Source: a virus. Taken from it: a stretch of 64,000 bases of DNA. Of the stretch, positions 1 through 64,000 are shown one piece after another (within the stretch, counting starts at the first letter, position 1; each line of letters begins with the position of its first letter). The stretch lies in IMG/VR virus record IMGVR_UViG_3300024054_000008, positions 32,001 to 96,000 of that record; one strand, given 5' to 3'. Under the pieces are notes generated by a model that was given only the letters and a program-made list of their open reading frames with translations, was not told where the DNA came from and made no database searches. The translations under genes were made by a program, and so were the position numbers.

Positions 1-588
1 TGAAGCGCGAGTTGCCAATTCTTCACCAGTATAACCAATTTCTTGCCAAGACCAATCATTGGCTTCAGCTGTCACATCTACCCCGTCAATTTCCAATTTG
101 TGCCAAATTACAAAGCCTTGACCAGACTCGACATCCATAGAAACTTCTTCTTTTGGAGTTCTGCCAGCATCAATTTCAAACGTGATATCAATGCGCTCAA
201 TATTAACACCGCCTTTATAATGAACGGTAAGATTATAATTACGAAGTTCATAACCTGGCCCGGAATCAGGAGCTATTCTAACGCCATCACCGGTCTTAGT
301 TATTGCTGACGGTGGTTTACTTTTATTTTGTTTATATTCCTTTGCTGCATCATTCATAGACTTTTGTAATTTTCCATTTAAGTAAACGTCAAGAGACGGA
401 CCAGCAAATCCGCCTTTTTGTTCTTTAACCTTTAAAGTCCAACCGGTGTCAATCTCACCTTCATATGTGTCAGGGGCAATTTCTTGCATGGCTGGCGGAT
501 AAACGCCTTCAGATTCAAAAGCAGCTTCAACTTCATTCAGAACATATGAGCGAGAAGCAATCCTTGAAGCAATCCTGCGAAATTTCAT
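1..588 (-). CDS. Hypothetical protein, 3' end truncated by the window edge (at least 196 aa), with N-terminal RIASRIAS leader
   Basis: Not in the ORF track. Manual translation from the ATG at 588 is open to base 1: MKFRRIASRIASRSYVLNEVEAAFESEG...WSWQEIGYTGEELATRAS. Confidence 0.8.
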   Translation of the reverse strand, partial: MKFRRIASRIASRSYVLNEVEAAFESEGVYPPAMQEIAPDTYEGEIDTGWTLKVKEQKGGFAGPSLDVYLNGKLQKSMNDAAKEYKQNKSKPPSAITKTGDGVRIAPDSGPGYELRNYNLTVHYKGGVNIERIDITFEIDAGRTPKEEVSMDVESGQGFVIWHKLEIDGVDVTAEANDWSWQEIGYTGEELATRAS

Positions 589-618
589 ATTTAAAGTTTT
601 TAATGCAAAGTTTAAAAT

Positions 619-876
619 ATGATTTCAAAAATAGCTTCAAAAATTGCTTCATCACCGCTTTCTGAAAGATATGATTATGGAACTGAGGCTGAAACGTTCC
701 CGTACAGTCATGAAGATTATTCATTAGAAGAATGGGACGAAATTTCTGAAAAAATACCAGAGGTTTACAAATTATTCCGTTCAACAGGGATTGACTACCC
801 AGCACAGGACGATCCGGTGTGGGAAGACGTTATGAAATTGGTTGAAAAAGCTGACATAAAACCGGCAAGTAAATAA
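619..876 (+). CDS. Small acidic hypothetical protein with N-terminal KIASKIAS leader
   Basis: 85 aa ORF MISKIASKIASSPLSERYDY..., protein-like composition, divergent from the gene at 588. Confidence 0.75.
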   Translation: MISKIASKIASSPLSERYDYGTEAETFPYSHEDYSLEEWDEISEKIPEVYKLFRSTGIDYPAQDDPVWEDVMKLVEKADIKPASK

Positions 877-903
877 TTATTCTTCAACAACACTCTTTGT
901 TAA

Positions 904-2511
904 TTATCGATACAAAACAAATTTCAATTTTGATTTAGTTGGCTTCTTCTCATAACCAAATTTCTCTGCGTATTCACGTTCTTTCATTTTCATTTTTTGA
1001 GCATGTTCGTAAAGAGTTTTTTTGTGAACGACATATCCTTCTGGACTAATATAAAAATAACTAACTGATGTTTCTTTTAAAAATTTCCAATTTGAAGCCT
1101 TATATATGGTTCCTGTATGGCCAAATGTTGGGTCTGCAAATGATATTATTACATCAATTGATTTAAATTCATCAAATAACAGTTTTGAACATCTGGATAA
1201 AAACCAGCTTGCAAAATTTTTCTTTTGATAATTTGGATGAATACAAAAACGATCAAGCTCAATAACTTTAGATGGGCTCAAATTCATAGAAGTTGCAACT
1301 TCTTTTCTGATAATTGGCGTAAATTTACACACCGCAATAAGATCTTTTTCAAGAAAAGCACCAACCACTAATTTTTCTTTCCTACCATATTGTGCGTAAT
1401 GAAACGAATTCAAAAAATCAACATACACATGGTTTTTTGAATTTCGATTTTTATCAATTTCATTGAACTTTCTAACTATAACATTTTCAAAATCAAACTT
1501 ATGTTGAATTTCATTAAAATCCTTTAATACAAATTTAGAAATCTTTTGTTTCACAATTTCTGGGTTAAAAAAATCTCGTTCATGAAGATACAAAATACGA
1601 AAATTTTGAAAATATTTATCAATGTACGAAAATTTTGAAGAGTCTCTTCTCATACCGTCAGGGGTATCATGCCAATATTCACCTTGAACCTCCACAAGCA
1701 CAGAATGGTCTGGAATAAAAAAATCAAAAAGATAATATCCAATTGCAAATTGTTGTTCAAATTTTAAATCTAAACTTTTTAAAATGTTGCCTGTAGCAAT
1801 CTCTATATTTGAACGATATCCATCAGTTGATACCTTCTGTACAGCTTTTAAACGTATGTGTTTAGCTTTCTCGCTTATTTCATAACACGAACGACATATA
1901 TACCGAAAAGATTCCGAAGATTTTCTCTTATGCCGTCTAATAGCATTTTTTAAAGAGTCAAATCTAATTATTATCTCATTATTACAACAAGAACAAACAA
2001 CTATTACTTTTTTACCTTTATCACGATACGAACCAAATTGTTGTAATGTTTTCTCTTGATTAATGGCAGAATCAATATCTGATTGCACTGGCATAGACCC
2101 GCCTGATTTACACTTTCTGCAAACGTATTTATAAATTAATCCATTTTTCTTATATTCCCATATTCTAAATTTTAGAGAACATATCTTTATACTATGGTAC
2201 GAATTGCACACAGAACATAAAACTACTACTAAACTATGTTTATTTTTTGGAGTGCCGTGAAGAAGTTTTGTTTTTTCAACAGAAACATGAGTTATTATTT
2301 CTGGATCTAATCGATTTTTGTTTTTTCTAGTGCAATAATTACATAGTATTATAGTATTATACCCATTACGACGAAGTCTAACTTTTAAAGAATTTAAGTT
2401 TATTACTGATTCACGCCCACAAGGACAATTGATAATTACTGGTGATTTGTTTTTAGGATTTCCATATACATCAATAGTTTTATTTTTGTCATAAAATTTA
2501 GACAAATCCAT
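904..2511 (-). CDS. Zn-ribbon repeat + Vsr/DUF559-like endonuclease + Mom-like GNAT fusion (copy A)
   Basis: Three CxxC...CxxC repeats; nuclease motif SNIE...FDFF...EVQGEYWH; C-terminal FLNSFHY...ELDRFC...KKNFASWFLS...SFAD...GHTGTIYKASNW, typical of Mu Mom-family GNATs. Confidence 0.85.
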   Translation of the reverse strand: MDLSKFYDKNKTIDVYGNPKNKSPVIINCPCGRESVINLNSLKVRLRRNGYNTIILCNYCTRKNKNRLDPEIITHVSVEKTKLLHGTPKNKHSLVVVLCSVCNSYHSIKICSLKFRIWEYKKNGLIYKYVCRKCKSGGSMPVQSDIDSAINQEKTLQQFGSYRDKGKKVIVVCSCCNNEIIIRFDSLKNAIRRHKRKSSESFRYICRSCYEISEKAKHIRLKAVQKVSTDGYRSNIEIATGNILKSLDLKFEQQFAIGYYLFDFFIPDHSVLVEVQGEYWHDTPDGMRRDSSKFSYIDKYFQNFRILYLHERDFFNPEIVKQKISKFVLKDFNEIQHKFDFENVIVRKFNEIDKNRNSKNHVYVDFLNSFHYAQYGRKEKLVVGAFLEKDLIAVCKFTPIIRKEVATSMNLSPSKVIELDRFCIHPNYQKKNFASWFLSRCSKLLFDEFKSIDVIISFADPTFGHTGTIYKASNWKFLKETSVSYFYISPEGYVVHKKTLYEHAQKMKMKEREYAEKFGYEKKPTKSKLKFVLYR

Positions 2512-2689
2512 ATATAATTATACAAGAATGATTACGAAAAAAATTTGTAATATTATTAACATGTAAACTACAGAATTTTTACACCGAAATCTTCGATCGT
2601 ATTATATTTCAACTAAAGAAAATAGAAAAGAGAACAAACTAAAGAAAAATTAAATATACAAACTAAAATTTAAGGATGAAAACAAATAC

Positions 2690-2724
2690 TTTTTCGCCCG
2701 AGGTTTTCGGCCTCGGGCGAAAAA
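2690..2724 (-). terminator. Strong hairpin after the major capsid gene (probable terminator or mRNA-stabilising stem)
   Basis: TTTTTCGCCCGAGG-7nt loop-CCTCGGGCGAAAAA, a perfect 14-bp stem 23 nt downstream of the capsid stop. On the minus strand it is followed by GUAUUUGUUUU rather than a classical pure U-tract. Confidence 0.7.
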
Positions 2725-2747
2725 GAGTTCTTAAAAGCTCAGAAAGC

Positions 2748-3635
2748 TCACCGCGTAATGATGAGACGCACCAACCCGCGTGGGTTAAATGCTCCGATCC
2801 CGAGATTTTCGAACATACTGAAACCAATCGTGCGCTCTTCTGGATTGTCTGCCGACAATACAGTCAACTCTGTACGGACTGGTATCCGTCCAAAGAACTC
2901 TGGCTCGCAACAGACGTACACAATGCCAGCCGGAACGAGACGTGACACAATGAACTGAGCGTTCCAACCGCTCGCCATCATACCACTCTTCCACAGCGTT
3001 GCTTGACTCTCAATGTCAAGAACGTCGCGACCGAACTTACGGATATCTGCGTAATCAGTCGCGTTCATATAAACGCGAGCAACACGCAGGTCGTGGCGTT
3101 CAATTTCGGCGAACGCGTCCGCGAGGACGGCCGGAGAAACTGGCGCAACAACTGGAATATCCGGGTTCGTGCCGCCAGGCAGCGAGTCAAAACCGCTGAC
3201 CGCGATGGCATCAAGAATCGAGAACACACGGTCGTCCTCGGCAGCCTGAATCTGAGCTTTGCCCAGATCTTGCATACGCTTAAGCAGATCGTACCGGCGC
3301 TCCTTCACCTGTGTGAGCGGGGCTTTCGGCAGAGCCGCAATTTCGAAAAGCGGGAAAATCACGCGCCGTGGCTTTGCAACGGCTGTAATGCTCTCGCCTT
3401 CCTCACCAATCACGTATGCAATCACGTCCGGATCTTTGTCATAGATCGGAAGCGCTCCATCCGGAAGCTGCTCAACCAAGAAGGTCTTACGGCCTACAGA
3501 CGAGTAATCTCTGCGCTCACGCAGAGGCTGAACCATCGAAGCCGCTAAGCGACGACGGCCAGATGAACTGCCAATGTATTGGTCGACAACCTTTTCTTTG
3601 ACTGCGTTGTCGACAACCTGAACTCCAAACGGCAT
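2748..3635 (-). CDS. Major capsid protein (HK97-fold type)
   Basis: 295 aa, strong SD (AGGAGG), highest GC and codon bias in the window, position at the end of the protease-scaffold-head cluster, ends ...GIGAFNPRGLVRLIITR as in HK97-like MCPs. Confidence 0.8.
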   Translation of the reverse strand: MPFGVQVVDNAVKEKVVDQYIGSSSGRRRLAASMVQPLRERRDYSSVGRKTFLVEQLPDGALPIYDKDPDVIAYVIGEEGESITAVAKPRRVIFPLFEIAALPKAPLTQVKERRYDLLKRMQDLGKAQIQAAEDDRVFSILDAIAVSGFDSLPGGTNPDIPVVAPVSPAVLADAFAEIERHDLRVARVYMNATDYADIRKFGRDVLDIESQATLWKSGMMASGWNAQFIVSRLVPAGIVYVCCEPEFFGRIPVRTELTVLSADNPEERTIGFSMFENLGIGAFNPRGLVRLIITR

Positions 3636-3658
3636 CTTGCTATCCTCCTAAGCCTGAA

Positions 3659-4330
3659 TCAGGCGTAGAGCTCCACAAACAGCTCGGTGCTGCTGGAGTC
3701 CGGTGCAGAAAGAACAACGCCCATACGAGTTAAATCCGGTTCAATAGCAGCGCCGCCACCGCCAGAACCAGAAGTTGCAGCTGTGATCCACTGAGTCTCA
3801 TACGAATCTTGCCAACGGTTCGTTAAATAACCATTGACAGACGCGTACAGGAGCTGACCTTCATCATATGATGTCAGCGGGTTACCAATCACGCCACCGC
3901 CAACTGTTGTCTGCACCTGAGTCTCGTAGATTTTCGTTCCGATTGCACCACCACGAACAAATGGCCCTTTTCCTGAGGCCACGCCGGGTGTGTTCTCGTA
4001 CGCATTTCCAAGAGCGTCGTTGATGAAGATGCCGAGGGGGCGAACGTTTGCAATGTAGGTTGGACCAGCCGTTACCTTGGCTCCGCCTACAGTGTTCGTT
4101 CCCGCGTCAGGTCGAACCAATGCTACCGAACCGCCAAGCACGCCCAGCTTCACGTTAGCTGGCAAAGTCGTAGACCGCGCGCTTGTGGTAGTCTCAACGT
4201 TCGGGTTATTCTGCGTAAATGCATCCGATGCAAGATCCGGAATTGAATCTTTTACATAGGAATACAGAATGCGCAGCGAGCTATTCGAAAGGCGAAAATC
4301 GCCTGATGCTTGACCGCCGATGTTTCCCAT
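3659..4330 (-). CDS. Auxiliary head / capsid decoration-like protein
   Basis: 223 aa, Gly/Thr/Val-rich beta-type sequence, GGGAG SD, immediately upstream of the MCP with similar high codon bias; function inferred from synteny. Confidence 0.55.
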   Translation of the reverse strand: MGNIGGQASGDFRLSNSSLRILYSYVKDSIPDLASDAFTQNNPNVETTTSARSTTLPANVKLGVLGGSVALVRPDAGTNTVGGAKVTAGPTYIANVRPLGIFINDALGNAYENTPGVASGKGPFVRGGAIGTKIYETQVQTTVGGGVIGNPLTSYDEGQLLYASVNGYLTNRWQDSYETQWITAATSGSGGGGAAIEPDLTRMGVVLSAPDSSSTELFVELYA

Positions 4331-4524
4331 TACTATCTCCCAGATCCCAAAAGACTTGCACTTAGCTTATCAAACTGTCTAAAGTTAAACGATTTCAGTC
4401 CACCATTGGCGCGAAACCATTATTTAACTTCATTCAATTCAACCGCTTCGTTTAAATCCTCCGAAATTTCAGGCCAGGTCTGCGTCTTTGTTTCCCAATA
4501 TCACCGGCAGCATGCCGGATAATC

Positions 4525-5751
4525 TCAAGCTCCTGGTCGATCCCAAAGAGCTTCTAACATTGTGTCCTCAGTTGGTTTCTTACTTGGCTGGACAGCACCA
4601 AGTTTCTTAGTTGGATTTGTTGAAGCCGTGCGACCAGCAATTGGCTGGAAGTCTTGCTCTGAGGCAGCCTTCAGCTCACGTTGCGCCTTAACTTCTTCAT
4701 GATCTGAGAAGAGACGATCTAAAGCGTCATCGTCTCCGGGCAACTTCGACGCTGTGTGGACATCGTCATCACCGCCATCGAATGAGATCTCAACCTCACC
4801 AGGTGATTTGTTTTCAGAAGCCGCAATTGGAGCAGCTGGTTGTTCAGTTGTCTGGAACAACGCATGAAGATCATCAACTGGCGCAGCCTCTGTAACTGGT
4901 GGCTGTGCGCCTGGAGCGCCTGGTGGCGGACCAAGCTCCTCAGTCAACATTTGTTCAACTTCTTTAGCTTCGGCTGAAGTAATTCCTTCGCCTTCGCCTT
5001 CGCCTTCTGGCTCTTTCTTCTCAGTCATTGTCTGAGAAGTTTTCTTCTCAGTCATTGTCTGAGAAGTTTCTGTTTCTTCTTCCTCTTCAGCTTCTTCCTC
5101 TGTCTCATCATCAGCAATTCGGACCGAAGCTACTGCTCCAATTATGCCTTTCAACACCTTATCATCAGCAGCGTAAAAAGCACGGGCGACAGTTTCAATT
5201 GCATTATCACCGGCACTCTCGCCAAGCATACGCGCTGCCAATTTAGTGCACGCCATAGCTCGATTGTAACGAGCTTTCGGCTCCATCGAATCAGGAGACG
5301 CCTCTCGCATACGTTTTAATGTAGAAACTATAACTTGATTCGGTAAACTCATAAAATCAACAATTTGATCTTCTACAACCTTGTCACTGGCAGTATGCAA
5401 AACGGCACGTGCCAGTTTCTCAACGGCCGCAGCCTTTCTTTCGGCCGCAGTACGCCGATTATCGTACTTACCTTTGCTATCACGACCCCATTTATCTGAG
5501 TCTTTGTGGTCCCAGGTGTCATTCCTAAACTCTGGGAAACCAACTTCGTTGCGCTTTACAGCGCCACCTTCATATTCTGAATCAACACGACCCGGGCCAT
5601 GCCATGACTCAGCCCACTCATCTGGATTGCCGCTCTCATACTCAACTGGAGTTGGTTGAGGATGCTCTTGATTCATGTCGTAAATATCAGCTTTTCTAGC
5701 TGTAGCAGCTTGATGAGCTTTCCCAGATTCCCAAGTTGTGCGCTTACGCAT
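4525..5751 (-). CDS. Acidic scaffold-like head protein
   Basis: 408 aa, helical segments plus acidic/Pro low-complexity tracts (DDETEEEAEEEEE, EGEGEGEG, GPPPGAPG); lies between the protease and head genes; AGGAG SD. Confidence 0.6.
   Translation of the reverse strand: MRKRTTWESGKAHQAATARKADIYDMNQEHPQPTPVEYESGNPDEWAESWHGPGRVDSEYEGGAVKRNEVGFPEFRNDTWDHKDSDKWGRDSKGKYDNRRTAAERKAAAVEKLARAVLHTASDKVVEDQIVDFMSLPNQVIVSTLKRMREASPDSMEPKARYNRAMACTKLAARMLGESAGDNAIETVARAFYAADDKVLKGIIGAVASVRIADDETEEEAEEEEETETSQTMTEKKTSQTMTEKKEPEGEGEGEGITSAEAKEVEQMLTEELGPPPGAPGAQPPVTEAAPVDDLHALFQTTEQPAAPIAASENKSPGEVEISFDGGDDDVHTASKLPGDDDALDRLFSDHEEVKAQRELKAASEQDFQPIAGRTASTNPTKKLGAVQPSKKPTEDTMLEALWDRPGA
5014..5069. repeat. 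In-frame tandem duplication of a 27-bp unit containing an 8-bp inverted repeat
   Basis: TTTCTTCTCAGTCATTGTCTGAGAAGT occurs at 5014-5040 and 5041-5067 and encodes TSQTMTEKK twice; CTTCTCAG and CTGAGAAG are reverse complements. Confidence 0.95.
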
Positions 5752-5803
5752 GATCGTGTAATCTCCTATAGGGACTTTCCATTAAAATCATATGAAAAAT
5801 CCA

Positions 5804-8677
5804 TTAGTTTCCAATCGCCAGTGACGATATTTTACCCTTCCAAATGAAGAACCTTTCTTCATTTGGTGTTAGTTTTCGACCCAATTTGATGCTACATGCG
5901 GCCAGATATGACTGCTGACTTGGGTACAATTTCATTGGTCCAACAGCTAAAACTACTTTATAAAGACTTGATAAAGTAGAATTATCATGACCTAACCTAA
6001 TTCTATCTTCTACCCAAGATAGAAGAACCAAATCACGGCTATGCAAATGATTTGCTTTTATGGCACGCAAACCACCGTAATGAACAATTTTATAATTTTT
6101 CTCTGACCACTCAATCAATTTTTTGTTAGATCCGAATTGCTTTCGAAGCCCGTTTTTGAATTTCAAATATTTGTGATCTGCAGTTGAACCAAGCACCAAA
6201 TTATCATTGTAACCAGTAACACCGACAGGCTGCGTCGGACTTTCGGCATACCCAACATCTTCAGGTTTCGGACCAAATCTTTCTTTGATTCGGTTTGAAA
6301 GAGCCTCAACAATCGTTTCTTGTATGCTGTCTATTAATTTATCAATTTTTTCATCAACGGGAACTTCTTTTGATTCTTCTTTTTCCGGCTTTTCATCGGC
6401 CTTTTCATCAGCTGGCTTGTCAGCTTTATCAAATTCTGTCGGAGCTTCATCAGCTGGCTTATCTTCTGCCGGCTTCTCTTCAGGCTCCTGTGCAATTTTC
6501 ATTGAAGCTGCATGTTTGATACCATCAGGTAAAGGCTGAGACGATCTTACGTCATAAATTTGTTGAGATGCAGCAAATTGTGAATTTGGTACTAAAGTTG
6601 GATTCAAAAGATTGCGTTTAACAGCACCTTTGAAAGCCGGATTTTTAACCCAAGAAGCTTCAATAAATTGATTGCTCTTTGGTACAGAAACGTGACCAAT
6701 TAATTCAGAAATTTGATTCTCTGCGCCAGTATCATCAATAAATTTGTTACCTTTTCCTTCGTATAAAATGCAGGAGCAAAGATTACTATCGTCTGCAGCA
6801 ACATTCCCACACTTTGTACAAATGGTAAAAAGTGATATACAATTAGATACACCAATACCGTTTACGACATATGAATGATCATTATCAACTTGCATATCGT
6901 AAACAAACCCACGGTACTCAGTTTTATCGATTTTCTTTATACGCGAGAATAAATAACCACCAGCAATCCATCGATCTGAATTTCCTGATTTATATTGAAT
7001 TTCTGATTTATTTTTTTGGATTTTTACAGATGGAATTTTTACTGATCCGTCATTTCTAATTCTGATTTGATAATCAATACCGCTTGCATTTGGAAGTAAT
7101 TTAGTACCTTTTCTACGAATTGATGAGACAGTACTTATTATTCCACATCTAGCAAGTAGTAAGAAATACTGATTAGCTAAATTCCTATTACGAGTTGATA
7201 TGAAAACTTGTTTTGTGCCGTTTTTAGTCGTGCTAACACAACCGTCGGAATCAACAACTCCAGATAAAAATGCCAATTGATGATCAATCGGCCATGACAT
7301 GACATCCTGAGAAATCGATTTCTCAAGAGCCTTACGACCGTGCGTATAAGCGTCAATTAAATTCCGAACTGCATGACTAGAAGAAACAAGGTAATAAGCG
7401 TTCTTTCTTTGTTGGCAGGATACAGCTTTTGGTTCCTTGCGCGGATCTGATAAAAATGCTGTGCCTTTTTCTTTATAAGAATTTACCCAATTATAACCAG
7501 TTCTACGACTAACACCAGCACGTTTGCATAAACTGGCGAATGATTTATCATTCTCAGACCAAGCTGAAATGAATTGCGACCTACTAAAAAATTCACCATT
7601 TGCTACAACACGAGTTTCTTTAGACTTCCAAGAAATACGATCAATAATTGATGACATTTCCTTAGCTATGTCAGGATAGCTAACATCACAACATAAACCA
7701 ACCCCAATTGAAGAATCATGTTTATTTTCCCATTTCCAACCGTCACCAATCCAATAACCTAATAATCTAGCTTCTTCAAGTGTAACAGCAGGTTTGATGG
7801 TGTTGGTCGGGATTGGTGTAGCAATAATATCATTGATTTGAATCTTGTCAGCGTTTAATTTTTCAAAGTTATATGTAGTTTGTACAAATTTGTTGTTCTT
7901 ATAAATAACACTATCACGCGGAACAACATAAAAATCATGGTTGCTTGTAGCATTAACAACAGGAAGACCAACGGCTTTGATTTTATAAATCGACCAACGA
8001 TTTTCTCTGATTTGTAAATTGTTTACCCGACACACATTACCTTTTTGAGAAAGGACTTCCATATCAGGTCTGATATCTTCAATCGGTAGGACAGAACCGT
8101 CTCCTAAAGTAACCAAAGACCCTGGAACAAAACAGCCCATCGATTGAGCTGTTATTTCTTCAGATAAAATATCGTCAATTAATTTAGTGTGTTTTCTATC
8201 AGTTGCACAAAGAATGTCAATATAAACTGAATTGCCAACATCTCTTGCTATTGCATCAACAATGAATCCTTTTGACAACTCAGGGATCTGTATGTGCTCT
8301 AAATAAACGTTGGCACCTACAAAAGTTTTGTATGTTGCTAACAATAACGGACGCGCCCATCCGTCCATATTATTGTTCACGATGTTCAAACATTCAGGTT
8401 TAATTCTATAATCTGGATGTCTAACGTCAATCTCCATTCCTCTAACAAGTTGTTTGCCAAGTTTAACATTTTTAGGTTCATAAGTATCAACGGACGCAAC
8501 GATTGTGCTGTGTGATAATAAATATTGATTCGGGTTACATTTTCTCAATAAAGTCTTTGCAACTCTATTAGTATGATCTGACACTCCCTCATTGGGTCTG
8601 CGTAATTCCTCAACCCACTGGTCGTACTTTATATTTGGATTACATACCAAACTACTGGATGTTTTTCTAAACGCCAT
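5804..8677 (-). CDS. Prohead (capsid maturation) protease precursor with intein
   Basis: N-extein has ...YLEH... and ...SMG; C-extein CISLFTICTKCGN...ISELIGHV...FIEASWVKNPAF, an SH-clan/herpes-fold-like His, Ser and E-x-S-x-V-x-x-PA pattern; acidic C-terminal tail. Spliced length 526 aa. Confidence 0.7.
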   Translation of the reverse strand: MAFRKTSSSLVCNPNIKYDQWVEELRRPNEGVSDHTNRVAKTLLRKCNPNQYLLSHSTIVASVDTYEPKNVKLGKQLVRGMEIDVRHPDYRIKPECLNIVNNNMDGWARPLLLATYKTFVGANVYLEHIQIPELSKGFIVDAIARDVGNSVYIDILCATDRKHTKLIDDILSEEITAQSMGCFVPGSLVTLGDGSVLPIEDIRPDMEVLSQKGNVCRVNNLQIRENRWSIYKIKAVGLPVVNATSNHDFYVVPRDSVIYKNNKFVQTTYNFEKLNADKIQINDIIATPIPTNTIKPAVTLEEARLLGYWIGDGWKWENKHDSSIGVGLCCDVSYPDIAKEMSSIIDRISWKSKETRVVANGEFFSRSQFISAWSENDKSFASLCKRAGVSRRTGYNWVNSYKEKGTAFLSDPRKEPKAVSCQQRKNAYYLVSSSHAVRNLIDAYTHGRKALEKSISQDVMSWPIDHQLAFLSGVVDSDGCVSTTKNGTKQVFISTRNRNLANQYFLLLARCGIISTVSSIRRKGTKLLPNASGIDYQIRIRNDGSVKIPSVKIQKNKSEIQYKSGNSDRWIAGGYLFSRIKKIDKTEYRGFVYDMQVDNDHSYVVNGIGVSNCISLFTICTKCGNVAADDSNLCSCILYEGKGNKFIDDTGAENQISELIGHVSVPKSNQFIEASWVKNPAFKGAVKRNLLNPTLVPNSQFAASQQIYDVRSSQPLPDGIKHAASMKIAQEPEEKPAEDKPADEAPTEFDKADKPADEKADEKPEKEESKEVPVDEKIDKLIDSIQETIVEALSNRIKERFGPKPEDVGYAESPTQPVGVTGYNDNLVLGSTADHKYLKFKNGLRKQFGSNKKLIEWSEKNYKIVHYGGLRAIKANHLHSRDLVLLSWVEDRIRLGHDNSTLSSLYKVVLAVGPMKLYPSQQSYLAACSIKLGRKLTPNEERFFIWKGKISSLAIGN
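6842..8134 (-). mobile_element. Intein (431 aa) with LAGLIDADG homing endonuclease in the prohead protease
   Basis: SMG|CFVPGSLV ... ATSNHDF (block B) ... LLGYWIGDG, FLSGVVDSDG ... HSYVVNGIGVSN|C. Confidence 0.92.
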
Positions 8678-8714
8678 AGTCTAAATTGACTTAATAATAA
8701 AGACCTGAAATAAA

Positions 8715-9458
8715 TCACTCAACAACTAAATCAGATGGTTTTATGCAAAATCCACATGCCTTACATTGTAATAACCTAGCTCCATGTTTATATGTTCTGG
8801 GCTTCAAAAAAGTTTTGCATCTTGGACATGATAATTTTCCACTTGATCTTTCACGCTTTGTAACTTTATACTTTCTGTTACCATCTTTCCAATAAAGCGC
8901 AATCCTTCTTCCAAGTTCATATAAATTTGATATCGTTATCCTTATAGCTTCTGACCCATGTTGATCTGAAAATAATGAACTCAAACGACGAAATGCGTCT
9001 ATTTCAGTTTCACCTGTATGCCATGCTTTGCAGGCTTGCCTCCAAACCGGCATAGTCCGTTTTTCATATCTACGAACAGCACGTTCTAAAATAGTTTCAG
9101 ACGATGCCGATTTTAATAATTTCTTTCTCCATTTTTCATCAAGTTTCAAAGTTTCTTCGTCATTGGTATGACGACTCTGGTCCAGTGATGAATAACTTTG
9201 ATCAACCCAAAGCATTGGTAATTTATCAGTCCTATCAGGATGGACTTTTACAAGCTCAGTCGGGGTCTCTTCTTCAATACCCCACGGCCACTGGACCTTG
9301 ACTCGACCAGTATCAGGATTAGATACAATAACACGGCCCAAATATGGAGTGAGGAAGAAATCGTGCAACCCGCCACGTTGCACCATATCCCCAGAATTAA
9401 ATTCCAAGGCCATTAGCTGATTATCTATATACGCAATTCTTTTATTATGTTCAGACAT
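8715..9458 (-). CDS. Hypothetical head-cluster protein with C-terminal Zn ribbon
   Basis: 247 aa; C-terminal CPRC-x16-CKAC. Confidence 0.7.
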   Translation of the reverse strand: MSEHNKRIAYIDNQLMALEFNSGDMVQRGGLHDFFLTPYLGRVIVSNPDTGRVKVQWPWGIEEETPTELVKVHPDRTDKLPMLWVDQSYSSLDQSRHTNDEETLKLDEKWRKKLLKSASSETILERAVRRYEKRTMPVWRQACKAWHTGETEIDAFRRLSSLFSDQHGSEAIRITISNLYELGRRIALYWKDGNRKYKVTKRERSSGKLSCPRCKTFLKPRTYKHGARLLQCKACGFCIKPSDLVVE

Positions 9459-9484
9459 GGCTTAAATCAATTTCCATAATCTAT

Positions 9485-11008
9485 TTAAGATTTATATATC
9501 CAAAGTTTCTTACCAAGATCCCAAATTTTTCTACCATTTTGTTCATCAAATTTCAGTCTTTTCTGACCATTCACGACCCAATAGACAGGTTCAATGTTAT
9601 TAGCAAATTTAAATCCTAATTTTTGAAAAATTGACCCATCATCAATTCTGTTATCAGAATATGCATACACAAATTTTGGACAATAACTAATAACAAATTG
9701 ACTCAGAATTTTCTCTAAACCACCACAAACTTCGAATTTATTGTTAGTTGATATGGAAAGACACCAAGAATTTTGTTCTATATCAAACTCATAGAACGAA
9801 ACACACATGACTAACAAATTATTATAATAAATGCCATAATTTACATCAGTCCCATTGGTTTTGTCATAACAAAATTCTTTATAAAAAGAATTTGCCGTAT
9901 CCTTTGAAATCAAATTTATATGGTAATTATGTATCAGTTGTTCGATGTGTAATTTACCAATGATCAAATTTTTTATTTGTTTATGTTTACCAACCCATTC
10001 ATCCTCAAAAATCATTAGGTAATTAAATCCGCTTGATTTGGCCATTTCATATTTAGCAAGATCATATTTTTTAGAATTTGTTTGTGAATGCCATCGAAGT
10101 CCATTATATTCGATAAGTAAATTGTTAACCGGAACGAAAATATCGTATGTAAAATTATTAATCTTATATTCAAGCACTGGATCAACATCAAAAGAATTAA
10201 TAAAATTGAACAAGGATTGTTGTTGCCCAGAAATTTTATTATAAGAACACCCACATGTTATTGAAATTCCACGACGAATATCATTCCATCTTGGTTTATA
10301 CTTAGAATTGCAAGCATTACATACGGCCAGAAATGGCCTCATAGTTGATTTGATAGGTTCAAGAACTTCAATAAATTCTTTTATATCATCAGGAAAAATT
10401 GGAAATTTCAACGAATGTATTAATTTTTTGTTTATTTCGTATTTTTTCCATGCATTTTGATAACACTTACCACAAGTTTTTGTATCGCCACGTGTAACAC
10501 TCGAAACTGTAATACATTTTTTACCACCACAGCTACACAGCCAATTTACTTTTGAATGTGAATTTTTATGTATATCAATCGGGTTTTCTATACGAAGACG
10601 TCCGAAAGTAATAGATGATAAATAATCTTTGGACAAGACATGACACTTACCACAAGTTTTCTGGCGTTTAGAAGTAACATTTATGATATTTGCAAAAGTA
10701 TGATCACCGCAATCACAGTCCCATTTTATTTTCTTATTTGATTTAAGATGATAATCGGATGGTTCAGACATCCGAAGTGATCCAAATTTAGTTTGCTCCC
10801 AAAACAGTTTTGGGAGCACATTGCATTCACCGCAAGTTTTCTGACCACCAACTACTCTATAAACTTTTATATATTTTTCTTTGCCACAATCACAAACCCA
10901 AATTACCCCTTTATTCGATCCAGAATGAATCGGGATCGGGGTTTTCATCCTTAATGACCCAAATTTTCTTTCCCAAAACTGGGCGGGTTTCAAATTTCTA
11001 TTTATCAA
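9485..11008 (-). CDS. Hef-like free-standing homing endonuclease (Zn-ribbon repeats + DUF559-like nuclease + degenerate GNAT-like tail)
   Basis: Repeats FGxLR...WxCxCG...KTCGxC (three, plus one degenerate); YDIFVP...IEYNGLRWH; tail YSDNRIDDGSIFQKLGF...IWDLG. Confidence 0.75.
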   Translation of the reverse strand: MINRNLKPAQFWERKFGSLRMKTPIPIHSGSNKGVIWVCDCGKEKYIKVYRVVGGQKTCGECNVLPKLFWEQTKFGSLRMSEPSDYHLKSNKKIKWDCDCGDHTFANIINVTSKRQKTCGKCHVLSKDYLSSITFGRLRIENPIDIHKNSHSKVNWLCSCGGKKCITVSSVTRGDTKTCGKCYQNAWKKYEINKKLIHSLKFPIFPDDIKEFIEVLEPIKSTMRPFLAVCNACNSKYKPRWNDIRRGISITCGCSYNKISGQQQSLFNFINSFDVDPVLEYKINNFTYDIFVPVNNLLIEYNGLRWHSQTNSKKYDLAKYEMAKSSGFNYLMIFEDEWVGKHKQIKNLIIGKLHIEQLIHNYHINLISKDTANSFYKEFCYDKTNGTDVNYGIYYNNLLVMCVSFYEFDIEQNSWCLSISTNNKFEVCGGLEKILSQFVISYCPKFVYAYSDNRIDDGSIFQKLGFKFANNIEPVYWVVNGQKRLKFDEQNGRKIWDLGKKLWIYKS

Positions 11009-11520
11009 CCCCAGGCTGTGCTCTTACCAGCCGGACCTTTTGACCAAGACGGCTGTTTCTTTGTGCCGCTAGACCATTCACTTTCTTCACGAACCGTATA
11101 TTCATCACGCTCAGTAACCTGAGAAGTATCATCAGAATCGTAAGTCGGAACTCCCTTGCCGTGGAAAGTCGGACCGGTGTGGTGCATATAAGGTTCGTCA
11201 GATTCGCCCTCAATAACTTTCTGCGGATTTTCAAAAGTTTTCATGTAGGATTCATCAGAATCCTGTTCAATAACTTTAGCCTGACGTTTTCTAAACGATT
11301 CTTCACCAAAAACTTCGGCTTCAAGTTTATCGGAGAACGAATCTATATTCTTAATAATTGAAGCTGTAACCTCAGTTTTTGGAAGCTTTTTTTCCTCAAC
11401 TAGAGCTTCAATATTGCTAGCAATATTCTCCAAAGTCGAGAGTACGTGACTGGCAACCCGCTTGTCCATATTCATAATCTCCGTTCTTTTCGGATAGAGC
11501 ATAGAAGCCCCAACATTCAA
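11005..11520 (-). CDS. Acidic hypothetical protein (probable head/internal protein)
   Basis: 171 aa; internal repeat KVIExxSDExYM twice; KRVAS motif. Confidence 0.7.
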   Translation of the reverse strand: MNVGASMLYPKRTEIMNMDKRVASHVLSTLENIASNIEALVEEKKLPKTEVTASIIKNIDSFSDKLEAEVFGEESFRKRQAKVIEQDSDESYMKTFENPQKVIEGESDEPYMHHTGPTFHGKGVPTYDSDDTSQVTERDEYTVREESEWSSGTKKQPSWSKGPAGKSTAWG

Positions 11521-11536
11521 ATCATTTCTTGACTAC

Positions 11537-14068
11537 TCACCAATTCATATCATCCTTAGTAATTGATGCTTTTTTTACTTTAGGTGGCTTTATTTTTGGT
11601 TTTGATTTCTCTGGTTTTTTCTCAACTTCTTTTTCTTTTTTCACTGGTGGTACCGGCTTATCTTTTTTTACTTTTTTAGAAGTCTTCTTCGGCTTCTTTT
11701 TGGAAGCAACGAACAATAACGGAAGCAACGCAGTTTTAACATGTTCATTCTTACTAGCTACACGAGCAAGAACGTTGGCGTTTACATACGTGTTAGATGC
11801 CATCTTGTTAACAATTATTTCAATTGTGTCCAAATGTTTAGAAGAGGCCCAATGGTTTTCAGCTCTTAAAGCAATAAGAGCATCATTAATTTGCTGAACA
11901 AACAAATCTGCATACATAGAGGCGGTTTTCTTTTTAATCATATCGCCCATCTCTTGGAAAGCCTCAACAAAGGCATCAACATCAAGATCCTTCAGAGCTT
12001 TATCAAACTCATCAGAAATTTTCTTAGCGTCAGTGAAAACTTCTTTTAATTCATCAACACTAAGATCAGCTAAAGATTTTGTCTCTAAAATTTCCAAACC
12101 ACCAGTCATGGTTTGCGAAGTTTGGGCCCCACCGCCACCTTCAACAGTCATAGGCATTGGAGGAACAGCCTCCATATCAGTCTTCATTGGGTCACTGGCT
12201 TTATCAGTAACAGAAGCTAATCTAGATGAAATTTTTTTAATGGTCTTTCCCATCTCTTGGAAAGCCTCAACAAACGCCTCTATATCCTCATTATCTAAAG
12301 CTTTTTTAAGCTCCTGCTGACGCTTTTCAAGTTCCTTTGTATCTAACTCAGGGTTATCTTGAGCTATTCGCATAGAATCACTTTGAGCCATTATACTACG
12401 TAAACTTTGAATTAATTTTATTGACTCAGCTGGATTTGAATGTTGCAAATCACTAGCTAACCTAAGGATATTACCTATACTTTCGCGCTTTGTCATTGAC
12501 GCCTTCTTGCTTTTATTTGAGTGCATGGTCTCAGTAAACAAATCTATGTCATCACCTGATAAACGATTCAGAAGCATGTTATAGGTTTCAACGTCTATTT
12601 TATTTTGATACAAATTATCATCAGCCAAATGTATAGCGACATCTAACGCTGCTCTAATTGGCGCGTCAGGCGACCCACTACCCCATCCGTTTTTGAACCA
12701 ATTTTCTTTCAATAAATCTTTTGCAAATGATAGTATTGATTTGTAATTATCAGATGTTAAATATCTCTTATCTAGAGATTTCCATCCGGTATTTGTTGGT
12801 CCACTTGGGTGGCCTTGCTGGATATGACCATGAAATGTCGCAGTCTTATTCATATATTTATGTGTACATTGCTTATTAGAGGCTGCTCGTTTAAATCCCT
12901 TAAATATTGCGGATAATTCGGATGGTATATTATCATATTTATTTTTCATAGAACTTTCAAATTCATCCATCAATTCATTTAATTCGAATGAATAAGGTTT
13001 ATTCTTACTTTCAATCATGTTTTCAATGCCCCTTAGGGCAGAATCATACCCCTTAGCAAATGTCCATTTCTCACCAGGCTTAATTTCACCAAGTTGCTCA
13101 ACAGATTTTTCCCAAACGTCCATAAAAATTTCTATTTCTTTAAGCTTAGTCAATTCTTTGTAAGTTCGATCAACTGCATCATTTATAGCAGTTGCAATTT
13201 TATTAAAACTTGGTTCATGTGGCATTTTTTCAAGAATGTCATGAATTACAACTAACGCAGCATGTTTAGTAGCAGTTCTGTTATCGATTCTAGATAATGA
13301 TTTCTTACCCATTCCATCTAAAATCTTCTTTAAAAATTTCCTCTCTTCTATTTCCTCAGTTGGTTTTGATTCAAGAACTAATGACAAATATTCAGGCAAT
13401 CCTTTTAGATTTGAAAATTTGTTTTTAGCGCCGTCAACAGCGCGTAAAATAGCTGATTTTTTGCCCCAATTTCCACCACCAAGTGGCCATATAGATTTAA
13501 TTATCCCATAAATTTCTTCAGCGTCCTTAGCAGACACAAGTTTAGTCTCTGTGTCTTTTACAACTTTATCGCTATTTTCATTTACTTCAGAATTAATTTT
13601 TGATTGTGATAGATTATTTTCTTTAGCGTATTTAACAAAATCGTCGCGCAAAATTTTATTAAACTTGTCTATGTCTTTTGGAAATACAATTTCTGGTTTT
13701 TTTGTCTGTTTTTCTTTTGGCTCTTCGGATTTTGGACCAGACTTTGGAAATCCTTTCATTTTTTCTAATTTTTCAAGCATAAGCTCTCTTTGGCTTTTTA
13801 CCTCCTTAGGTTTTTCAGGACTTTCTTGTGCTAAGAAGACACGAAGAGCAATATCAGCTAAAGTTGACCCACCAATATTCTTGTAATTCATTGATAAATC
13901 AGGATCTGATTTTTTTAAATCAGCATCATCAGTCTTCATTCGCTGTCTTCTATTATCTCTTTTTGGCCCTTTTTTAGGTTTATATTTCCTGCTACGTGGA
14001 GGCTTGCCCCTTTCCAAGAGCCGCTCAACTTCACGCTCTTCTTTTTTAGAAGGAGACAACTCAGGCAT
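11537..14068 (-). CDS. Large Lys/Glu-rich helical protein (probable virion core/internal protein)
   Basis: 843 aa directly downstream of the portal; many [KR]xAS motifs; duplicated helix KALxxxDxxAFVEAFQEMG. Confidence 0.7.
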   Translation of the reverse strand: MPELSPSKKEEREVERLLERGKPPRSRKYKPKKGPKRDNRRQRMKTDDADLKKSDPDLSMNYKNIGGSTLADIALRVFLAQESPEKPKEVKSQRELMLEKLEKMKGFPKSGPKSEEPKEKQTKKPEIVFPKDIDKFNKILRDDFVKYAKENNLSQSKINSEVNENSDKVVKDTETKLVSAKDAEEIYGIIKSIWPLGGGNWGKKSAILRAVDGAKNKFSNLKGLPEYLSLVLESKPTEEIEERKFLKKILDGMGKKSLSRIDNRTATKHAALVVIHDILEKMPHEPSFNKIATAINDAVDRTYKELTKLKEIEIFMDVWEKSVEQLGEIKPGEKWTFAKGYDSALRGIENMIESKNKPYSFELNELMDEFESSMKNKYDNIPSELSAIFKGFKRAASNKQCTHKYMNKTATFHGHIQQGHPSGPTNTGWKSLDKRYLTSDNYKSILSFAKDLLKENWFKNGWGSGSPDAPIRAALDVAIHLADDNLYQNKIDVETYNMLLNRLSGDDIDLFTETMHSNKSKKASMTKRESIGNILRLASDLQHSNPAESIKLIQSLRSIMAQSDSMRIAQDNPELDTKELEKRQQELKKALDNEDIEAFVEAFQEMGKTIKKISSRLASVTDKASDPMKTDMEAVPPMPMTVEGGGGAQTSQTMTGGLEILETKSLADLSVDELKEVFTDAKKISDEFDKALKDLDVDAFVEAFQEMGDMIKKKTASMYADLFVQQINDALIALRAENHWASSKHLDTIEIIVNKMASNTYVNANVLARVASKNEHVKTALLPLLFVASKKKPKKTSKKVKKDKPVPPVKKEKEVEKKPEKSKPKIKPPKVKKASITKDDMNW
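11946..12274. repeat. Dispersed exact 26-bp repeat within the 843-aa gene
   Basis: CCCATCTCTTGGAAAGCCTCAACAAA at 11946-11971 and 12249-12274 (FVEAFQEMG twice). Confidence 0.9.
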
Positions 14069-14097
14069 TTACATAAACTCTATAAAATAAATTTAAA

Positions 14098-17000
14098 TTA
14101 TTCTCCGAACCTATCACCACCATCTTTACCAGTCTTAGTAAGACCCATATTCTTAATTAAACGATCGACAACATCAGTCTTCTCAACTATAGAGGTTGCA
14201 GCTTCTTCGAGAATCTTCCTTATAACCTCATTGAAAACAGCATCCTTCGGTGTGAACATATCTGATTTCAATCTAGCATGCACATCATCAGTGTCTATGT
14301 TAATCAACTCAAGTATGTAATCAATCGGCAATGAACCCTTCTGGTATAGATTAAACATGAAATCTTGAAGTTCCGTGTTGTCACGCAGTGCTAGCCTGGT
14401 AAACTGAAGTTTTGGAAACAATAAAATTCTGTTGCCGAATTCGTCTGTCTCATAGAATCCTTTTTTATGGGCAACTGGAGCAAACAAATATTGTTCAACA
14501 TACTCAGCTAAACTTTCTCTGTATAACAAATACATAGTATTCATAACATCAAGATGAATCCGCTCACCAGCATATGTAGATTCACCAGTCAACATTGGCT
14601 CTGTAACTCTGAGACCAATAAATAATCGTTTATTTGTTATTTCATACTCAGAACTCAAATCCAGCAAACGATCGCGCGATCCAATTTCATCCCAATGAAC
14701 TTCAAAGTTTGTAACAATTGAAAAGTCAGGATCAATCAAAGCCTGGTCCACTTGATCACGTAAATCATCAGTATCAATAGTGCTCATTTTATCAGCCCAA
14801 ACAACACGCTTTGGGGTCATAGCACGAGATGCGATGCTGGTCTGTGCTTGTCGAAGTTTATCTGAGAAAATAAGGTCGTGTAGACAGTTTTTAGTTAGTG
14901 AAAAACCAGCAAAGAATGTGTGGTCAACCTCAACATTCAAGCTAAAAACATCCCCAGAGAAACGGTCTGACAATACTTCTTTTACTTTATAATATGTGTT
15001 ACCACACCAGTTCTTCGATTTTATATCCAAAGAAATGACGCATGGCGGGTCAACATTAAATTTAGACAATTTTGGTGTAAATCCAGATGATTTTATTGAT
15101 GCAACATCATTTCTAATTGAAAAATTCAACGTGTGTAATGGTTTTGGATTTTTACAATATGTGCCATTTGCTTGACGAACTGGTTTAGTTTTTGTTCTTA
15201 TTTTATAACTTGGTGATAGACCAAGCCCGGTGCACATTATGAATAATTGTTGTACCAAATTTTTGGTTGTTACAGATATATTTATGGTATTACTATTGTA
15301 CTTCCCTTTTGATACAGAGCCATCTGAATCAATTAACCCCCTAAGTATGCCAAATTTGAATGATTCAGGAGTCTCATTTATCCATTCTGGCAAACATTTA
15401 TCATTTTTATTATGTCCAAAACTTCTACCGATCCAACGGCTAAACCAGTCATCATGGAAATGCATCCACCCAAGTTCATAGTTGTGACAAGAAATGTTAA
15501 GACCTAAATTTTCTGCTATGTTAAAAATATGTTCAGCTGATTTTTGACTATTTTCAGAATCTTGTTGCCAACATATTCCGCTAGGACCATATTTAGTAGC
15601 AGATGGCTTACTTGTTTCTGTCCAACCATCGCCCAAATAATATCCAACCAAATATCCAAGATCACCATTCAGGTCTAACCATCTTGGGCAGATTTTGTTA
15701 ACACGGATTTCATATAAAATAGAAGGATCAACATGGGCAGGCCTAAACAATCTAGCTATTGGTTTGTATTTAAGATCTGATTTTATGCAAGGGATTGCAT
15801 ACCCAAGACTTTCAAGATCGCTTATAATGGATTTGTATACAGAGTCATCTGATAAATCAAATTTGCTTATAAATGCTGATGAGGTTATCTCAATTGGAGC
15901 TTCAAGATTCTTTATCCAATCACATATTTCATACAATCTTTCTTTACGAGATATTCGTTGTGGATTTTTATCGTTAAACAAATAGTGCAAAACTAAAGTA
16001 TCATCGCCAGATTCTTCAACATTAATAAATAACGGTAAATCAATCTGAGAACGACGACAACGGAATACCCATTCTTCTTCCTGGAAAAAAGTAAACAAAT
16101 CAAACTTGTTTAATAACTTTTCGGATTTAACAGAAACAACCTTTAAATAATCTCCGGGCATAACATCAATTGCTTCTGTGTCAATTAATTCATCTTGACG
16201 CAAAATTTGTAATTTATGGTCTGATGTAGACCAAATTGTACTTGGAAGTTTATGAACGTTAAGACCAGTTATTTTCCCATCGTATGAACGCTGGCCGCAT
16301 TGAAATTTCCTCCAATGTCCAGATCCGCCAAGCACTTCATCCGTTTCCGGATTAAGTTTTTCTATTGGAACCTGCAAAATTTGACCGTTTCTGCGCGCCG
16401 TGACCTCGGTCCCTGGTAGATGACATCTTTCTATTAAAGAAACACCACGATCATCATATGCTGACTTTTTATGCGCTAAGTGATAAACAAAAGATGAGCA
16501 TAAATAATCATCATATGGACTTGTATTAAGTGGTATTGGTTTGCCAGATTCAAGATTTTCGCGTATCTGTTCTGGTATATCTTCAGCTATTCTGACAGCG
16601 TCTTCGTCACCATCTTGCATAGCCTTCATAACGACAAGTCTATCTTTATCAGACGGAATTAAATCAATTTTAACTTTGTCTGTGTATTGAAAAACTTCGA
16701 GTCTGATTTGTTCTGGTGGTAAAATCCTAAGTCTTTGCCATCCTTGGTAATTTTTTATAACGTATTCTTTTATTGTTGCTATTTGTTCTTCAGCTGATTT
16801 TTCAACATATGTTTTTTCTTTGCGAGTTTGTAGAATGCCTTGCTCATCAATTTCACCAATCTCTTCTTCAACTTCATTTAATAATAATTCATCTGGTATT
16901 TCAATATCATGATCTTCAGCAAATATATAACAGTTATGAGTTGATATGAAACCAGCTTGATAGGTATGATCATCTTCAACTTCAAAATTATATACAATAT

Positions 17001-19845
17001 CACTCTGATCAGTAGTTACTGACTCAATTTTGAAACAAATTGAGTCACCAATCTTTATGAAATCTTCTACGCCATTTGGGTTTACAGTATATTGATGTCT
17101 ATTAAAATACCAGTCCCTTTTTAAACTCGGTATTTTTCCAAGCCTGAAAAATATGTCTCTGGCTAATATTGCTGAATTACGTTTATTAAACGCAAATCCA
17201 TTGTTAGTTTTATTGCAAGCGTCAATCATCCCTTGCAATACAAATTTTTGTTTTGCAATTGGAAGCACAACAATCCATTCTGGCACAGAATTTGACAAAT
17301 TTTTTAAAGCCCAATCCACAAAAATTGGGTTTTTATTTGTGTCTATATACACATTTAAATAATTTGATACAACACAATCACCAAATATCTCAGTAAGAAT
17401 ATTGTTTAAATTATTAGAAGAATTTTCATCAACACATTTTATTTCAAAGTAATTGATACCACCACGTTTAACTATTCGACCAGATGAAAGCCAATAGCCT
17501 ATAACATACAAAAGCTTATCATTCACATTGAGTGAATGCGGAAAATTAATAAATGTACCATTTGATTTAACACAATCAAACCATTCGGCCGGAATCTTAT
17601 CCAAAGGATTCCATACAGTCTTTGATCCTTGACTACCCTTAATAGACTCCTTTACGTATAAAGGAACACCAACTTCTTTAGATAGGCCGGCAATTATACT
17701 TGTTATTGTATGCAACCCAACTTTAAATTCTTTAGCAAATTCTCCACACGATTTTATGGCGGGCCCAGTCAATGATAAAACAAACCCGATTATCTTTGAT
17801 CGAATTTCGTCATTACTAATTTTATTATTTGATTTCTTTCTACGTATAGAATATCCGAAACCAGCTTGTGTGTATTTATCATTATCAATTAATTTTATTG
17901 TGTCTATGTCTATAAACTCAGTTGGCCAAGTAACACGAACATAATCATTAGAATTTAGGCTTTCGGAGTCTACAAATACAAATTCATTGTTCCTGTAAAC
18001 CTCAATCGGATGATTAAAAAACCCAACTGAATCGGGAAGTCCATTTATTTTTATATTAGATATAAATTTTGATTCTCTTGAAAATACAGCCTTAACTCTT
18101 TTGAATCTTCCTTCGTTAGTCAAAAGTCTGTCGTTTACACTTATATTTTTTGCTTGTTTAACACCATTAGATGTTCTTATAAGAGTCGATTTGCTACAAC
18201 ACATACCTTGCAACCAATATTCATGTGTAGCATCATAAAGAGTCTGGAATAGCTTTATTCTAGTACACATTTGTTCAAAAAAATGGAGTATTTGTCGATT
18301 TCGTACCTGGTCTTTTCCTTTTGGCAAGGAAAGACGAATTTTGCTCATTGGTACGTCAGTATTATGAGTCGCTAATCCATAAGCTACATAACTTTTTCTC
18401 TTTCCTTCGCCATCAACTTCAATGTTATACACGGAACCAGTATATTGAATGGCTTCGGCCTTTTCTATTTTCCTTAATGTATTAGAACCAATCCGAACAC
18501 AATATTCACGAGTTGTGTTAGCACTATAGTTACCACGCACAAAATTAGCATATTTTGAGAATTCGGTATAAAAACGATACGGAATTATTATACGATAAGT
18601 TGGTCCGTTTGACTTAAAACCAGTGTTATACTGTTTTGGTTCACTAGAATGAAGTGTTGGGGCAAATCCGACCTTTAAAGCTAAAGCATAAATTTGATGA
18701 GCCAACTGCTTTGACACTGTAGTAGCAACATACCCATTTTTAGTAAGACTTCCATCTCCATTCCAATATGCACCTAAAAACTCAAGTATGTCTTCCCTTG
18801 GTGAGTCAATTATGTCTTGGCTCAATTTCTTATTATGCGATCCACTTCCAACATGTTTAAAACAAAACTCTGCAAAATCATTCTTGTAACATCTAATTTC
18901 ACATGCATTGCAATCCTTCCTAATGTATTTCCGTGAACGATGATTATACTCAACATCAAACATTTCAGTGATTTCATTTGCAATAGTATCGAATTCATTG
19001 ATGTTTAAAGTAAATACAACCCTATCAAGTTTTCCATATTCCGTGCGCGATAATGAACCCTCAGCTGCATAATAACCAAGCAATCGCAGTTGTGCTATAC
19101 TAAAAACAGACTTAGAACTGACCATAGATGGCGAACATATATAATCACCAATCTTTAAATCTTTTGCAAACACAAATTGTGGTTCACCTATACCAAATCC
19201 TGAACATCGGTTCTGTTTACAAACAAATTTTGTACCGCTCTTACAAACTCCAACATTTTGTTTATGAAATTTGCAATCAACTTGTTCAGCACGATAAACC
19301 AAAAACGGATGATTTCCAGTACAATCAATGTTACCCTGAATACCACGAACCTTTAAACGAATTACTTCATCACATATATCATGTTTAAAAGTACGAACAA
19401 CTTTTGTTGATTCACCTAATCCGTTTATTACTTCATCACCCACATTTAATGATTCTATGGGATTGACTGACCCATCTTTCATCATAACTGGGGCGCCAGG
19501 CGGGAAACAATGAAAATCTATGGCGGCACCAACTATTGGGTGCTTTGTGTACCAAAATCTAAATAGCTCCCTTTTTTCACGTTCAGACTGTGGTTGCTCA
19601 AGAAAATCTGTAGAAAGCTGAGGGCTGTAAAACGAAAAATCGGCGCTTTTAATATTGGCATTATTAATATTAGAGAATCCACCAGTATTAGAAAAAGAAG
19701 CAACACGAATTGATTGAGCTGCTTCTCTTCTGGCTTGCTTTTCAAGACGAGTCAATCTGTTCTTAGGCACAGATTGACTATCGACTCTAATAATCTTTTT
19801 TCCACCGTTCGCGTTTGGTTTAACACCAAGTTTCTTGCCAGGCAT
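14098..19845 (-). CDS. Portal protein precursor containing three inteins
   Basis: Exteins join to 596 aa with portal-like segments (FWYTKHPIVGAAIDFH-TDVPMSKIRL, EYWLQGM-CYIF, LRILPPEQI, RGVSLIER-CL, FKLQF-like C-terminus); sits between the terminase and head genes. Confidence 0.8.
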   Translation of the reverse strand: MPGKKLGVKPNANGGKKIIRVDSQSVPKNRLTRLEKQARREAAQSIRVASFSNTGGFSNINNANIKSADFSFYSPQLSTDFLEQPQSEREKRELFRFWYTKHPIVGAAIDFHCFPPGAPVMMKDGSVNPIESLNVGDEVINGLGESTKVVRTFKHDICDEVIRLKVRGIQGNIDCTGNHPFLVYRAEQVDCKFHKQNVGVCKSGTKFVCKQNRCSGFGIGEPQFVFAKDLKIGDYICSPSMVSSKSVFSIAQLRLLGYYAAEGSLSRTEYGKLDRVVFTLNINEFDTIANEITEMFDVEYNHRSRKYIRKDCNACEIRCYKNDFAEFCFKHVGSGSHNKKLSQDIIDSPREDILEFLGAYWNGDGSLTKNGYVATTVSKQLAHQIYALALKVGFAPTLHSSEPKQYNTGFKSNGPTYRIIIPYRFYTEFSKYANFVRGNYSANTTREYCVRIGSNTLRKIEKAEAIQYTGSVYNIEVDGEGKRKSYVAYGLATHNTDVPMSKIRLSLPKGKDQVRNRQILHFFEQMCTRIKLFQTLYDATHEYWLQGMCCSKSTLIRTSNGVKQAKNISVNDRLLTNEGRFKRVKAVFSRESKFISNIKINGLPDSVGFFNHPIEVYRNNEFVFVDSESLNSNDYVRVTWPTEFIDIDTIKLIDNDKYTQAGFGYSIRRKKSNNKISNDEIRSKIIGFVLSLTGPAIKSCGEFAKEFKVGLHTITSIIAGLSKEVGVPLYVKESIKGSQGSKTVWNPLDKIPAEWFDCVKSNGTFINFPHSLNVNDKLLYVIGYWLSSGRIVKRGGINYFEIKCVDENSSNNLNNILTEIFGDCVVSNYLNVYIDTNKNPIFVDWALKNLSNSVPEWIVVLPIAKQKFVLQGMIDACNKTNNGFAFNKRNSAILARDIFFRLGKIPSLKRDWYFNRHQYTVNPNGVEDFIKIGDSICFKIESVTTDQSDIVYNFEVEDDHTYQAGFISTHNCYIFAEDHDIEIPDELLLNEVEEEIGEIDEQGILQTRKEKTYVEKSAEEQIATIKEYVIKNYQGWQRLRILPPEQIRLEVFQYTDKVKIDLIPSDKDRLVVMKAMQDGDEDAVRIAEDIPEQIRENLESGKPIPLNTSPYDDYLCSSFVYHLAHKKSAYDDRGVSLIERCHLPGTEVTARRNGQILQVPIEKLNPETDEVLGGSGHWRKFQCGQRSYDGKITGLNVHKLPSTIWSTSDHKLQILRQDELIDTEAIDVMPGDYLKVVSVKSEKLLNKFDLFTFFQEEEWVFRCRRSQIDLPLFINVEESGDDTLVLHYLFNDKNPQRISRKERLYEICDWIKNLEAPIEITSSAFISKFDLSDDSVYKSIISDLESLGYAIPCIKSDLKYKPIARLFRPAHVDPSILYEIRVNKICPRWLDLNGDLGYLVGYYLGDGWTETSKPSATKYGPSGICWQQDSENSQKSAEHIFNIAENLGLNISCHNYELGWMHFHDDWFSRWIGRSFGHNKNDKCLPEWINETPESFKFGILRGLIDSDGSVSKGKYNSNTINISVTTKNLVQQLFIMCTGLGLSPSYKIRTKTKPVRQANGTYCKNPKPLHTLNFSIRNDVASIKSSGFTPKLSKFNVDPPCVISLDIKSKNWCGNTYYKVKEVLSDRFSGDVFSLNVEVDHTFFAGFSLTKNCLHDLIFSDKLRQAQTSIASRAMTPKRVVWADKMSTIDTDDLRDQVDQALIDPDFSIVTNFEVHWDEIGSRDRLLDLSSEYEITNKRLFIGLRVTEPMLTGESTYAGERIHLDVMNTMYLLYRESLAEYVEQYLFAPVAHKKGFYETDEFGNRILLFPKLQFTRLALRDNTELQDFMFNLYQKGSLPIDYILELINIDTDDVHARLKSDMFTPKDAVFNEVIRKILEEAATSIVEKTDVVDRLIKNMGLTKTGKDGGDRFGE
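14887..16425 (-). mobile_element. Portal intein 3 (513 aa, LAGLIDADG)
   Basis: IER|CHLPGTEV ... STSDHKL ... LVGYYLGDG, LRGLIDSDG ... VDHTFFAGFSLTKN|C. Confidence 0.92.
16933..18201 (-). mobile_element. Portal intein 2 (423 aa, degenerate LAGLIDADG)
   Basis: QGM|CCSKSTLI ... FFNHPI ... VIGYWLSSG, VLQGMIDAC (catalytic acids degenerate) ... DDHTYQAGFISTHN|C. Confidence 0.9.
18361..19509 (-). mobile_element. Portal intein 1 (383 aa, LAGLIDADG)
   Basis: DFH|CFPPGAPV ... CTGNHPF ... LLGYYAAEG, FLGAYWNGDG ... YVAYGLATHN|T. Confidence 0.93.
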
Positions 19846-19877
19846 GATTCAACCCAAGTTCAAACTTACCACTCAAT

Positions 19878-20210
19878 TTAAGATTGATTATTGAAATTTT
19901 CTACTATGCGATCTCTGTCTGAAATAAATCTACGCACATGCTTAAATGCAGTGATAAATTTACTTCTGGAAACTAAAATAATTTTAGCTAATTCATTAAG
20001 CCTGGAATGTCTAAATGCCAATATTATTTCTGGATCACGGGAAATTTTTATAGCTGACAAAATTTTTGTTACATCGTTAGAAATGTCATTCAAAGAATCA
20101 TTCAATTTAGCAAATTTAGTATCCAATTTATCTATTGAGTCTAAAATTTGAAAAACCGAATCAGATTTTTCATGTTTCCTTAATTCGTTCTTCCTTAATT
20201 CATGATTCAT
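19878..20210 (-). CDS. Hypothetical coiled-coil protein
   Basis: 110 aa, heptad-like; start overlaps the stop of the upstream gene at 20210. Confidence 0.6.
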   Translation of the reverse strand: MNHELRKNELRKHEKSDSVFQILDSIDKLDTKFAKLNDSLNDISNDVTKILSAIKISRDPEIILAFRHSRLNELAKIILVSRSKFITAFKHVRRFISDRDRIVENFNNQS

Positions 20211-20449
20211 TATACAACAATACTATTATTATTTATAGAAGCTTCTATGCATGTCTCAAGAATAGAAACATGACTCATGTCACCGTCTAAAAGCAACTCC
20301 CAAGAGCCGCCATTGTGGTAAAAATTTGAGCATATGTTTAGAAATTCATTTTCATCTAACTCTTGGTCAGCACCCCATGAATGATTTATTAATTGACGAA
20401 CAATGCGCCAAGCTGACGTATCTTTTACACCAAGTTGACTAGATTTCAC
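20210..20449 (-). CDS. Hypothetical protein
   Basis: 79 aa ORF in the operon between terL and the portal; GTG start. Confidence 0.55.
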   Translation of the reverse strand: MKSSQLGVKDTSAWRIVRQLINHSWGADQELDENEFLNICSNFYHNGGSWELLLDGDMSHVSILETCIEASINNNSIVV

Positions 20450-20480
20450 ATTTAAATATTACTACTAACAATTCAATGAT

Positions 20481-22415
20481 TCAACGTCTCCTATTTTGGA
20501 TAGGAACGATTCTATTTTTGTCTGGCAACCCGTGCATTCTAGTTCTAATTCTTTGATAGTGTTTATAACTTCTGATCGGTGAAACATTCTGACCGCCTTG
20601 AGACGCAATATAATTTTCGTCAGTTAAAACATCTGGATGATCCTTTACAAATTCAGCCGCCAACAAAATGCTTCTAGCTAACGCATCAGACATATCATCG
20701 TGCTTACCTGAAACATCAGGTGCTGCTACTGTCATTATATTTTTTTCTGATGCGGTTGATTGTAGTTCTAATAATTCTTGTATCAGTGGCGAATGACGAA
20801 TCATACCACTATCATCTAATAATATCTCAGGTACTGGATAATCATATAGTCTAAGTTGTTGACTATACATAAACATCTTGAATGTTTGATACATTTGAGA
20901 CGATCCAACTTTAAAAAAATTTCTCATTTCAAATTGTGTTAAACCGCGTTTGTGTAATTCATTTTCGAAAACTATTCCGACCCATTGGTCAAACAATCCT
21001 TTTTGTATATAAAATCTTTTCGATAATGCTAATATCCAGTCCGATATTTGTTCTAGATCCAATCTTTTAATATCGTGTAAAATCTTCGCGTATGGAACTA
21101 TTGGTTCTGACAAATGGGGGTTGACTTCTTCCCATCTTTTTCCGGCATACCAAACTTCATGATATGCAAGTTCAATTTTACCTTTATTTATATGAGTTAA
21201 AGCAACTGCGGAACCGTCTTCTACGAGACCAAGATCGAACCCAAAAAAATACGGTTTTCTTGGAGAACCGCGAAATGCTGGTTTTAAATCAACATCAACA
21301 CAATTTGTCAAATCTGTTGCATTCTCTATCCAACCACGAACACGATCAGAGAATTGAGCACCAAACTCAGTCCAAAATTTATTTGGATCTTTATGATATT
21401 CTGTTTCGTAGTATTCAGTAGATATAGTTGGGTTTATTTCCCACGTTGGAGCTTGTAGCATAAGCATATTTTTTGAAGCCGCAGAATTTTCAAGCGACAT
21501 TTGATATAACTTAAAAAAGAATCCAGATTTAGCATTTGGGGACGAAATTGATATAACGCGACCATCTGATGGTCCGATTGGCACATGTTTATTGTTAATA
21601 TCTTTAGGAGAAAAAGCAGCAGTGCTTGGTGTTATAGCATTGTAAACTTTATCGGCTGACGTGCCACCCTCTTCCACGAAGTGTGCTAATTCGTCCAAAA
21701 TCAGAAGTATTGTACCACGACCACGAAGCCCTTTAGCAACAGAACTTTTGAAGGTTGCTTTAATGGTTGCTTTGCCACGACCGAAAACTACTCTATCATT
21801 TTCAGTTTGGAACCTCATATATGTTTGTGTATTGTTAAAAAGTGATTTTTTGAAAAAATCAACTCTTTCAACATGACCTTTCATATCATTGAAAACAATT
21901 GACGCTTGATCTTTATCATTTGCTATGCAAAACAACTGAATTTCTGAATTTGGTGGTATACCATAAAAACCTTGCGGGTTTCCTCTTGCTATCAATTTAT
22001 ACAGTTCATACGCAGCAAACAAAGCAACTAAAGTACTCTTTGAACCTCTTCGACCAATAACTAATATTAATTCACGTCTGTCTTTTCCGTCTTGTTCTTT
22101 TATGTTGCAACGGCCTTGATCATACAAGTACTTTAAATATTCAGTCTCAGTGAAAGAGTATAAGACTTTAGTATTAAATTTATCAGTTACATTTATGGTT
22201 TTTTCTTTATAATCTAATGGAATGTTATAATATAACTTAACTATGAATTTTTGTGCTGGATATAAACCATATGGCAATAATTGAAATCTGTCAATAAAAT
22301 CTAATACTGATAAAAACTCAGATTTATCTGTATCATAGTCAACACGTTTATCATCTAAAAATTTATTAACCGCACCAAGCAGTTGACTCTGAAAAGTCCG
22401 TTCTACACTAGGCAT
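20481..22415 (-). CDS. terL: Terminase large subunit
   Basis: Walker A GRRGSKS, Walker B LLILDE, coupling motif ISSP, RNase H-like FGFDLG...D and HDDMSDALA. Confidence 0.92.
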   Translation of the reverse strand: MPSVERTFQSQLLGAVNKFLDDKRVDYDTDKSEFLSVLDFIDRFQLLPYGLYPAQKFIVKLYYNIPLDYKEKTINVTDKFNTKVLYSFTETEYLKYLYDQGRCNIKEQDGKDRRELILVIGRRGSKSTLVALFAAYELYKLIARGNPQGFYGIPPNSEIQLFCIANDKDQASIVFNDMKGHVERVDFFKKSLFNNTQTYMRFQTENDRVVFGRGKATIKATFKSSVAKGLRGRGTILLILDELAHFVEEGGTSADKVYNAITPSTAAFSPKDINNKHVPIGPSDGRVISISSPNAKSGFFFKLYQMSLENSAASKNMLMLQAPTWEINPTISTEYYETEYHKDPNKFWTEFGAQFSDRVRGWIENATDLTNCVDVDLKPAFRGSPRKPYFFGFDLGLVEDGSAVALTHINKGKIELAYHEVWYAGKRWEEVNPHLSEPIVPYAKILHDIKRLDLEQISDWILALSKRFYIQKGLFDQWVGIVFENELHKRGLTQFEMRNFFKVGSSQMYQTFKMFMYSQQLRLYDYPVPEILLDDSGMIRHSPLIQELLELQSTASEKNIMTVAAPDVSGKHDDMSDALARSILLAAEFVKDHPDVLTDENYIASQGGQNVSPIRSYKHYQRIRTRMHGLPDKNRIVPIQNRRR

Positions 22416-23001
22416 CGAAAGCCTTTAATTCTTCAATCATTTTCTGTTCCCACTCAGGAAGGTCAGATTGAATTTGACCAAATACAATATCGATGTCAGC
22501 TTTACTTATTTTTGATTTTTCCATACAATTATAGAAAAATTCCATCCAAATTTGAAACAATTTCTGCACTTTAGGCGATTTAAAATCAAGCGATTCATCA
22601 ACGAAAGTTTGTCTTTTCTTAATCAAAACTTCAGATAACGATTTTAAACTAGCGATTCTTGCTATTGTGTAATTTGATGGATTTTTACCATCTTTTATCG
22701 CCTGGCGCCGTTCCCATTTTAAATGAGCTATTTCTTCAGTTATCTCTTTAATTACTAAATCTAAAAAATTAGATGACCCGACCTTTTCATTAATTGCTTT
22801 TACTAAAGATTGTTTATTTACAAAAATTTCTCTTTCACGTAAACTTTGATCGATTTCGTCTGGATCAATTATTTCAGGAGTTGGAACTTGACCACTCTGA
22901 CCAATTACATAGTCAGCACCAATATCAGACGGATCAACTATCTGACCATCTAAAACAATTTGAACGCCATTCTGTTTTTTAGAATGGGCCATTATTAACA
23001 A
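22408..23001 (-). CDS. Candidate terminase small subunit
   Basis: 197 aa helical protein overlapping the terL start; assignment rests on synteny only. Confidence 0.45.
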   Translation of the reverse strand: MLIMAHSKKQNGVQIVLDGQIVDPSDIGADYVIGQSGQVPTPEIIDPDEIDQSLREREIFVNKQSLVKAINEKVGSSNFLDLVIKEITEEIAHLKWERRQAIKDGKNPSNYTIARIASLKSLSEVLIKKRQTFVDESLDFKSPKVQKLFQIWMEFFYNCMEKSKISKADIDIVFGQIQSDLPEWEQKMIEELKAFDA

Positions 23002-23003
23002 TA

Positions 23004-24908
23004 CTAATCTGTCAACACAAATGGTTCTATGTTAATGTCAATGTTATTACTTTTAACTGATTCGACATCAAATGACAATTCAGAAGCCAATTCATACTTT
23101 TCAATCGGATTTTCAACAGTTTCTTTTGTTATAGGAACGTTCTTTTTCTTGAATGCAACACGCGCTTCATCTGGTATGCTTCTAAGTAAATCTTTTGCGT
23201 ATTTTGAACATTTTCCAGGAACAAGTTGATAAGTGCACCCAGTGCACTTATCACCAGCAACCAAATACGGGACATTGTTCTTCTTGAACATAGAAGAACC
23301 TCTTGAACAACCTTGGCCATAATCTGGATAGACGGATGGATCTATAAAATAATAGCCCTGCACACCATCATTATTTGATGCATATAAACCAATTTCTGGT
23401 GCTCTAACCAGATCTGATTTAGTATACATATTGGTTATGGCAGCAACAAGCCTTGAACCTTTTAGACCAACATTTAAAAAATGAGAGATTGCAATTCTGA
23501 TATCATTCAAATTAACCTTTGACTCATTTGAGTCAAAGGTTTGTCTACCATGGAAGAAAGAACTAGAACCGCTGGCATATTTATTAACGCCACTAGCCGG
23601 TTCAAAAACATTAAGTTGAGACGTTAAACGTCTCCAATCCATATTATCAGTAACATTTGATGTTATCACACGAGCTTGATCAAATGTTATGCGATTTTGT
23701 TGTAAAGCCCTTTCAATTGCGCACGCAAATGAACTCCTTTCTATCTTCTTTGTATTCTTTGTTATCTTATGTGATTTACACAATATTGAACATGCACCGT
23801 CATTGAGATTTTTACAAACTTCACAAGATGAATTTCTTTTAACTATATAATCTGGGGATAAATTTCTTTCTTTAATAAATGAAAGAGTTTTTCTACATCC
23901 GCCTAAAGCATCCATATCAAGATAAGAATAACCAAGCAAGCCATATTCATTAGAAAGAGTGCGAAGTTCTGAGTCGGTTGAACTTAATAAAACATTCCTG
24001 TCATCAAACCCCGCCATCATACGGCGAGCATATGCCATATACGCTGGACCAGGCAATTTGACAGAGGCTTGTGATTGTCTATTTAAAAAATTGTTTACAT
24101 CAGTTTCTGTTGGATTATACTTAACTGGTTTATCTTGTTGTCTTACAGTTTGGACTACATCAGATCTAAACCTGATAACAGGGGACAAAAAAGAAGCCCG
24201 TAAGCGTTCTTTAACATCACCAACACTGCTGTATTTGCGACCACTCTCATCAAAATATTTAGAATAATGACCAAACAAACGTTCATCATATGGAACTGAA
24301 CTAACCAACCGTTTTTTAAACGAAGAACAAACGCCAGAATTATTACAAACACAATCAGAACATTCTTGTCTTGCTACAACAAAAACTGCATGTTTACAAT
24401 AATCATTTGCTACTTTTATATTATCGCCACCTTGTGCACAACGCGGAAAATGAGAAGAATTTATATAAACATTTCCAAGTAAACCACGTTCATCTATAAC
24501 TTCTTTAATAACTGGCAAATGTTTCCTTAATTCTGGTTCACCAAATTCCAAAGTTAGACGATTTTTAGTATCTTCAAGACCAAAACCTGACATAACATAT
24601 GAAGCAACACGATTTCTTATGGATGTTTCTGAATCAATAACACCAAGTGGGGCAGATGTTGATTTGCTATTTACTACAGTATGAGGACGAAGTGGTATTA
24701 TAGACGGAACTGGTTCATTCGGTTCTTTTCTTAAAGCATGTTGAAGTTCTGGTATAATATCAAGATTTTGTTTTGGTAACGCCTCATATTCTCTATATAC
24801 TTGTTCATCAACTGCTAACCACGATAAATCAGCAACACCTTGGTTGTGTAGGATGTCTCTGATATCATCCATACCTCTGTCAGCATCAATATCACGTTTA
24901 ATAGTCAT
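23004..24908 (-). CDS. Cys-rich protein with three internal repeats
   Basis: 634 aa; GxxGxxY[IL][DN] followed by CxxC-x4-6-GxCS occurs three times. Confidence 0.7.
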   Translation of the reverse strand: MTIKRDIDADRGMDDIRDILHNQGVADLSWLAVDEQVYREYEALPKQNLDIIPELQHALRKEPNEPVPSIIPLRPHTVVNSKSTSAPLGVIDSETSIRNRVASYVMSGFGLEDTKNRLTLEFGEPELRKHLPVIKEVIDERGLLGNVYINSSHFPRCAQGGDNIKVANDYCKHAVFVVARQECSDCVCNNSGVCSSFKKRLVSSVPYDERLFGHYSKYFDESGRKYSSVGDVKERLRASFLSPVIRFRSDVVQTVRQQDKPVKYNPTETDVNNFLNRQSQASVKLPGPAYMAYARRMMAGFDDRNVLLSSTDSELRTLSNEYGLLGYSYLDMDALGGCRKTLSFIKERNLSPDYIVKRNSSCEVCKNLNDGACSILCKSHKITKNTKKIERSSFACAIERALQQNRITFDQARVITSNVTDNMDWRRLTSQLNVFEPASGVNKYASGSSSFFHGRQTFDSNESKVNLNDIRIAISHFLNVGLKGSRLVAAITNMYTKSDLVRAPEIGLYASNNDGVQGYYFIDPSVYPDYGQGCSRGSSMFKKNNVPYLVAGDKCTGCTYQLVPGKCSKYAKDLLRSIPDEARVAFKKKNVPITKETVENPIEKYELASELSFDVESVKSNNIDINIEPFVLTD

Positions 24909-24912
24909 TAAA

Positions 24913-25989
24913 TCACGCCCTTGCCATCAGTTTGGCAACATCTGATATGCATTTCAGTAAAACATCAGACGCAGTCTTGTTTTTAGTGTTTGATATCTGC
25001 AGAGATATCAATTGTCGATGAATATCAGTCAATGAAGATTTATGTGTGGAAGCAGTCTTGGCAACTGGGAATGTGTCCATTGAATCATTCACATAAATTT
25101 GATGCCTAAGTTTCAGACATCGTATTATATCACTAGCTAAATATTGTCTAAAACCATTACCAGTTTCCTGTAAATACGAAAGAATATTTCTCCGTGTTAT
25201 ATTTTTCTTTCCGTATTTCTTAATAAAATCAGATGCAAGTTGGCCAGCAATATCAGTATTGTTGGCTGTTCTAGTATTTCTATCGTAGTTCATGGCCAAC
25301 AACTTTCCTCCAGAATCATCGTCTTGATTTGATTTTGGATAGTTAACATTCTCTGCATATTCCATTGATGGAAACCCATAAGAATCCTGTAAATCTTCTA
25401 TTTCATAACCAGACCAAAAATTACCAAGTGAACTTAAAAAGTTATCCAATGTAACATCATTCTTTCTTGGTATGGGCAAAGACTCAAGACTAGAATAAGA
25501 CCCCGAATCTTCATCTGCCCAATAATCACTTTCAGAGATATAATCTTTCAGACCAAGTACTAATCTGTCGTAATAATCAGATCTAGAAGATGGGTTTTGA
25601 TCATCTGACGGTAATTCTGAATGACGCTGTATGGTCGGTCCAGCCAAATTTCCTTCAAAATCTGAATACTCTGGCAATTTTGGCGTTGTAGGACCGGTCG
25701 GATTATTTCTCCAACCTCTCCAATGCCCCTTCTCGTTAGGTGGTAAATCATAATCACCTGGCAACATAGATGGTGACGAAACCTTAGGAGTTTGTGGGTA
25801 ACTTAAAAATTCAGGATTGCTTAATGGATTATCTGATGGACCACCATCCGGAAGGCTTTTCTTAGGTGCATCAAACTCTTCGTCATCTTCACCTTTTTTA
25901 GATGCGTCACTTACTGAATCGTATGGTCCTATACCAAAATCTTTAAGTTTCCTAAACGGGGAGATTGGAGATGGCAAATTAGATGGCAC
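24913..25989 (-). CDS. Acidic Pro-rich hypothetical protein (probable virion-associated)
   Basis: ORF track gives a TTG at 26058; the GTG at 25989 with an AAGGA SD and coupling to the upstream stop is more plausible. KTAS and RTAN motifs. Confidence 0.65.
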   Translation of the reverse strand: MPSNLPSPISPFRKLKDFGIGPYDSVSDASKKGEDDEEFDAPKKSLPDGGPSDNPLSNPEFLSYPQTPKVSSPSMLPGDYDLPPNEKGHWRGWRNNPTGPTTPKLPEYSDFEGNLAGPTIQRHSELPSDDQNPSSRSDYYDRLVLGLKDYISESDYWADEDSGSYSSLESLPIPRKNDVTLDNFLSSLGNFWSGYEIEDLQDSYGFPSMEYAENVNYPKSNQDDDSGGKLLAMNYDRNTRTANNTDIAGQLASDFIKKYGKKNITRRNILSYLQETGNGFRQYLASDIIRCLKLRHQIYVNDSMDTFPVAKTASTHKSSLTDIHRQLISLQISNTKNKTASDVLLKCISDVAKLMARA

Positions 25990-27025
25990 CTGATATGTCC
26001 TTATCCCATAATTTGCTATTGAACTCTTTGTGTTTGCGAATTGGCTTTGAATAATCAAACGTTGGATCAGACATTTGCTTCATAATAGACATTTCTTTGT
26101 CAGTCAAACCTGGTCTATACCAATCTAATGGTCGTTCATTATTTGCACCAGGCAACCATGAATATGTATCAAGTTTTGCCTTCTTTTTCCTCGCACCTTT
26201 CAAAACTGTAACATCTCCGTCAGTTGGATTTGGATTAGGCGGATTGCTCAAATCATATTCACCAGATCCTGGATATTCTGAAAAATCAGAATGTGGTGAA
26301 ATTTCATCAGACGGAAAATCTGATGGAGGATTAAATGAACCTTCATATCCTGATCCAGAAGCCGGTCCGATTCTGTCAACCCTAGGTCCAGGGAGTGTGC
26401 TGACCGGAACCGAAGAATTCCCACCAGCTAATTTTGATTTAGTTGCTGAAGTTTGAAAAAATTGATGTTCATCATCATCTTCTGATGAAGATGATGAATC
26501 ATCTGTGTCTATAATAGGGTTTTCTGGTTTTGGATTCTCGAATATTTCTTGTTCGTATTCTTGTTCAACGTGCTGTTCAGGATTAGATCGAATTTCTTGA
26601 ACGTCATCTACAATTTCTTCAATCTCATCAGATGTAGCGTTTCTCCAGTGTGGAGCACTAATTTCATCGTGGATTGTATCAGAAAATGATGACAATAATT
26701 CAACAGAATTTGCAAGAGCGGCTCTTAGGTCCTTTACTGATTGTATATACCCACGTCCACCAAGAAGTCCATCAGGGCTAAATTTTGAAGATGACATTTT
26801 AGAAAAAATTCTAAAAGCTGCAGTTGCATAACTATGTGACCTTTGTGCAGCCCACAAGATTTTAGCTAAATCTCGATGCGAATTAGAGTCAAATTCAAAT
26901 TCACGAAATCTTATATCCCTTCGTAGCGGTCCTTGGTCTTTCTTAAATTCTATTAACCCGGCTGTCCGAGTGTGTGAATTTGAGATCCGCTTTGCAATGT
27001 CTTCTAAACTCATTTTAAACCTCAA
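25979..27025 (-). CDS. Hypothetical protein with acidic low-complexity C-half (probable virion-associated)
   Basis: 348 aa; N-terminal IAKRIS...RTAG motif; DDSSSSSEDDDE tract. Confidence 0.7.
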   Translation of the reverse strand: MRFKMSLEDIAKRISNSHTRTAGLIEFKKDQGPLRRDIRFREFEFDSNSHRDLAKILWAAQRSHSYATAAFRIFSKMSSSKFSPDGLLGGRGYIQSVKDLRAALANSVELLSSFSDTIHDEISAPHWRNATSDEIEEIVDDVQEIRSNPEQHVEQEYEQEIFENPKPENPIIDTDDSSSSSEDDDEHQFFQTSATKSKLAGGNSSVPVSTLPGPRVDRIGPASGSGYEGSFNPPSDFPSDEISPHSDFSEYPGSGEYDLSNPPNPNPTDGDVTVLKGARKKKAKLDTYSWLPGANNERPLDWYRPGLTDKEMSIMKQMSDPTFDYSKPIRKHKEFNSKLWDKDISGAI

Positions 27026-27263
27026 CTACAGGACCTTGATCATCATCAACAAGACGCTCTATGTAAGACCCGTTTTCATCTTCACCTAGTTTCCAAAAGT
27101 CATTTTTTGAAAGTCTAACTAATTTGTCATCGGCAACAAATTGAAACCCAGCCAAATCAAGTAAACCAGCAATTCTCATTCTGTTGCCAGCTTGACGAGA
27201 TTTTGGCGGATTAAAAAAATCATCAACTGAACTCGATGATAGCCTTATGTCCTCTATCTTCAT
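27015..27263 (-). CDS. Small hypothetical protein
   Basis: 82 aa, coupled to its neighbours; RQAG and RIAG motifs. Confidence 0.65.
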   Translation of the reverse strand: MKIEDIRLSSSSVDDFFNPPKSRQAGNRMRIAGLLDLAGFQFVADDKLVRLSKNDFWKLGEDENGSYIERLVDDDQGPVVEV

Positions 27264-27266
27264 GAC

Positions 27267-28175
27267 TTACTCCTCTGTCACATTAAGAGTTATTGGAATA
27301 TCTATATACTGATTAGAAGCTGTTGGTGATTGAATACGGATTGTATCATTGTATACGCCAACTATTTGAGGAACAGCACCAGCAACAATAGACAACGAAA
27401 CTGTAGTTGATTCACCGCCAATAAGTGGGCCGCCAGAAATTGGGTCTATTGATAACCATGCACTAGTATTATTAACTTTTGCAACAGTAAATGTCATAGT
27501 TGACGTAACAGGGCCAACATTTGAAACAGTCAATATGCTGATACCAGACGAAGAAGAACCGACAGCTATTGAAAATGTAACTGTTAATGGCAGAACTGAA
27601 ATTACTGGTTTTGGTAACACAGTAACAACAACTGAAACGGTCGATAACATATTAGAATTACTTTGATCTGATATTGTTATTGACCCACTATAAGGTGATT
27701 CAGACGCATATAATTGTGACGGATCAACACGAACTCCAAATGTTGCAGTTAAATTTTGTGATATTCCGACGGCTTGGGTTGGAGTTGTTGATAGCCAAGC
27801 TGCGCCTGGAACAGCGTTAGCTGTTAAAAACGACCCGAATGCACCGTTGTTCATTATTATAACGTCACCAACGTCTTCAGGCGAAGATCCTTCAGTAACA
27901 GTAAGAACAAACAAAGCCGGACTTGGAGACACGAGATATATTGATGATTGAACCTGTTGAGTCATAGAAGTTATGGAATTTGCCATAGCTTCAACGACAT
28001 CACCTGGAAGTGGTAAATTTACGCTATTAAGCGGTCCAAAAGGCGACCTAATATCAATTATTTCAAATCTTTGCCCATACCCATTTATATTGTTTGCTCT
28101 CGTAGTCCATAGCCATGTGCCACCAACAGATGGTATGCTAAATTCAAATCCACCACCAGAAACAGTATAGGCCAT
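27267..28175 (-). CDS. Ig-like / BACON-type domain protein (virion surface candidate)
   Basis: 302 aa Thr/Ser/Val-rich; two repeats with WLSxxPxxG and Y.G.I.I/Y.DTIRI...IPITLNV strands, typical of BACON-like Ig folds. Confidence 0.65.
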   Translation of the reverse strand: MAYTVSGGGFEFSIPSVGGTWLWTTRANNINGYGQRFEIIDIRSPFGPLNSVNLPLPGDVVEAMANSITSMTQQVQSSIYLVSPSPALFVLTVTEGSSPEDVGDVIIMNNGAFGSFLTANAVPGAAWLSTTPTQAVGISQNLTATFGVRVDPSQLYASESPYSGSITISDQSNSNMLSTVSVVVTVLPKPVISVLPLTVTFSIAVGSSSSGISILTVSNVGPVTSTMTFTVAKVNNTSAWLSIDPISGGPLIGGESTTVSLSIVAGAVPQIVGVYNDTIRIQSPTASNQYIDIPITLNVTEE

Positions 28176-28239
28176 GCCTAATTATCTACCACAATGAAAG
28201 TTTAACCAAAAAAGAAACTATAAAAATGTAAGTTCTGGC

Positions 28240-28497
28240 ATGAACGAACCACAACCGCCAAAAAACCTAAACTCTATTTTGCCATTTTGTCCATATTGCG
28301 GAAACATAGTCTATCCATTGTCTCTTGACGAATGCGTAATAAAATGTGAAGTAAGTTGTCACACTATTGGATGGAATAGACAATTATGGATACCTAAAAT
28401 TGTCGAACATTGTGAAAAATATGGATTCAATAAGTCACAATATGAAAAATATCTAAAAGAATGCGAAATAAAAACAAAAGAAATAATCGAAAGCTAA
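28240..28497 (+). CDS. Small Cys-rich hypothetical protein
   Basis: 85 aa, CPYCG...C...C...C; TAAGTT box 5 nt upstream of the ATG. Confidence 0.55.
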   Translation: MNEPQPPKNLNSILPFCPYCGNIVYPLSLDECVIKCEVSCHTIGWNRQLWIPKIVEHCEKYGFNKSQYEKYLKECEIKTKEIIES

Positions 28498-28576
28498 TCT
28501 TATTCTCAAAATTATTTCACTTTCCAATCATAACGAACAGCTATGCGAAAATCTAAGTCATATTACCATCCAATAT

Positions 28577-29122
28577 TTAACCATACAAATATTTTGATAA
28601 ATCTTCAGCCCAAACACTCAAACTCTTAAATGTTGGATGTATACCGTCAAATAACTCCATGTCTAATTTCGAAGCGTCGTGCCAACGATCAGCCCCTGAT
28701 TGCTCAACACCAGATTTTATGAAGTCAGTCTTAACCTTCTTCGGGTTTAATTTCGGTGGCAACAACCAAACAATTTCGACGTTTTGTTTATGTGCTATGT
28801 TTACGATTTTCTTAGCATTTTTTGGGAATGCCTCTCGGTTAACTTTTACGCCCCAATCGTTAACGCCAAGAGAAACCAAAACAGTTTTTGGTTTAAAATC
28901 AGACAAAGCCTGCCTAAACCATCCTTTTGTTATCCATTGATTAGTATTAGTTCCACCGCGAGAAGTGTCACGAAGAATTTGACCGTGTTTTTTACTAGCA
29001 ATTCTTAACGGCCTAGCAAGCATATAAGCTAGGCTATCTCCAATCAACAAGTTTGGTTTAGACTCTTCAGCAAAAATGTTAGGTGCAACTAATAACGACA
29101 ATAAAAAAGAACGGCGACGCAT
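28577..29122 (-). CDS. SGNH/GDSL hydrolase with twin-arginine-like signal peptide
   Basis: Blocks LIGDSL, GG, SLGVND, DGIHP; N-terminus MRRRSFLLSLLVAPNIFA. Confidence 0.85.
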   Translation of the reverse strand: MRRRSFLLSLLVAPNIFAEESKPNLLIGDSLAYMLARPLRIASKKHGQILRDTSRGGTNTNQWITKGWFRQALSDFKPKTVLVSLGVNDWGVKVNREAFPKNAKKIVNIAHKQNVEIVWLLPPKLNPKKVKTDFIKSGVEQSGADRWHDASKLDMELFDGIHPTFKSLSVWAEDLSKYLYG

Positions 29123-29143
29123 TGCAAATATTACAGTTGATAA

Positions 29144-31003
29144 TCAATCACGAGTCAACACAAACTTTGTTTTTGATTTGCCAAACACCTTCATATACCC
29201 AAATTGATTAACATAATCGGATTCTGATTTTCCCATCTTTTGAGCATGATCATACAATGTTTTTTTATGTATAACAAATCCTTCTTGACTAATATAGTGA
29301 TAATCAGGTTTTGTAACATGTAGCTGTTTCCAATTTGAAGCTTTATAGATTGTACCAAAATGACCAAAGGTTGAATCTGCAAAACTGACAAGAACCAATA
29401 ATTTAGAATTTTCAGAAAATATTAGTTTAGAACACCGCGATATGAACCAAGACGCAAAATTCTTTTTTTGATATTGAGGGTGTATACAAAATCTATCCAA
29501 TTCCAACATTTGACTGAAAGCATAATTCATTGAAGTCGCTACTTCTTTTCTAACCGGTGATGCAAATTTACAAACTCCAATCAATTTTTCATCAAGAAAA
29601 GCCCCATACACAACTTTAGCTGTTCTACCATATCCAGCATAATGGAATGACTGCAAAAATTCTTCAGGAGCAGAATAATAAGAATTGGGTTCTAATTTTT
29701 TCGGATTTAATTTATTAATTCGAACCTGATCAAAAGAAAAGTCACACTGTTCAATCTGGGAGCTGTTATCAAACAATTCTTTGGTTAATTTTTGTTTGAT
29801 TAGGCCAGGATTTAAAAAATCACGCTCCCACAAATACAAAATACGATAATCAGGAAAATATTTGTCTATATATGAAAATTTTGATGCATCATCCGATTTT
29901 CGTATAGAATGCCAATACTCACCATTACATTCTACCAATAAATTATGATCAGGAACATAAAGATCAAACTCAAAATAACCAATAACATGATGTCTAACAA
30001 ATTTAATATCAAGTGATTCTAATAATTGTTGAGCAACTCTTTCAAGGATACTATCTTTACCATTGAATAAAATTGATGAACGTGCTTTCGCCATCTTTTC
30101 TTTAAAAACGGGGTCACTCCACCTACTCTTAAAAAACTCAGATACTCTAATTTTGTGTTTTGGATCTGAATAGGTTTCCTTGATTTTAGCAGTTATATCA
30201 GAACGAATCTTTTGATTTTTCCATTGATTCTTGGCATTTTCTGATTTGAGAATACATAAATTCTTATCAGAAGCCGCCTTTAGTTGTTTTTCTATGTATA
30301 TCGGATCTTTCCACAATTTTTTTACATTATCTGACACCAATTTTCTTAATTCAACATTAGACCAAACCAATTTTTGCGATTTAATAATCAAATTTCTATA
30401 TTCTAAATTTTTCCAACGCTCAATGGCTAAATCAGATTGCAAATATCTATATTCACTAGTGGATTTAAATAATCTTTGTTTTTCAACATATTCTTCATTT
30501 TTGTGTAATTTACGGATCTTTTCACGTTGAAGTTCTACATTTTTTGGATCAGACCAATATTTAACGTATTTATTTCTATATATTGGATCTTTCCATAGAT
30601 TAGAAGTCGTTATTGATGCTTGTCGTCTTTTACTTGTATCTTTCCAAACTTCACTCAAAGTTGTCCTGAGTTTTTGGACCGATTCTGGGTTTGACCATCG
30701 TTCTTTTGAAATTTCAGACTGTTTCTTTCTTTTGTCGTCAGACCAAGATTTAATAATTCCGTGTTTATGTCTTTCTTGATAAATTTTATCAGTGTGCTTT
30801 GATTTTATCCCACAGGATAAACACCTATAATGTCCAACTCTCTTAATAGTTCTTAAGATTGAGGAAATCTTTAATTTTAATTTGGTTCCACAAGAACATC
30901 TTATTACTATTTGGGATTTTCTAGATATTTTGATTATATCAGTTAAAGAATCAATATCAACAATATGCGCTGGTATGCCAATCTGTTCTAATTGTTGCAA
31001 CAT
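29144..31003 (-). CDS. Zn-ribbon + W[SK]DP helical repeats + Vsr/DUF559-like endonuclease + Mom-like GNAT fusion (copy B)
   Basis: Many W[SK][DN]P-like repeats; SILE...FDLY...ECNGEYWH; FLQSFHY...ELDRFC...KKNFASWFIS...SFAD...GHFGTIYKASNW. Confidence 0.85.
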   Translation of the reverse strand: MLQQLEQIGIPAHIVDIDSLTDIIKISRKSQIVIRCSCGTKLKLKISSILRTIKRVGHYRCLSCGIKSKHTDKIYQERHKHGIIKSWSDDKRKKQSEISKERWSNPESVQKLRTTLSEVWKDTSKRRQASITTSNLWKDPIYRNKYVKYWSDPKNVELQREKIRKLHKNEEYVEKQRLFKSTSEYRYLQSDLAIERWKNLEYRNLIIKSQKLVWSNVELRKLVSDNVKKLWKDPIYIEKQLKAASDKNLCILKSENAKNQWKNQKIRSDITAKIKETYSDPKHKIRVSEFFKSRWSDPVFKEKMAKARSSILFNGKDSILERVAQQLLESLDIKFVRHHVIGYFEFDLYVPDHNLLVECNGEYWHSIRKSDDASKFSYIDKYFPDYRILYLWERDFLNPGLIKQKLTKELFDNSSQIEQCDFSFDQVRINKLNPKKLEPNSYYSAPEEFLQSFHYAGYGRTAKVVYGAFLDEKLIGVCKFASPVRKEVATSMNYAFSQMLELDRFCIHPQYQKKNFASWFISRCSKLIFSENSKLLVLVSFADSTFGHFGTIYKASNWKQLHVTKPDYHYISQEGFVIHKKTLYDHAQKMGKSESDYVNQFGYMKVFGKSKTKFVLTRD

Positions 31004-31037
31004 CTGATAAATACTTTACAGTGTTGCACATGATAAA

Positions 31038-31805
31038 TCAACCAATAGGTAAAATTTGTGCATCACCACGGTCTGCAAACTGAGGAAAGACAACCTCGTG
31101 TAAGAGGTTGAAATGCTTGTCACTTATAGCGAAAAATACTTTCCAATACTTAGAATATTTACTATTGTGAATACATTTTTCTAGGTCTTCTTTGGCTGAT
31201 TCTATAAGTTCTGTGTGTTCACTTTGACTAACTAACATTTGTACGTAAGTTTGTTTATCTCTAACTTCGTTGGCGATAAGTTCCTTTATACGATTTAAAG
31301 CTCTGAAAAACCTGTGACGAACCCGTCCTTGAGTCAACCCCATTTGCTTTGCTATTTCACTTTGACATGTTGTTTCATACATTCTCCATAATATTTCCCT
31401 GTCTTGTTCATTGAATTTTGGTCCAAGTTCAATGTCGAAGTCTTCTCTGTTCAGTTCCGGAATTGTTCTAAGAAACCTAATTCTCTTAATACCACGGTGA
31501 AGCCGATATGAAACAGCTGCTTGTGTTATACCAAATAACCTGGCTATCTGCTCTTGTTTTAATCTATCTTTATGATATAATTTAATTAGGTCAGCTTCGC
31601 GAGCTGGAATTCTTTCCAAATATGGCAAAATAGCATCAAAATCTAATTTCTTACCATTAAATAAATTTTCTTCTTTATCACGCTGTAAATTTTGTTCAAT
31701 TAATTGATCAAGATCAGCATCGGCTTCTTCCCAACCAAGCCTTTTTTCATTGCTAAATTTTGCAGACATATCATCCGGGCTCTGTATCAAAATGTGAGAC
31801 GACAT
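31038..31805 (-). CDS. Protein with two tandem sigma70 region-4-like HTH domains
   Basis: IPAREADLIKLY...QEQIARLFGITQAAVSYRLHRG and NEQDREILWRMY...QSEIAKQMGLTQGRVRHRFFRA; no region 2 recognised. Confidence 0.75.
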   Translation of the reverse strand: MSSHILIQSPDDMSAKFSNEKRLGWEEADADLDQLIEQNLQRDKEENLFNGKKLDFDAILPYLERIPAREADLIKLYHKDRLKQEQIARLFGITQAAVSYRLHRGIKRIRFLRTIPELNREDFDIELGPKFNEQDREILWRMYETTCQSEIAKQMGLTQGRVRHRFFRALNRIKELIANEVRDKQTYVQMLVSQSEHTELIESAKEDLEKCIHNSKYSKYWKVFFAISDKHFNLLHEVVFPQFADRGDAQILPIG

Positions 31806-31935
31806 ACCAAGCTCCAGTGCTAGATTACTAGCAGTGATGTTGATTTAGGTATGTGTCTGCGTTTGCCCGGTTTTATTTATGTCTAAATATAACCTGCAGC
31901 TGGAGCACTGACAGGCTGATATCTAACTATACAAA

Positions 31936-32883
31936 TCAAACCGGGTCCAAAAATCCAAGAGAATCAGAAATTATTATTTTCTTGCCAGACCCAACTTTGA
32001 AGGCTGAAGAATCTATAACAGAATTGAAATTTTTTCTGAGGATTTCGTCAGCAATTTCAAAATTTTCAGTCGATTCAATTTTGAAATTATCTAGTGGGTC
32101 TATGTTCCTGAACCCAACTAATTCGTAATTAAGATCAATCCTTGGTCTCATGTTTATGATTAAATTTCTTTCACGTTTTGAACAGCCTGGAAAACCAGAT
32201 GCGTACAACGCATCGATCGTCAAATTCTGACTTAAATTTGCAGCAATTAATCTTCTCAATCTTGGTACGCCAGGTATGTTGTCTGATGTATCACCAGTCA
32301 ATGATTTAAATAATCTTATACAGTTTGGTCTAACTTTTACGTCTTTAAAACCTTCTTCATAGACACGTTCCGGATCATAAAACCAATTGTCAGAATTTGA
32401 TTTAGGTCTAAATAAAATAACATTATCATTGACCAATTGATAAAAGTCTTTGTCAGAAGATATAATAATGTTCAATTTATCACAATTTTGTTTTACGAAG
32501 CTACTAATAAGATCATCGGCTTCTTCATGAGGATGCCAAAATATGTCAACACCGAATAAACCAAATAAATGAACAATAGCGTCAAAATCACTTTTTGCTT
32601 CAAAACCATCACTGAGTTCCACACTTAAATTCGAAAAGATTGGTTCACGCTCCCTGTTCTTATAACTTGGATCAAGACGCAAACGCATTTCTGGTTTTCC
32701 ATCCAAGAACAAAAAAATTTTTCCACGGTTTGGAATTTTCCTAATCCAAGATGACAAAACATCAAATACACCAGTGACAAGCGGCCTGTTAGAATCAGAT
32801 TTTACAAATGCATGAAAGATTCTATGAATAATGTTATTACCATCAATCAAAATATTAGATTCTATTGATTTACGTCCAAACAT
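31936..32883 (-). CDS. 5'-3' exonuclease / flap endonuclease (Pol I N-terminal type)
   Basis: LIDGNN, EADD, SSDKDFYQL, LTGDTSDNIPGV. Confidence 0.92.
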   Translation of the reverse strand: MFGRKSIESNILIDGNNIIHRIFHAFVKSDSNRPLVTGVFDVLSSWIRKIPNRGKIFLFLDGKPEMRLRLDPSYKNREREPIFSNLSVELSDGFEAKSDFDAIVHLFGLFGVDIFWHPHEEADDLISSFVKQNCDKLNIIISSDKDFYQLVNDNVILFRPKSNSDNWFYDPERVYEEGFKDVKVRPNCIRLFKSLTGDTSDNIPGVPRLRRLIAANLSQNLTIDALYASGFPGCSKRERNLIINMRPRIDLNYELVGFRNIDPLDNFKIESTENFEIADEILRKNFNSVIDSSAFKVGSGKKIIISDSLGFLDPV

Positions 32884-32891
32884 AATATATA

Positions 32892-33515
32892 TTACAATCT
32901 AGACAAATAAGTTGCTGGAAAATCTATAACAATTTTTTTAGATCTTAATTCAACATAAACCTGGACTGTTTTATTATCATCCAACACTTCAATTACTTCA
33001 GCGTTCAAATTCCTATAATTTCCTTTTATAACTTTTACTATTTCACCAGGTTTAAAATCACCACGGTCTAATGACTCCATGTTTTTTCTCATGTGCGAGA
33101 GATCGGAGTCATCTAATAACGACACAACATATTTTTTCCTTCTTCCTTCGTAAACTGGCTTAGTCAAAATGGATTTGAAATAATTTGTGTCTTGTAATCT
33201 TGTATAAAACACATCTTCTTTATATAGAATAAATATATACCCATCCAAAAATGACAAAACAGAAAATTCATCCCTAACTTTCTGCGTGACAGCTGGTATG
33301 AACACATCTAATGATACGTCACCAAGTATTTGACGGGCTGATCTTGAAATCAGGTCTAATTTCTTTTCCTTCTCACCAATTAATGTTAATTCAACACACA
33401 CCCATTTTTTGTTTGTGCCATTATTTGTATCAGGTAATTTATTTGAATGATTTGAGACCTTCGAGTAACGAAGACGCGAATTCTTTTTCAGAGATCGGGA
33501 CATAGCGTGAATCAT
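32892..33515 (-). CDS. NusG/RfaH-like transcription elongation factor
   Basis: NGN-like WVCVE...FIPA...FLDGYIFI and KOW FKPGEIVKVIKGNYRNLNAEV; true start uncertain. Confidence 0.8.
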   Translation of the reverse strand: MIHAMSRSLKKNSRLRYSKVSNHSNKLPDTNNGTNKKWVCVELTLIGEKEKKLDLISRSARQILGDVSLDVFIPAVTQKVRDEFSVLSFLDGYIFILYKEDVFYTRLQDTNYFKSILTKPVYEGRRKKYVVSLLDDSDLSHMRKNMESLDRGDFKPGEIVKVIKGNYRNLNAEVIEVLDDNKTVQVYVELRSKKIVIDFPATYLSRL

Positions 33516-34719
33516 TTTTCGATTGAAAAACTGGCTTGTCTTTTATAACAGACGCCGGTTTTTCAATTTTACCATCTAAAGTAGTTAGTTTCTCATCTGA
33601 CGAAAAAGAAACACCATCTACAGTTATAACTTTTTGTTTCTTGTCTAAAGAAACATTAACTTCAACTGGTTTAGTTACAACTTCAACAGTTGTTTTTTGA
33701 ACGAGATCGCGACTGACATTATGATATAATACAGCTTCTATATCATAAAGATTTGGATGATATATGGATGATAATTTTGAAGCAACGTTTGAAAAATAAT
33801 CATAATCAAATTTGTTACAAACAATCGGTAATGGAAAATTGTGTTTTATGCCAAAATTTTGTCTAACAGCACATACGATGGCTAAAACTAGTTTTTCTTT
33901 TATCCACGTTGGGCTTTCTGCATTAGATAATTCATCAAAATACTTTATCATATTTGGTTTATTAAAATTAAGATTTGAAATAATTTTTGTAACTAAATCA
34001 TAACTACCCATTCTAAAATGTTCCCAAACCAATTCTTTTGATAATTTTCCTGCACTTGATAATAATTCGATCGTATTCAAACAAACACGAGGGCACCTTT
34101 CAGTCATAACTGATATTGAATTTAAGGCCTCACTATCAAATTCTATGCGTTCTGATTTGCATATTCGTTCAAGAAACCCAAACAACAACTCATTAGATGG
34201 AGCTATAACAGGATATTCCTCCATCCTTGATCTAATAGCATCTTGAACATTATCTGGGTCTGTAGTACAAAATATGACAGTTATTCTTCTGTCTTCTATT
34301 GGCCTTAATAGGACATCTTGTGCCGCTTTAGAAAGACGATGAGCTTCATCAAGAATACAAACGCGTGGTTTTCCATCAATTGGAACAAATTCCAAATCTT
34401 TGACTATAAGCCTTATCTTTTCAGCAGTGCCGTGAACAGCAGCATCAAATTCATCAAAACTTGATGAAGTTTCATTCAATATAGACAAACAACTATCGCA
34501 TAGATTACACGGTTCACCGTCATTCAACGCATCACAATAAATAGCCCTTGACACTATCCTAGCTAGAGTTGTTTTACCGCAACCTTTTGACCCACCAAAT
34601 ATCATTGATTGATTAGTTAAAGTTTTTGCAATACTTCTTCTCTTTAACAATTTAATAACACCATCATTACCAATTACTTGGTCAAACCTAGTTGGCCTAT
34701 ATTTCAAATCAAGAGGCAT
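33439..34719 (-). CDS. dnaX: Clamp loader ATPase, DNA Pol III gamma/tau-like
   Basis: LKYRPTRFDQVIG, Walker A GSKGCGKTT, Zn motif C..PCNLCDSC, Walker B ILDEAHRL, sensor SR. Confidence 0.9.
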   Translation of the reverse strand: MPLDLKYRPTRFDQVIGNDGVIKLLKRRSIAKTLTNQSMIFGGSKGCGKTTLARIVSRAIYCDALNDGEPCNLCDSCLSILNETSSSFDEFDAAVHGTAEKIRLIVKDLEFVPIDGKPRVCILDEAHRLSKAAQDVLLRPIEDRRITVIFCTTDPDNVQDAIRSRMEEYPVIAPSNELLFGFLERICKSERIEFDSEALNSISVMTERCPRVCLNTIELLSSAGKLSKELVWEHFRMGSYDLVTKIISNLNFNKPNMIKYFDELSNAESPTWIKEKLVLAIVCAVRQNFGIKHNFPLPIVCNKFDYDYFSNVASKLSSIYHPNLYDIEAVLYHNVSRDLVQKTTVEVVTKPVEVNVSLDKKQKVITVDGVSFSSDEKLTTLDGKIEKPASVIKDKPVFQSKNDSRYVPISEKEFASSLLEGLKSFK

Positions 34720-35162
34720 TATTCATCTTTCTGAACAAAAACATCAGCAATTTTCACTAAATCATCAGTCCACTGCCCATGTCTCTCAGCTATTTCAATA
34801 AATTCTTGCACTTCTGGGGCTCTTATCTTCCATTTCATTTCACCTGATTTTTCATCTTCTTCACCCCAACATTTTTGCAAAAGATGGTCAACCAAAGCTG
34901 ATCTTTGTTTTGAGGATAAATCATTCCAAAAATCAAGAGCAACTTCTATCAAAAAATCTGAACTAAGTAAAAATTCATATTTCCCAGACAATTTTGCAAC
35001 ATTGCCTGGGATATTTACACCCCCACGCTTTGTTGATTTACTTCTAAATACATATTTTATTCTAGCTGATGCTAAATGTGTATGATATTTTGGTATTAAC
35101 TTTTGTGCTATTGTTTCAACGGCTTCAGCATCACCAAAAAGCGTTTTTGAATTGTTCTCCAT
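34719..35162 (-). CDS. Putative phage metallopeptidase-like protein (zinc motif degenerate)
   Basis: HLASARIKYVF...W.......ALVDHLLQKC...W.IRAPEVQEF.EI.ERHG.W; the expected HELxH reads HLLQK. Confidence 0.7.
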   Translation of the reverse strand: MENNSKTLFGDAEAVETIAQKLIPKYHTHLASARIKYVFRSKSTKRGGVNIPGNVAKLSGKYEFLLSSDFLIEVALDFWNDLSSKQRSALVDHLLQKCWGEEDEKSGEMKWKIRAPEVQEFIEIAERHGQWTDDLVKIADVFVQKDE

Positions 35163-35172
35163 TTCATTCCTT

Positions 35173-35961
35173 TCAGATACAAGACAACAAATGACTTTTA
35201 AATTTATCGTCTCCTATTTTTTTCCACAGGTCATTGACATCTTTTGAATCAAATCCAAGACGTTTATATTTAACATCTCTTATCTCGAAATCTCTATCCG
35301 AACATAACAATTTTTTGAACCCGGATCTGCCAGCACCATCTAAATCAAGACAAGAATAAACCAAATCAATAAAACGATCTAAAAATTTTTTCTGTTGTCT
35401 ATTTACTGAGTTAGTAGTAAGAGCCAACACGTTAGGCGTTATAAGACGTTCTATAGTCAATTGATCAACAGGCCCTTCAGTTATCCAAACTTCTTTTGAA
35501 GACCACACACTATGGATAGCAGAACTGGTGCCAAAAAAATACGCTTCAGGCCGTCTTGACACCATATAGGTGTCATATGATTTTTCGCGCAATGACCTAA
35601 CTTGAAAACCGATTGGGTTACCGGAATACGACGTAAGAGGAAAAACTATGCAATCTTTTATTCTATTTCCAACATTCTGTATTTTTCTGCCTTCAAAATT
35701 ATCGATTGTAGAGGACCATCTTATATATTTACATGTGTCACACTGTTTTGATTTTTCTTCATTATTACAGTCAAGACTGTGTGATTTATCGGATTTTGGA
35801 TCAGGGCTAAAATTACCAACAGTAAAACCGATACAATGACGAACAAATTGTTCGTTCGATACACCACGACTCAATAAATAGTTGGAAGCTTCGTCATTTG
35901 ATAAAAGACCAGCATTTGCCCATTCTAAGAAATTCATTAAAAACATTATGCATTGTCCCAA
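35173..35961 (-). CDS. DnaG-like primase catalytic (TOPRIM) core
   Basis: YLLSRG, IVFP...GNPIGFQVRS, ITEGPVDQL, CLDLDGAG, KDVND; likely start MNFLEW at 35937; no N-terminal CHC2 finger. Confidence 0.8.
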   Translation of the reverse strand: MGQCIMFLMNFLEWANAGLLSNDEASNYLLSRGVSNEQFVRHCIGFTVGNFSPDPKSDKSHSLDCNNEEKSKQCDTCKYIRWSSTIDNFEGRKIQNVGNRIKDCIVFPLTSYSGNPIGFQVRSLREKSYDTYMVSRRPEAYFFGTSSAIHSVWSSKEVWITEGPVDQLTIERLITPNVLALTTNSVNRQQKKFLDRFIDLVYSCLDLDGAGRSGFKKLLCSDRDFEIRDVKYKRLGFDSKDVNDLWKKIGDDKFKSHLLSCI

Positions 35962-36626
35962 AATGCGATACCGAGTTTTACATTATGAAGTAATATGGCA
36001 GACTTTCCGCCCAAAAATTGGGTGTACATACCAACAAAATCTGGTCTTGAAAGAAAAACCGGAGATTTCACATTACATTCAATAAGTCTGCAAGTTTTTC
36101 TGTAAAAAGTCCTGTAACTCACGTCATGTTTTGTATCACCTTCAAGTTCAATTGATATTGACTTTTGCGTTAAATTTTTCTTACCAAATTTATTAACATC
36201 AAAATCAAATGGTATCAAACAAACATGAGGTTGATTAATGAACCCGCTCGAATCTTTTATGTACGAAAATGCCAATTCTGGTTGGTTAAACACATTTCCA
36301 AAGTTTTCTTTAATTGACAAACAATAAGCTGCATCAAAAAGTTCATTTATAAGATCATCAATTCTATCCTGAGCATGATCAAACACACCAACCCGCACCA
36401 TTCCATTATCAAATATTGATGAGCTTACAATAAATTCACCTCTACTATTACTAATAATTGCTGGGAAAAACCACGGTTTTGCAGGATGTTCTAACATATA
36501 CGGAATTTTCGTATCACCCTTCGATCTATGAAGATCATGATCTAGAATTCTATTTAAGATTATCATCCCAAAGTCCATCAAGTCGAGGAACCGGCACAAC
36601 CACGTGTTTTTTATGTTTGGAACCAA
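35946..36626 (-). CDS. Hypothetical protein
   Basis: 226 aa ORF in the replication operon; start uncertain. Confidence 0.6.
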   Translation of the reverse strand: MVPNIKNTWLCRFLDLMDFGMIILNRILDHDLHRSKGDTKIPYMLEHPAKPWFFPAIISNSRGEFIVSSSIFDNGMVRVGVFDHAQDRIDDLINELFDAAYCLSIKENFGNVFNQPELAFSYIKDSSGFINQPHVCLIPFDFDVNKFGKKNLTQKSISIELEGDTKHDVSYRTFYRKTCRLIECNVKSPVFLSRPDFVGMYTQFLGGKSAILLHNVKLGIAFWDNA

Positions 36627-37131
36627 AAATTAAATATTTCAAACGAACAAAAAACAAAATCATTTTTTCAAAAAATGAAAATTTATATAATGCTATTCGT
36701 TCATCAAGAACCCACTGCAACACGGCTACATCTTTATAATGCTCAGATACGTACTTGTCATTCGACACCAGATTTTGAAAATTTTTTAATGAATCACTAA
36801 GGACAACCTTTGGAGTAAAATATTTACACGAATACGACACAGAATCGTTGTCACATACGACATCACCATTCCAATCATTTGGGAATTTTGATCCGTATGT
36901 GCATATCCTAATAGATGAAGAATTGTTTATAACAATTAAAGTTTTGCTTATGCGTGGGGCCCTTTCAAATTCTTTCTGAATTGAGTTGTCGTGAGTATCA
37001 TTCTGATATTCATAATTGTATACACAGTTACTTGGTTTTTTTGATTGAGATAATTCAACATATTGTTTTGCATACGCAATACGAAGTTTTTTTAGACGTC
37101 TTCTAATCGTGTCTTCCGATTTCACATTCAC
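36550..37131 (-). CDS. Hypothetical protein
   Basis: 193 aa, start overlaps the stop of the SbcC-like gene; Cys cluster and a hydrophobic C-terminal stretch. Confidence 0.6.
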   Translation of the reverse strand: MNVKSEDTIRRRLKKLRIAYAKQYVELSQSKKPSNCVYNYEYQNDTHDNSIQKEFERAPRISKTLIVINNSSSIRICTYGSKFPNDWNGDVVCDNDSVSYSCKYFTPKVVLSDSLKNFQNLVSNDKYVSEHYKDVAVLQWVLDERIALYKFSFFEKMILFFVRLKYLIFGSKHKKHVVVPVPRLDGLWDDNLK

Positions 37132-37766
37132 CCCAATTCAGATGTATGAACCTTACTAAGTTTTAGACAACCATCTTTAGAACCCTTATACGCTGTATGC
37201 GCACGCTGTAAAAATTCATTATTATGAGTTACCATAAGTATATTTATGCCAGTTTGCTCAGAAAGTTTTTTCATAAAAGATGCTGCATTCGGAATATAAT
37301 GATTCGCAAGAGAAGCCATTGACTCATCAAGTAGCAACAAATTCCCCATACCAAGTCTCGTCATCATGGCTAAACGGAGTATATACGATATTACTACCGC
37401 CGGTCCGCCACCAAAAGAATCCAACGGGTCTCCTTCAGTGCCGTCGTCATTTAATGTGAATTTCATAGAAATTCTGTTGTATTTTGGTTCTTGTTCTATC
37501 TTAAAAGATAACCTTTGATCATGAACAACATGATCCAAACCCTGTGTCACTAATTCAGAAATCGAATCTATGTTTTGCTTTATTGAATCTTCCAACAATT
37601 TCTTAAATATCTCTGAACATCTCTGATTCAGATTAGCATTATAGTTCGAATCATGTATTACTTGTTCAGCCTCTATAGCTTGACTCTCAAGAAAAGATCT
37701 GTAAGATTTTAATTTATTGATGTTGTTAGTCATATTTTGTAATCTCGTCTGAATTATTGACTCCAT
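37128..37766 (-). CDS. SbcC/Rad50-like ABC ATPase, C-terminal half only
   Basis: Coiled coil, signature-like SFGGG, Walker B LLLLDE, H-loop VTHN; no Walker A. Start 37766 has an AAGG SD right after the upstream stop. Confidence 0.8.
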   Translation of the reverse strand: MESIIQTRLQNMTNNINKLKSYRSFLESQAIEAEQVIHDSNYNANLNQRCSEIFKKLLEDSIKQNIDSISELVTQGLDHVVHDQRLSFKIEQEPKYNRISMKFTLNDDGTEGDPLDSFGGGPAVVISYILRLAMMTRLGMGNLLLLDESMASLANHYIPNAASFMKKLSEQTGINILMVTHNNEFLQRAHTAYKGSKDGCLKLSKVHTSELG

Positions 37767-37768
37767 TA

Positions 37769-38878
37769 TTACCTTTCTTTCATTTTTTGCATCATGTGTG
37801 TTATTTTCAGCGGACCACTTTCGTAATAGATCTGAAATAAATTGGCAGATTTCGGATGACAAGTTAATAAGTCGACATACTCAGACTCCAAATTTTCAAT
37901 TACAGTATTAAGCACCCTAGCTGGTAAATCTATCTTAAGACCATCACCAAGCAGAAAATTAACATCAATAGAAGCAAGATCATTCGTGCCTTGCATAAAT
38001 TTGCATGTGTTTGATTTACAATCTGCGAGAAGTGTTATTCTTTGTGTACCTTCTATTGCAGCATCAACCCAATTCAATGACTCAGACAATAATTTAGATT
38101 TTATACGTATTCTAATTTTAAATTCATCAACACCAAAAACTGACGGTGTTGGACGATTCAAACATTGGACTTTACTAAGTGTCAAAAATGAATTATTAGA
38201 TGAAAAATGTATGCGCGATCCATCGTCATGAATGAAAATGTTATTTTTTGTTCCAATTTTGGAACAAAAAGATTTAATGAGAGGGATATCGGAACTAACT
38301 ATTGATGTTTCGCTTGGAAAATTTTCTAATTCGACGACAGAAGCATAAAATCTAGCACTAGCAACCACATGGTTTTTAAAAAAATGGACTTGATTAAGTC
38401 TCATGTCTTCTTCTGACTTAGTCTCATCTATTTTAGCAGATGGAGACACGTGATTTATTATATCAATTAAAGCATTTGATTTTATTGGTTCAATGTTATC
38501 AGGAATATCAGGAATTTTAAACAAAGACAACTTATTGTTTACACGTTTTTTAATAGAAGCTCTCTTTTTATTAACATCGGATTTACCAGATATAGATATA
38601 GACTCATCATTAATTGATATAGACATCATATCAGATTCAGGTTCAAATAAAATTTTCTTCTCAAATGGTATGCTAAATTCATCAGACATATAACCGACTG
38701 ATGTACTTGAATCAACTGATGCAACTATGCTTGTTGACTTTCTTCTTTTATCAGCTGACGAAACTATCATAGAATTTTCACTAAATTTAATTCTAAAATC
38801 ATCATCTTCTGGTTTAACAGTTCTAATGATCGATAACGCTTTCTTAACATTTTGGACTTGAAAAATGTATGACGTCAT
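37769..38878 (-). CDS. DNA sliding clamp (beta-clamp)-like protein
   Basis: 369 aa (beta-clamp size), alternating helix/strand pattern, RLNQVHF...VVASARFYASV and IDLPARVLNTVIENLESEYV resemble DnaN segments; divergent. Confidence 0.55.
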   Translation of the reverse strand: MTSYIFQVQNVKKALSIIRTVKPEDDDFRIKFSENSMIVSSADKRRKSTSIVASVDSSTSVGYMSDEFSIPFEKKILFEPESDMMSISINDESISISGKSDVNKKRASIKKRVNNKLSLFKIPDIPDNIEPIKSNALIDIINHVSPSAKIDETKSEEDMRLNQVHFFKNHVVASARFYASVVELENFPSETSIVSSDIPLIKSFCSKIGTKNNIFIHDDGSRIHFSSNNSFLTLSKVQCLNRPTPSVFGVDEFKIRIRIKSKLLSESLNWVDAAIEGTQRITLLADCKSNTCKFMQGTNDLASIDVNFLLGDGLKIDLPARVLNTVIENLESEYVDLLTCHPKSANLFQIYYESGPLKITHMMQKMKER

Positions 38879-39177
38879 TTATTACGCTCTATCAATTCTA
38901 CAATTGGTTTTAATATACTCTCTGCATGATCTAAATCAGCTGATATTAGTTGCATTTTAGTTGTTAATATTTCTTTAGATTTTCTTATATCATCAGGTAG
39001 ATTATCAGGATCAAACCCAGCTTTTGTGGCTTCGTCTATCATCTCTTTAAGTTCTCTTCTTCTGCTTGCAAGTTCAGCTTCTATTTTCATTTTATGTTCT
39101 TTACACAAAGTTATTCTTGACACAATGCTGTTAAATTCTGTTTCAATTTCTTCAAACGTCATGTTTTTATCCATCAT
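38875..39177 (-). CDS. Coiled-coil hypothetical protein
   Basis: 100 aa heptad pattern, ATGA-coupled to both neighbours. Confidence 0.7.
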   Translation of the reverse strand: MMDKNMTFEEIETEFNSIVSRITLCKEHKMKIEAELASRRRELKEMIDEATKAGFDPDNLPDDIRKSKEILTTKMQLISADLDHAESILKPIVELIERNK

Positions 39178-39983
39178 ATCCTCTCCATGTCTAATGAGCT
39201 CTGCTTTGACTCAAACGACAAAAACTTTTTTCCATCATCACAAATTTTTTTATAATCGCACATTTCACAATTAAATGAAGTGGACGCTACAAACTTACCA
39301 GAGTTTATGTTTGAAATAGTGTTCATTGCTTTAGACAAAAGCGACCGCATCGAGTCAGCATCGTATTGAACCCATTGAATCGGATCATCATAGAATCTAT
39401 AGTACCAAAATCCAAGACGGGCGGGAGCTTTCTGATATTTTAGATAATGTTGGATAGCATACCAAACTAATTGATCAGTATCAGTATACTGTTCCCTATA
39501 CTTTGAACCTTTACCATCAATTATCCAAACTTGATCTTCAATATAATGAATAAAATCAGCTCTGCCACCAAGTTTAATTTTAGTATTATTATACGAATAA
39601 TCAACATTTAATTTGACTTCAGAATGGCTGTTCATCGATAATAATTTATGTTTTCTTATTACTGACATTGATTTTGGAACAAAACACAAAAGGTCAGATT
39701 TAATCTGATCTAGAAAAGACTGGTCAGACGAAACATCGAAACGTTTCTCAGAACATGCATAACCAATACATGTGTCGATCAAATTTAATACATAAACATC
39801 GCAATCTTCCCTTTTCCACAAATTTTCGTTATAAAATATTTCAAATATTCTGCCAATTGCTAAACCAAACAATGCGTTTCTTGGGTCTCTATCAATAATT
39901 GGTTTGCTAATATACGAAAACCAATATTTTTTTGGGCATGTATTATAACATTTAAAACTAGAATAACTAATGTAATTATTCAT
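39174..39983 (-). CDS. PD-(D/E)XK nuclease, RecB/AddB/Cas4-like
   Basis: SYSSFKCYNTCPKKY, GRADFI, IIDGK, C-terminal CxxCxxxxxC (Fe-S type); start MNNYIS overlaps the sbcD stop. Confidence 0.85.
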   Translation of the reverse strand: MNNYISYSSFKCYNTCPKKYWFSYISKPIIDRDPRNALFGLAIGRIFEIFYNENLWKREDCDVYVLNLIDTCIGYACSEKRFDVSSDQSFLDQIKSDLLCFVPKSMSVIRKHKLLSMNSHSEVKLNVDYSYNNTKIKLGGRADFIHYIEDQVWIIDGKGSKYREQYTDTDQLVWYAIQHYLKYQKAPARLGFWYYRFYDDPIQWVQYDADSMRSLLSKAMNTISNINSGKFVASTSFNCEMCDYKKICDDGKKFLSFESKQSSLDMERI

Positions 39984-40974
39984 CCAAAACCCCGGCTTCA
40001 GCAGCTTCCAATATCTCAATAGCAGTCTGTTTTAGACTGGAGTCAAATTGACTCCAATCGAATTTATCAAACCAAGTTCTAGCAGTGATTGATTTTGACA
40101 ATTCAGCATTTTTTCTAAGGTTTTTAATAAAATCATCTAAGCTTTTTCGTTCTTCCTCTAATTTAGTCTTTTTCTCTAAATCAAAAATAACAGAAGCGTC
40201 AGCATGTGGAACAATATGCTCTTCTACCGAGACACCGCGAGAGTTGAAAATTAAAGAACAAATTTTTGGCTTTCTTTCAAGATTATCAAATGTTAAAGCT
40301 CCTCTTGAAATAGCACCAAGATTTACAAATTTAACACCGTGCAAATCCTGTATGCCTTGATCTTTATGATAATGCCCAAAAACATACACATCTGGGCAAC
40401 CATCAAAAACTAAATCACGGTAGTCAAAAATTGTTTCATTGAAAAATCTCTGTATACGCTCTTCTGGACTAAATGCAGCAAGTGCATGTATGAATGCAAC
40501 TGTATAAACGTCATCTTTCTGTTTCTTACAAATACTATTAATCTTTTCTACCGTAAGATCAGACGAATAAGAAATTCCAATAACTCTAACCTTAAGAGTC
40601 TTTGATGTTATGATTTCAGTGTTAAGACATCTAAAAATGTTGGTTTCAAAAAGAACACCTAGTGGTTGACGTGATATAGTTTCACAATCATTATATGTTA
40701 TATCATGATTACCTATAATTGAGTATACCGGGCAAGAATAATTACGATGAATTTGAGCAGATAAAGCTACGGTGGCGTGTGATGTTTTATTAGCTGCTTT
40801 TGTATGAAAGAAGTCGCCACCCCTAAGAAAAACATTGGCATTAAATTTTTTAGCAAATTCACCTTGCCATTCTAATTTTTTAAGAATCGAATCTCTATAA
40901 TTATCTTTCCTGAACCCGGGATTTTGATCACATAGATGCTCATCCGATGATGTGATAATTCTAATTTCAGACAT
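39976..40974 (-). CDS. sbcD: Mre11/SbcD-like metallophosphoesterase nuclease
   Basis: DEH, GGDFFH, GNHD, FIH, GHYH motifs. Confidence 0.88.
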   Translation of the reverse strand: MSEIRIITSSDEHLCDQNPGFRKDNYRDSILKKLEWQGEFAKKFNANVFLRGGDFFHTKAANKTSHATVALSAQIHRNYSCPVYSIIGNHDITYNDCETISRQPLGVLFETNIFRCLNTEIITSKTLKVRVIGISYSSDLTVEKINSICKKQKDDVYTVAFIHALAAFSPEERIQRFFNETIFDYRDLVFDGCPDVYVFGHYHKDQGIQDLHGVKFVNLGAISRGALTFDNLERKPKICSLIFNSRGVSVEEHIVPHADASVIFDLEKKTKLEEERKSLDDFIKNLRKNAELSKSITARTWFDKFDWSQFDSSLKQTAIEILEAAEAGVLDE

Positions 40975-40984
40975 AAATCACCAA

Positions 40985-41010
40985 TCTTGTGTTGAAGATA
41001 CAACACAAGA
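40985..41010. promoter_or_regulatory. Perfect 10-bp hairpin just upstream of sbcD
   Basis: TCTTGTGTTG-AAGATA-CAACACAAGA, ending 10 nt before the sbcD ATG. Confidence 0.5.
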
Positions 41011-41082
41011 GCTTATTCAAAAAAGAATTTCCGCTATAGAATTTATGTTCAGAAAACAGAAATTAATACGATTTGCTTAGAC

Positions 41083-43335
41083 TCATCCATCGACCACATC
41101 TTCAGTTTTCAATTCTCTAAGTTTGTCACTAACAAACTGCGATAAATTTGTATTCCTAATTGTTTCTTTATTGTTTGATACAGAAACATCTAATGCTCTC
41201 GGGTCACCAAACAAAAACACTTTCTTTTTTGCTCTGGTTATGGCAGTGTATACAAGATTCCTGTAAAGCATCGGACCGTAAGACATTGTCATTGGCAACA
41301 AAATATAATCACCTTCTAAACCTTGATAACGATGAGCAGTGCAAGCATACGCAACACGTAATACTTGTCTGGCTTCATCAATCGAAAAATTGAATATTCT
41401 ATCAATATATTTTGGCGGATTCGATTCGGAATCAAACCAATTAAATATTTTAATTTCAATTATTCCTTTTTTAATTGATATCTTTTGAACTTTTCCAACA
41501 TCACCATTAAATACCATTCTGTCGTAATCATTTTTAATAATCATAACTCTGTCACCTTCATACAGATCTGACTCACCATGATTTAATTTGGCGGCCGTTC
41601 CATTTATAAAATTAGAATTTAATACTTTTCTAAGTTCTGTGTTTAAATTATTAACACCGAGATCGCCGTCATACATTGGTGCTATTACTTGAAAATTGGC
41701 GTCTTTTTCCTTTAATTCAGATGTTATTTTACGTAGTTCACAAACAACATCAGATGGATTAAATTTGAAGAATAAAAAATCATTTTTAGCGTGGAACGCT
41801 ATGTCAACTGGACCACCGTTCAAAATTTGGTGTGCAGCCCTTATAATACCTGATTCACCTTCTTGCCTATAAATACGAGTTAAGTTAATGTGCGGAACGT
41901 CAGAACAACTAAATAAGCTTTTAAGAACAGCTCCGGGGCCAACTGACGGAAGCTGCGCAGAATCACCAACCATAATTAATATAACATTATCAGGAAGTGC
42001 GCTAACTAAATGATAAAATGTTGATGAATCTAACATACTAACTTCGTCAACAATCACTGCATCAACACGATATTTATTATATTTATTAAATTCCCAAACC
42101 CCGTCTCTACCGCACCCAAGAGCCCTATGAACTGTGTACGCTGGTTCTTTGGTCAATTGTGAAAGACGTTTAGCTGCTATGCCAGTTGGTGACATGAGAG
42201 TAAAATCTAACTTATTCTTTTTAAATAAGTAAACAAATAAACTCATTAAAAGTGTTTTACCAGTTCCTGGGTAACCAGAAACGACACAAACTTTTGAATT
42301 TTTCAACAAGTAAAAGGCTTGCTTTTGTTCATCGGATAACTCAAGATCATTCAAAGACTCAAATTCTTTTAAACATACTTCAAGATCACCAAGATTTCTA
42401 GTTGGTTTAGATAATATTTTAGCCAATGAATAAGAGGATTGGTTTTCTTGTTCCCAAGAATGACTTTGGTAAATTGATGTATTGTGCAATACTATTCTAC
42501 CATCTTTTTCAAGATCAAGAAGATTTGGATAATAAACTGGGTCTGAAATTGTGTTACCATTTGAGAACAATTCAAGATTGTGTTTTTTAAACAATTTGCT
42601 AACAGAATTTTTTATTTGGTCAGATGTTGCAAACACATGTCCTTCACTTGTTGAAAGTTCATTCAAGGCAAACATTATTATTGCTTTGATCCTTCTAGGA
42701 TCATCAACTCCAATACCAAGTTTTCTGGCGGCTTGATCAGCCGTGTAAAACCCAATCCCAGAACAATCAGCAAGTAAATATGGGTTACTCCTAATAGCAA
42801 GATTTGTGTTAACGCCAAATTTGTTAAATACAGATCTAATTTGAGATGGACCTAACCCCAAATCTCCAAGAAATATTGCTGCAGTTCTTTTTTCAGAAGA
42901 TTCTGACCATTCTTTCAATATTGAATCAATTTGTGTTTTCTTTAAAAAATCAAGAGCTTTTATTTTTCCCGGGTCTGAATCAAGAACATTTGGAAGATCA
43001 TCACCAAATATATCATACAAACGATTCGCCGTTATTATGCCAATAGATGGAACACTAGAAATTAAATAAGACACTATTCCATTTTTACCCTTCTCTGGTA
43101 TAACTTCGCATGAAGTTGCATGAAGTTGTTTACCATAAGTTTGATGATCTACATATTTACCGTTAAATCTAACCTTAAGTCCCTTACTTAATAAAATTTC
43201 TGGGAACGATCCCTTTACATCTACTGTTTTTTTATTACCATCAAGTTCAACTTTAAGTATATGAAATCCAGTATCTTTCTTCTGAAAGATAATAGACGAA
43301 ATATTACCAACTATTGTCTCTGATTGATCAGACAT
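41083..43335 (-). CDS. recD2: RecD2-like SF1B helicase
   Basis: N-terminal OB and HhH region (NPYLL...GIGFYTADQAA), Walker A GYPGTGKT, APTG-like SPTGIAA, DEVSM, GDSAQLPSVGPG, LTRIYRQ, YTAITRAK. Confidence 0.92.
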   Translation of the reverse strand: MSDQSETIVGNISSIIFQKKDTGFHILKVELDGNKKTVDVKGSFPEILLSKGLKVRFNGKYVDHQTYGKQLHATSCEVIPEKGKNGIVSYLISSVPSIGIITANRLYDIFGDDLPNVLDSDPGKIKALDFLKKTQIDSILKEWSESSEKRTAAIFLGDLGLGPSQIRSVFNKFGVNTNLAIRSNPYLLADCSGIGFYTADQAARKLGIGVDDPRRIKAIIMFALNELSTSEGHVFATSDQIKNSVSKLFKKHNLELFSNGNTISDPVYYPNLLDLEKDGRIVLHNTSIYQSHSWEQENQSSYSLAKILSKPTRNLGDLEVCLKEFESLNDLELSDEQKQAFYLLKNSKVCVVSGYPGTGKTLLMSLFVYLFKKNKLDFTLMSPTGIAAKRLSQLTKEPAYTVHRALGCGRDGVWEFNKYNKYRVDAVIVDEVSMLDSSTFYHLVSALPDNVILIMVGDSAQLPSVGPGAVLKSLFSCSDVPHINLTRIYRQEGESGIIRAAHQILNGGPVDIAFHAKNDFLFFKFNPSDVVCELRKITSELKEKDANFQVIAPMYDGDLGVNNLNTELRKVLNSNFINGTAAKLNHGESDLYEGDRVMIIKNDYDRMVFNGDVGKVQKISIKKGIIEIKIFNWFDSESNPPKYIDRIFNFSIDEARQVLRVAYACTAHRYQGLEGDYILLPMTMSYGPMLYRNLVYTAITRAKKKVFLFGDPRALDVSVSNNKETIRNTNLSQFVSDKLRELKTEDVVDG

Positions 43336-43344
43336 AAATGTTAT

Positions 43345-44136
43345 TCAGCTCCTACCGCACATAGAATAAAGATCAGACTCGGATATGACTCTAACTCCAT
43401 GTTGTGTTGCTTTCTTCATTTTTGAAGAAGTCGTATTATTGTCATTAGTTACGAGATATGACAACCCTACACCAACAGTTCCCTTCACAATTCCACCAGC
43501 ATCCATTATTATCTTTTCGACAGTTTTTCTTGGTTTAGTTAAAGCACCAGTAATACAAAATGACAAATTAGAAAGTGGGCCAGGAACATCACTAATGATG
43601 TTCAATACAGTTGACAAATCAATAATAATATCTTTCTTATCTTGTATTCCATGGTATATTATGTCAGCTGTCTTATTTCCTATATTTTGAACTCTAGCAA
43701 AATCATCAATGCTGGCTGAAATAACTTTATCAACTGTGTTTAAACCGCAGCTAACTATGTCTGTTGCTGTTGCTATACCAAGTAATTGAATATTCAAAGC
43801 TGATAATAATAATTGTAATGGTACTGATTTTTGGTCATGTAATTGTTTATAACATTTTTCGGCAACTTTTTTACCAGAACAACACTTAGAAATATCATCA
43901 ATACTTAGTCTATATAAATCAGCAATAGACGACACATTTGGGTTATTCTGGTCTGTAAGTTTATTTATAAGGGAATCACCCCAAAACAAAAGTCCAAGCT
44001 TTTCAACCCAAACTGAAACAGCCCCGGATAATTTAGATGGGCATGCTTTTGATCTACAATATAAAAATTGTCCTTCTTGCGTTAAAGATGAATTGCATTC
44101 TGGGCAAAAATCAGGTATTTGAAAGTATTCATTCAC
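43345..44136 (-). CDS. ligA: NAD-dependent DNA ligase, C-terminal part (Zn finger, HhH, BRCT)
   Basis: PDFCPECNS...C....C, HhH IGNKTA, BRCT FCITGAL...GG.V.G.V...LSYLV...SSKMKKA..HGV.VI.E. Confidence 0.9.
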   Translation of the reverse strand: MNEYFQIPDFCPECNSSLTQEGQFLYCRSKACPSKLSGAVSVWVEKLGLLFWGDSLINKLTDQNNPNVSSIADLYRLSIDDISKCCSGKKVAEKCYKQLHDQKSVPLQLLLSALNIQLLGIATATDIVSCGLNTVDKVISASIDDFARVQNIGNKTADIIYHGIQDKKDIIIDLSTVLNIISDVPGPLSNLSFCITGALTKPRKTVEKIIMDAGGIVKGTVGVGLSYLVTNDNNTTSSKMKKATQHGVRVISESDLYSMCGRS

Positions 44137-44151
44137 TTAATAAATGTACAT

Positions 44152-44685
44152 TTATTCTTCAGGCTCTTTTTCTTCCTCTTTTGGCCCTTCTTCTGTTTCT
44201 TCTTCAGTACCAGCACCCTCAGCAGGTGCTTCAAACTCATCGTAAGAAGGTGGCGGAGAAGCGCCGGGGGGCGGCCCTGGTGGAGGTCCGGACGATTCAA
44301 GTTCGGAATGCTGAACTTCTGCACCACCACCAAAAACAGTTTCAGATGGTACTATGTCTAAATCACCTTTATAGAAAGCCCTAGAAAATTCAGAAACATC
44401 CCTACCAAGATCTAAAACTCTTTCAGAAATATTCTCTAATGTGGAGAGTTCATTGCCAGCAAAATCAGTTTGAAGTCTGGCCAATTTTGCAAACGTCATA
44501 TGTATATCCTTTAAGATATCTGCAATATAACTATTAACTCTGTGCCAATTTTCATCTCTTTCAACTAACAACTTTTCTTGAACAGCCTGAGCCACAATAT
44601 GAAATGGGCTAGAAATTTTCTTGTTCATATCAAGTTTTTCCAGATTATTTCTAACTTCCAAAGCTGATTTAGCAAATGAACTCAT
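44152..44685 (-). CDS. Hypothetical protein with Pro-rich and acidic tail, lying between the ligase halves
   Basis: 177 aa, GGAG SD, GPPPGPPPGASPPP and EEETEEGPKEEEKEPEE. Confidence 0.75.
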   Translation of the reverse strand: MSSFAKSALEVRNNLEKLDMNKKISSPFHIVAQAVQEKLLVERDENWHRVNSYIADILKDIHMTFAKLARLQTDFAGNELSTLENISERVLDLGRDVSEFSRAFYKGDLDIVPSETVFGGGAEVQHSELESSGPPPGPPPGASPPPSYDEFEAPAEGAGTEEETEEGPKEEEKEPEE

Positions 44686-44749
44686 GTTATACTCCGGTGT
44701 CTAAATCAAAAAATAACAAAGAGCCTATTATTTCAGCGTACTATTTTAC

Positions 44750-45826
44750 ATGAGTGAAATAACGGAACTGTCAGAAAAATTAAAGAATGCCAGAAATGCT
44801 TATTACAATTTAGATCCGATACTATCAGATTTAGAATATGACGCATTAAAGTCAAGATTACAAGAATTGGACCCGTTAAATGAAGAAATAATATCAATTG
44901 GTGCAGAAATACAATCTAATACGCCATGGGAGAAAATTGCTCATAATATACCAATGGGATCACTCGAAAAGGTAAATTCAAAAAATGAATTTTTTGAATG
45001 GTGCTCAAACACAAAGTCTAAAGAATTTCTTATTACACACAAAATCGATGGTTCAAGTTTAGAAGTGATATATGAACACGGAAAACTTACTAAATGTTTA
45101 TCAAGAGGTGATGGTTACGAAGGCGAAAATATAACAATAAATGCCATCAAGATACCAAATGTGCCAAGGATTATAAATGCACATGAAGACATAACAGTCC
45201 GTGGTGAAGTGGTTATGTTAAAATCAATTTTCAAAGAAAAATATTCAGATGAATATGCAAATCCAAGAAACACAGCGGCTGGAAAATTAAGAGATAAGAA
45301 AAACAAAGGTGAAGATTGTAAAAACCTTCATTTCTTTGCATATACGATGTTTGGGCCAAAATTAAATACAGAAGCAGAGCAATTCAAAACACTATCAAAT
45401 TTAGGATTTGATACACCAAATGTTAATGTTGGTGATATTGATATGATGATTCAAACATTTGAATCAATTAACAGAGAAAATATACCATATGAAATAGATG
45501 GAATGGTAATAAGAATAAATGATTTACAACATCAGGCATCAATGGGTGAAAAAAACATGAGACCGCTTGGCCAAATTGCTTGGAAATTTGATCCAGCAAC
45601 AAGCGTGTCAACAGTTGTTAACATTAAATGGCAAGTTGGACCGTCTGGCAGAGTTTCACCTGTGGCAGTTGTAAAACCAATAAATATAGGTGGAGTTGAG
45701 ATAACAAATATTTCTTTACACAATTTATCCATGTTTAAAGATTTGAGTCTTTACAAAAATTGCAAAGTTCTCATATCAAAAAGGAATGATTTAATACCAT
45801 TCATCGAAAAGCGCATTGATGATTAA
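44750..45826 (+). CDS. ligA: NAD-dependent DNA ligase, N-terminal part (domain Ia, adenylation and OB domains)
   Basis: YYNLDPILSDLEYD, KIDG, RGEV, NPRNTAAG, EIDGMV, IAWKF, WQVGPSGRVSPVA; stops after NDLIPFI. Confidence 0.92.
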   Translation: MSEITELSEKLKNARNAYYNLDPILSDLEYDALKSRLQELDPLNEEIISIGAEIQSNTPWEKIAHNIPMGSLEKVNSKNEFFEWCSNTKSKEFLITHKIDGSSLEVIYEHGKLTKCLSRGDGYEGENITINAIKIPNVPRIINAHEDITVRGEVVMLKSIFKEKYSDEYANPRNTAAGKLRDKKNKGEDCKNLHFFAYTMFGPKLNTEAEQFKTLSNLGFDTPNVNVGDIDMMIQTFESINRENIPYEIDGMVIRINDLQHQASMGEKNMRPLGQIAWKFDPATSVSTVVNIKWQVGPSGRVSPVAVVKPINIGGVEITNISLHNLSMFKDLSLYKNCKVLISKRNDLIPFIEKRIDD

Positions 45827-46089
45827 TCGTCTGATGGAACAATAACAGACGTTTTATTAGAATTTTTCACCATATCGGCCAATTTTTGCATTGATTCAAA
45901 TGGAATCAAGGTAACTCTTACAGTTTTACCGACCATAGACGACAACGAAGCCTGAACATCAAACATTACGCCTTCATCATCAACCAAAACATGTCTTTTT
46001 AGTTCGTCATTAAAAATAACAACACCATCCACAATTAGACCGGCGTCATACCCATACGCATACCTATCACGTTCATTATCAATTTCCAT
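45823..46089 (-). CDS. Small hypothetical protein
   Basis: The ATG at 46089 is preceded by TGG-TATTAT-N5; the ORF track starts at a TTG at 46104. Confidence 0.6.
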   Translation of the reverse strand: MEIDNERDRYAYGYDAGLIVDGVVIFNDELKRHVLVDDEGVMFDVQASLSSMVGKTVRVTLIPFESMQKLADMVKNSNKTSVIVPSDD

Positions 46090-46189
46090 ATCAAATAATA
46101 CCAATCAGGCCAATTGTTCGTCTTTCTTCGGAAAGTTCAAGTGAGCAAACTTACCACAGTAACAATCATGTCAAATATAGTTCTATCTA

Positions 46190-49100
46190 CTAAGAACATC
46201 CACTTGTGGACCCACACGATTTACACAAATAACAACTACCATTTCTAACTGTCAATGACCCGCATGTTGTACATGGCGGTCCACTAAAATCTCTCTTATT
46301 ATTTTGTTCAATTTGGGTAATAGGCGCAATAGATTCACTATTCTTTGAGATTGAAGCCGCTGGTTGTGAATCTGGTTCTTCGAGTCTATAAGCTATGCCA
46401 GTTACTTCACCACTATAATAACGAATATCAAGATATTTCATTAAATAATCATATAGACTCTTAGCAAAACGAATTTTTGGGTTCCTTGTCATACCAGCCG
46501 GTTCAAATCTAGTATCGACAAAACTGCGTATGAGTTTCTCAAGTGGCACCCCATATTGAAGCGCAATCGAAAGAAGTTGAGTGTAGCCGTCAATCAATCC
46601 TGATATGGTAGAACCAGGCTTACCCAATTTCAAAAATACTTCACCAAGTTTTCCATCCGGATATTCATTCATTTGTATATAACCTTTATATCCGTCAATT
46701 TCAAATCGATGACGGTGTCCGCTTATATCCTCTGGAAGACGCCTTCGTTGTTGTATTGGTGATGGACCAGAATCAGAAAACACAATTGCTCCGTTTTGTT
46801 CACCAACTCGTTCTTTTGTAGCAAGTGGCTGTGATAATTTCGAACCATCTCTGTATACAGATACACATTTCAAACCAAGTTTCCATGATTCCATATAAAT
46901 GTCTGATATATCTTGCGGTGTAGCACTATTTGGTAAATTGACAGTTTTGCTTTGAGCACAAGTAATTAACGGCTGTATAGCAGCCATCATTGTTATATGT
47001 GCCATTGGATCTAAACATCTACTTGAATCACCAGATGGCATTGCACAATCAAATACATGCAAATGTTCATTCTTGAATTCTGGCGCACCCTCTATACAGT
47101 CATTATCTTCTATATATTTAGATATGACAGCGGTTTCTTCATCGGTATAACCTAAAGCTCTCAAACCATCCTTTGTGGCCTGATTAACGAGTTTTAACAC
47201 GCCACCGCCAACTAATGTCTTGTAACTAACTAAAGAAAACGCTGGTTCTATTCCAGTCGTATTCATACCCATCAAGAATGACACAGTCCCAAGCGGGGCT
47301 TGAAGACTTGCTTGAGAAATTGAATACCCATATTTTTTACCAAGACGTATTGTTTCTTCCCAAACTTCTGCACTCTTACTAACAATATCATCACCAAGTG
47401 GGTCAGAGGATAGAGACCACCTTCTCAAAATATCATCATCAGCCCGTTGATGTTTTTCCATTATTGAAAGCATATCTTCACAATTTTTTTCAAAGTCAGC
47501 AAACGTTCCAATTCTTGCGGCTAATTGTGCTGATACCTGATAAGCTAGACCAGTCATTAAACTAGCCATTCTTGCAGCAATAACTCTTCCTTCATTCGAA
47601 TCATAACTATAGCCTTGGCTCATAATCAATGAACCAAGGTCACCATAATTTAATCCAATCGGGCGCAGTTTATGTGAATTTTTTGTAATTAAATCGGTCG
47701 GATAATCAGCTTTTTCAATAATTGAATTTTGTGAAATCACAAAAACACGTACAGCTTGTTTAAATTTCTCAAAATTAAAAACACCACCATCAAAAAATTT
47801 TGTCAAATTCAAAGCACACAAATTGCACGCAGTGTTGTCAATATGCGCAAATTCGCTACACTGTGGAATTCGTACACCTTCAGCTATAATTGTGTGGGTC
47901 GTGAATTCGGTCATATTGTAAGTCAACTCGACACGTCCAGTATCATCAACAGATGCTACGCTGTCGTGCCACACGTCATGAATTGGATCAGAATGACCAT
48001 CCGGAAGAAAATCATCCAATTGAGCCTGCTTGCGATCGGACAAAAGACCGCCAATTTCTTTCATGCCATCACGCAATTTCCTGAGAGAATGCCCATAAAC
48101 AGCCAACTCGTGAAGCGTCCGTTTCGAATCGTACGTACAAACCTCGCCAGAAGCTGATGTATATGTAAACTTCCCGGACCTAGAAGCAGAATTTCTATCC
48201 TGCATTATGGTCGATTTGATGCCCATATTAAGCAAAATCGCCTGGACATCCTGAAGTAATCCAAGGCTCATACTCGAAAGCCTTAATTCTCTCGTCGGAA
48301 TGTTATCGCCGTGACCTTTCGCTGACATACGAAAGGTCCCATCGGCTGATATAAGACCAGACAGGAATGCAAGTTGATTCAGACGAGGCGATTCAAACAC
48401 ACCAGGTTGTATCCGCTTGTTATAAGATCTAGATCCAGCAGGGCAAGCAATAGCCTCAATGGATCGAAAGAGACCAATACGACGAATTCTCATATAATCA
48501 GGTGATTCACCAATAGACCCACTCTGAGTTTTTAGTGAAAATGGAATTTCCTGTTTATGCAAAAAAGACGAAATCTTCGATAGAATGTCCTTGTCATGCT
48601 TTCCGAAACACATTCCGATTTCGCCATGTTGGAAATCAGACTTCCATCCTTTTTCGGTGTGTTTGCGAGAATGACGTACAGTCTCTGTCATCCACCCATC
48701 GCCAACAACAAACCCAGCAATCTTGAACCATTCAACAGAATCAGAAAGACCACAGTCGAAATTCCCAAAAGAACCTTCAGCGCACTGAATATCAACCTGG
48801 TCTCCTACCACCAATTCGGCCGCCGGCTTCTTTGTTCCATCTGAAAGCAAAAAATTATGATTCGGAGTAACTACAAGTTCTCTTCCGGACTTGAACTTCA
48901 CAGACAAAAGCGGATTTTCACCAGTCGGGAAGACAACAGCTGGTCTCATCTCAACACGGTCACCAAGATGAACGGCTACTTTCACATCTCCGTCAAAGAT
49001 GCGTTCATAAAGGTCGGCGATTTGAATAAGTCCAAATTCGGTTGCAATTTTCGTCTCGGCAGCAAAACACGGATTCGTTGATCGTATTCTTCCACTGTTT

Positions 49101-50206
49101 GGAACAGTATGCCATTTATTTAATGTTGTACTAAATTGGACGCCAGGGTCAGCACATAACCAAGCAGCTTCAGATATTTCTTTCCACAATTCTTTTGCTT
49201 TGTAAGTCTTAACTGGTTTGTCGGAGCAATCTAACGTCGTCCAGTCATCGTCATTCAAAACTGCCTGCATAAATTCATCAGAAATGCTGACTGAATGATT
49301 AGCATTCTGATATAAAACATTCTTATATGCACCATTTGGATCATCATAATCTCTACTGTATCCACATTTCAAAATCAAATCATGCGCACGTTTTTCTTCT
49401 ACAGCTTTGGACTTAATAAAACCTGGTCTACCGTCTTTTGTTTCCAAAATATCAGGATGGTCAATATCCAAAACAACCATTTTTGCAGCATTCCGGCAAG
49501 AACCTCCAGATTTCATAGCTTGTGCATATTGATCAAGACCGCGCATCCAAGCAAGCGGTCCACTCACATAAGCACCGCTTGATAACTTTTCATAAGAACT
49601 TCTTAAACTAGAAAGATTAGCACCAGACCCAGAACCGCCAGCAAATATAATTGCTTCTGATTTTTGAAACTCCATAATGGAATCTAATGTATCGTCAACA
49701 CCGGATATAAAACATGCAGAGGCAGCTTGCTTTCTGTCTGGTATTCCTAAATTAAACCAAACCGGAGAGTTAAAAGCCCCGAGTTGGTGAAGAAGTGCCC
49801 AAATTAATTCTTCTTCGTAAATCTTTGCGTCAAGTTCAGTATTAAAATAGCCCTGTTCATCTGCCCATTTTCTCAATGTCTTTGCAACACGCAAAAAGAC
49901 TTGTTTAACAGATGATTCTTTCGTTTCACCAACATACCTGAAGTATTTACTTGCAACTATATTTGTGCAATTTTGCTCCCACCAATCTGGAACTTCAACA
50001 TTTTTTTGCTCAAAAATAACCTTTCCATCTGAATTTTTTATGCAAGCGTCAACAAATTTCCATTTGATCTCATCAAATGGATGGATGTTGTCTTTAGTAA
50101 AAACTCTGGACCAGCGCCCTATATCTTCAGCAATTTTTGATTTACCATTCGATTCTTCACGAATTGGAATAACATTATCAATTACCGCTGTTCCGAGACT
50201 TGACAT
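46190..50206 (-). CDS. nrdJ: Class II (B12-dependent) ribonucleotide reductase with intein
   Basis: FNSPVWFN, SACFI, GSG.N.S.LR, RxAAKM, NP|C-SE, ACNL, APLGT; C-terminal TSCPD-like domain and Zn ribbon. Spliced length 935 aa. Confidence 0.93.
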   Translation of the reverse strand: MSSLGTAVIDNVIPIREESNGKSKIAEDIGRWSRVFTKDNIHPFDEIKWKFVDACIKNSDGKVIFEQKNVEVPDWWEQNCTNIVASKYFRYVGETKESSVKQVFLRVAKTLRKWADEQGYFNTELDAKIYEEELIWALLHQLGAFNSPVWFNLGIPDRKQAASACFISGVDDTLDSIMEFQKSEAIIFAGGSGSGANLSSLRSSYEKLSSGAYVSGPLAWMRGLDQYAQAMKSGGSCRNAAKMVVLDIDHPDILETKDGRPGFIKSKAVEEKRAHDLILKCGYSRDYDDPNGAYKNVLYQNANHSVSISDEFMQAVLNDDDWTTLDCSDKPVKTYKAKELWKEISEAAWLCADPGVQFSTTLNKWHTVPNSGRIRSTNPCFAAETKIATEFGLIQIADLYERIFDGDVKVAVHLGDRVEMRPAVVFPTGENPLLSVKFKSGRELVVTPNHNFLLSDGTKKPAAELVVGDQVDIQCAEGSFGNFDCGLSDSVEWFKIAGFVVGDGWMTETVRHSRKHTEKGWKSDFQHGEIGMCFGKHDKDILSKISSFLHKQEIPFSLKTQSGSIGESPDYMRIRRIGLFRSIEAIACPAGSRSYNKRIQPGVFESPRLNQLAFLSGLISADGTFRMSAKGHGDNIPTRELRLSSMSLGLLQDVQAILLNMGIKSTIMQDRNSASRSGKFTYTSASGEVCTYDSKRTLHELAVYGHSLRKLRDGMKEIGGLLSDRKQAQLDDFLPDGHSDPIHDVWHDSVASVDDTGRVELTYNMTEFTTHTIIAEGVRIPQCSEFAHIDNTACNLCALNLTKFFDGGVFNFEKFKQAVRVFVISQNSIIEKADYPTDLITKNSHKLRPIGLNYGDLGSLIMSQGYSYDSNEGRVIAARMASLMTGLAYQVSAQLAARIGTFADFEKNCEDMLSIMEKHQRADDDILRRWSLSSDPLGDDIVSKSAEVWEETIRLGKKYGYSISQASLQAPLGTVSFLMGMNTTGIEPAFSLVSYKTLVGGGVLKLVNQATKDGLRALGYTDEETAVISKYIEDNDCIEGAPEFKNEHLHVFDCAMPSGDSSRCLDPMAHITMMAAIQPLITCAQSKTVNLPNSATPQDISDIYMESWKLGLKCVSVYRDGSKLSQPLATKERVGEQNGAIVFSDSGPSPIQQRRRLPEDISGHRHRFEIDGYKGYIQMNEYPDGKLGEVFLKLGKPGSTISGLIDGYTQLLSIALQYGVPLEKLIRSFVDTRFEPAGMTRNPKIRFAKSLYDYLMKYLDIRYYSGEVTGIAYRLEEPDSQPAASISKNSESIAPITQIEQNNKRDFSGPPCTTCGSLTVRNGSCYLCKSCGSTSGCS
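47861..49069 (-). mobile_element. Intein (403 aa, LAGLIDADG) ending in Gln, at the RNR catalytic cysteine
   Basis: TNP|CFAAETKI ... VTPNHNF ... AGFVVGDG, LSGLISADG ... THTIIAEGVRIPQ|CSEF. Confidence 0.92.
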
Positions 50207-51017
50207 TCTTAATTTCCTCCGACAACCTTAGCAATCCGAGTTCCAAATCAACAAAAGCCGAATGATTACCTTTTCTTAGTTTTAGATCGATTGATTTAAA
50301 AAAATTAATCTCATTAATTAAAAAATCACGATTCAATTTAATGTCAGAATCAAATTGAAAGATTTCTACGAGCTTGTTTAATAACGGATAAATGACACTA
50401 GCATGTGAATTTGATTTCTTCATTTTGTCGACAAAAGCTGAAACAGATTTTGTCTCACCACCAAACACAAGATCAATTAAAAGAAATGGGCTGAAATCAA
50501 TTGATGAACACATCACTGATTTTGCCATTTCGGGTGAAATCATTTGCGACTCATGATCAGCTACAACAGAAAGTTTCTCTATCTCAGAAGAAAGTTTACG
50601 AAGACATGTTCCATGGTTCACAAAAAGAGCACCAACAACACGGTTTAGATTTATTTTACGACGTTCACCTTCATCAAGAATCCACTTAATGTAATCGTTT
50701 TTATACTTGTTGTATTTTAATTTTTGAATGTCAATCGTTTTAGTCGCTCTTTTGCTGTTTAATTTCTTGTCTTCTTTTGACAAAACAATCAACAAACTGT
50801 TATTAATTGGCAATTCAGGTATTCTATCGGAATTTCTTATCAAGAATGCTGTTCTTTTATCAGATAAATAACACTGCGACAATTCTGTGTATTTAAGTTC
50901 ATCATCTGGAAAATCAAATTTTAAGATTTCGTCGGCTAAGAATCCATCAGTATATTCATAAGCAGCCCTTTCTTTCAGAAATTCATCATCACCATTTATG
51001 ATAATTAAATCCGACAA
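50178..51017 (-). CDS. holA: DNA Pol III delta-like clamp loader subunit
   Basis: IIINGDDEFL N-terminus, WILDEGERRKINL, LSSEIEKL, FLLIDLV, C-terminal DLKLRKG...LELGLL. Confidence 0.65.
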   Translation of the reverse strand: MSDLIIINGDDEFLKERAAYEYTDGFLADEILKFDFPDDELKYTELSQCYLSDKRTAFLIRNSDRIPELPINNSLLIVLSKEDKKLNSKRATKTIDIQKLKYNKYKNDYIKWILDEGERRKINLNRVVGALFVNHGTCLRKLSSEIEKLSVVADHESQMISPEMAKSVMCSSIDFSPFLLIDLVFGGETKSVSAFVDKMKKSNSHASVIYPLLNKLVEIFQFDSDIKLNRDFLINEINFFKSIDLKLRKGNHSAFVDLELGLLRLSEEIKNVKSRNSGN

Positions 51018-51028
51018 TGCTATTGACG

Positions 51029-51820
51029 TTACATCAAATCACACACCAACGAAACCCAATGCGATTCGATGCTAGCGTTCGTTTTAATCAAACTAGAAGC
51101 AAACAACAAAACCTTTTCAATATTATCAGAAAATTCAGGTTTAAAATCCAAACTTTTAACAGCTTTTGAACATATATGTGCTATGGCTTCTCTGTATGGT
51201 GCATAAGTTTTTTTGCAAAAAGAAATAGCTTCAGGCATTTCAACCCTTGAAGGTTTATTTGTTATTAATTTTCTCAAAATAACAAAAAAATTTCTGAGTC
51301 TTTCATCACCATAAACAATTTCATATAACCCTGGTCTGCCATCACAAACATTTATTGAAAAGTCGTCGACAACTGACTTAGAAGCAAATTTAAAAATTTC
51401 ATCTTTGTCTAAAATGCTCCATTTTATTTCTTTTCTGATTCTAGATGAAAATGCGCTAGATAGTAAACCAGTATCGTGGCATATTAAAATAAATATTGAT
51501 TCTGACGACATGTCTTCAAAAGTTTTGAGACACGCATCTTGCGCTGGCAAACTTAATTTATCAACGTCATTTATAAGTATTATTCTAGTTTCACTCTCTA
51601 AAGGTGAAAATTTAGAAAATTCTAAAGCATTTTTGATTTCATTTATTGACGTATCAGAAATGAAAATATCAGAATTAGAAAAATTTGATGTTACAAAATC
51701 TTTCGAAAATGAAAATTTACCCAGACCTCTCTGGCCCGTTAAAGCCACCACTTTTGTCGGGCTCTCCAACAGAATCTTTATTAGTTGATTCTGAGCCTCT
51801 AAGTTGCCGAAAATTTCCAT
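51029..51820 (-). CDS. holB: DNA Pol III delta-prime-like clamp loader subunit
   Basis: IFGN...L, degenerate Walker A GQRGLGK, IILINDVDKLSLPAQDACLKTFED, SR sensor, C-terminal GRPG. Confidence 0.75.
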   Translation of the reverse strand: MEIFGNLEAQNQLIKILLESPTKVVALTGQRGLGKFSFSKDFVTSNFSNSDIFISDTSINEIKNALEFSKFSPLESETRIILINDVDKLSLPAQDACLKTFEDMSSESIFILICHDTGLLSSAFSSRIRKEIKWSILDKDEIFKFASKSVVDDFSINVCDGRPGLYEIVYGDERLRNFFVILRKLITNKPSRVEMPEAISFCKKTYAPYREAIAHICSKAVKSLDFKPEFSDNIEKVLLFASSLIKTNASIESHWVSLVCDLM

Positions 51821-51938
51821 CTATTTCCACAAATTCAATTTTTATGATGAATGACTTTCCACAATTTGAACATACAACTGCGTTAACGTTACTAAGTTGT
51901 TGTAACGAACTCTGGCATTCTGGGCAAAATAAAATCAT
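51717..51938 (-). CDS. Small Zn-ribbon protein
   Basis: MILFCPECQ...VCSNCGK; TAATG coupling to the upstream gene; 3' part overlaps holB by about 100 nt. Confidence 0.45.
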   Translation of the reverse strand: MILFCPECQSSLQQLSNVNAVVCSNCGKSFIIKIEFVEIDGNFRQLRGSESTNKDSVGEPDKSGGFNGPERSG

Positions 51939-52138
51939 TAATACTGAAACACACCACCGACGCCAACTGTCCACGTGTATCTACATTTCTCGCACGTGTA
52001 CCTTTGCTCCGTAGAACCGTCTTGATTATGTTTCTTAACAAACATACCATCGCAAGTTTGACCAGCGGTTAATCTATCAGAACCGCGGCGACATTTCATC
52101 AAAATCGGTTTATCTTTTATTTTATTTTCAACTGTCAT
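51938..52138 (-). CDS. Small Zn-ribbon protein
   Basis: 66 aa, C...C...CEKC; ATGA coupling. Confidence 0.6.
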   Translation of the reverse strand: MTVENKIKDKPILMKCRRGSDRLTAGQTCDGMFVKKHNQDGSTEQRYTCEKCRYTWTVGVGGVFQY

Positions 52139-52482
52139 GGTCTGTTCCGATATGCTTCACTAACCATACCATGCGCTCGTTTGATCAAATCTTCTATTTT
52201 GTCAGAAGAAAACAAAGGAACAGATAAATTCAAAGCTATATTCTTACAAATATCAAAATCTTCTCTCAATAACAAAAACTGTAACTCTTGACGTTGAGGT
52301 ACATGAACACTTACTATTTCTCTGCCATTCAAATTGTTTGAAATAGTTATGTGATTGTTTAATTTTCCAAGAGCTAAATAAACAATCATCAATGGGAACG
52401 TTTTAACAGCATAATCAAATGTAGCTGGTCTTACAAGTCTGCCGTTTCGTTTCTTGTTTGAATAAGAACCGTCGAGTGTCAA
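52135..52482 (-). CDS. Hypothetical protein
   Basis: 115 aa, coupled to its neighbours. Confidence 0.6.
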   Translation of the reverse strand: MTLDGSYSNKKRNGRLVRPATFDYAVKTFPLMIVYLALGKLNNHITISNNLNGREIVSVHVPQRQELQFLLLREDFDICKNIALNLSVPLFSSDKIEDLIKRAHGMVSEAYRNRP

Positions 52483-53633
52483 ATCGCCTCTTCAACACTT
52501 TCAGAACCTTTAGATTTTGGTTCCATAGGTTGAATTGCATCAACGTTAACACCTTGTTTTTTTAGTTTTTTCTTCAAATTATCGTATGATCTTTGATCAA
52601 GTGGAGATAACGGACCTTGTAGCTCCATCCATTTGAATCTAGCAAATTTTCTCTCATCAATGCCGCGTTGATATAGTTCACGCTCTTCAATTTTCTTACG
52701 TTCAATTTTTTCAATTTCACGCGGTGAGACATCAGAAAAAAATGACTCATACAAAGTCTCATAGTCAACCATCGGAAGTTTATTTTCTATAAAATTATGT
52801 ATTTCACTCAAAAGTTGTTTTCTCAAATCACCAACAAATCCAGACCATCGTTTTTCGTTAGCTTTATATAACTCTGGGTGCTTTTCTTTCAGAGTTGAAG
52901 CCTGACCCATATTTTCTTTAATGTCTGACCCAAAACTTCCGACTTCATCAATAAAAATCAAATCGAACAATTTACTGGTGTTTTCTGACAAAGAAGACCT
53001 TAAAGCCGGTATGTAATCACCTATTTGATCATAAAATTCTTTAACAGCGGCTCTTTCGTCTAAAGCCTTACTTATGTCATTTTCATCAATATCCGGAATA
53101 CGACCTTCACCACCCTCTGGAACGCCCCCACCTTCCGGCCTTCTGCCAAATGCTTCCTGTATCCCAGTCTCTTTTTCTTTTTTTCTAAATTTTTCCTTTG
53201 ATTTCGTTATACTGCGACGACGTATATTGCTATATATAGCACCAAGAGCCTCTTTCCAAGAATCAAAATCTTTTCTAAAATTCCATGGCTCAGCAGTTTT
53301 TCGCTTTATAGTTCTGATTTCGCCGTCTTCTGTCTCTTCCTCTACAAATTCAGTCCCAGTTGAAATGTATGTAAGAAAATCTTGAACAGAATCCATAGCG
53401 TCAGCTTCATTATACTGAAGCTGTTTCTTAGCTATGGCTAACATCTTTCCACCAACTTGGTGTGGATGAGCGTCAACTGTTTGATCTGGATATTGTTTTT
53501 TTAAAATATCAATAATCGCCCTACCGAAGCCTTCTTCAATATCAAGAGCTAGCCTGATTATTGTGTAAGCTAGCCTAACCCCAGGAGTTATATTAAATGA
53601 TACGGATTTTGCTATAGAATCAAAATTTGGCAT
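52479..53633 (-). CDS. Hypothetical helical protein
   Basis: 384 aa, charged; N-terminal SIAKSVS. Confidence 0.7.
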   Translation of the reverse strand: MPNFDSIAKSVSFNITPGVRLAYTIIRLALDIEEGFGRAIIDILKKQYPDQTVDAHPHQVGGKMLAIAKKQLQYNEADAMDSVQDFLTYISTGTEFVEEETEDGEIRTIKRKTAEPWNFRKDFDSWKEALGAIYSNIRRRSITKSKEKFRKKEKETGIQEAFGRRPEGGGVPEGGEGRIPDIDENDISKALDERAAVKEFYDQIGDYIPALRSSLSENTSKLFDLIFIDEVGSFGSDIKENMGQASTLKEKHPELYKANEKRWSGFVGDLRKQLLSEIHNFIENKLPMVDYETLYESFFSDVSPREIEKIERKKIEERELYQRGIDERKFARFKWMELQGPLSPLDQRSYDNLKKKLKKQGVNVDAIQPMEPKSKGSESVEEAI

Positions 53634-53657
53634 TTATAGAAATTATTTAATAACAAT

Positions 53658-55028
53658 TTAAGAACTAATTTGTTTGTGCTTTGCCCTATTCAATGCAGCT
53701 ACAACTCTATCAATCGGATAAGAAAGTCTTGACGATATGTCTTCCGGACTCATTCCGATTGAATTTAAAGAATTAAAAAAATCGGTCCTGGCTTTGACTG
53801 GCGCTCCAAACAATTCATCACCTAATAATTTGTGAACATCACAACCATTCCTATTGCAAGCTTCTTGAGCCAACCTATTTATGTGTTCATCGCTGTGATT
53901 ATAATTTCTAAGTTTATTAATGGCTGATGTTCTTAATTTGTTGACACGATTTGATGATACACCAATACTAGATGCATATTTTCTTATTGGAATATCAGAA
54001 ACATCTATTGCAACCAAAACGTTATGTTCATCTTGGCTAAGGTTTGCCCTATCAACACAATTGATCAAATCAATGCGTTTCTCCAACCTTTCATAATCCA
54101 TCATTGATGATGGATCTCTAAAAGATCTCGTTATACTATCAGGACCATTTTCGTCATCACCTTTTTCTATAGATACAATTTCATCATCTGAATACTCAGG
54201 CGATACACCATTATTGTAAATCATTATGCTCGTGTCATCTGACCGAGACATTCTCTTGAAATCGTTTACAACTTCATTGTCAATTACCATTTGAGCATAT
54301 TTTAGTAATCCAGCTGTTACATCGTGATTAGTCTTCCTCATGATATATCTTGGAACTGATTTAACAAGATTTGACCTTCTCCAGTCACGAAGAAACAACT
54401 TTAATTGATTGTCATTCCAACGCAATTTTAACACTTCTTCTGCATTGGAAAGATCAGTCCAATTGTGGGCCAAACTTAATCCTTTAGAATAAAGTAACTC
54501 TTTGCCATGTTTGCATCCAGTACAAGAATGGCGATCATCTGAACAAACATGTTCAGTCATTTCAGAAGGAAGCAAACGGCCTTGCCTATACAAAGACTGC
54601 AAAGAGCCAAAGTCAACATCTGAATAACCAAGAAGACGTAAAACACGAGCAGTGTCTATCGTATGGCCTTGTGGTGAATAATAATACCTAGAATAGTCAA
54701 ATTTTGCATATCTGAGAATATCAGATATCATCCACAAAGAATTTTGGTCAGATCTCTTTCCTTCAACAGGCGAAACATATGATATATACGTTAATGGTGC
54801 CCCTCCAAGAATTGATTCAGCTTGAGTACGATCAACAAGTTCGTCAGTTAAATGTTTAAAAAACCACCTACCAATGAAGTCTTTGCTCAAAAGACGCAAA
54901 CGAACATTTTGGACGGTGTCCATCATTCGTTCTTTGTCACGCTTAAAATGTCTAGAAACTTTTGCGTGAGTCCACGCGTAATATTGTTTGAGAAATTCTT
55001 GGTTCGTCGGGATTTGAATCGGGAACAT
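53658..55028 (-). CDS. Sigma-factor-like protein with a large region-2 insertion and an extra C-terminal HTH
   Basis: Region 2-like YAWTHAKVSRHF...DTVQNVRLRLL and LKYAQMVIDNEVVNDFKR; region 4 LSQDEHNVL...YASSIGVSSNRVNKLRTSAINKLR; a GGAGG SD favours the ATG at 55028 over 55040. Confidence 0.65.
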   Translation of the reverse strand: MFPIQIPTNQEFLKQYYAWTHAKVSRHFKRDKERMMDTVQNVRLRLLSKDFIGRWFFKHLTDELVDRTQAESILGGAPLTYISYVSPVEGKRSDQNSLWMISDILRYAKFDYSRYYYSPQGHTIDTARVLRLLGYSDVDFGSLQSLYRQGRLLPSEMTEHVCSDDRHSCTGCKHGKELLYSKGLSLAHNWTDLSNAEEVLKLRWNDNQLKLFLRDWRRSNLVKSVPRYIMRKTNHDVTAGLLKYAQMVIDNEVVNDFKRMSRSDDTSIMIYNNGVSPEYSDDEIVSIEKGDDENGPDSITRSFRDPSSMMDYERLEKRIDLINCVDRANLSQDEHNVLVAIDVSDIPIRKYASSIGVSSNRVNKLRTSAINKLRNYNHSDEHINRLAQEACNRNGCDVHKLLGDELFGAPVKARTDFFNSLNSIGMSPEDISSRLSYPIDRVVAALNRAKHKQISS

Positions 55029-55041
55029 CTTTACCTCCATG

Positions 55042-55088
55042 CAGCAAATAATTTGCTGACTTACAGAGTATTGGGCACAAAGCCCAAT
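55042..55088. promoter_or_regulatory. Two inverted repeats in the leader of the sigma-like gene
   Basis: CAGCAAAT-A-ATTTGCTG (55042-55058) and ATTGGGC-ACAAA-GCCCAAT (55070-55088). Confidence 0.5.
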
Positions 55089-55103
55089 TTACGATGTGGT
55101 GTT

Positions 55104-55133
55104 ACCCTACCATAGTCTGAGCCATTTTGTCAA
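55104..55133 (-). promoter_or_regulatory. Sigma70-type promoter upstream of the sigma-like gene
   Basis: TTGACA-18nt-TAGGGT with TGn extension. Confidence 0.6.
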
Positions 55134-55161
55134 TATACGGCAAATAATCATAAATTTTCAC

Positions 55162-56145
55162 TTATTGAATAGTTGAAGCGTATTTCTGATTATTTTCAAC
55201 AATCTGCTCTGGCTTCTGTTTAAACAAAATAGCTTGTGCATTTTTATCAAGGATTGAAACTTTGTATCTGGAAATTAAAGTGACAGCAAATCCGACTCTA
55301 GATCGTGACTCAGTCTGGTTATCTTTACACGACCCGGTAGCATACGCACTAAGACGATCCAAAGTATCCTGCTTTCTGCAGGCACTAAATGACCTACGCA
55401 TTGCGTTTAACCCGGCTGTAAAACATTTTGTACGGTCTTGCACAAGATCTTGACCAGACCAACCCTCTGGGGTCTTACCATTACCAATGTGCATTTGCAT
55501 TAAACACCAACTTTTGCCTTTATCGCCCCTAGCAAATTTTCCTAAACCGTAGTCTATGTCACGTCTAAAACCAGATTCAAAAAAAGCCACAGATATCATC
55601 AACATGGCCGTCCTGGCTCTTCCATATTTGCCATTGAAAATTGGTTTAGAGTTTGGATTATAAACAACTTTTGCAAGATCAAGAGCTATAGACTCATACC
55701 TGTCTTTAGCATCTTCTTTGCTTTCTTTTGCATGTTCATAATACGAAACCATCCCCGGGGTCCTTAATTTAGTAAGAACTTGATAAATCCAAAAATACGA
55801 TTCTTTAAATTTAAGTTCAGCAAGGTATTTATTTGCTTCGTCTTTGTGTAATGAAGATGCTCTCTCATCTGTAGACGCTAAGAAAACGTCAAAGTTTTTT
55901 GTTGCAGATTCATTGTCTTTAAACATAAAATAAGCGACTGCCATGTTATATCTGACAATCGCTTTATCTTCTAATTCTAAAGACCGTTTGTAGTTGTCTA
56001 TTGCAGTTTGCCAATTTTTTGCAGAAGCCGCCGATTGTCCATCTTTAAAATAAGACTCAGCGTTCGTTTTAGAATCTTGTGCATGAGAATTGTTAAACAA
56101 AAGCAAAATTGCAATTGCAACAAAAAACTTTAATTGTGACTTCAT
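55162..56145 (-). CDS. Secreted TPR + lysozyme-like / lytic transglycosylase protein
   Basis: Sec-type signal MKSQLKFFVAIAILLLFNNSHA, two TPR-like helices, catalytic-like AFFESGF and CLMQ motifs. Confidence 0.7.
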   Translation of the reverse strand: MKSQLKFFVAIAILLLFNNSHAQDSKTNAESYFKDGQSAASAKNWQTAIDNYKRSLELEDKAIVRYNMAVAYFMFKDNESATKNFDVFLASTDERASSLHKDEANKYLAELKFKESYFWIYQVLTKLRTPGMVSYYEHAKESKEDAKDRYESIALDLAKVVYNPNSKPIFNGKYGRARTAMLMISVAFFESGFRRDIDYGLGKFARGDKGKSWCLMQMHIGNGKTPEGWSGQDLVQDRTKCFTAGLNAMRRSFSACRKQDTLDRLSAYATGSCKDNQTESRSRVGFAVTLISRYKVSILDKNAQAILFKQKPEQIVENNQKYASTIQ

Positions 56146-56174
56146 GTCATTACCTCGTTCAAGCCGAATAGCTA

Positions 56175-56198
56175 AGCACTTGCACCAAATTTTGTCAA
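56175..56198 (-). promoter_or_regulatory. Possible sigma70-type promoter upstream of the TPR-transglycosylase gene
   Basis: TTGACAAAAT (same as at 55133), with an imperfect -10 (TTAGCT) at 17 nt. Confidence 0.35.
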
Positions 56199-56210
56199 AT
56201 CAAAATTATT

Positions 56211-56474
56211 TTATTTCTTAAATGGAGAAAGCTCTAAATACTGAATAAAACCATTTAAACTTGATTGCACTGAAATGTGTTTGTATTTCTTTTTTGTAAC
56301 AACATACTCACCTTGAACAATCCTTTTCTTGTTCAAATGTTTTGGATGGCGCAAATTAGCATCAATTTCTACAACATCACCTTCATTCAATAATGGCCAA
56401 TCTGAAACTCGAAGTTCATAATGTCTAGGAACATCAGTAAAAATAATAATTGTTTTAAAGTATGGTGAAATCAT
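56211..56474 (-). CDS. Small hypothetical protein
   Basis: 87 aa, beta-strand pattern. Confidence 0.55.
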   Translation of the reverse strand: MISPYFKTIIIFTDVPRHYELRVSDWPLLNEGDVVEIDANLRHPKHLNKKRIVQGEYVVTKKKYKHISVQSSLNGFIQYLELSPFKK

Positions 56475-56475
56475 T

Positions 56476-57195
56476 GTGAAATACTACAGTACACTAAACA
56501 AAAAAGAAAAATTTTTGTTGGAAGAAAAATTAGAAGAAATTCTAAACAAAAGATTCGGAAAATCAAAAGAAAATGAACAATTGAAACAAATTTTGTCAAA
56601 AATGATAGAAAAAAAGTCAATACCGGTTGAATTAATAGAAAAAATACCGAAGAAGCCGGAAGAAGCAGGAAGAACAAAATTCGATCAAATTTATGAAGCA
56701 GCAATAGAATTGGCTTTTCCAAGTTATGGCAAAAACACGTTATCAAATTTAACAAAAATAAACGACAACAAAATAAAGATATGGAGGATAGTAGCACCGA
56801 ACAAATACAAAATACCACACGTTTTGATCAGAGCAGAATCAATACAAGAAGCGTTTGCTTTAGCATGCGATTACGTTTGTAGAGCTTCTCTACGTTTATT
56901 AGGTGAAATACCAGCGGATTTACAAATAAGAGTAATATTTATGTCTGAAAAAGCTGTTAGAAGATATTTGGGCATAAAATGGGCAAATAGATTGAATAAA
57001 AGAAAAAAATTGAATTTGATGGAACGTGAATTCTCAAATGATGAAATACAAAAAGCGACTGAAGTTGCTTTGAATGGACCAAAAGACGAAACTTATAGGA
57101 TAGTAAAATATATGGAAGAAAAAGATTTATTAAAAATAAAGAAAACATTTAACAGAATAAGAATTTCACCAATAGAAAAAAAATCAACAAAATAA
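56476..57195 (+). CDS. Basic hypothetical protein upstream of purZ
   Basis: 239 aa, co-oriented 36 nt before purZ; no HD or MazG motif recognised. Confidence 0.65.
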   Translation: MKYYSTLNKKEKFLLEEKLEEILNKRFGKSKENEQLKQILSKMIEKKSIPVELIEKIPKKPEEAGRTKFDQIYEAAIELAFPSYGKNTLSNLTKINDNKIKIWRIVAPNKYKIPHVLIRAESIQEAFALACDYVCRASLRLLGEIPADLQIRVIFMSEKAVRRYLGIKWANRLNKRKKLNLMEREFSNDEIQKATEVALNGPKDETYRIVKYMEEKDLLKIKKTFNRIRISPIEKKSTK

Positions 57196-57231
57196 TCAAA
57201 CTTCAGATGTATTGTTTCGTACGAGGAACCA

Positions 57232-58431
57232 ATGATAAAAGGCAGATTTAACGTATTGTTGGACCAAGCTTGGGGTTCGAGCGGGAAAGGCTTGATGTCA
57301 ACATGGCTTGCAGATCACTTTAACATCAACCACGTATCTTCAGCTAATCATCCCAATGCCGGACACTCGGCAATAATTGATGACATAAAATTCGTTGCTA
57401 AGGCCATACCAACAGCCGCAATTTTAAAAAAAGCAAAAGGCGTTGATATAAAGTGTTTCATATCACCAGGTTCTGGTTTCACTTGGAAACAGTTGTGTAA
57501 AGAATGGATTGAAACAGAAAAACCAGAAATTTTCATACACTCTCGTGCATCAATTGTGACCGAAGAACACGCAAAGCGCGAACGTGAAGGTGCAGAATCA
57601 ACAAAGCATATTGCATCAACAATGCAGGGCACAGCAACGGCAATAGCAGACAAAATTTTAAGAAAAAAAGATGTTAAATTGGCAGGAACATTGCCTTTAA
57701 ATGAATTTATCGAACACGAATTTAAATCAAATTCAGAATTCAAAATTTTCAGCGCTTATCTTGATGAATTTTACGAAAAAGTTCGTATAATTGACGCGAT
57801 GGAATTCAGAAATTTGACTCATTCAATAATCAAATCAGGAAATCAATGGTTACACGAAGGAAGCCAAGGATACGCTTTATCAATTGATCACGGATCTCAC
57901 TATCCACAATCAACATCAAGAAACTGTTCATTGCAAGCAGCAATGGACTACATGGCTATACCGCCCCAAATGGTTGGAGATGTTTATTTGAATTTAAGAT
58001 CATTTCCGATAAGGGTAGGAAATGTTATAGAGGATGGGGTTCAAAAAGGATACTCTGGTGATTTCTATCCAGATTCAAAAGAATTAACCTGGGAAGAGGT
58101 CGGAAAAAACGCTGGCATGCCAGAAGAAGAAATACAAAAATTAAGAGAACGCGAGTTGACAACAGTTACAAAAAGACTTAGAAGAGTTGCTACATTTAGT
58201 TGGATCGGACTTCGAGATGCTGTTCAAACAAACGGAGTGACTAAGATCTGTGTGAATTTTATCCAATACATAAATTGGAAAGATGCTGGTCTAAAAGGCG
58301 GAAAAGAAGCGTTCGATCGACTTTCAAGTGAAAGTCGGTCTTTTATTTCAAAAGTCGAAGAAGTTTCTGATTTACCAGTCGTTCTTGTTGGAACTGGACC
58401 GCGACACGAAGACATCATTTCTATCTTGTAA
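57232..58431 (+). CDS. purZ: PurZ-type N6-succino-2-amino-2'-deoxyadenylate synthetase (adenylosuccinate synthetase paralog)
   Basis: WGSSGKG (Ser in place of PurA Asp in GDEGKG), PNAGH, IASTMQG, EGSQG, TSRN, FPIRVGN, TTVTKRLRR, NFIQY, GTGP. Confidence 0.8.
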   Translation: MIKGRFNVLLDQAWGSSGKGLMSTWLADHFNINHVSSANHPNAGHSAIIDDIKFVAKAIPTAAILKKAKGVDIKCFISPGSGFTWKQLCKEWIETEKPEIFIHSRASIVTEEHAKREREGAESTKHIASTMQGTATAIADKILRKKDVKLAGTLPLNEFIEHEFKSNSEFKIFSAYLDEFYEKVRIIDAMEFRNLTHSIIKSGNQWLHEGSQGYALSIDHGSHYPQSTSRNCSLQAAMDYMAIPPQMVGDVYLNLRSFPIRVGNVIEDGVQKGYSGDFYPDSKELTWEEVGKNAGMPEEEIQKLRERELTTVTKRLRRVATFSWIGLRDAVQTNGVTKICVNFIQYINWKDAGLKGGKEAFDRLSSESRSFISKVEEVSDLPVVLVGTGPRHEDIISIL

Positions 58432-59863
58432 ACAGAAACTTTAGTTTCTCTTTCCCAAAAACTTTCTTGTAGTTATGTTTTTCAGCATAACTACTTTCTT
58501 TCATCTTGCACGACCTTGCATGGTTATATAATGTCTTCTTGTGCATCATCCATCCATTAGAATCAACATAAACATAGTCAGGTTTAACAGTTGAAACTAG
58601 AACCCAATTGGCGGCTTTGTATATTGTACCAACATGCCCATACGTTGTGTCAGCAAATGAAACAACGGCTTTTACATTTTTGAATTCATTCAAAAACATT
58701 TTGGTACATCTAGACAAAAACCAAGTTGCAAAATTTTTCTTATGACGATTTGGGCTGATGCAAAAACGGTCAAGTTCGAAAATTTCTTTGGTTGTATATC
58801 CAGAAGATAATGCAGTTTCCTTCCTAGAAAGCGGAGAAAACTTGCAAACAGCTATTAATTCACTTTCTAAATATGCACCAATCACAAATTTTGGCTTTTT
58901 GCCTTCTTGAGCATAATGCCACGTCCTTAAAAAGATCTCCGAATCCGATATTTGACAGATTCTAACTTTAACAGACCTGATATCGAAATCATCTAAACAC
59001 TGGATTGATAATTTTAACTGATTTTTTAGTTTTTCAGCAACCTTTCCAGTCGACAATAATTCATTCTCCCAGATATAGATTAGTTTAGAATTTGGAAAAG
59101 ATTTCATTAAATAAGACAGCTTGGCTTTATCTCTCTTAGAGTTATGCGGGAGGTTATGCCAATATTCACCTTGAACATCGATAAATGCGTCATGTTTTGG
59201 TAAATAAAAATCAAAATTATACGGACCAACTGCCCTTTCCGATTCATATTCTATATTGAGATTGTTCAAAATGTTAGCAAATATTTTCTCAGGTCTAGAA
59301 CGATTTCCAGATGAATAAAATTTTTCAATACCCTTTGCAATTTTGATTTTATATTCATCATTTTTAAATCTGTTTTTTGCAAGCTCTCTGTGCAAATCTT
59401 TGTATTTTTGTTTATTTACAGCTTTTTTGTGATTCTTTCTAGCCTTCTCTGTGTGCAATGCGTATACTTTCTCTCTCAAATACTTACCGGGGTCAATTTT
59501 GTATTCACTTTTGTTTCGTTCAGAAACTAATTTTTTATGTTCTTCAGATTTAAATAATTTGTTGATTCTATCAATTTGACATTTTCGGTACGATTTGTTC
59601 TTCCACGCCTGTTTTGACTGCTTAGACCTTTGCAATTTTGCTTCGTCGGTATTAAATGTGCACTTCATACATGAATAAATGCCATTTTTCTTTTTGTTTT
59701 GTAAATAATTATAATAGGTAACTATTGATTCTCTATCACATAACTCACATTTCGCCCAAGTTTTTCTTTTTTGTTTGCTAGACCCGAACCAAATTGTCGG
59801 TGGAATTTTATATCCAAAATCATCTAAATTTTTATTTTCAAGTAACACATACAATCGTAACAC
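58421..59863 (-). CDS. Zn-ribbon + Vsr/DUF559-like endonuclease + Mom-like GNAT fusion (copy C)
   Basis: SRPE...FDFY...DVQGEYWH; FLRTWHY...ELDRFC...KKNFATWFLS...SFAD...GHVGTIYKAANW. Confidence 0.85.
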   Translation of the reverse strand: MLRLYVLLENKNLDDFGYKIPPTIWFGSSKQKRKTWAKCELCDRESIVTYYNYLQNKKKNGIYSCMKCTFNTDEAKLQRSKQSKQAWKNKSYRKCQIDRINKLFKSEEHKKLVSERNKSEYKIDPGKYLREKVYALHTEKARKNHKKAVNKQKYKDLHRELAKNRFKNDEYKIKIAKGIEKFYSSGNRSRPEKIFANILNNLNIEYESERAVGPYNFDFYLPKHDAFIDVQGEYWHNLPHNSKRDKAKLSYLMKSFPNSKLIYIWENELLSTGKVAEKLKNQLKLSIQCLDDFDIRSVKVRICQISDSEIFLRTWHYAQEGKKPKFVIGAYLESELIAVCKFSPLSRKETALSSGYTTKEIFELDRFCISPNRHKKNFATWFLSRCTKMFLNEFKNVKAVVSFADTTYGHVGTIYKAANWVLVSTVKPDYVYVDSNGWMMHKKTLYNHARSCKMKESSYAEKHNYKKVFGKEKLKFLFTR

Positions 59864-59884
59864 GAAGATCGAAAAGAATCAATT

Positions 59885-62530
59885 CTATGCAAAAGCAATA
59901 ACATTAGCTATCAATTCTATGTTAGATGAAGTTTTTGTTTCTTTGCCTTTCTCATTCTGAAGACGGAATTTGACCGTAGCTCGTACACGTGAACTTCTGT
60001 CTCTTAACATTTTTTCAAGATGTTCATATGGAATTCGTTTTGAAACCGCCCATCTAACACCAGGGTTCGGGTCTTTTAACATTTCTTCAAGATGTGACGG
60101 GTCTATTCTTTCAGCCACGATCCGTCTAATATTTGAATCTGAATCATCAATTAATTTTGGTAAATGCGATTCATCAATATTTCTAGCAACAGCCATTCTC
60201 ACGCCATGTTTATTACTATCAATGTGTTTCAAGAGAAAATCTTGGTCAACCTTCTTAAATATTTTATTTACCACGTCAGCATACCATTTTGAGAAATCAA
60301 GCTTTTCAAAAACATCAGGATAGAATTTTTTATCAATTTTACCGAGTATAAGACCTAAAACCGTATTTTTTTCATCAAACAACTCAATTTTTTCAAGAAC
60401 CTTATGCGCGTATTCTTTAGGAAGAAGCCTGACAACCTGTTGTTCAACTCCATAACCTAGTTTAGGAGCTTCTGCTTTACCATCAAAATATCGCATTAAT
60501 TCATGCAGTTTAATAACAACAGAAGCATGCCTTTTAACATGCTCAATGCCATCATCTTCAAGATTCGGAAAATTTTCTAATTTAGCACGTTCTTCGTTAC
60601 TACCGATCCATGCGATTACATCATTTGGATCATCAGATTTATCAAACCCAGTTTCATCGTACTTTCCACCATAGTTCATCATAACGCTGTTAGCAAGTAA
60701 TCTGATCTGTTCATTTTCGTCGTTAAGAAAACGTTGCACAAATTCGCGCGTTTCTTTTCTGCCGGAACTTGAGAAACTGTGAACTCCAGGCAAGCCTTTT
60801 CTTTTTATATATTCAAGAACAAAACATTTTTTGTCCACATCACTACTTTTAGAAAATTCATCTAACTGTTCTCTACTTACACTACGATTTATAATTATTG
60901 CTTTTCTAACAAATTTAGAACTATCAGATAATGGCTTTAATTTTTCAGGAACTGAAGAATTTGATTGAATACTTGCTCTAACTTTTTCATTCGGATGATT
61001 TATCAATTTATTCAATAACTTGTCATCAATTTCCTTTAAATTAACTTTTGCAACTTCTGCCACAACTTCATCATCTGGGTCATTTAACAATTCAATAACA
61101 GCTTTTTTGTACAAGCCACTATGTTGCCCACGTAGCCAACGTTTCAATCCTTCAGCAAAAGCTTTTCTAACATCAACATCTGGATCTTTTAATAAATTCC
61201 AAATCAAATTAAAATTTACTTCATCAGGTTTACTAAACAAATTTATCAAAATTGATTTTCTAATATTTGGATTTTCACTATTTGAGTATTCTTTTATTTG
61301 TTCTTCGTTTAATGTTGCCCTTTCAATAACAATATGTTCATTAGCATCACTTAATTCTTTACGAAATTTTGGGTCACTTATTCTATTTATCAAATCAATT
61401 GCAGGTTTTGACCAACCAACTCCATGATAATTACCAGCAAAAAATTCTGGATTGCGTTCAAGATAAAACCTTATTAATTCGTCAAATTGCGGACCATCGT
61501 TCATTAAATCAAAATTTACAGGATAATTTTTCTTGCTTAGATCAATAAGAATGTCATCTAATTCCGGTGACTTAGAACAAATTTTGTTAGTCATATGATA
61601 AACGAGACTGTCAGATAAATCTCCTTTCAGTACTCTATCTAATATTGGTTTATCAAGTTCTTCTTTTGGTTCTATATAAGGTATAATTGGTGACAACCCT
61701 TCATCATCTAAAGACATAAAATAGTGTCTGGCATCACTAGGTGAAATCGTCCCTTTCTTAAGCGAAACTATAGGACCATCTGGAGCATTTGGCGCATCTT
61801 CTAAAACAATTTGGTTGATATGACTAAATTCTGGTATTCCAGGTATGGACTGTCTAGTTATAACTTTATCTCTAGCATTGAAAATTGTGACACGCTCAAC
61901 TTCGTTATCAATACCTCTACGAACGTCCCAAGCAATTTTTGAAAACTCTTTTGGAGTTTTAACATCGCGAAAATCAACGTTTTCTTTCTGACCTTCTTCT
62001 TCAGCTCGTTTGTCTATCAAAAAATAAAAAACACTATTGCCACCCTTATATGATTCCCAGTAATGATGGGCTCTCATTGTTATGCACCATTTGGTGCCTT
62101 TACCATATTGTATACACGCATCACGGGTATCAATTCTAAATAAAACGTGCGTATCACTTTCCCAAAGTTTAGTAGCACCTTCGGATTTGATACGTTCTTT
62201 CTGTTTAGTTTTGGACTCAGGCAAATCTTTAATAGTGTTTTCAAGTTCCTTCAATGATTTATATTGATTAATATCTTTCTTATCTAATCTCTGTTGATTT
62301 TTATGAAATGCCTCAACAGTTGGGATGAGATCTTCTAATTTTGCTTTTTGTTTTAATTGTTTAACAGACCATTCTAAATATTTACCCTTTTTAGATGGAT
62401 CTGATTCAGACAATTGTTTGATTTCATCTTCTAAATCAGGGTTAGCTGATATCAAATCATCAACTTTTGCAGCAACAAGAATGCGAAAAGCTATTTTTGA
62501 TAATCTATACGGATACAACAAAAATAACAT
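59885..62530 (-). CDS. Large protein with a YGxGTKWCI domain and C-terminal HEAT/ARM-like repeats
   Basis: 881 aa; repeats LLKDPDVDVR, LLNDPDDEVV, LINHPNEKVR, LIDDSDSNIR, MLKDPNPGVR, MLRDRSSRVR. Confidence 0.8.
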   Translation of the reverse strand: MLFLLYPYRLSKIAFRILVAAKVDDLISANPDLEDEIKQLSESDPSKKGKYLEWSVKQLKQKAKLEDLIPTVEAFHKNQQRLDKKDINQYKSLKELENTIKDLPESKTKQKERIKSEGATKLWESDTHVLFRIDTRDACIQYGKGTKWCITMRAHHYWESYKGGNSVFYFLIDKRAEEEGQKENVDFRDVKTPKEFSKIAWDVRRGIDNEVERVTIFNARDKVITRQSIPGIPEFSHINQIVLEDAPNAPDGPIVSLKKGTISPSDARHYFMSLDDEGLSPIIPYIEPKEELDKPILDRVLKGDLSDSLVYHMTNKICSKSPELDDILIDLSKKNYPVNFDLMNDGPQFDELIRFYLERNPEFFAGNYHGVGWSKPAIDLINRISDPKFRKELSDANEHIVIERATLNEEQIKEYSNSENPNIRKSILINLFSKPDEVNFNLIWNLLKDPDVDVRKAFAEGLKRWLRGQHSGLYKKAVIELLNDPDDEVVAEVAKVNLKEIDDKLLNKLINHPNEKVRASIQSNSSVPEKLKPLSDSSKFVRKAIIINRSVSREQLDEFSKSSDVDKKCFVLEYIKRKGLPGVHSFSSSGRKETREFVQRFLNDENEQIRLLANSVMMNYGGKYDETGFDKSDDPNDVIAWIGSNEERAKLENFPNLEDDGIEHVKRHASVVIKLHELMRYFDGKAEAPKLGYGVEQQVVRLLPKEYAHKVLEKIELFDEKNTVLGLILGKIDKKFYPDVFEKLDFSKWYADVVNKIFKKVDQDFLLKHIDSNKHGVRMAVARNIDESHLPKLIDDSDSNIRRIVAERIDPSHLEEMLKDPNPGVRWAVSKRIPYEHLEKMLRDRSSRVRATVKFRLQNEKGKETKTSSNIELIANVIAFA

Positions 62531-62576
62531 GCTAATAGTTATTTGTCATAAAAAACTAAAGTAATGTAATAAATTA

Positions 62577-62801
62577 ATGAACAAGCCGCGCGTTTTTGAA
62601 AACGGGTCAGTTACAATTGTTTCGAACGATAAAGATATAAGATTATACGTTGGGGTACATGAAATAAAAAAATTTTCAAAAATTGAATTAATTCATGATA
62701 AACTAAATAAATTAATAATATCTATTGATGGCAAATCAATTGAATCTGAAGAATCAGAAAGAATTCTATCGACATTAACTTGGGTAACAATCAAGGAATA
62801 A
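62577..62801 (+). CDS. Small hypothetical protein
   Basis: 74 aa protein-like ORF. Confidence 0.55.
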   Translation: MNKPRVFENGSVTIVSNDKDIRLYVGVHEIKKFSKIELIHDKLNKLIISIDGKSIESEESERILSTLTWVTIKE

Positions 62802-63387
62802 TTTCAATCTTAGTCTTCTTTATCTCTTGATCCAAATTCTTTTTTCGTTTTAGATGGATGCCAATTTGTTCGGGGTTGTCCAACATATATTTATAACAGG
62901 ATTCGAAATAACCAACAACTGGGTTCAATGCGTCCTTTATCATTAATTCTTCCAAAATTAATTTACCGCTAGATGCATCAGAAAACAACCATTCTTCAGT
63001 AATTGGTGTGTCATTATTAATTTGACTCCAAACATTCCCATACGGAAGCATAACTAATGTATACTCGGTTTTTTTCAAATGCGGGGTAGGCTCAGTAACA
63101 AAATCTTCACGCCGCTTAATTGAAAAAAATACTCCATCGGGTAAATCAATACCTAACATTGATGTGGTCACCCATCTTTTAATACTCATAAGTTTTACCT
63201 CGGGGGTCTTCAAATGTAATTTTTTCCTAAGAGGAAGGCTACAATTATATAAAGCTGATGGTGATAATTTGACTACCCAAGGCCTAAAGTCACTAGGAAC
63301 TGTAGGAAATGTGTGTAATGATTCAATATATAATATTCCTATTTTATTAACTTTTTCCTGTATTAATTTTAGTTGATCAGAATCCAT
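62791..63387 (-). CDS. Hypothetical protein
   Basis: Start at MDSDQLKL (63387) preferred; the longer 63573 start is antisense to the next gene. Confidence 0.6.
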   Translation of the reverse strand: MDSDQLKLIQEKVNKIGILYIESLHTFPTVPSDFRPWVVKLSPSALYNCSLPLRKKLHLKTPEVKLMSIKRWVTTSMLGIDLPDGVFFSIKRREDFVTEPTPHLKKTEYTLVMLPYGNVWSQINNDTPITEEWLFSDASSGKLILEELMIKDALNPVVGYFESCYKYMLDNPEQIGIHLKRKKNLDQEIKKTKIEIIP

Positions 63388-64000
63388 GATTCGTCCTGTC
63401 CAAAACCAAACATTACCGGACAACAAATCAAATGCAAAATATGTTGAATTTATTTGTGATTGCGGCAACACATTCAAGCGAAGATGGAGGTCATTCAAAG
63501 ATGGTAACAACAAATCTTGTGGAAAATGCAATATATTTCGGATACATAATACAAAACAAATCACATTCGGCAAACTTAAGTTATTACAACAAATAACAAA
63601 AGATAATAAATCATCTGATCTAATTAAGGCAATATGTAACTGTGGAACACATAAAACTATTAAAATAAAATCACTGTTAGAAGGTGTTGAAAGTTGTGGT
63701 TGTTCAAGATATAAAGAAATAAAACATCATGAGACAAAACCAATAAACCAATGGAAAGAAGAACTACCAGAATTGGTCATAGACGAATCAACGCCGCAAA
63801 ACCTAAGTAGAAAAAGTTCTCAAGTTTGCAAATTTAAATGTAAATGCGGAAGTGTTTATTCAAAGAGGTTTGAGCATTACAAACCAAATAAGAGTTCTTG
63901 TGGCAAATGCGATGAAATAATAATTAAAAATGGCGACAAAATAAATAATTTTACGTACGTAGGGCACAAACTAAAATTAAAAACTAAGTCGATTAAAAAA
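63386..64000 (+). CDS. Zn-ribbon repeat protein, probably another homing-endonuclease-type gene (3' truncated)
   Basis: Not in the ORF track. Manual translation is open for 205 codons to the window edge: FICDCG...KSCGKC, FGKLKL...ICNCG...ESCGC, FKCKCG...SSCGKC, like the 9485-11008 repeats. Confidence 0.75.
   Translation, partial: MIRPVQNQTLPDNKSNAKYVEFICDCGNTFKRRWRSFKDGNNKSCGKCNIFRIHNTKQITFGKLKLLQQITKDNKSSDLIKAICNCGTHKTIKIKSLLEGVESCGCSRYKEIKHHETKPINQWKEELPELVIDESTPQNLSRKSSQVCKFKCKCGSVYSKRFEHYKPNKSSCGKCDEIIIKNGDKINNFTYVGHKLKLKTKSIKK

Follow-up and report, generated by a model that had tools for sequence, protein, structure and literature searches.

Hef-like genes joining an EDxHD nuclease to a Mom-like domain in a lake-water jumbo phage: probable free-standing homing endonucleases

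The window discussed here is the whole stretch of 64,000 nucleotides from position 32,001 to 96,000 of IMG/VR record IMGVR_UViG_3300024054_000008. The virus is a jumbo phage from lake water, and its genome also contains LAGLIDADG inteins. Three open reading frames of the window, at 904-2511, 29144-31003 and 58421-59863, are all on the minus strand and encode proteins of 535, 619 and 480 aa, to which we refer as copies 1, 2 and 3. A three-way alignment gives them a common, colinear C-terminal module of about 300 aa, as had been proposed in the initial annotation, and copies 1 and 3 are 45% identical over 314 aa (E 2e-93). The motifs quoted for the module are all found, namely S..E, FD, GEYWH, HY, ELDRFC, KKNFA[ST]WF, SFAD, GH.GTIYKA.NW and HKKTLY, and the descriptions of the differing N-terminal arms also hold. 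The N-terminal arms show no relationship to one another beyond a weak alignment of copies 1 and 3 across a single zinc ribbon (E 0.018). On sequence comparison the three are real paralogues.

Copy 1 (module profile E 1e-122; Pfam Mom at 85.7 bits, and DUF559) has an arm of three CxxC...CxxC zinc ribbons at about 1825-2511, an EDxHD nuclease domain at about 1537-1824 and a Mom-like GNAT domain at about 907-1494, with the catalytic motifs present in the alignment. It lies directly downstream of the gene for the HK97-fold major capsid protein (2748-3635, minus strand; NCBIfam NF042927, E 6.5e-39), which is 88-94% identical in five relatives and is presumed to be the target-site gene of copy 1. 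In copy 2 the arm (about 30068-31003) combines one zinc ribbon with some 12 W.DP helical repeats; the nuclease occupies roughly 29774-30067 and the Mom-like domain roughly 29147-29731. It is directly downstream of a sigma-70 region-4-like gene (31038-31805, minus strand; Pfam Sigma70_r4, E 8e-16) that is 62-70% identical in five relatives. The arm of copy 3 (about 59312-59863) comprises one zinc ribbon and, according to the AF2 model, some seven helices, and is followed by the nuclease (about 59018-59311) and the Mom-like domain (about 58424-58981). Copy 3 is convergent with a PurZ-like adenylosuccinate-synthetase homologue (57232-58431, plus strand; Pfam PF00709, PHROG 1211) and shares 11 nt with the 3' end of that gene. 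The best NCBIfam match of the homologue is the PurZ model, at 179.9 bits, which is below the cut-off of 300.

The family had been taken to have three copies, but when the 182,739-bp virus record is searched with a profile built on both domains of the module, seven members emerge, five of them in the window. The one at 9485-11008 (minus strand, 507 aa; module profile E 3.9e-20, hmm 7-169 and 218-255), which had been missed, has treble-clef Zn-finger arms and matches Pfam DUF4379 and REase_MTES_1575. Its nuclease motif is intact and its Mom-like part is degenerate and truncated, with Cys at the H58 equivalent and the EL.R motif missing. The fifth member starts at 63386 on the plus strand and is cut by the window end at 64000; in full it has 648 aa and runs to 65332 (module profile E 4.9e-40; Pfam REase_MTES_1575 and a weak Mom match). 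Two further members, G000 9986-11851 and G000 4264-6057, are upstream of the window. Copies 1-3 and G000 9986-11851 make up what we call subtype A, and the remaining three, which retain a D-x-R motif like that of Mu Mom, subtype B. In metagenomes the family has at least 385 clusters at 50% identity, and we scored residue conservation over 239 family representatives. A search of 185,579 species genomes found the module on short MAG contigs only.

The nuclease domain matches I-Bth0305I (PDB 3R3P; phmmer E 2.8e-6, residues 189-280), and there are weak matches to Pfam Vsr, DUF559 and REase_MTES_1575. In copy 3 numbering E192, D218, Q231, H236 and D245 align to I-Bth0305I E170, D196, N208, H213 and D222, the catalytic residues as named in PMC3239194. 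All five positions are 90-100% conserved among the representatives and are present in all seven copies of this virus.

The Mom-family assignment is also borne out. Copies 1-3 match Pfam PF25680 (Mom) with E 1e-23 to 1e-25, scoring 83.9-89.4 bits where the cut-off is 27.1, and the G000 9986-11851 copy scores 79.9 bits; the members at 9485-11008 and 63386 onwards fall under the cut-off. Copy 3 matches Mu Mom (8BV8) by sequence with E 0.008. A comparison of structures had been suggested as a check, and with the AF2 model of copy 3 (pLDDT 90.6) the top Foldseek matches are chains A and B of 8BV8 (E 1e-11, TM 0.60-0.64 by target), with generic GNATs ranking behind (E about 6e-6). Helices 442-451 and 456-462 of the model lie between the late strands like the Mom-specific insertion, a likeness judged by topology only.

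Activity of Mu Mom needs H58, Y59, R111, S124, D149 and Y159, and the R151A mutant is inactive (PMC13219725). Equivalents of the first six are kept in copies 1-3 and in 238-239 of the 239 representatives, for which mean column identity is 33%; the S124 position is Ser in 210 and Thr in 28. The R151 position is Thr in copies 1-3 and in 210 representatives, with Ser in 17, and the R154 position is His in 235. The initial annotation had thus overstated the case in speaking of an intact adenine acyltransferase, as six important residues are kept but the essential R151 is replaced. Its use of an acyl-CoA pocket as a criterion is also outdated, as the donor for Mu Mom is Gly-tRNA(Gly) (PMC13219725). 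W48, needed for the Mu Mom dimer, has no conserved equivalent among the representatives. There are in addition family-specific invariant polar residues, R347, H410, H441, K442 and E456.

With the Mom catalytic residues invariant save for the change of R151 to Thr, catalysis by the domain is plausible, and we consider it somewhat better than an even chance that the domain is a working enzyme in the four subtype A copies. The main alternative is a homing endonuclease with a catalytically silent Mom-like domain, a DNA-binding, base-flipping or dimerisation module derived from a Mom ancestor. The replacement of R151 is in keeping with this, as are the changes in Hef-like proteins of cultured phages, where D149 becomes Asn (in two of three) and HY becomes HL or HF, and the persistence of 9485-11008 with its Mom part decayed; the HTH-like insertion of Mu Mom is itself thought to touch DNA (PMC13219725). 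However the six Mu residues are nearly absolute in proteins with only 35-50% sequence identity, and the five family-specific residues are also invariant, which is hard to explain without chemistry. We regard a silent domain as rather unlikely, though by some way the strongest of the alternatives.

With regard to the loci, presence/absence variation is seen at all five in the window when relatives are surveyed, as the initial annotation had recommended. The purZ locus is filled in the window and in four other contig lineages, in which orthologues abut purZ, and is empty in nine relatives, where purZ abuts orf260. The sigma locus is filled in the window, in G002, where there is a full-length orthologue of copy 2 (57.5% identity), and in three contigs of 383-430 kb (P0074, P0096 and P0056), and is empty in G001, G003, G004 and G005. 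The capsid locus is filled only in the window and in G004, and the G004 copy is broken, a stop splitting the gene and the catalytic His being changed to Tyr. The member at 9485-11008 is an insertion, its two flanking genes being adjacent in G003, G004 and G005, and so is that at 63386, which lies between orf260 and orf459, adjacent in L013, L015, L018 and L022. G004 has at least six module copies, while the module is absent from G005 and from the complete 393-kb DTR relative.

The arm type follows the locus type in nine of nine relatives' copies tested, including the full-length G002 orthologue, but this agreement is equally predicted by plain orthology. A signal of co-conversion was not found at purZ, where identity to the window is 62-66% in filled and empty relatives alike, these being divergent genomes. 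The copies are less conserved than the neighbour genes, and thus long vertical residence with losses would yield the same pattern. In contigs of four lake metagenomes, at low depth, no form without copy 3 was seen.

The initial annotation proposed a restriction-modification-like weapon against host or competitor DNA. On such a reading the Mom-like domain of a single chain would mark phage adenines broadly, and the fused nuclease would destroy unmarked host or superinfecting DNA. The catalytic residues of both domains are kept in the 239 representatives as if both activities were needed, several copies with different arms could mean several specificities, and the prediction is already in print for jumbo-phage Mom-REase fusions (PMC7824862). 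However the absence of the module from the complete relative, and from another that is 72% complete, means that it is dispensable for genome protection. Together with the copy of this virus that retains its nuclease beside a decayed Mom part, this tells indirectly against carriers that depend on a genome-wide protective modification. The copies are also bound to particular intergenic loci, with arm type following locus; decay affects one copy, and a second retains its nuclease but has lost its Mom part; the length and modularity of the arms suggest targets that are long and rare, not short and frequent; and the restriction of the module to short MAG contigs in the species genomes is a further point against it. 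The evidence favours site-specific homing over such a general weapon, which we think improbable: homing is the better fit because the genes are dispensable, locus-bound and sometimes decaying. The idea of a selfish element, also put forward in the initial annotation, is by contrast supported.

A domesticated function tied to the neighbours has also to be considered, in which the gene, as a nuclease or modifier, would help a PurZ (2-aminoadenine) phage to discriminate against adenine-containing DNA or to degrade it, or would act as a regulator transcribed together with the sigma-like gene. The family does stay linked to purZ and to the sigma-like gene across many contigs at only 35-57% protein identity, and in one contig purZ is flanked by family members on either side. 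Yet nine purZ-bearing relatives lack a gene there, the complete relative lacks the whole family, and other copies adjoin unrelated genes. The purZ of L018 also carries an intein, which suggests that selfish elements simply favour purZ as a target, and we give a domesticated function very little credence.

We conclude that these are probably free-standing homing endonuclease genes, belonging within the EDxHD (Vsr-like) family to its Hef-like branch, and selfish elements that settle at intergenic sites beside conserved genes, and we infer that cleavage and homing do, with high probability, actually take place. The N-terminal arm, with its zinc ribbons and tandem helical repeats, would read a long site in or beside the conserved neighbour gene. 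The EDxHD nuclease would cleave at that site in a co-infecting genome without the element, at its capsid, sigma-like or purZ gene, and repair of the break by recombination would copy the element gene in. The likeliest job of the Mom-like domain would be to modify, in a site-directed manner, an exocyclic amine of a purine inside the sequence that the enzyme itself targets, the donor probably being an aminoacyl-tRNA as with Mu Mom, although the domain may instead be a DNA-binding or base-flipping scaffold. That such modification protects the carrier genome from the nuclease it encodes is a tentative suggestion, on balance more doubtful than the catalysis itself.

Among known systems Mu Mom, a Gly-tRNA-dependent N6-adenine carbamoylmethyl transferase, is the best fold match, with the six residues kept and in the model a two-helix insertion ahead of the last strands. 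It differs in having only about 15% sequence identity and in the residues at R151, R154 and W48, and the window family has extra invariant residues of its own. Mu Mom is also a stand-alone protective enzyme under Com, whereas the domain in the window forms one chain with a nuclease and DNA-binding arms. I-Bth0305I has a homologous nuclease domain with the same E, D, N/Q, H, D constellation, but is intron-encoded, has NUMOD/HTH arms and has its nuclease at the C-terminus with no GNAT domain after it (PMC3239194).

Closest are the proteins annotated as Hef-like homing endonucleases in cultured phages, namely in Acinetobacter phage 133, Klebsiella K64-1/RaK2, Campylobacter CP81/CPX/Los1 and LIMEstone1. 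The Hef prototype is reportedly that of phage U5, described by Sandegren et al. in 2005. The module profile matches these proteins end to end over both domains, with E 1e-22 to 1e-29 (Los1 gp005 1.6e-29, K64-1 gp200 8.5e-25, Acj133p179 1.6e-22), and tblastn too finds annotated Hef-like genes of cultured phages. They are likewise free-standing, with variable arms rich in zinc ribbons, and lie between conserved genes (Acj133p179 between gp23 and gp24, K64-1 gp200 between topoisomerase II subunits, others at a tail sheath gene), with several copies per genome (PMC3296691). Taylor et al. assigned Hef-type endonucleases to the EDxHD (Vsr-like) family (PMC3239194). They differ in being only 24-28% identical to the window copies and in falling under the Pfam Mom threshold with Mom catalytic residues partly lost, whereas the subtype A copies keep them. 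The initial annotation had allowed that all homologues might be known Hef-like endonucleases with an inert tail; the Hef-like identity was found, but the tail does not look inert.

The proposal of an undescribed system is not upheld, given also that PHROG 559/3339 take in the whole architecture (PHROG 559 spanning nearly the full length) and that the JGI product name of relatives is "very-short-patch-repair endonuclease/GNAT". To judge from the sequences, the system is already described and the window genes add members to the Hef-like homing endonucleases. Fusions of Mom domains with REase-fold nucleases in jumbo phages were reported by Iyer, Anantharaman, Krishnan, Burroughs and Aravind in 2021 (PMC7824862), who predicted restriction plus momylation, and the architecture, phage class and modify-and-cut prediction are as discussed here. 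Their paper draws no connection with homing endonucleases, a term that it does not contain, and unlike their prediction the locus-level evidence presented here argues for homing over general restriction.

Copies 1, 2 and 3 of the family (904-2511, 29144-31003 and 58421-59863) are open reading frames of 535, 619 and 480 codons, present at the coordinates of the initial annotation and all on the minus strand, and they share a colinear C-terminal module of about 300 residues (45% identity over 314 aa between copies 1 and 3, E 2e-93). The Mom-like and Vsr/DUF559-like assignments hold: Pfam Mom (PF25680) scores 84-89 bits on the three copies against a cut-off of 27.1, and there are weak DUF559/Vsr matches in mid-protein. 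The claim that the N-termini differ was also correct, the arms (the variable DNA-binding parts) having at most one zinc ribbon in common. That of copy 1 has three CxxC...CxxC ribbons, that of copy 2 one ribbon followed by about a dozen short W.DP-type helical repeats, and that of copy 3, in an AlphaFold2 model, one ribbon and about 7 helices. The family is thus real, but it is not limited to three copies, as searching the record with a profile built on both domains brings up seven members. The additional members in the window are 9485-11008, in which the nuclease motifs are kept and the Mom part is decayed and truncated, and 63386->65332, which overruns the window end; two more lie upstream of the window. 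Four of the seven carry the motif SFAD.T.GH and make up subtype A; the other three, subtype B, have treble-clef zinc-finger arms and an SDNR motif in which the Mu-like Asp-x-Arg is retained. A recent intragenomic triplication was considered and rejected, as the copies are 46-57% identical to their locus-mates in other phages and 39-41% identical to their own paralogues.

In copy 3 the central domain has a match in I-Bth0305I (PDB 3R3P, E 2.8e-6). This enzyme serves as structural prototype for EDxHD/Vsr-like homing endonucleases, and the roles of its catalytic residues have been given (PMC3239194). The catalytic positions of I-Bth0305I align with E192, D218, Q231, H236 and D245 of copy 3. Taylor et al. 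2011 (PMC3239194) assigned the Hef-type enzymes to the EDxHD family, and the closest annotated proteins of cultured phages are “Hef-like homing endonucleases” from Acinetobacter 133, Klebsiella K64-1/RaK2, Campylobacter CP81/CPX/Los1 and Yersinia phiR1-37. Their genes are free-standing, and are found between gp23 and gp24, between topoisomerase II subunits or adjoining a tail sheath gene. The module profile matches both domains of these proteins (E 1e-22 to 1e-29), which unlike copies 1-3 are missed by Pfam Mom. PHROG 559 and 3339 already cover the architecture, and relatives carry the JGI label 'very-short-patch-repair endonuclease/GNAT superfamily N-acetyltransferase'. When the module was searched exhaustively against 1.84 billion cluster representatives, 385 clusters matched at E <= 1e-30, and the count rose to 4,640 at E <= 0.001, with both domains covered in nearly all of the best 150 cluster matches. 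Among the cluster representatives the module is C-terminal in every case, and the length of the arm varies between about 10 and about 1,000 residues. We are confident that the copies belong, as new members, to the Hef-like/EDxHD family of homing endonucleases.

The window, positions 32001-96000 of its source record, is a piece of an uncultivated jumbo phage genome, as this IMG/VR record of 182,739 bp is 43% complete by CheckV, relatives with terminal repeats reach 393 kb, and the sequence is present in lake-water metagenomes. Contigs identical to 52000-64000 were found in such metagenomes of 2018 and 2025 from several studies, and the phage genotype is thus stable over years in this habitat. 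Against cultured phages, Megablast with a 20-kb part of the window gave no match, and no RNA dataset is listed among the sequencing runs containing this phage. The capsid gene region (2748-5751) is an unusually conserved island of distinct composition, with a GC content of 50-54% as against about 34% for the genome, and a major capsid protein that is 88-94% identical in relatives with 35-65% identity in their other proteins.

Comparison with relatives, including the related phage genomes G001 to G005, shows that the copies are bound to particular loci and are dispensable. Copy 3 is convergent with purZ and overlaps its 3' end; orthologues of copy 3 (46-50% identity) are placed likewise in four other contig lineages, and nine relatives have purZ without the endonuclease gene there. 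In one of these nine, L013, the orthologue of window gene 62791-63573 comes next after purZ, within about 45 bp. Copy 2 comes after a sigma70-region-4-like gene, a locus that is occupied in G002 by an orthologue 57.5% identical to copy 2, and also by three family members picked solely for their 383-430 kb contigs, and is empty in G001, G003, G004 and G005. Copy 1 comes after the HK97-fold major capsid gene and has a counterpart in G004 only. This G004 member (7392-8894 of its contig L037) is split by an in-frame stop into ORFs of 215 and 280 codons, and its nuclease His is replaced by Tyr (GEYWYG), with the Mom motifs still intact. Both 9485-11008 and 63386-> are inserted between genes that neighbour each other in relatives. 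G004 has at least six copies of the nuclease-Mom module, and there are none in the complete 393-kb G003 or the 72%-complete G005.

In every tested case arm type tracks locus. The arms of four purZ-locus members match that of copy 3 (E 1e-33 to 1e-45), those of three sigma-locus members match that of copy 2 (E 1e-34 to 1e-60), the G002 sigma-locus orthologue can be aligned to copy 2 from end to end, and the G004 capsid-locus fragment matches the arm of copy 1 (E 6.5e-5). Locus-bound, dispensable and decaying copies are the pattern of site-specific selfish genes, and not of a protective modification on which the phage depends. The genomic behaviour of the family is that of site-specific homing elements, and probably the copies do act as homing elements. 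The initial annotation had proposed a modify-and-cut element that amounts to a restriction-modification system aimed at unmodified competitor or host DNA. Such a general weapon is improbable, given the absence of the module from G003 and G005, the arms that follow the locus and the decaying copies. Vertical residence with losses would likewise produce the matching of arm and locus. The identity of purZ is the same in occupied and empty relatives, giving no sign of co-conversion, and neither recent transfer nor co-conversion is visible among the divergent genomes compared. Contigs of four runs on 52000-64000, at a depth of 1-8 that is uninformative on polymorphism, gave no joint skipping copy 3 and essentially no variants. 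In a scan of 185,579 species genomes with subtype-A specific patterns there were only five full-module matches, each on a short MAG contig that is probably mis-binned phage DNA.

The gene adjoining copy 3 (57232-58431, plus strand) encodes a PurZ-like homologue of adenylosuccinate synthetase (NCBIfam PurZ, PHROG 1211), with GSSGKG where PurA has GDEGKG. Its highest-scoring NCBIfam model is PurZ, at 179.9 bits, which is under the cut-off of 300. The presence of this gene raises the possibility that the phage DNA has 2-aminoadenine in place of adenine, in which case the substrate of the Mom-like domain would be 2-aminoadenine and not adenine. The 43%-complete record gave no MazG or HD candidates for possible MazZ or DatZ partners of PurZ, and there is no MazG in the complete G003. 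In a relative's contig, L018 (3597-6059), purZ is an 820-aa ORF with an intein carrying LAGLIDADG-type motifs after 'PNAGH', so that purZ seems to be hit repeatedly by selfish elements of different kinds. In a metagenomic contig, L039 (4001-8427), family members flank purZ, one of 508 aa convergent at the 3' end and one of 565 aa divergent at the 5' end, the latter with an arm resembling that of the copy at 9986-11851 of our own record. Between copy 3 and gene 62791-63573 there is an 881-aa HEAT-repeat protein (59885-62530, minus strand). None of the ten purZ loci compared holds a counterpart of it, so it may have come in together with the endonuclease gene. Inteins with Intein_splicing and LAGLIDADG_3 domains are present in a 1,338-aa class II ribonucleotide reductase (46190-50206, minus strand; residues ~396-777) and a 957-aa protein (5804-8677, minus strand; residues ~218-609), the middle part of the latter being present in G002 and absent in G001, G003, G004 and G005.

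There remains the role of the Mom-like domain. When copy 3 was modelled with AlphaFold2 (72-sequence alignment, mean pLDDT 90.6), the best PDB neighbours of the model were both chains of Mu Mom 8BV8 (E 1e-11, TM 0.60-0.64 by target), with generic GNATs ranking behind. In Mu Mom, which moves the glycine of Gly-tRNA(Gly) onto the N6 of adenine, R111, S124, D149 and R151 are essential, H58, Y59, Y159, W48 and W181 are important, and activity needs an HTH-like insertion (PMC13219725). The acyl-CoA pocket that the initial annotation looked to as a test is thus no longer the right one. Over 239 representatives with the full module, the equivalents of H58, Y59, R111, D149 and Y159 are kept in 238-239. 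The S124 position holds Ser (210) or Thr (28), the R151 position Thr (210) or Ser (17), and the R154 position His (235 of the 239); W48 is unconserved, and R347, H410, H441, K442 and E456 (copy 3 numbering) are invariant polar residues specific to the family. Near-invariance among sequences that are pairwise 35-50% identical speaks for chemistry at the Mom site, and on these alignments we lean slightly towards a catalytic domain in subtype A, in which donor or acceptor geometry may be altered relative to Mu Mom. Against universal activity, the D149 position is Asn in two of three cultured Hef-like proteins and the Mom core motifs are lost in 9485-11008. That the domain is a silent scaffold is the less likely reading.

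The near-invariant Mom catalytic residues in a metagenomic jumbo-phage clade raise the question of whether a homing endonuclease chemically marks its own target. Marking that target to prevent self-cleavage is the most plausible role, which we put forward tentatively: the Mom-like domain would mark the target in the carrier genome, and incoming genomes would be cut only if unmarked. An active site-directed aminoacyl/acyl transferase inside a homing endonuclease, giving the carrier epigenetic self-immunity, is a doubtful proposition at present. If true, it would be a homing element with the logic of restriction-modification, tRNA-dependent chemistry and a Thr/His variant of the Mu active site. 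The answer would have a bearing on the way free-standing homing genes escape self-cleavage, and on the reach of Mom-type tRNA-dependent DNA modification outside Mu.

The interpretation in the initial annotation was partly right and not new, while its observation was confirmed and enlarged to seven members. An undescribed system it is not, given the Hef-like annotations, PHROG 559/3339 and the Mom-REase fusions of Iyer et al., who predicted momylation for self-protection and restriction of host or superinfecting DNA (PMC7824862), the same hypothesis as the modify-and-cut element proposed for this DNA. Taken purely as genome annotation the finding is an ordinary one. A literature search combining Mom, Vsr, GNAT, endonuclease and phage yielded no papers. 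Iyer et al. make no mention of homing endonucleases (PMC7824862), so that there are two literatures and two names for one family. What phage annotators and Taylor et al. call Hef-like/EDxHD homing endonucleases, and Iyer et al. call Mom-REase restriction/momylation fusions, are the same proteins, and both labels apply to a single family, which at 50% identity comprises at least 385 clusters.

Follow-up and report, generated by a model that had tools for sequence, protein, structure and literature searches.

The DNA analysed is a stretch of 64,000 nucleotides (hereafter the window) from the IMG/VR virus record IMGVR_UViG_3300024054_000008, positions 32,001 to 96,000 of that record. An NAD-dependent DNA ligase (LigA) is encoded in it by two genes on opposite strands, here called the N-half and the C-half, with a third gene between them. 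The features of the locus are as follows.

41083 to 43335, minus strand: RecD2-type helicase, 750 aa (Pfam AAA_30, HHH_RecD2, OB_YrrC and SH3_13)
43345 to 44136, minus strand: LigA C-half, 263 aa, with a Cys4 Zn finger, an HhH domain and a BRCT domain
44152 to 44685, minus strand: middle gene, 177 aa, with a conserved helical core, then a Pro/Gly-rich segment and an acidic tail
44686 to 44749: divergent intergenic region of 64 nt between the middle gene and the N-half
44750 to 45826, plus strand: LigA N-half, 358 aa, with domain Ia (NMN-binding), a nucleotidyltransferase (NTase) domain with KxDG (K98) and an OB fold
44152 to 45826: inverted block of 1675 nt, consisting of the middle gene and the LigA N-half
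45823 to 46104, minus strand: convergent ORF, 93 aa, whose 3′ end overlaps the 3′ end of the N-half by 4 nt
46190 to 50206, minus strand: class II ribonucleotide reductase, 1338 aa, containing an intein with a LAGLIDADG domain

The helicase lies directly downstream of the C-half and holds the equivalent position in all syntenic relatives; it was used as a synteny anchor. The ribonucleotide reductase (Pfam Ribonuc_red_lgC, E 2e-107; Ribonuc_red_2_N, LAGLIDADG_3 and Intein_splicing) anchors the other side of the locus; its intein-free relatives are 785–936 aa long. The outer boundary of the inverted block lies at the overlap between the N-half and the 93-aa ORF, which had no Pfam or PHROG match. 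The N-half is the only plus-strand ORF of at least 120 aa lying outside minus-strand genes in positions 1–56145, which agrees with an earlier reading made from the sequence alone that this gene is inverted relative to its neighbours.

The N-half matched PF01653 (adenylation, E 7e-47) and PF03120 (OB, E 3.4e-17, residues 287–356), and residues 7–387 of E. coli LigA (2owo) aligned with it at E 1e-36. Domain Ia is present, as the first 60 residues align from E. coli LigA residue 7 onward; the dedicated profile PF22745 (Nlig-Ia) gave a weak match in the relative L006. The NMN-binding Tyr and Asp residues of this domain confer NAD+ dependence. The invariant positions among the N-only and fused relatives compared are Y18, D27 and D31; Y19 and Y30 are conserved. 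The nucleotidyltransferase domain has the KxDG lysine that is adenylylated as well as motifs III, IV and V. The family-invariant residues, as judged across 144 relatives, are all there in the N-half: K98, D100, G101, R119, G120, E153, R173, N174, D250, G251 and K279. A Lys-to-Arg change in motif IV was considered as a sign of decay and rejected, since this column varies (K/R/E) in fused enzymes too. The protein ends where the OB fold ends, with 0 residues beyond the OB end of the family.

The C-half starts with a GTG codon immediately 3′ of an in-frame TAA, and no Shine-Dalgarno sequence is visible at this start. It matched HhH (PF14520, HHH_5, E 1.4e-9) and BRCT (PF00533, E 2.7e-12). Residues 402–655 of Thermus filiformis LigA (1dgs) aligned with it at E 2.5e-25, and 9hu3_B, annotated as “DNA ligase subunit B”, at E 7e-12. 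The four Zn-finger cysteines (C11, C14, C27 and C32) are invariant in the alignment with relatives, and the first of them comes 10 residues after the start.

Together the halves tile a full-length enzyme. On phrog_3869, a full-length phage LigA profile of 656 positions, the N-half covers 8–382 and the C-half 389–652, with no overlap and no domain missing. All six LigA modules (Ia, NTase, OB, Zn, HhH and BRCT) are thus present in the usual sequence order. In these modules and in the catalytic motifs the window resembles full-length LigA (E. coli 2OWO, T. filiformis 1DGS and phrog_3869). However, full-length LigA is one chain, whereas the window encodes two polypeptides from two genes, in ORFs on opposite strands and 613 nt apart with another gene inside. 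The genome carries one copy of each half. The domain assignments that the sequence-only reading had made for the plus-strand gene (domain Ia, adenylation and OB) and for the minus-strand gene (Zn finger, HhH and BRCT) are confirmed by these Pfam matches, the 2owo and 1dgs alignments and the four invariant cysteines. Both ORFs were recovered at precisely the coordinates that it had given. Its view that both halves are intact and complementary agrees with the phrog_3869 tiling and with the intact catalytic and Zn residues.

It had also seen no intein or intron at the break, and we found no extra residues at the new termini and no intein domain match in either half. This bears on whether a split intein or trans-splicing joins the halves into a single-chain ligase. 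Fractured phage genes with split inteins are known: phage replication genes, one DNA ligase among them, lie in two ORFs with an endonuclease gene between, all on one strand (Dassa et al. 2009; PMC2677866). The window is like these in having a phage replication gene in two ORFs with a gene between, and this phage tolerates an intein in its ribonucleotide reductase. Unlike them, it has no endonuclease and its ORFs are not on one strand. It also leaves no room for intein halves, as the N-half has 0 extra residues and the C-half reaches its first Zn cysteine 10 residues after its start. We give joining of the halves practically no weight.

To assess the conservation of the split, we compared related ligase loci, in which the C-halves were located by genome search and tblastn. 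A locus search with the C-half alone as query found no relatives. The layout of the window was present in 19 distinct related loci from many metagenomes, and in all 19 the halves lie together, no more than about 3.3 kb apart. Every one of the 17 IMG/VR loci whose N-half is at least 44% identical to that of the window shares the opposite-strand layout. Independent assemblies, drawn from three data sources and many samples, showed the same layout; therefore it is neither a misassembly nor a chance pattern.

Both ligase halves are under strong purifying selection. Their dN is 0.12–0.31, similar to that of a fused outgroup pair and of the neighbouring helicase, whereas synonymous sites have reached saturation (pS about 0.7 or more). 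Since saturation affects even the closest usable pairs, dN/dS is given only as an upper bound, which is well below 1; L005 and L006, at about 99–100% protein identity, have too few changes to be informative. The conservation of the C-half is comparable to that of the C-part of fused enzymes. Two outcomes named beforehand as fatal to a genuine split, namely a misassembly, or a half that is degenerating (dN/dS near 1) or absent in relatives, are contradicted by these data, as the layout recurs, both halves are kept and nonsynonymous change is limited. The proposed check in related phages thus came out in favour of the split.

An artefact, or a ligase gene broken by rearrangement and heading for loss, is accordingly extremely improbable. 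The window does come from a metagenome-assembled contig rated about 43% complete, and the genome also encodes a compact ATP-dependent DNA ligase which could make LigA dispensable. Against this stand the repetition of the layout in independent assemblies, the intact frames and invariant catalytic residues, and the strong limit on nonsynonymous change at loci where synonymous sites are saturated. The presence of the ATP-dependent enzyme does mean that the NAD ligase need not be the replicative ligase.

Two-piece NAD ligases have been described in other phages. The ligA/ligB genes of T5 have long been annotated as a two-piece ligase (PMC3632103), and the annotations of phages Slocum and Ceto also carry two-subunit ligase genes. 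Chains A and B of a T5-type ligase are found in one PDB entry (9hu3/9i5i). Our literature search for a biochemical study of T5 LigA/LigB, or for the paper behind 9hu3/9i5i, found annotation-level mentions only. The sequence-only reading had set the locus against a LigA that is normally one chain. Its placing of the split at the OB|Zn boundary stands, but a split LigA is far from unprecedented, given the annotated T5 genes (PMC3632103) and the N-only ligase genes that recur commonly among phages. A split in the OB|Zn linker arose independently at least 17 times in a comparison of the 148 nearest cluster representatives.

The T5-type enzymes resemble the window in several respects. They too are broken between OB fold and Zn finger, with subunits of about 330–360 and 250–265 aa across both systems (326–339 and 248–258 aa in the T5 type, 358 and 263 aa in the window). 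Slocum subunit A aligns with the N-half through its last residue, and in subunit B, as in the C-half, a few residues precede the Zn finger. The A and B genes of Vibrio phage Ceto are separated by two further genes. In contrast to the window, where the N-half is on the plus strand and the C-half on the minus strand, the T5-type genes are on one strand, A then B (Slocum and Ceto). The N-half scored 339 bits on the full-length phrog_3869 and 183 bits on phrog_3359, the T5-type subunit A family. It is only about 32% identical to T5-type subunit A, and T5-type proteins are absent among its 150 nearest representatives. Because the best PHROG is a full-length family, the identity to T5-type A is low and the outgroups of the clade are fused, the split in the window is considered independent of the T5 split.

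The gene between the halves had been called unrelated in the sequence-only reading. This did not hold. The middle gene had no Pfam or PHROG match and only chance-level matches in the ESM Atlas, so that these searches do not support an endonuclease. Homologues of it, however, adjoin the ligase N-part in every member of the clade (54% identity in L006, 44% in L013, 45% in the fused L009 and 25% in L012), and our census found none in any more distant ligase locus. In L009 and in L012, where the halves are colinear, adjacent and 1 nt apart, the homologue is found upstream of the ligase and divergent from it, on the other strand. The middle gene and the N-part are flipped as a unit in the window, L006, L013, L014 and L026–L041, and the orientation of this block in the window is opposite to that of the same two genes in L009 and L012. 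From the gene order in these two loci, a single inversion of the middle gene plus the LigA N-part would give the layout of the window. Judged by sequence and synteny, the ligase locus has in the middle gene a clade-specific partner, which appears to have moved with the N-half in one block inversion.

In L006 an extra ORF of 266 aa lies between the middle gene and the C-half. It had no Pfam or PHROG match and no similarity to TnsA-like endonucleases.

The region between the two divergent genes travels with the block. A −10-like element, TACTAT, stands 5 nt upstream of the N-half ATG. In the alignment, GTGTAAAAT, TATAAT or TACTAT is found 4–8 nt before the N-part ATG in inverted, fused and colinear loci alike, so that the element stays with this ATG in all layout states. 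A scan for sigma70-like promoters was not above shuffled expectation. The 64-nt region probably holds back-to-back promoters. Terminator prediction over 43000–46500 gave no terminator-like site, including between the convergent genes. Given that the N-half converges with upstream transcription and that no terminator turned up, its expression level is uncertain.

A block that can be flipped raises the question of a programmed, reversible switch, in which inversion within the phage population changes ligase expression or restores a colinear gene. The ML trees place the non-inverted L009 (fused) and L012 (colinear) inside the inverted clade. The order of split, inversion and reversal was addressed with three trees and three AU tests, for which p was 0.052, 0.069 and 0.034; with two long branches removed, p rose to 0.17. 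The value of 0.034 marginally rejects an exclusive inverted clade. These trees would fit a switch, but the hallmarks of a site-specific invertible segment were not found at the window locus: no long inverted repeats flank the block, only imperfect 12–22 nt matches at chance level, and no invertase or recombinase lies among the neighbouring genes. Each assembly shows one orientation and the halves differ by 40–55% from locus to locus, so that flips, if any, are rare events in evolution. Flipping the block of the window would also not fuse the frames, as a stop codon and a separate start remain. We regard a switch as very unlikely.

On an evolutionary time scale, the same trees permit a tentative proposal of reversible fission, which we hold as a possibility with the odds against it. 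The opposite-strand split would be ancestral in the jumbo-phage clade, the single-chain enzymes of L009 and L016 would have been re-made by flipping the block back and fusing the frames, and L012 would be an intermediate. If this were true, the always-linked small protein with the acidic tail could be proposed as a third component of the two-piece ligase or as its regulator.

Considering all data, we assign a probability of about 0.72 to the reading that this jumbo-phage locus encodes a functional two-piece NAD-dependent DNA ligase, with its layout derived from one inversion of a 1.7-kb block. The two-subunit enzyme suggested in the sequence-only reading gains indirect support from the clade-wide purifying selection, the intact catalytic and Zn residues and, by analogy, the T5-type subunits in one PDB entry. 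We infer that the two products would associate physically and divide the labour. The N-piece (Ia-NTase-OB) would carry all the chemistry, that is, self-adenylylation from NAD+, transfer of AMP to the 5′ phosphate and sealing of the nick. The C-piece (Zn-HhH-BRCT) would add the DNA-binding half of the clamp with which full-length LigA encircles a nick. By analogy with T5 LigA/LigB, the two would be expected to assemble on nicked DNA. It speaks against this reading that the new termini carry no added interaction module, with tails of 0–9 residues.

The inversion itself would have turned round the divergently transcribed pair of the clade-specific small gene and the ligase N-part, with its inner breakpoint either at the OB|Zn linker or at a split already existing there; the split may thus have preceded the inversion or arisen with it. 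Afterwards the small gene would have come to lie between the halves, pointing at the C-half across a 15-nt gap, and the two probably share a transcript. On the other side of the common 64-nt control region is the start of the N-half, so that the halves could still be co-regulated.

The halves might instead have separate jobs, the N-half being a self-sufficient minimal NAD ligase and the Zn-HhH-BRCT protein an independent DNA-binding protein or a BRCT scaffold for replication and repair proteins. Some viral ligases lack the C-terminal domains. The opposite strands, the gene between the halves and the bare new termini would all suit this explanation, as would the place of the C-half directly upstream of the RecD2 helicase, an Mre11-like phosphoesterase and a PD-(D/E)XK nuclease, which are plausible partners of a BRCT/HhH protein. 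However, every one of the 19 inverted loci has both halves, no more than about 3.3 kb apart. The Zn finger specific to LigA, all four cysteines included, is retained in the C-half, which is conserved like the C-part of fused enzymes. The T5-type subunits A and B were solved together. In addition, LigA biochemistry and the 2OWO structure indicate that Ia-NTase-OB alone, as in bacterial LigA, self-adenylylates but is poor at nick joining, which needs Zn-HhH. Separate jobs are therefore unlikely, though less so than a switch, and we keep the two-piece ligase as the preferred reading.

Genes in pieces are also known from other phage enzymes. In Aeromonas phage Aeh1, nrdA was split through a free-standing homing endonuclease and gained added interaction segments (PMC3045599). 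As in the window, where function is predicted from sequence, an essential gene of DNA metabolism is cut at a domain boundary and works from its pieces. The window differs in that its intervening gene has no endonuclease match and its halves, which lie on opposite strands, gained no interaction segments. Within the wider ligase family, a TnsA-N-like endonuclease gene lies exactly in the OB|Zn gap in four loci (L018, L019/L020, L091 and L102).

A split LigA is itself not new, as the two-subunit principle is already established for T5-type phages, and known ligase chemistry is unchanged by this result. What is new is the opposite-strand layout and its stability across a jumbo-phage clade, together with a hint that fused forms may have been re-formed from that layout. 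The repeated breakage at the OB|Zn linker and the TnsA-like endonuclease at the same site are useful for phage annotation and for choosing natural two-piece ligases. For N-only “truncated ligases”, a partner gene should be sought on both strands before a pseudogene is called. More generally, division into two genes is tolerated by a replication enzyme of six modules, and the pieces can stay on separate strands and out of their usual gene order over long evolutionary times, as seen in 19 diverged loci with saturated synonymous sites.

The window belongs to a 182.7-kb IMG/VR viral contig with a completeness rating of only ~43%, and the phage is therefore very large. The GC content is ~34%, and the minus strand carries almost all genes from position 1 to 56145. 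Within this region, the NAD-dependent DNA ligase LigA is encoded in two pieces:

44750-45826, + strand: LigA N-half, 358 aa; LigA adenylation domain PF01653 (E 7e-47) and LigA OB fold PF03120 (E 3e-17)
44152-44685, - strand: middle gene, 177 aa, between the two halves
43345-44136, - strand: LigA C-half, 263 aa, GTG start; HhH and BRCT matches

On the full-length phage LigA profile phrog_3869 (656 positions), the N-half covered 8-382 and the C-half 389-652. Structure alignments placed the N-half on residues 7-387 of 2owo and the C-half on residues 402-655 of 1dgs. The break falls in the short linker joining the OB fold to the Zn finger. No residues are lost or gained there, so an intein would have no room; the sequence-only reading had likewise seen no intein signals at the break. 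In fractured genes with split inteins (PMC2677866), in contrast, intein halves are present and the pieces lie on one strand. The window protein is intact at every column invariant across 144 relatives, including K98 of KxDG, and all four Zn cysteines are invariant. The ORFs, domain matches, profile tiling and intact residues thus confirm in full the proposed split LigA with an inverted N-half and a gene between.

The search first yielded L005 and L006, in essence a single phage, which has the layout of the window (54% identity in the N-half, 62% in the C-half). An extra 266-aa ORF of no known family lies between their middle gene and C-half (L006:4635-5435). Additional clade members (L013, L014/L015) came from other data sources. 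We then binned 80 IMG/VR loci encoding N-half relatives by N-half identity to the window.

Ligase layout in the IMG/VR census, by N-half identity to the window
44-59%, 17 loci: 17/17 split; the C-half lies upstream on the other strand, and a homologue of the middle gene separates the halves
<=43%, 60 loci: fused ligase
<=43%, 2 loci: split, one strand, ~800-nt insert
<=43%, 1 locus: ligase truncated where the contig ends

Contigs carrying the 17 inverted loci reach 436 kb, and 19 distinct inverted loci are known in total. At one of them (L027:3924-6001), ~2 kb of extra DNA separates the middle gene from the N-half. Misassembly is not the explanation, since the layout is repeated across relatives from several data sources; neither half is absent from close relatives. 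Between the window and L006 we counted 0.26-0.31 nonsynonymous differences per site with synonymous sites at or near saturation, a substitution pattern resembling that of the neighbouring RecD2 helicase. Five closer within-clade pairs gave dN of 0.12-0.31 with saturated dS, and the C-half was conserved at least as well as the N-half in four of them. With nonsynonymous change this low, neither half is degenerating.

The loci share a neighbourhood of class II RNR, ligase, RecD2 helicase, Mre11-like phosphoesterase and PD-(D/E)XK nuclease. The class II (B12-type) RNR of the window (46190-50206, - strand) contains an intein with a LAGLIDADG domain and is 1338 aa long, against 785-936 aa in intein-less relatives; the fused-ligase relative L009 also has this intein. 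Three ligase layouts were compared.

Layouts (→, same direction as the neighbouring genes; ←, opposite direction)
L009, fused (654 aa, 50% identical): 202-aa gene ←, LigA →, RecD2 →
L012, split and colinear: 157-aa gene ←, N →, C →; 1 nt from N stop to C start
Window and other inverted loci, split and inverted: N ←, middle gene →, C →, RecD2 →

A single flip of a block made of the middle gene and the N-part interconverts the inverted and non-inverted layouts. This accounts for both the gene between the halves and the reversed orientation of the N-half. Among non-inverted relatives, the gene that opposes its neighbours is instead the middle gene. Searches around the block turned up neither long inverted repeats nor a recombinase gene, and no terminators.

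Trees of seven loci, built from RecD2, the ligase and a four-gene flank, placed L009 near or within the inverted group; when the inverted loci were constrained to an exclusive clade, AU tests returned p = 0.052 and 0.069. A 28-ligase tree united L009, L012 and L016 with the 19 inverted loci in one clade (100% SH-aLRT), whose outgroups are fused; L009 grouped inside with three inverted members (98% support). An exclusive inverted clade was marginally rejected there (p = 0.034), but not after removal of the long-branched L012 and L016 (p = 0.17). A single old inversion, with L009 as a sister lineage, would fit the data. The data lean towards, without establishing, a later reversal and re-fusion of the ligase.

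The middle gene had been called unrelated; it is no intruder, as homologues accompany the ligase in L009 and L012, each as the opposite-strand gene upstream:

L009:7339-7947, opposite to neighbours: middle-gene homologue, 202 aa
L012:7428-7901, opposite to neighbours: middle-gene homologue, 157 aa

They are 45% and 25% identical to the window protein, respectively, and both have its helical core and acidic tail. The middle gene matched no Pfam or PHROG family. In its product, a conserved helical core (ERDxxWxRVNSYIADxLKD...LARLQ) precedes a Pro/Gly-rich stretch, and the tail is strongly acidic. The gene adjoins the ligase N-part in every state (fused, split and inverted) and, across the 80-locus census, was seen only within this ligase clade. 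Its protein may serve the ligase as a cofactor or regulate it.

A -10-like hexamer (TACTAT/TAAAAT/TATAAT, often after a TG) precedes the N-part ATG by 4-8 nt in the fused, colinear-split and inverted states (window 44727-44752, L014, L013, L012). The same upstream regions lack a Shine-Dalgarno sequence before the start codon; together with the short spacing, this points to a ligase mRNA with little or no leader. Recurrence of the element in all three states suggests that the middle gene and N-part form a self-contained divergent transcription unit. Only 15 nt separate the middle-gene stop from the C-half start in the window, and the two are therefore probably co-transcribed. Both ligase halves would be driven from one 64-nt region.

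Two-piece ligases are already known. T5 has ligA and ligB (PMC3632103), and deposited T5-like genomes annotate a subunit A and a subunit B of the ligase. Two further genes separate the subunits in Vibrio phage Ceto, all of them on one strand. PHROGs places N-only and C-only ligase proteins in distinct families. In PDB entries 9hu3 and 9i5i, from a T5-type phage, chain A is named "DNA ligase (NAD(+))" and chain B is named "DNA ligase subunit B"; Slocum LigB matched 9hu3_B at E 8e-77. Our literature search found no paper for these entries. The window-clade split is independent of that in T5.

We compared the 148 nearest cluster representatives, the window's own protein included. Thirty end <=23 residues from the window N-half end, and 114 extend at least 250 residues further. 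Their tree needs 25 state changes, at least 17 forced by well-supported branches; splitting at the OB/Zn linker is, on this reconstruction, very frequent. In four loci of other lineages a gene for a TnsA-N-like endonuclease (PF08722; 271-304 aa) lies exactly between the LigA halves:

L018:3138-4022: TnsA-N-like endonuclease
L020:2510-3385 (L019/L020): TnsA-N-like endonuclease
L091:7088-7903: TnsA-N-like endonuclease
L102:6974-7888: TnsA-N-like endonuclease

These loci resemble the "genes in pieces" known for phage RNR (PMC3045599). The family looks like homing endonucleases that target the OB/Zn linker, and it has probably brought about repeated splitting there.

If full-length LigA and the T5 enzyme are a guide, the ligation chemistry would fall to the N-piece, and the C-piece would contribute BRCT and the DNA clamp formed by Zn-HhH. 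Conservation and precedent suggest that the two assemble on the nick. Besides the C-half, a 138-aa ORF elsewhere on the contig (L025; G000:C1:171463-171756, - strand) gave a weak BRCT-like match (E 3e-6; 32% identity across 90 residues). A second DNA ligase, a compact ATP-dependent enzyme of 343 aa (PF01068 and PF14743), is encoded by the phage as well; its gene is directly followed by a LAGLIDADG_2 endonuclease gene that overlaps its 3' end. Both lie outside the window on the same contig, at about G000:C1:155.6-157.5 kb:

L023:1186-2217: ATP-dependent DNA ligase
L023:2144-3088: LAGLIDADG_2 endonuclease

The NAD and ATP ligases may therefore divide replication and repair tasks. Conservation and precedent make the proposed two-subunit NAD ligase likely in this phage, although the idea itself is not new, given T5 ligA/ligB and 9hu3/9i5i. 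What is new here is that the halves occupy opposite strands, that this arrangement is stable across the clade, and that the ligase may have re-fused.

Follow-up and report, generated by a model that had tools for sequence, protein, structure and literature searches.

The window analysed here, a stretch of 64,000 nucleotides of phage DNA, carries at positions 57232..58431 of the plus strand a purZ-type gene for a homologue of N6-succino-2-amino-2′-deoxyadenylate synthase (399 aa, with an ATG start codon and free of internal stops), with a Shine-Dalgarno-like GAGGA (57223..57227, plus strand; read from the sequence) 4 nt ahead of the ATG. Directly upstream and in the same orientation lies a conserved gene (56476..57195, plus strand) for a protein listed as 239 aa, the true start of which is uncertain and to which the searches assigned no function. 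The GC content of purZ (38.3%) and its GC3 (29.3%) are typical of the ORFs of the contig, and synteny is kept, so there is no sign of a recent horizontal acquisition of the gene.

The window belongs to a 182.7-kb IMG/VR contig that is estimated by CheckV to be 43% complete and reaches 89 kb and 92 kb to either side of purZ. The complete relatives of this contig are 377-436 kb in size, which bears out the jumbo-type phage proposed in the first-pass annotation; the source is an uncultured phage of roughly 400 kb, and the contig is a 43% fragment of its genome. The genome is AT-rich, as was also proposed, to a moderate degree, with 38.8% GC overall and 32 to 42% across the 4-kb bins of the window. 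The purZ-bearing stretch was found in lake-water sequencing runs, and the contigs from 4 other lake-water runs are identical to it in sequence where they cover it, at low depth and with no variation; in runs X8-X10, only small shares of the words of the stretch are present. Megablast of positions 50000-64000 of the window against phages yielded no match, and neither did a first scan of genome contigs with a single protein. Binning has placed two of the related contigs with a Methylobacter MAG and a Lentisphaeria MAG; these are probably phage contigs and not evidence of a host.

The 399-aa protein matches the Pfam family PF00709 with an E-value of 1.1e-32 (113.7 bits, cut-off 27) and phrog_1211, the PHROG family that contains PurZ, with an E-value of 9.3e-53, so the family match is not due to chance. 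The best NCBIfam model is that of PurZ (NF038379) at 179.9 bits, closely followed by the archaeal PurA model NF003295 at 164.2 bits; the other PurA models score far below their cut-offs (TIGR00184, 124 bits with a cut-off of 395.55; NF002223, 99.5 bits with a cut-off of 402). The score for the PurZ model also lies under its 300-bit cut-off, which points to a separate, uncharacterised sub-clade. In sequence comparisons with PDB chains, phiVC8 PurZ (3e-29) and S-2L PurZ (3e-26) come ahead of Pyrococcus PurA (1e-25) and PurZ0 (1e-11), and identity to PurZ proteins that have been solved or come from cultured phages is 27-31%. The AF2 model of the protein is confident (pLDDT 93), and its top Foldseek matches are 7ODX, 6FKO and 6FM1, with S-2L PurZ (7ODX) at 1.7e-30; S-2L and phiVC8 PurZ rank over Pyrococcus PurA and PurZ0, and all 43 listed matches at E<=1e-3 are PurZ, PurZ0 or PurA chains.

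The residues that distinguish PurZ from PurA were assigned by aligning 18 sequences with L-INS-i. Three motifs are apparent in the protein, namely AWGSSGKG (residues 13-20), TTVTKRLRR (310-318) and NFIQY (342-346). In the first of these, S16 aligns with the catalytic Asp of PurA, D14 of the Salmonella enzyme, which we take to correspond to D13 of E. coli. A Ser is found at this position also in all 9 other aligned sequences from huge phages. The catalytic Asp is 99% conserved in PurA, and the replacement by Ser has been reported for 147 of 147 phage sequences of the PurZ group (PMC12884076). L316, in the second motif, aligns with an Arg in the TTGRRRR stretch of PurA. In the third motif, F343, Q345 and Y346 take the place of K, D and V in the TKLDV stretch of PurA, where D is the Asp that confers specificity for GTP; this position is occupied by Gln in both the present protein and S-2L PurZ and by Asn in phiVC8 PurZ, and the Asp is kept in PurZ0 and PurA. 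T310 is equivalent in the alignment to T262 of VpPurZ, and F343 and Y346 to F295 and Y298 of that enzyme; further matches to VpPurZ are P259, Y279, W287 and G291. The roles of VpPurZ F12, S14, T262, F295 and Y298 are taken from bioRxiv 10.1101/2025.10.22.683976. [quoted passage not shown] S36 and K146 are also unlike the respective residues of VpPurZ, I34 and P144. The general catalytic residues are all kept (K19, N42, H45, T130, R144, Q212, T313, R315 and R317).

Phylogenetic analysis was performed on three nested data sets: a FastTree tree of 187 rows, a quick tree of 73 of these and a careful IQ-TREE analysis of 50 of the 73, with the two smaller subsets picked by hand so that every major clade was kept. 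The input comprised 126 of 150 representatives (300-460 aa), the other 24 being long intein-bearing forms or fragments, and 26 of the 80 genome-contig loci; one huge-phage locus (huge_L006) was left out owing to its intein. In the 50-row tree, PurZ0 and PurZ are separated from the short archaeal PurA with a support of 100/99 (here and below, UFBoot/SH-aLRT). Within this superclade, the four PurZ0 references form a clade of their own (100/100), apart from a group of 37 rows that represents PurZ in the broad sense and includes the present protein (97/82). The latter belongs to a clade of 18 rows (98/95), which joins the PurZ of phiVC8, ZP6, S-2L, SH-Ab 15497, PMBT28 and BCSR129 in a clade of 29 rows (99/87), and it is split from the archaeal and bacterial PurA groups by branches with a support of 99-100. 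The 73-row and 187-row trees agree with this topology. When compared with PurA, PurZ and PurZ0, the protein thus falls on the PurZ side and not with PurA.

All three sequence stretches on which the first-pass annotation had relied (WGSSGKG, TVTKRLRR and NFIQY) are present in the 399-aa ORF; the hydrophobic residue that it had placed at an Arg position of PurA is L316, and its replacement of the GTP-specificity motif of PurA by NFIQY corresponds to the three substitutions at F343, Q345 and Y346. The assignment to the PurZ type rather than to PurA is borne out by the residues, the phylogeny and the predicted structure alike; judged by sequence and structural model, the gene is a divergent but intact purZ-type gene and not a purA. 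PurZ0 can be rejected as its identity, given the GSSGKG P-loop, the Gln in place of Asp, the position outside the 100/100 PurZ0 clade and the lack of a dUTPase gene in the contig.

Orthologues of the protein are encoded in nine related contigs, with 62-66% identity, and in a tenth, with 51%, and inteins occur at two or more sites among relatives. In 10 of 12 related loci, purZ is immediately preceded by a co-oriented gene for a homologue of the 239-aa protein; of the other two, one (L003) has it nearby on the opposite strand and one (L008) has none. The mean column identity of this family is 58% across 12 sequences. The 239-aa protein matches no Pfam family over the cut-off (Gal11_ABD1 was detected below the threshold) and no PHROG; Foldseek against the PDB gave nothing at E<=1e-3, the best VIA wide Z score (5.5) is inside the stated noise of the tool, and Atlas gave no convincing structural match (best feature score 0.75, best TM 0.35). 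The native composition of purZ, the synteny in 10 of 12 loci, the inteins in relatives and the identical sequence in 4 runs can all be taken as signs that the gene is in use.

The absence of an HD-type datZ, a mazZ or a family A polymerase gene beside purZ, noted at the outset for the window, holds for the whole 182.7-kb contig: a search for DatZ, MazG, dUTPase, PurB and family A polymerase genes found none in this 43%-complete sequence. Profile searches of the contig with PF01966, PF03819, phrog_7076, phrog_2165, PF00476, PF00206, PF07733 and PF00692 gave no match, and tblastn with the DatZ, candidate MazZ, DUF550 and DpoZ proteins of phiVC8 and SH-Ab 15497 gave nothing below an E-value of 0.04; the DUF550-bearing protein of SH-Ab 15497 reached at best 1.1 (G000) and 1.3 (G007). 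The DatZ-like and MazG-like proteins of the relatives also found no match in the contig by tblastn, again with nothing below 0.04.

In these relatives, a DatZ-like gene adjoins a MazG-like gene in all five genomes of 60% completeness or more (G003, G007, G009, G076 and G084), the PurZ of which is 62-66% identical to the present one. Some 190-230 kb separate the pair from purZ, which is more than the 89 and 92 kb that the fragment studied here reaches to either side. The DatZ-like proteins score 87 and 74 bits with PF12917, and their best PHROG is phrog_7076, dATP triphosphohydrolase; positions 20 and 22 are occupied by Y and S in four of the five and by F and S in the fifth. The combination Y20-T/S22 has been reported as prevalent on Z-enriched contigs (bioRxiv 10.1101/2025.10.22.683976). 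PF12917 is absent from all 19 other TerL-related large contigs searched, and a viral scan with the DatZ-like protein of G007 alone recovered G007 itself only. The MazG-like proteins have weak scores with PF12643 and PF03819 and none with PF04447. That the pair and this PurZ clade occur together may go back to one event of inheritance, and accordingly is weak evidence for a functional link. In G007, a block at 79.6-87.7 kb that stops 6 kb short of the pair has a syntenic counterpart in the contig, where the pair is absent; since the neighbouring block is thus present without it, the pair has possibly been lost in the source phage. With regard to the polymerase, PolA is encoded in the relatives G003, G007, G008 and G009, and tblastn of G007 with phiVC8 DpoZ detected no similarity (best E 1.6). 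The first-pass annotation had counted S-2L among the Z-phages that possess DpoZ; this has to be corrected, as the annotation of S-2L includes a PrimPol and no DpoZ. Because S-2L uses PrimPol, DpoZ is not obligatory for a Z-genome.

From the gene content, we consider it fairly probable that the source phage replaces some or all adenine with 2-aminoadenine (Z), the grounds being the PurZ-type enzyme encoded here and the DatZ-like/MazG-like pair of the relatives. The purZ gene belongs to a lineage of uncultured phages with genomes of about 380-440 kb. By homology, the PurZ-type enzyme would convert dGMP, aspartate and ATP to N6-succino-2-amino-2′-deoxyadenylate (dSMP), which a PurB-type lyase and nucleotide kinases, of the host or of the phage, would carry on to dZTP. 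The DatZ-like HD hydrolase and the adjacent MazG-like pyrophosphohydrolase, which in the source phage would be encoded in the 57% of the genome beyond the contig, would remove dATP and supply dGMP, respectively, and Z would take the place of some or all of the adenine in the virion DNA. The genes of such a pathway would be scattered over the genome in this lineage, with purZ and the conserved 239-aa gene forming a two-gene unit. A broader proposition, which we put forward as speculative and rather unlikely, is that the entire lineage of about 380-440 kb has fully Z-substituted genomes and a dispersed pathway, with a divergent PurZ, a DatZ-like enzyme of the Y/S type, a MazG-like enzyme unlike the PF04447-type MazZ and a polymerase outside the DpoZ clades, and that the 239-aa protein is a new component or regulator of Z synthesis.

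Several other explanations have to be weighed against Z substitution aided by dATP-clearing enzymes. The gene could encode a genuine PurZ that makes dZ nucleotides in a phage devoid of such enzymes, the outcome being partial incorporation of Z or a perturbation of the purine pool of the host. The lack of DatZ-like, MazG-like and dUTPase genes across 182.7 kb fits this explanation, as does the presence here of the block that in G007 neighbours the pair, without the pair; moreover, G008, which is 91% complete and encodes a PurZ 51% identical to the present one, has no phrog_7076 match, and four complete TerL relatives with PurZ-family matches (G078, G088, G090 and G091) have none to PF12917. However, the contig is only 43% complete and does not extend as far from purZ as the pair is located in the relatives, and each of the five close relatives of at least 60% completeness possesses the pair, so that we regard this explanation as unlikely. 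It is less likely still that the enzyme departs from characterised PurZ in its phosphate donor or in its purine nucleotide, which might for instance be GMP, and yields a product other than dZ in DNA. The protein belongs to an uncharacterised sub-clade that scores under the NCBIfam PurZ cut-off, shares only 27-31% identity with the PurZ of solved structures or cultured phages, carries a Trp where VpPurZ has F12, differs at S36 and K146, contains segments that are not found in phiVC8 PurZ and is paired with a conserved gene of no assigned function, all of which would be compatible with another activity, whereas the DatZ-like and MazG-like enzymes of the relatives fit a deoxynucleotide Z pathway.

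An ordinary auxiliary metabolic gene of the PurA type, which would raise AMP synthesis from IMP, Asp and GTP in the course of infection, is very improbable. The protein is a member of PF00709, scores 164.2 bits with NF003295 and has Pyrococcus PurA as a close structural match, and the large subunit of ribonucleotide reductase is also encoded in the window; nevertheless, the catalytic Asp is replaced by Ser and the GTP-specific Asp by Gln, and both PurA groups are split from the protein with a support of 99-100. This candidate was accordingly rejected on the residues (GSSGKG and NFIQ, with neither GDEGKG nor [NT]KxD) together with the trees. The least probable explanation of all is that purZ is a decaying or inactive remnant. 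No RNA run is among those listed as containing purZ, which is uninformative either way; the frame is intact, all catalytic residues are kept, the composition is native, the AF2 model is confident, and orthologues persist in conserved synteny at 62-66% identity in nine contigs and 51% in the tenth.

Our literature search, which covered the main text of papers, found none that links PurZ to jumbo, huge or giant phages or to megaphages, and term look-ups in PMC7824862 and PMC13282480 returned 0 occurrences. The phage-collection records with a PurZ or PurZ0 match, among those listed, are all 38-83 kb in size, and two comparative papers describe purZ/datZ/mazZ or dutZ/dmtZ as clustered modules. If full Z substitution is true, these genomes would be about five to ten times the size of any known Z-genome. 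Should phages of about 400 kb use Z, then neither a very large genome nor replication machinery that differs from DpoZ would be a bar to Z-DNA, the pathway would not necessarily be a compact cassette, and such phages would go unnoticed in environmental surveys that seek purZ beside datZ and mazZ. The escape from restriction and CRISPR in lakes would also be shaped by a Z-genome, and the lineage could be a source of divergent PurZ, DatZ-like and MazG-like enzymes for Z-DNA synthetic biology, perhaps along with a new partner protein.

Among the known systems, the purZ-mazZ-datZ cluster of S-2L and ZP6 includes an HD hydrolase (YfbR/DatZ-like) beside an all-alpha MazG-like pyrophosphohydrolase, and the same arrangement of the two enzymes is seen in the relatives of this phage and not on the contig studied. 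Unlike in S-2L and ZP6, the pair in the relatives is not adjacent to purZ but about 190-230 kb away; its DatZ-like proteins have Y or F at position 20 and S at position 22 in contrast to W20 with I22 or L22 (W20-I22 in S-2L DatZ), and its MazG-like proteins match PF12643/PF03819, weakly, and not PF04447. PurZ0 shares with the present protein the Ser in place of the catalytic Asp and the PurZ0-PurZ superclade (100/99), but keeps the GTP-specific Asp, has Met/Gln where this protein has Phe/Tyr, possesses a GSEAKG P-loop and is the weaker match by sequence (1e-11). The PurZ0 phages use DutZ/DmtZ (PMC12884076), whereas the contig contains no dUTPase gene. Pyrococcus horikoshii PurA (2D7U/5K7X; NF003295) resembles the protein in its compact fold, free of the insertions of long PurA (TM 0.73-0.75 by the query), and the short archaeal PurA are the sister group of PurZ0 and PurZ in the trees; nonetheless, GDEGKG and the GTP-specific Asp are both present in archaeal PurA, which is separated from the protein by branches with a support of 99-100.

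The closest counterparts are the PurZ of phiVC8 (DgsS; 6FM1, 6FKO and 6TNH) and of S-2L (7ODX). The present protein differs from these in its low identity (26-31%), the Trp in place of VpPurZ F12, the residues S36 and K146, and an additional length of 40-56 residues, its extra segments being located at about residues 150-185 and 293-307 and its C-terminal part being PurA-like; its gene, unlike those of phiVC8 and S-2L, does not adjoin datZ and mazZ, and is found in a roughly tenfold larger genome, of about 400 kb as opposed to the 38-83 kb of the listed phage PurZ/PurZ0 records. All the same, these enzymes have the same fold and are its best structural and sequence matches, share with it the Ser in place of the catalytic Asp, the Thr at VpPurZ position 262, the Phe and Tyr at 295 and 298 and the loss of the GTP-specific Asp, and are joined with it in the 29-row clade (99/87).

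The purZ-type open reading frame (window positions 57232-58431, plus strand) encodes 399 amino acids without interruption, starts with ATG and is preceded by the ribosome-binding motif GAGGA, four bases upstream of the start codon. All three motifs that the first-pass annotation had quoted as setting this protein apart from PurA are present in the intact frame. In an alignment of 18 sequences, S16 of the query aligns with the catalytic Asp of PurA, L316 with an Arg in the PurA TTGRRRR stretch, and NFIQY takes the place of PurA TKLDV, with a Gln at the position of the GTP-specific Asp. The profile matches behind the family assignment are far too strong to have arisen by chance (PF00709, E-value 1.1e-32; phrog_1211, the PHROG that contains PurZ, 9.3e-53). 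The base composition of the gene (38.3% GC, GC3 of 29.3%) is typical of the 182,739-base contig, for which the means over 97 open reading frames of at least 600 nt are 38.2% and 31.3%, respectively.

Among solved chains, the query scores best against the PurZ proteins of phages phiVC8 (3e-29) and S-2L (3e-26), followed by Pyrococcus PurA (1e-25) and PurZ0 (7VF6; 1e-11). The best NCBIfam match is likewise the PurZ model (179.9 bits, below its cut-off of 300 bits), followed by the archaeal-type PurA model (164.2 bits). All 195 records of the phage collection that match the query at E≤1e-5 are less than 60% identical to it, the best ones (Burkholderia phages BCSR129 and Bm1) showing about 34% identity, and the PurZ and PurZ0 phage records among the matches listed are 38-83 kb in size. 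An exhaustive HMMER search yielded 2241 matches at E≤1e-3, including 198 at E≤1e-30; 126 representatives were combined with seven annotated PurZ and four PurZ0 from phage records, bacterial and haloarchaeal PurA, and 12 short archaeal PurA. Three trees (FastTree, 187 rows; quick IQ-TREE, 73 rows; careful IQ-TREE, 50 rows) agree with one another. In the careful tree (UFBoot/SH-aLRT support in parentheses), the long PurA (100/100) and the short archaeal PurA (99/95) are recovered as groups, and PurZ0 and PurZ are joined at 100/99. Within the latter group, the four PurZ0 references group on their own (100/100), and the other 37 rows form a second clade (97/82), which includes a 29-row clade (99/87) holding both the characterised PurZ (8 rows, 100/99) and the clade of the query (18 rows, 98/95); the query's own huge-phage group comprises 9 rows (97/95). 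Thus, the phylogenetic comparison with PurA, PurZ and PurZ0 that had been put forward as a check places the query inside the PurZ clade, apart from PurZ0 and PurA. The query belongs to a large, uncharacterised sub-clade of PurZ, and its identification as a PurZ-type protein is well supported.

The AlphaFold model of the query, built from a 21-row alignment, has a pLDDT of 93 and a pTM of 0.91, and Foldseek ranks the PurZ proteins of S-2L and phiVC8 as its best matches, followed by Pyrococcus PurA and then PurZ0. The GTP-specific Asp is retained in the alignment by PurZ0 and not by PurZ, and PurZ0 is described as the GTP user. In a comparative study (bioRxiv 10.1101/2025.10.22.683976), F295 and Y298 of phiVC8 PurZ (VpPurZ) are assigned to the adenine ring of ATP. 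Accordingly, the order in section 24 of PMC12884076, where PurZ0 and PurZ are said to prefer "ATP and GTP, respectively", appears to be swapped. With the residue roles taken from section 8 of the bioRxiv study, the aligned query is identical to VpPurZ at S14, T262, F295, Y298, P233, Y244, W252 and G256, conservative at S273 (Thr), and different at F12 (Trp, as in PurA), I34 (Ser) and P144 (Lys); all general catalytic residues of the family are retained.

The myxobacteria Sorangium sp. So ce131 (chromosome; L055:6001-7871) and Chondromyces apiculatus DSM 436 (L056) carry, besides a normal PurA, PurZ-clade genes whose products are 42-43% identical to the query. The Sorangium gene and a gene for a 253-aa protein overlap by 4 nt; the latter protein ends with a dUTPase domain (PF00692, 104.9 bits). 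The arrangement is reminiscent of the PurZ0-type DutZ pairing. Inteins with LAGLIDADG homing endonucleases split PurZ relatives at no fewer than two different sites (locus L006, proteins P0002, P0005 and P0010): after the NAGH loop in L006 (L006:8594-11056) and near residue 248 in P0002, with two inteins in P0005. Among the 150 listed HMMER representatives, 12 are 734-1197 aa long.

The source contig, G000, is a single IMG/VR virus record of 38.8% GC, classed as linear, with a CheckV completeness estimate of 43%; the window covers its bases 32001-96000. It derives from a tailed phage, and among the gene products of the window are a major head protein, large terminase, portal-like domain, exonuclease V/helicase, NAD-dependent ligase and the large subunit of ribonucleotide reductase. 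The related genome G007 is complete, comprises 393,220 bases and has direct terminal repeats. By tblastn (E≤1e-5), 95 of the 272 crude open reading frames of the contig match it, mostly in collinear order over G007 204-381 kb, and therefore G000 represents about two fifths of a phage genome of about 400 kb. The major head protein (phrog_2522; 2748-3632, minus strand) is 92.5% identical to its G007 counterpart, the other common proteins are mostly 35-65% identical, and the two genomes are 11 GC points apart. The ribonucleotide reductase subunit (46190-50206, minus strand; 1337 aa) aligns with its PHROG over two stretches and may therefore contain an intein or insertion. A recurrence at offset 18 of the contig's first 50 bases (G000:C1:1-70, outside the window) points to a short tandem repeat at that end. 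The purZ region is present in lake-water metagenome runs of 2018 (two, from which the contig may originate) and 2025 (four), and the window is identical to contigs of the four 2025 runs wherever covered.

Directly upstream of purZ and co-oriented with it lies a conserved gene (56476-57195, plus strand; 239 aa as listed); the opposite strand carries both the genes just before this pair and the gene that immediately follows purZ. In 10 of 12 related loci, purZ is directly preceded by a co-oriented homologue of the 239-aa gene; in L003 the homologue is close by on the opposite strand, and L008 has none. The mean column identity of the family is 58% (12 sequences); searches of Pfam and PHROG found no family for it, and structure searches gave no convincing match. 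Since the listed GTG start and that of the divergent gene 56211-56474 are 2 nt apart, the real start probably lies more internally; the Atlas record begins at residue 15. This gene is the most interesting loose end of the purZ locus. Downstream and convergent, a fusion of a Mom-family domain (PF25680, 89.4 bits) with a Vsr-like nuclease (58421-59863, minus strand) overlaps the end of purZ by 11 nt, and G009, another contig with a PurZ orthologue, has a homologue at the equivalent place (L009:11199-12683; 47.5% identity). This gene looks like a mobile insertion outside the Z pathway. A Mom-type adenine modifier would be an odd companion for a putative Z-genome.

The earlier observation that HD-type datZ, mazZ and a family A polymerase are missing near purZ extends to the whole of G000, where profiles for HD, MazG, DatZ (phrog_7076), phrog_2165, PolA, Lyase_1/PurB, DnaE and dUTPase had no match, nor did the DatZ-like and MazG-like proteins of the relatives. 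PurZ orthologues (51-66% identity to the query) occur in ten viral contigs, of which G003 (72% complete), G007 (100%) and G009 (60%) encode a DatZ-like protein. Among 21 further large contigs surveyed through TerL, the complete genomes with a high-scoring PurZ are G076 (505 bits) and G084 (483 bits), the only two with a match to PF12917. In all five genomes the DatZ-like gene adjoins a MazG-like gene. The HD proteins of the relatives match PF12917 (87 and 74 bits) and, best among PHROGs, the DatZ family; the DatZ specificity positions 20 and 22 are Y or F and S, respectively, and section 10 of the bioRxiv study describes the Y20-T/S22 combination as prevalent on dZ-enriched contigs. Each of seven PurZ-bearing contigs without the pair is at most 47% complete, and purZ and the pair are separated by about 190-230 kb in the complete genomes, a distance beyond the reach of G000 on either side. 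As further observations, the G007 MazG-like protein (L015:2076-2789) has a C-terminal Multiubiquitin domain (PF14452, 28.6 bits), lacking in the G009 homologue, and a pyroglutamyl peptidase gene (PF01470, 114 bits) is next to the DatZ-like gene in four of the five genomes (G007, L015:652-1299; G003; G009; G076).

Several observations weaken the case for Z. The co-occurrence of PurZ with the pair could be a single inherited event. G008 (91% complete; PurZ 51% identical) has no DatZ-like match, although it encodes a dUTPase, and PF12917 has no match in four other TerL relatives that are complete and have PurZ-family matches. The pair was not found in G000 despite a block syntenic to G007 79.6-87.7 kb, which in G007 ends 6 kb before the pair. 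Of 11 records, 3 have PurB-like genes and 2 have DnaE; G007 has neither, and its PolA has no BLAST similarity to phiVC8 DpoZ. Overall, we consider Z-substituted DNA in the G000 phage more probable than not.

By homology, the query would use ATP to phosphorylate O6 of dGMP, with H45 as the catalytic acid and S16, in place of the PurA base, leaving room for the 2-amino group; aspartate would then displace the phosphate to give dSMP. The PurB lyase, of the host or phage-encoded in some relatives, would convert dSMP to dZMP, and kinases would yield dZTP. In the relatives, dGMP would come from dGTP through the MazG-like enzyme and dATP would be depleted by the DatZ-like enzyme, with the result that Z would be placed opposite T whichever polymerase is used. 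This is the mechanism established for S-2L.

In the main texts of the literature searched, jumbo-phage reviews included, we found nothing that connects PurZ to jumbo, huge or mega phages. If correct, the proposed pathway would notably extend Z-DNA biology, G000 itself carrying purZ only and its Z chemistry being predicted. The features that would be new in this lineage are a divergent PurZ sub-clade, a dispersed pathway and a conserved partner gene of the 239-aa family; two comparative studies of the Z pathway (PMC12884076; bioRxiv 10.1101/2025.10.22.683976) describe compact modules, and the genome of the G000 lineage is about 10 times larger than those of the known Z-phages.
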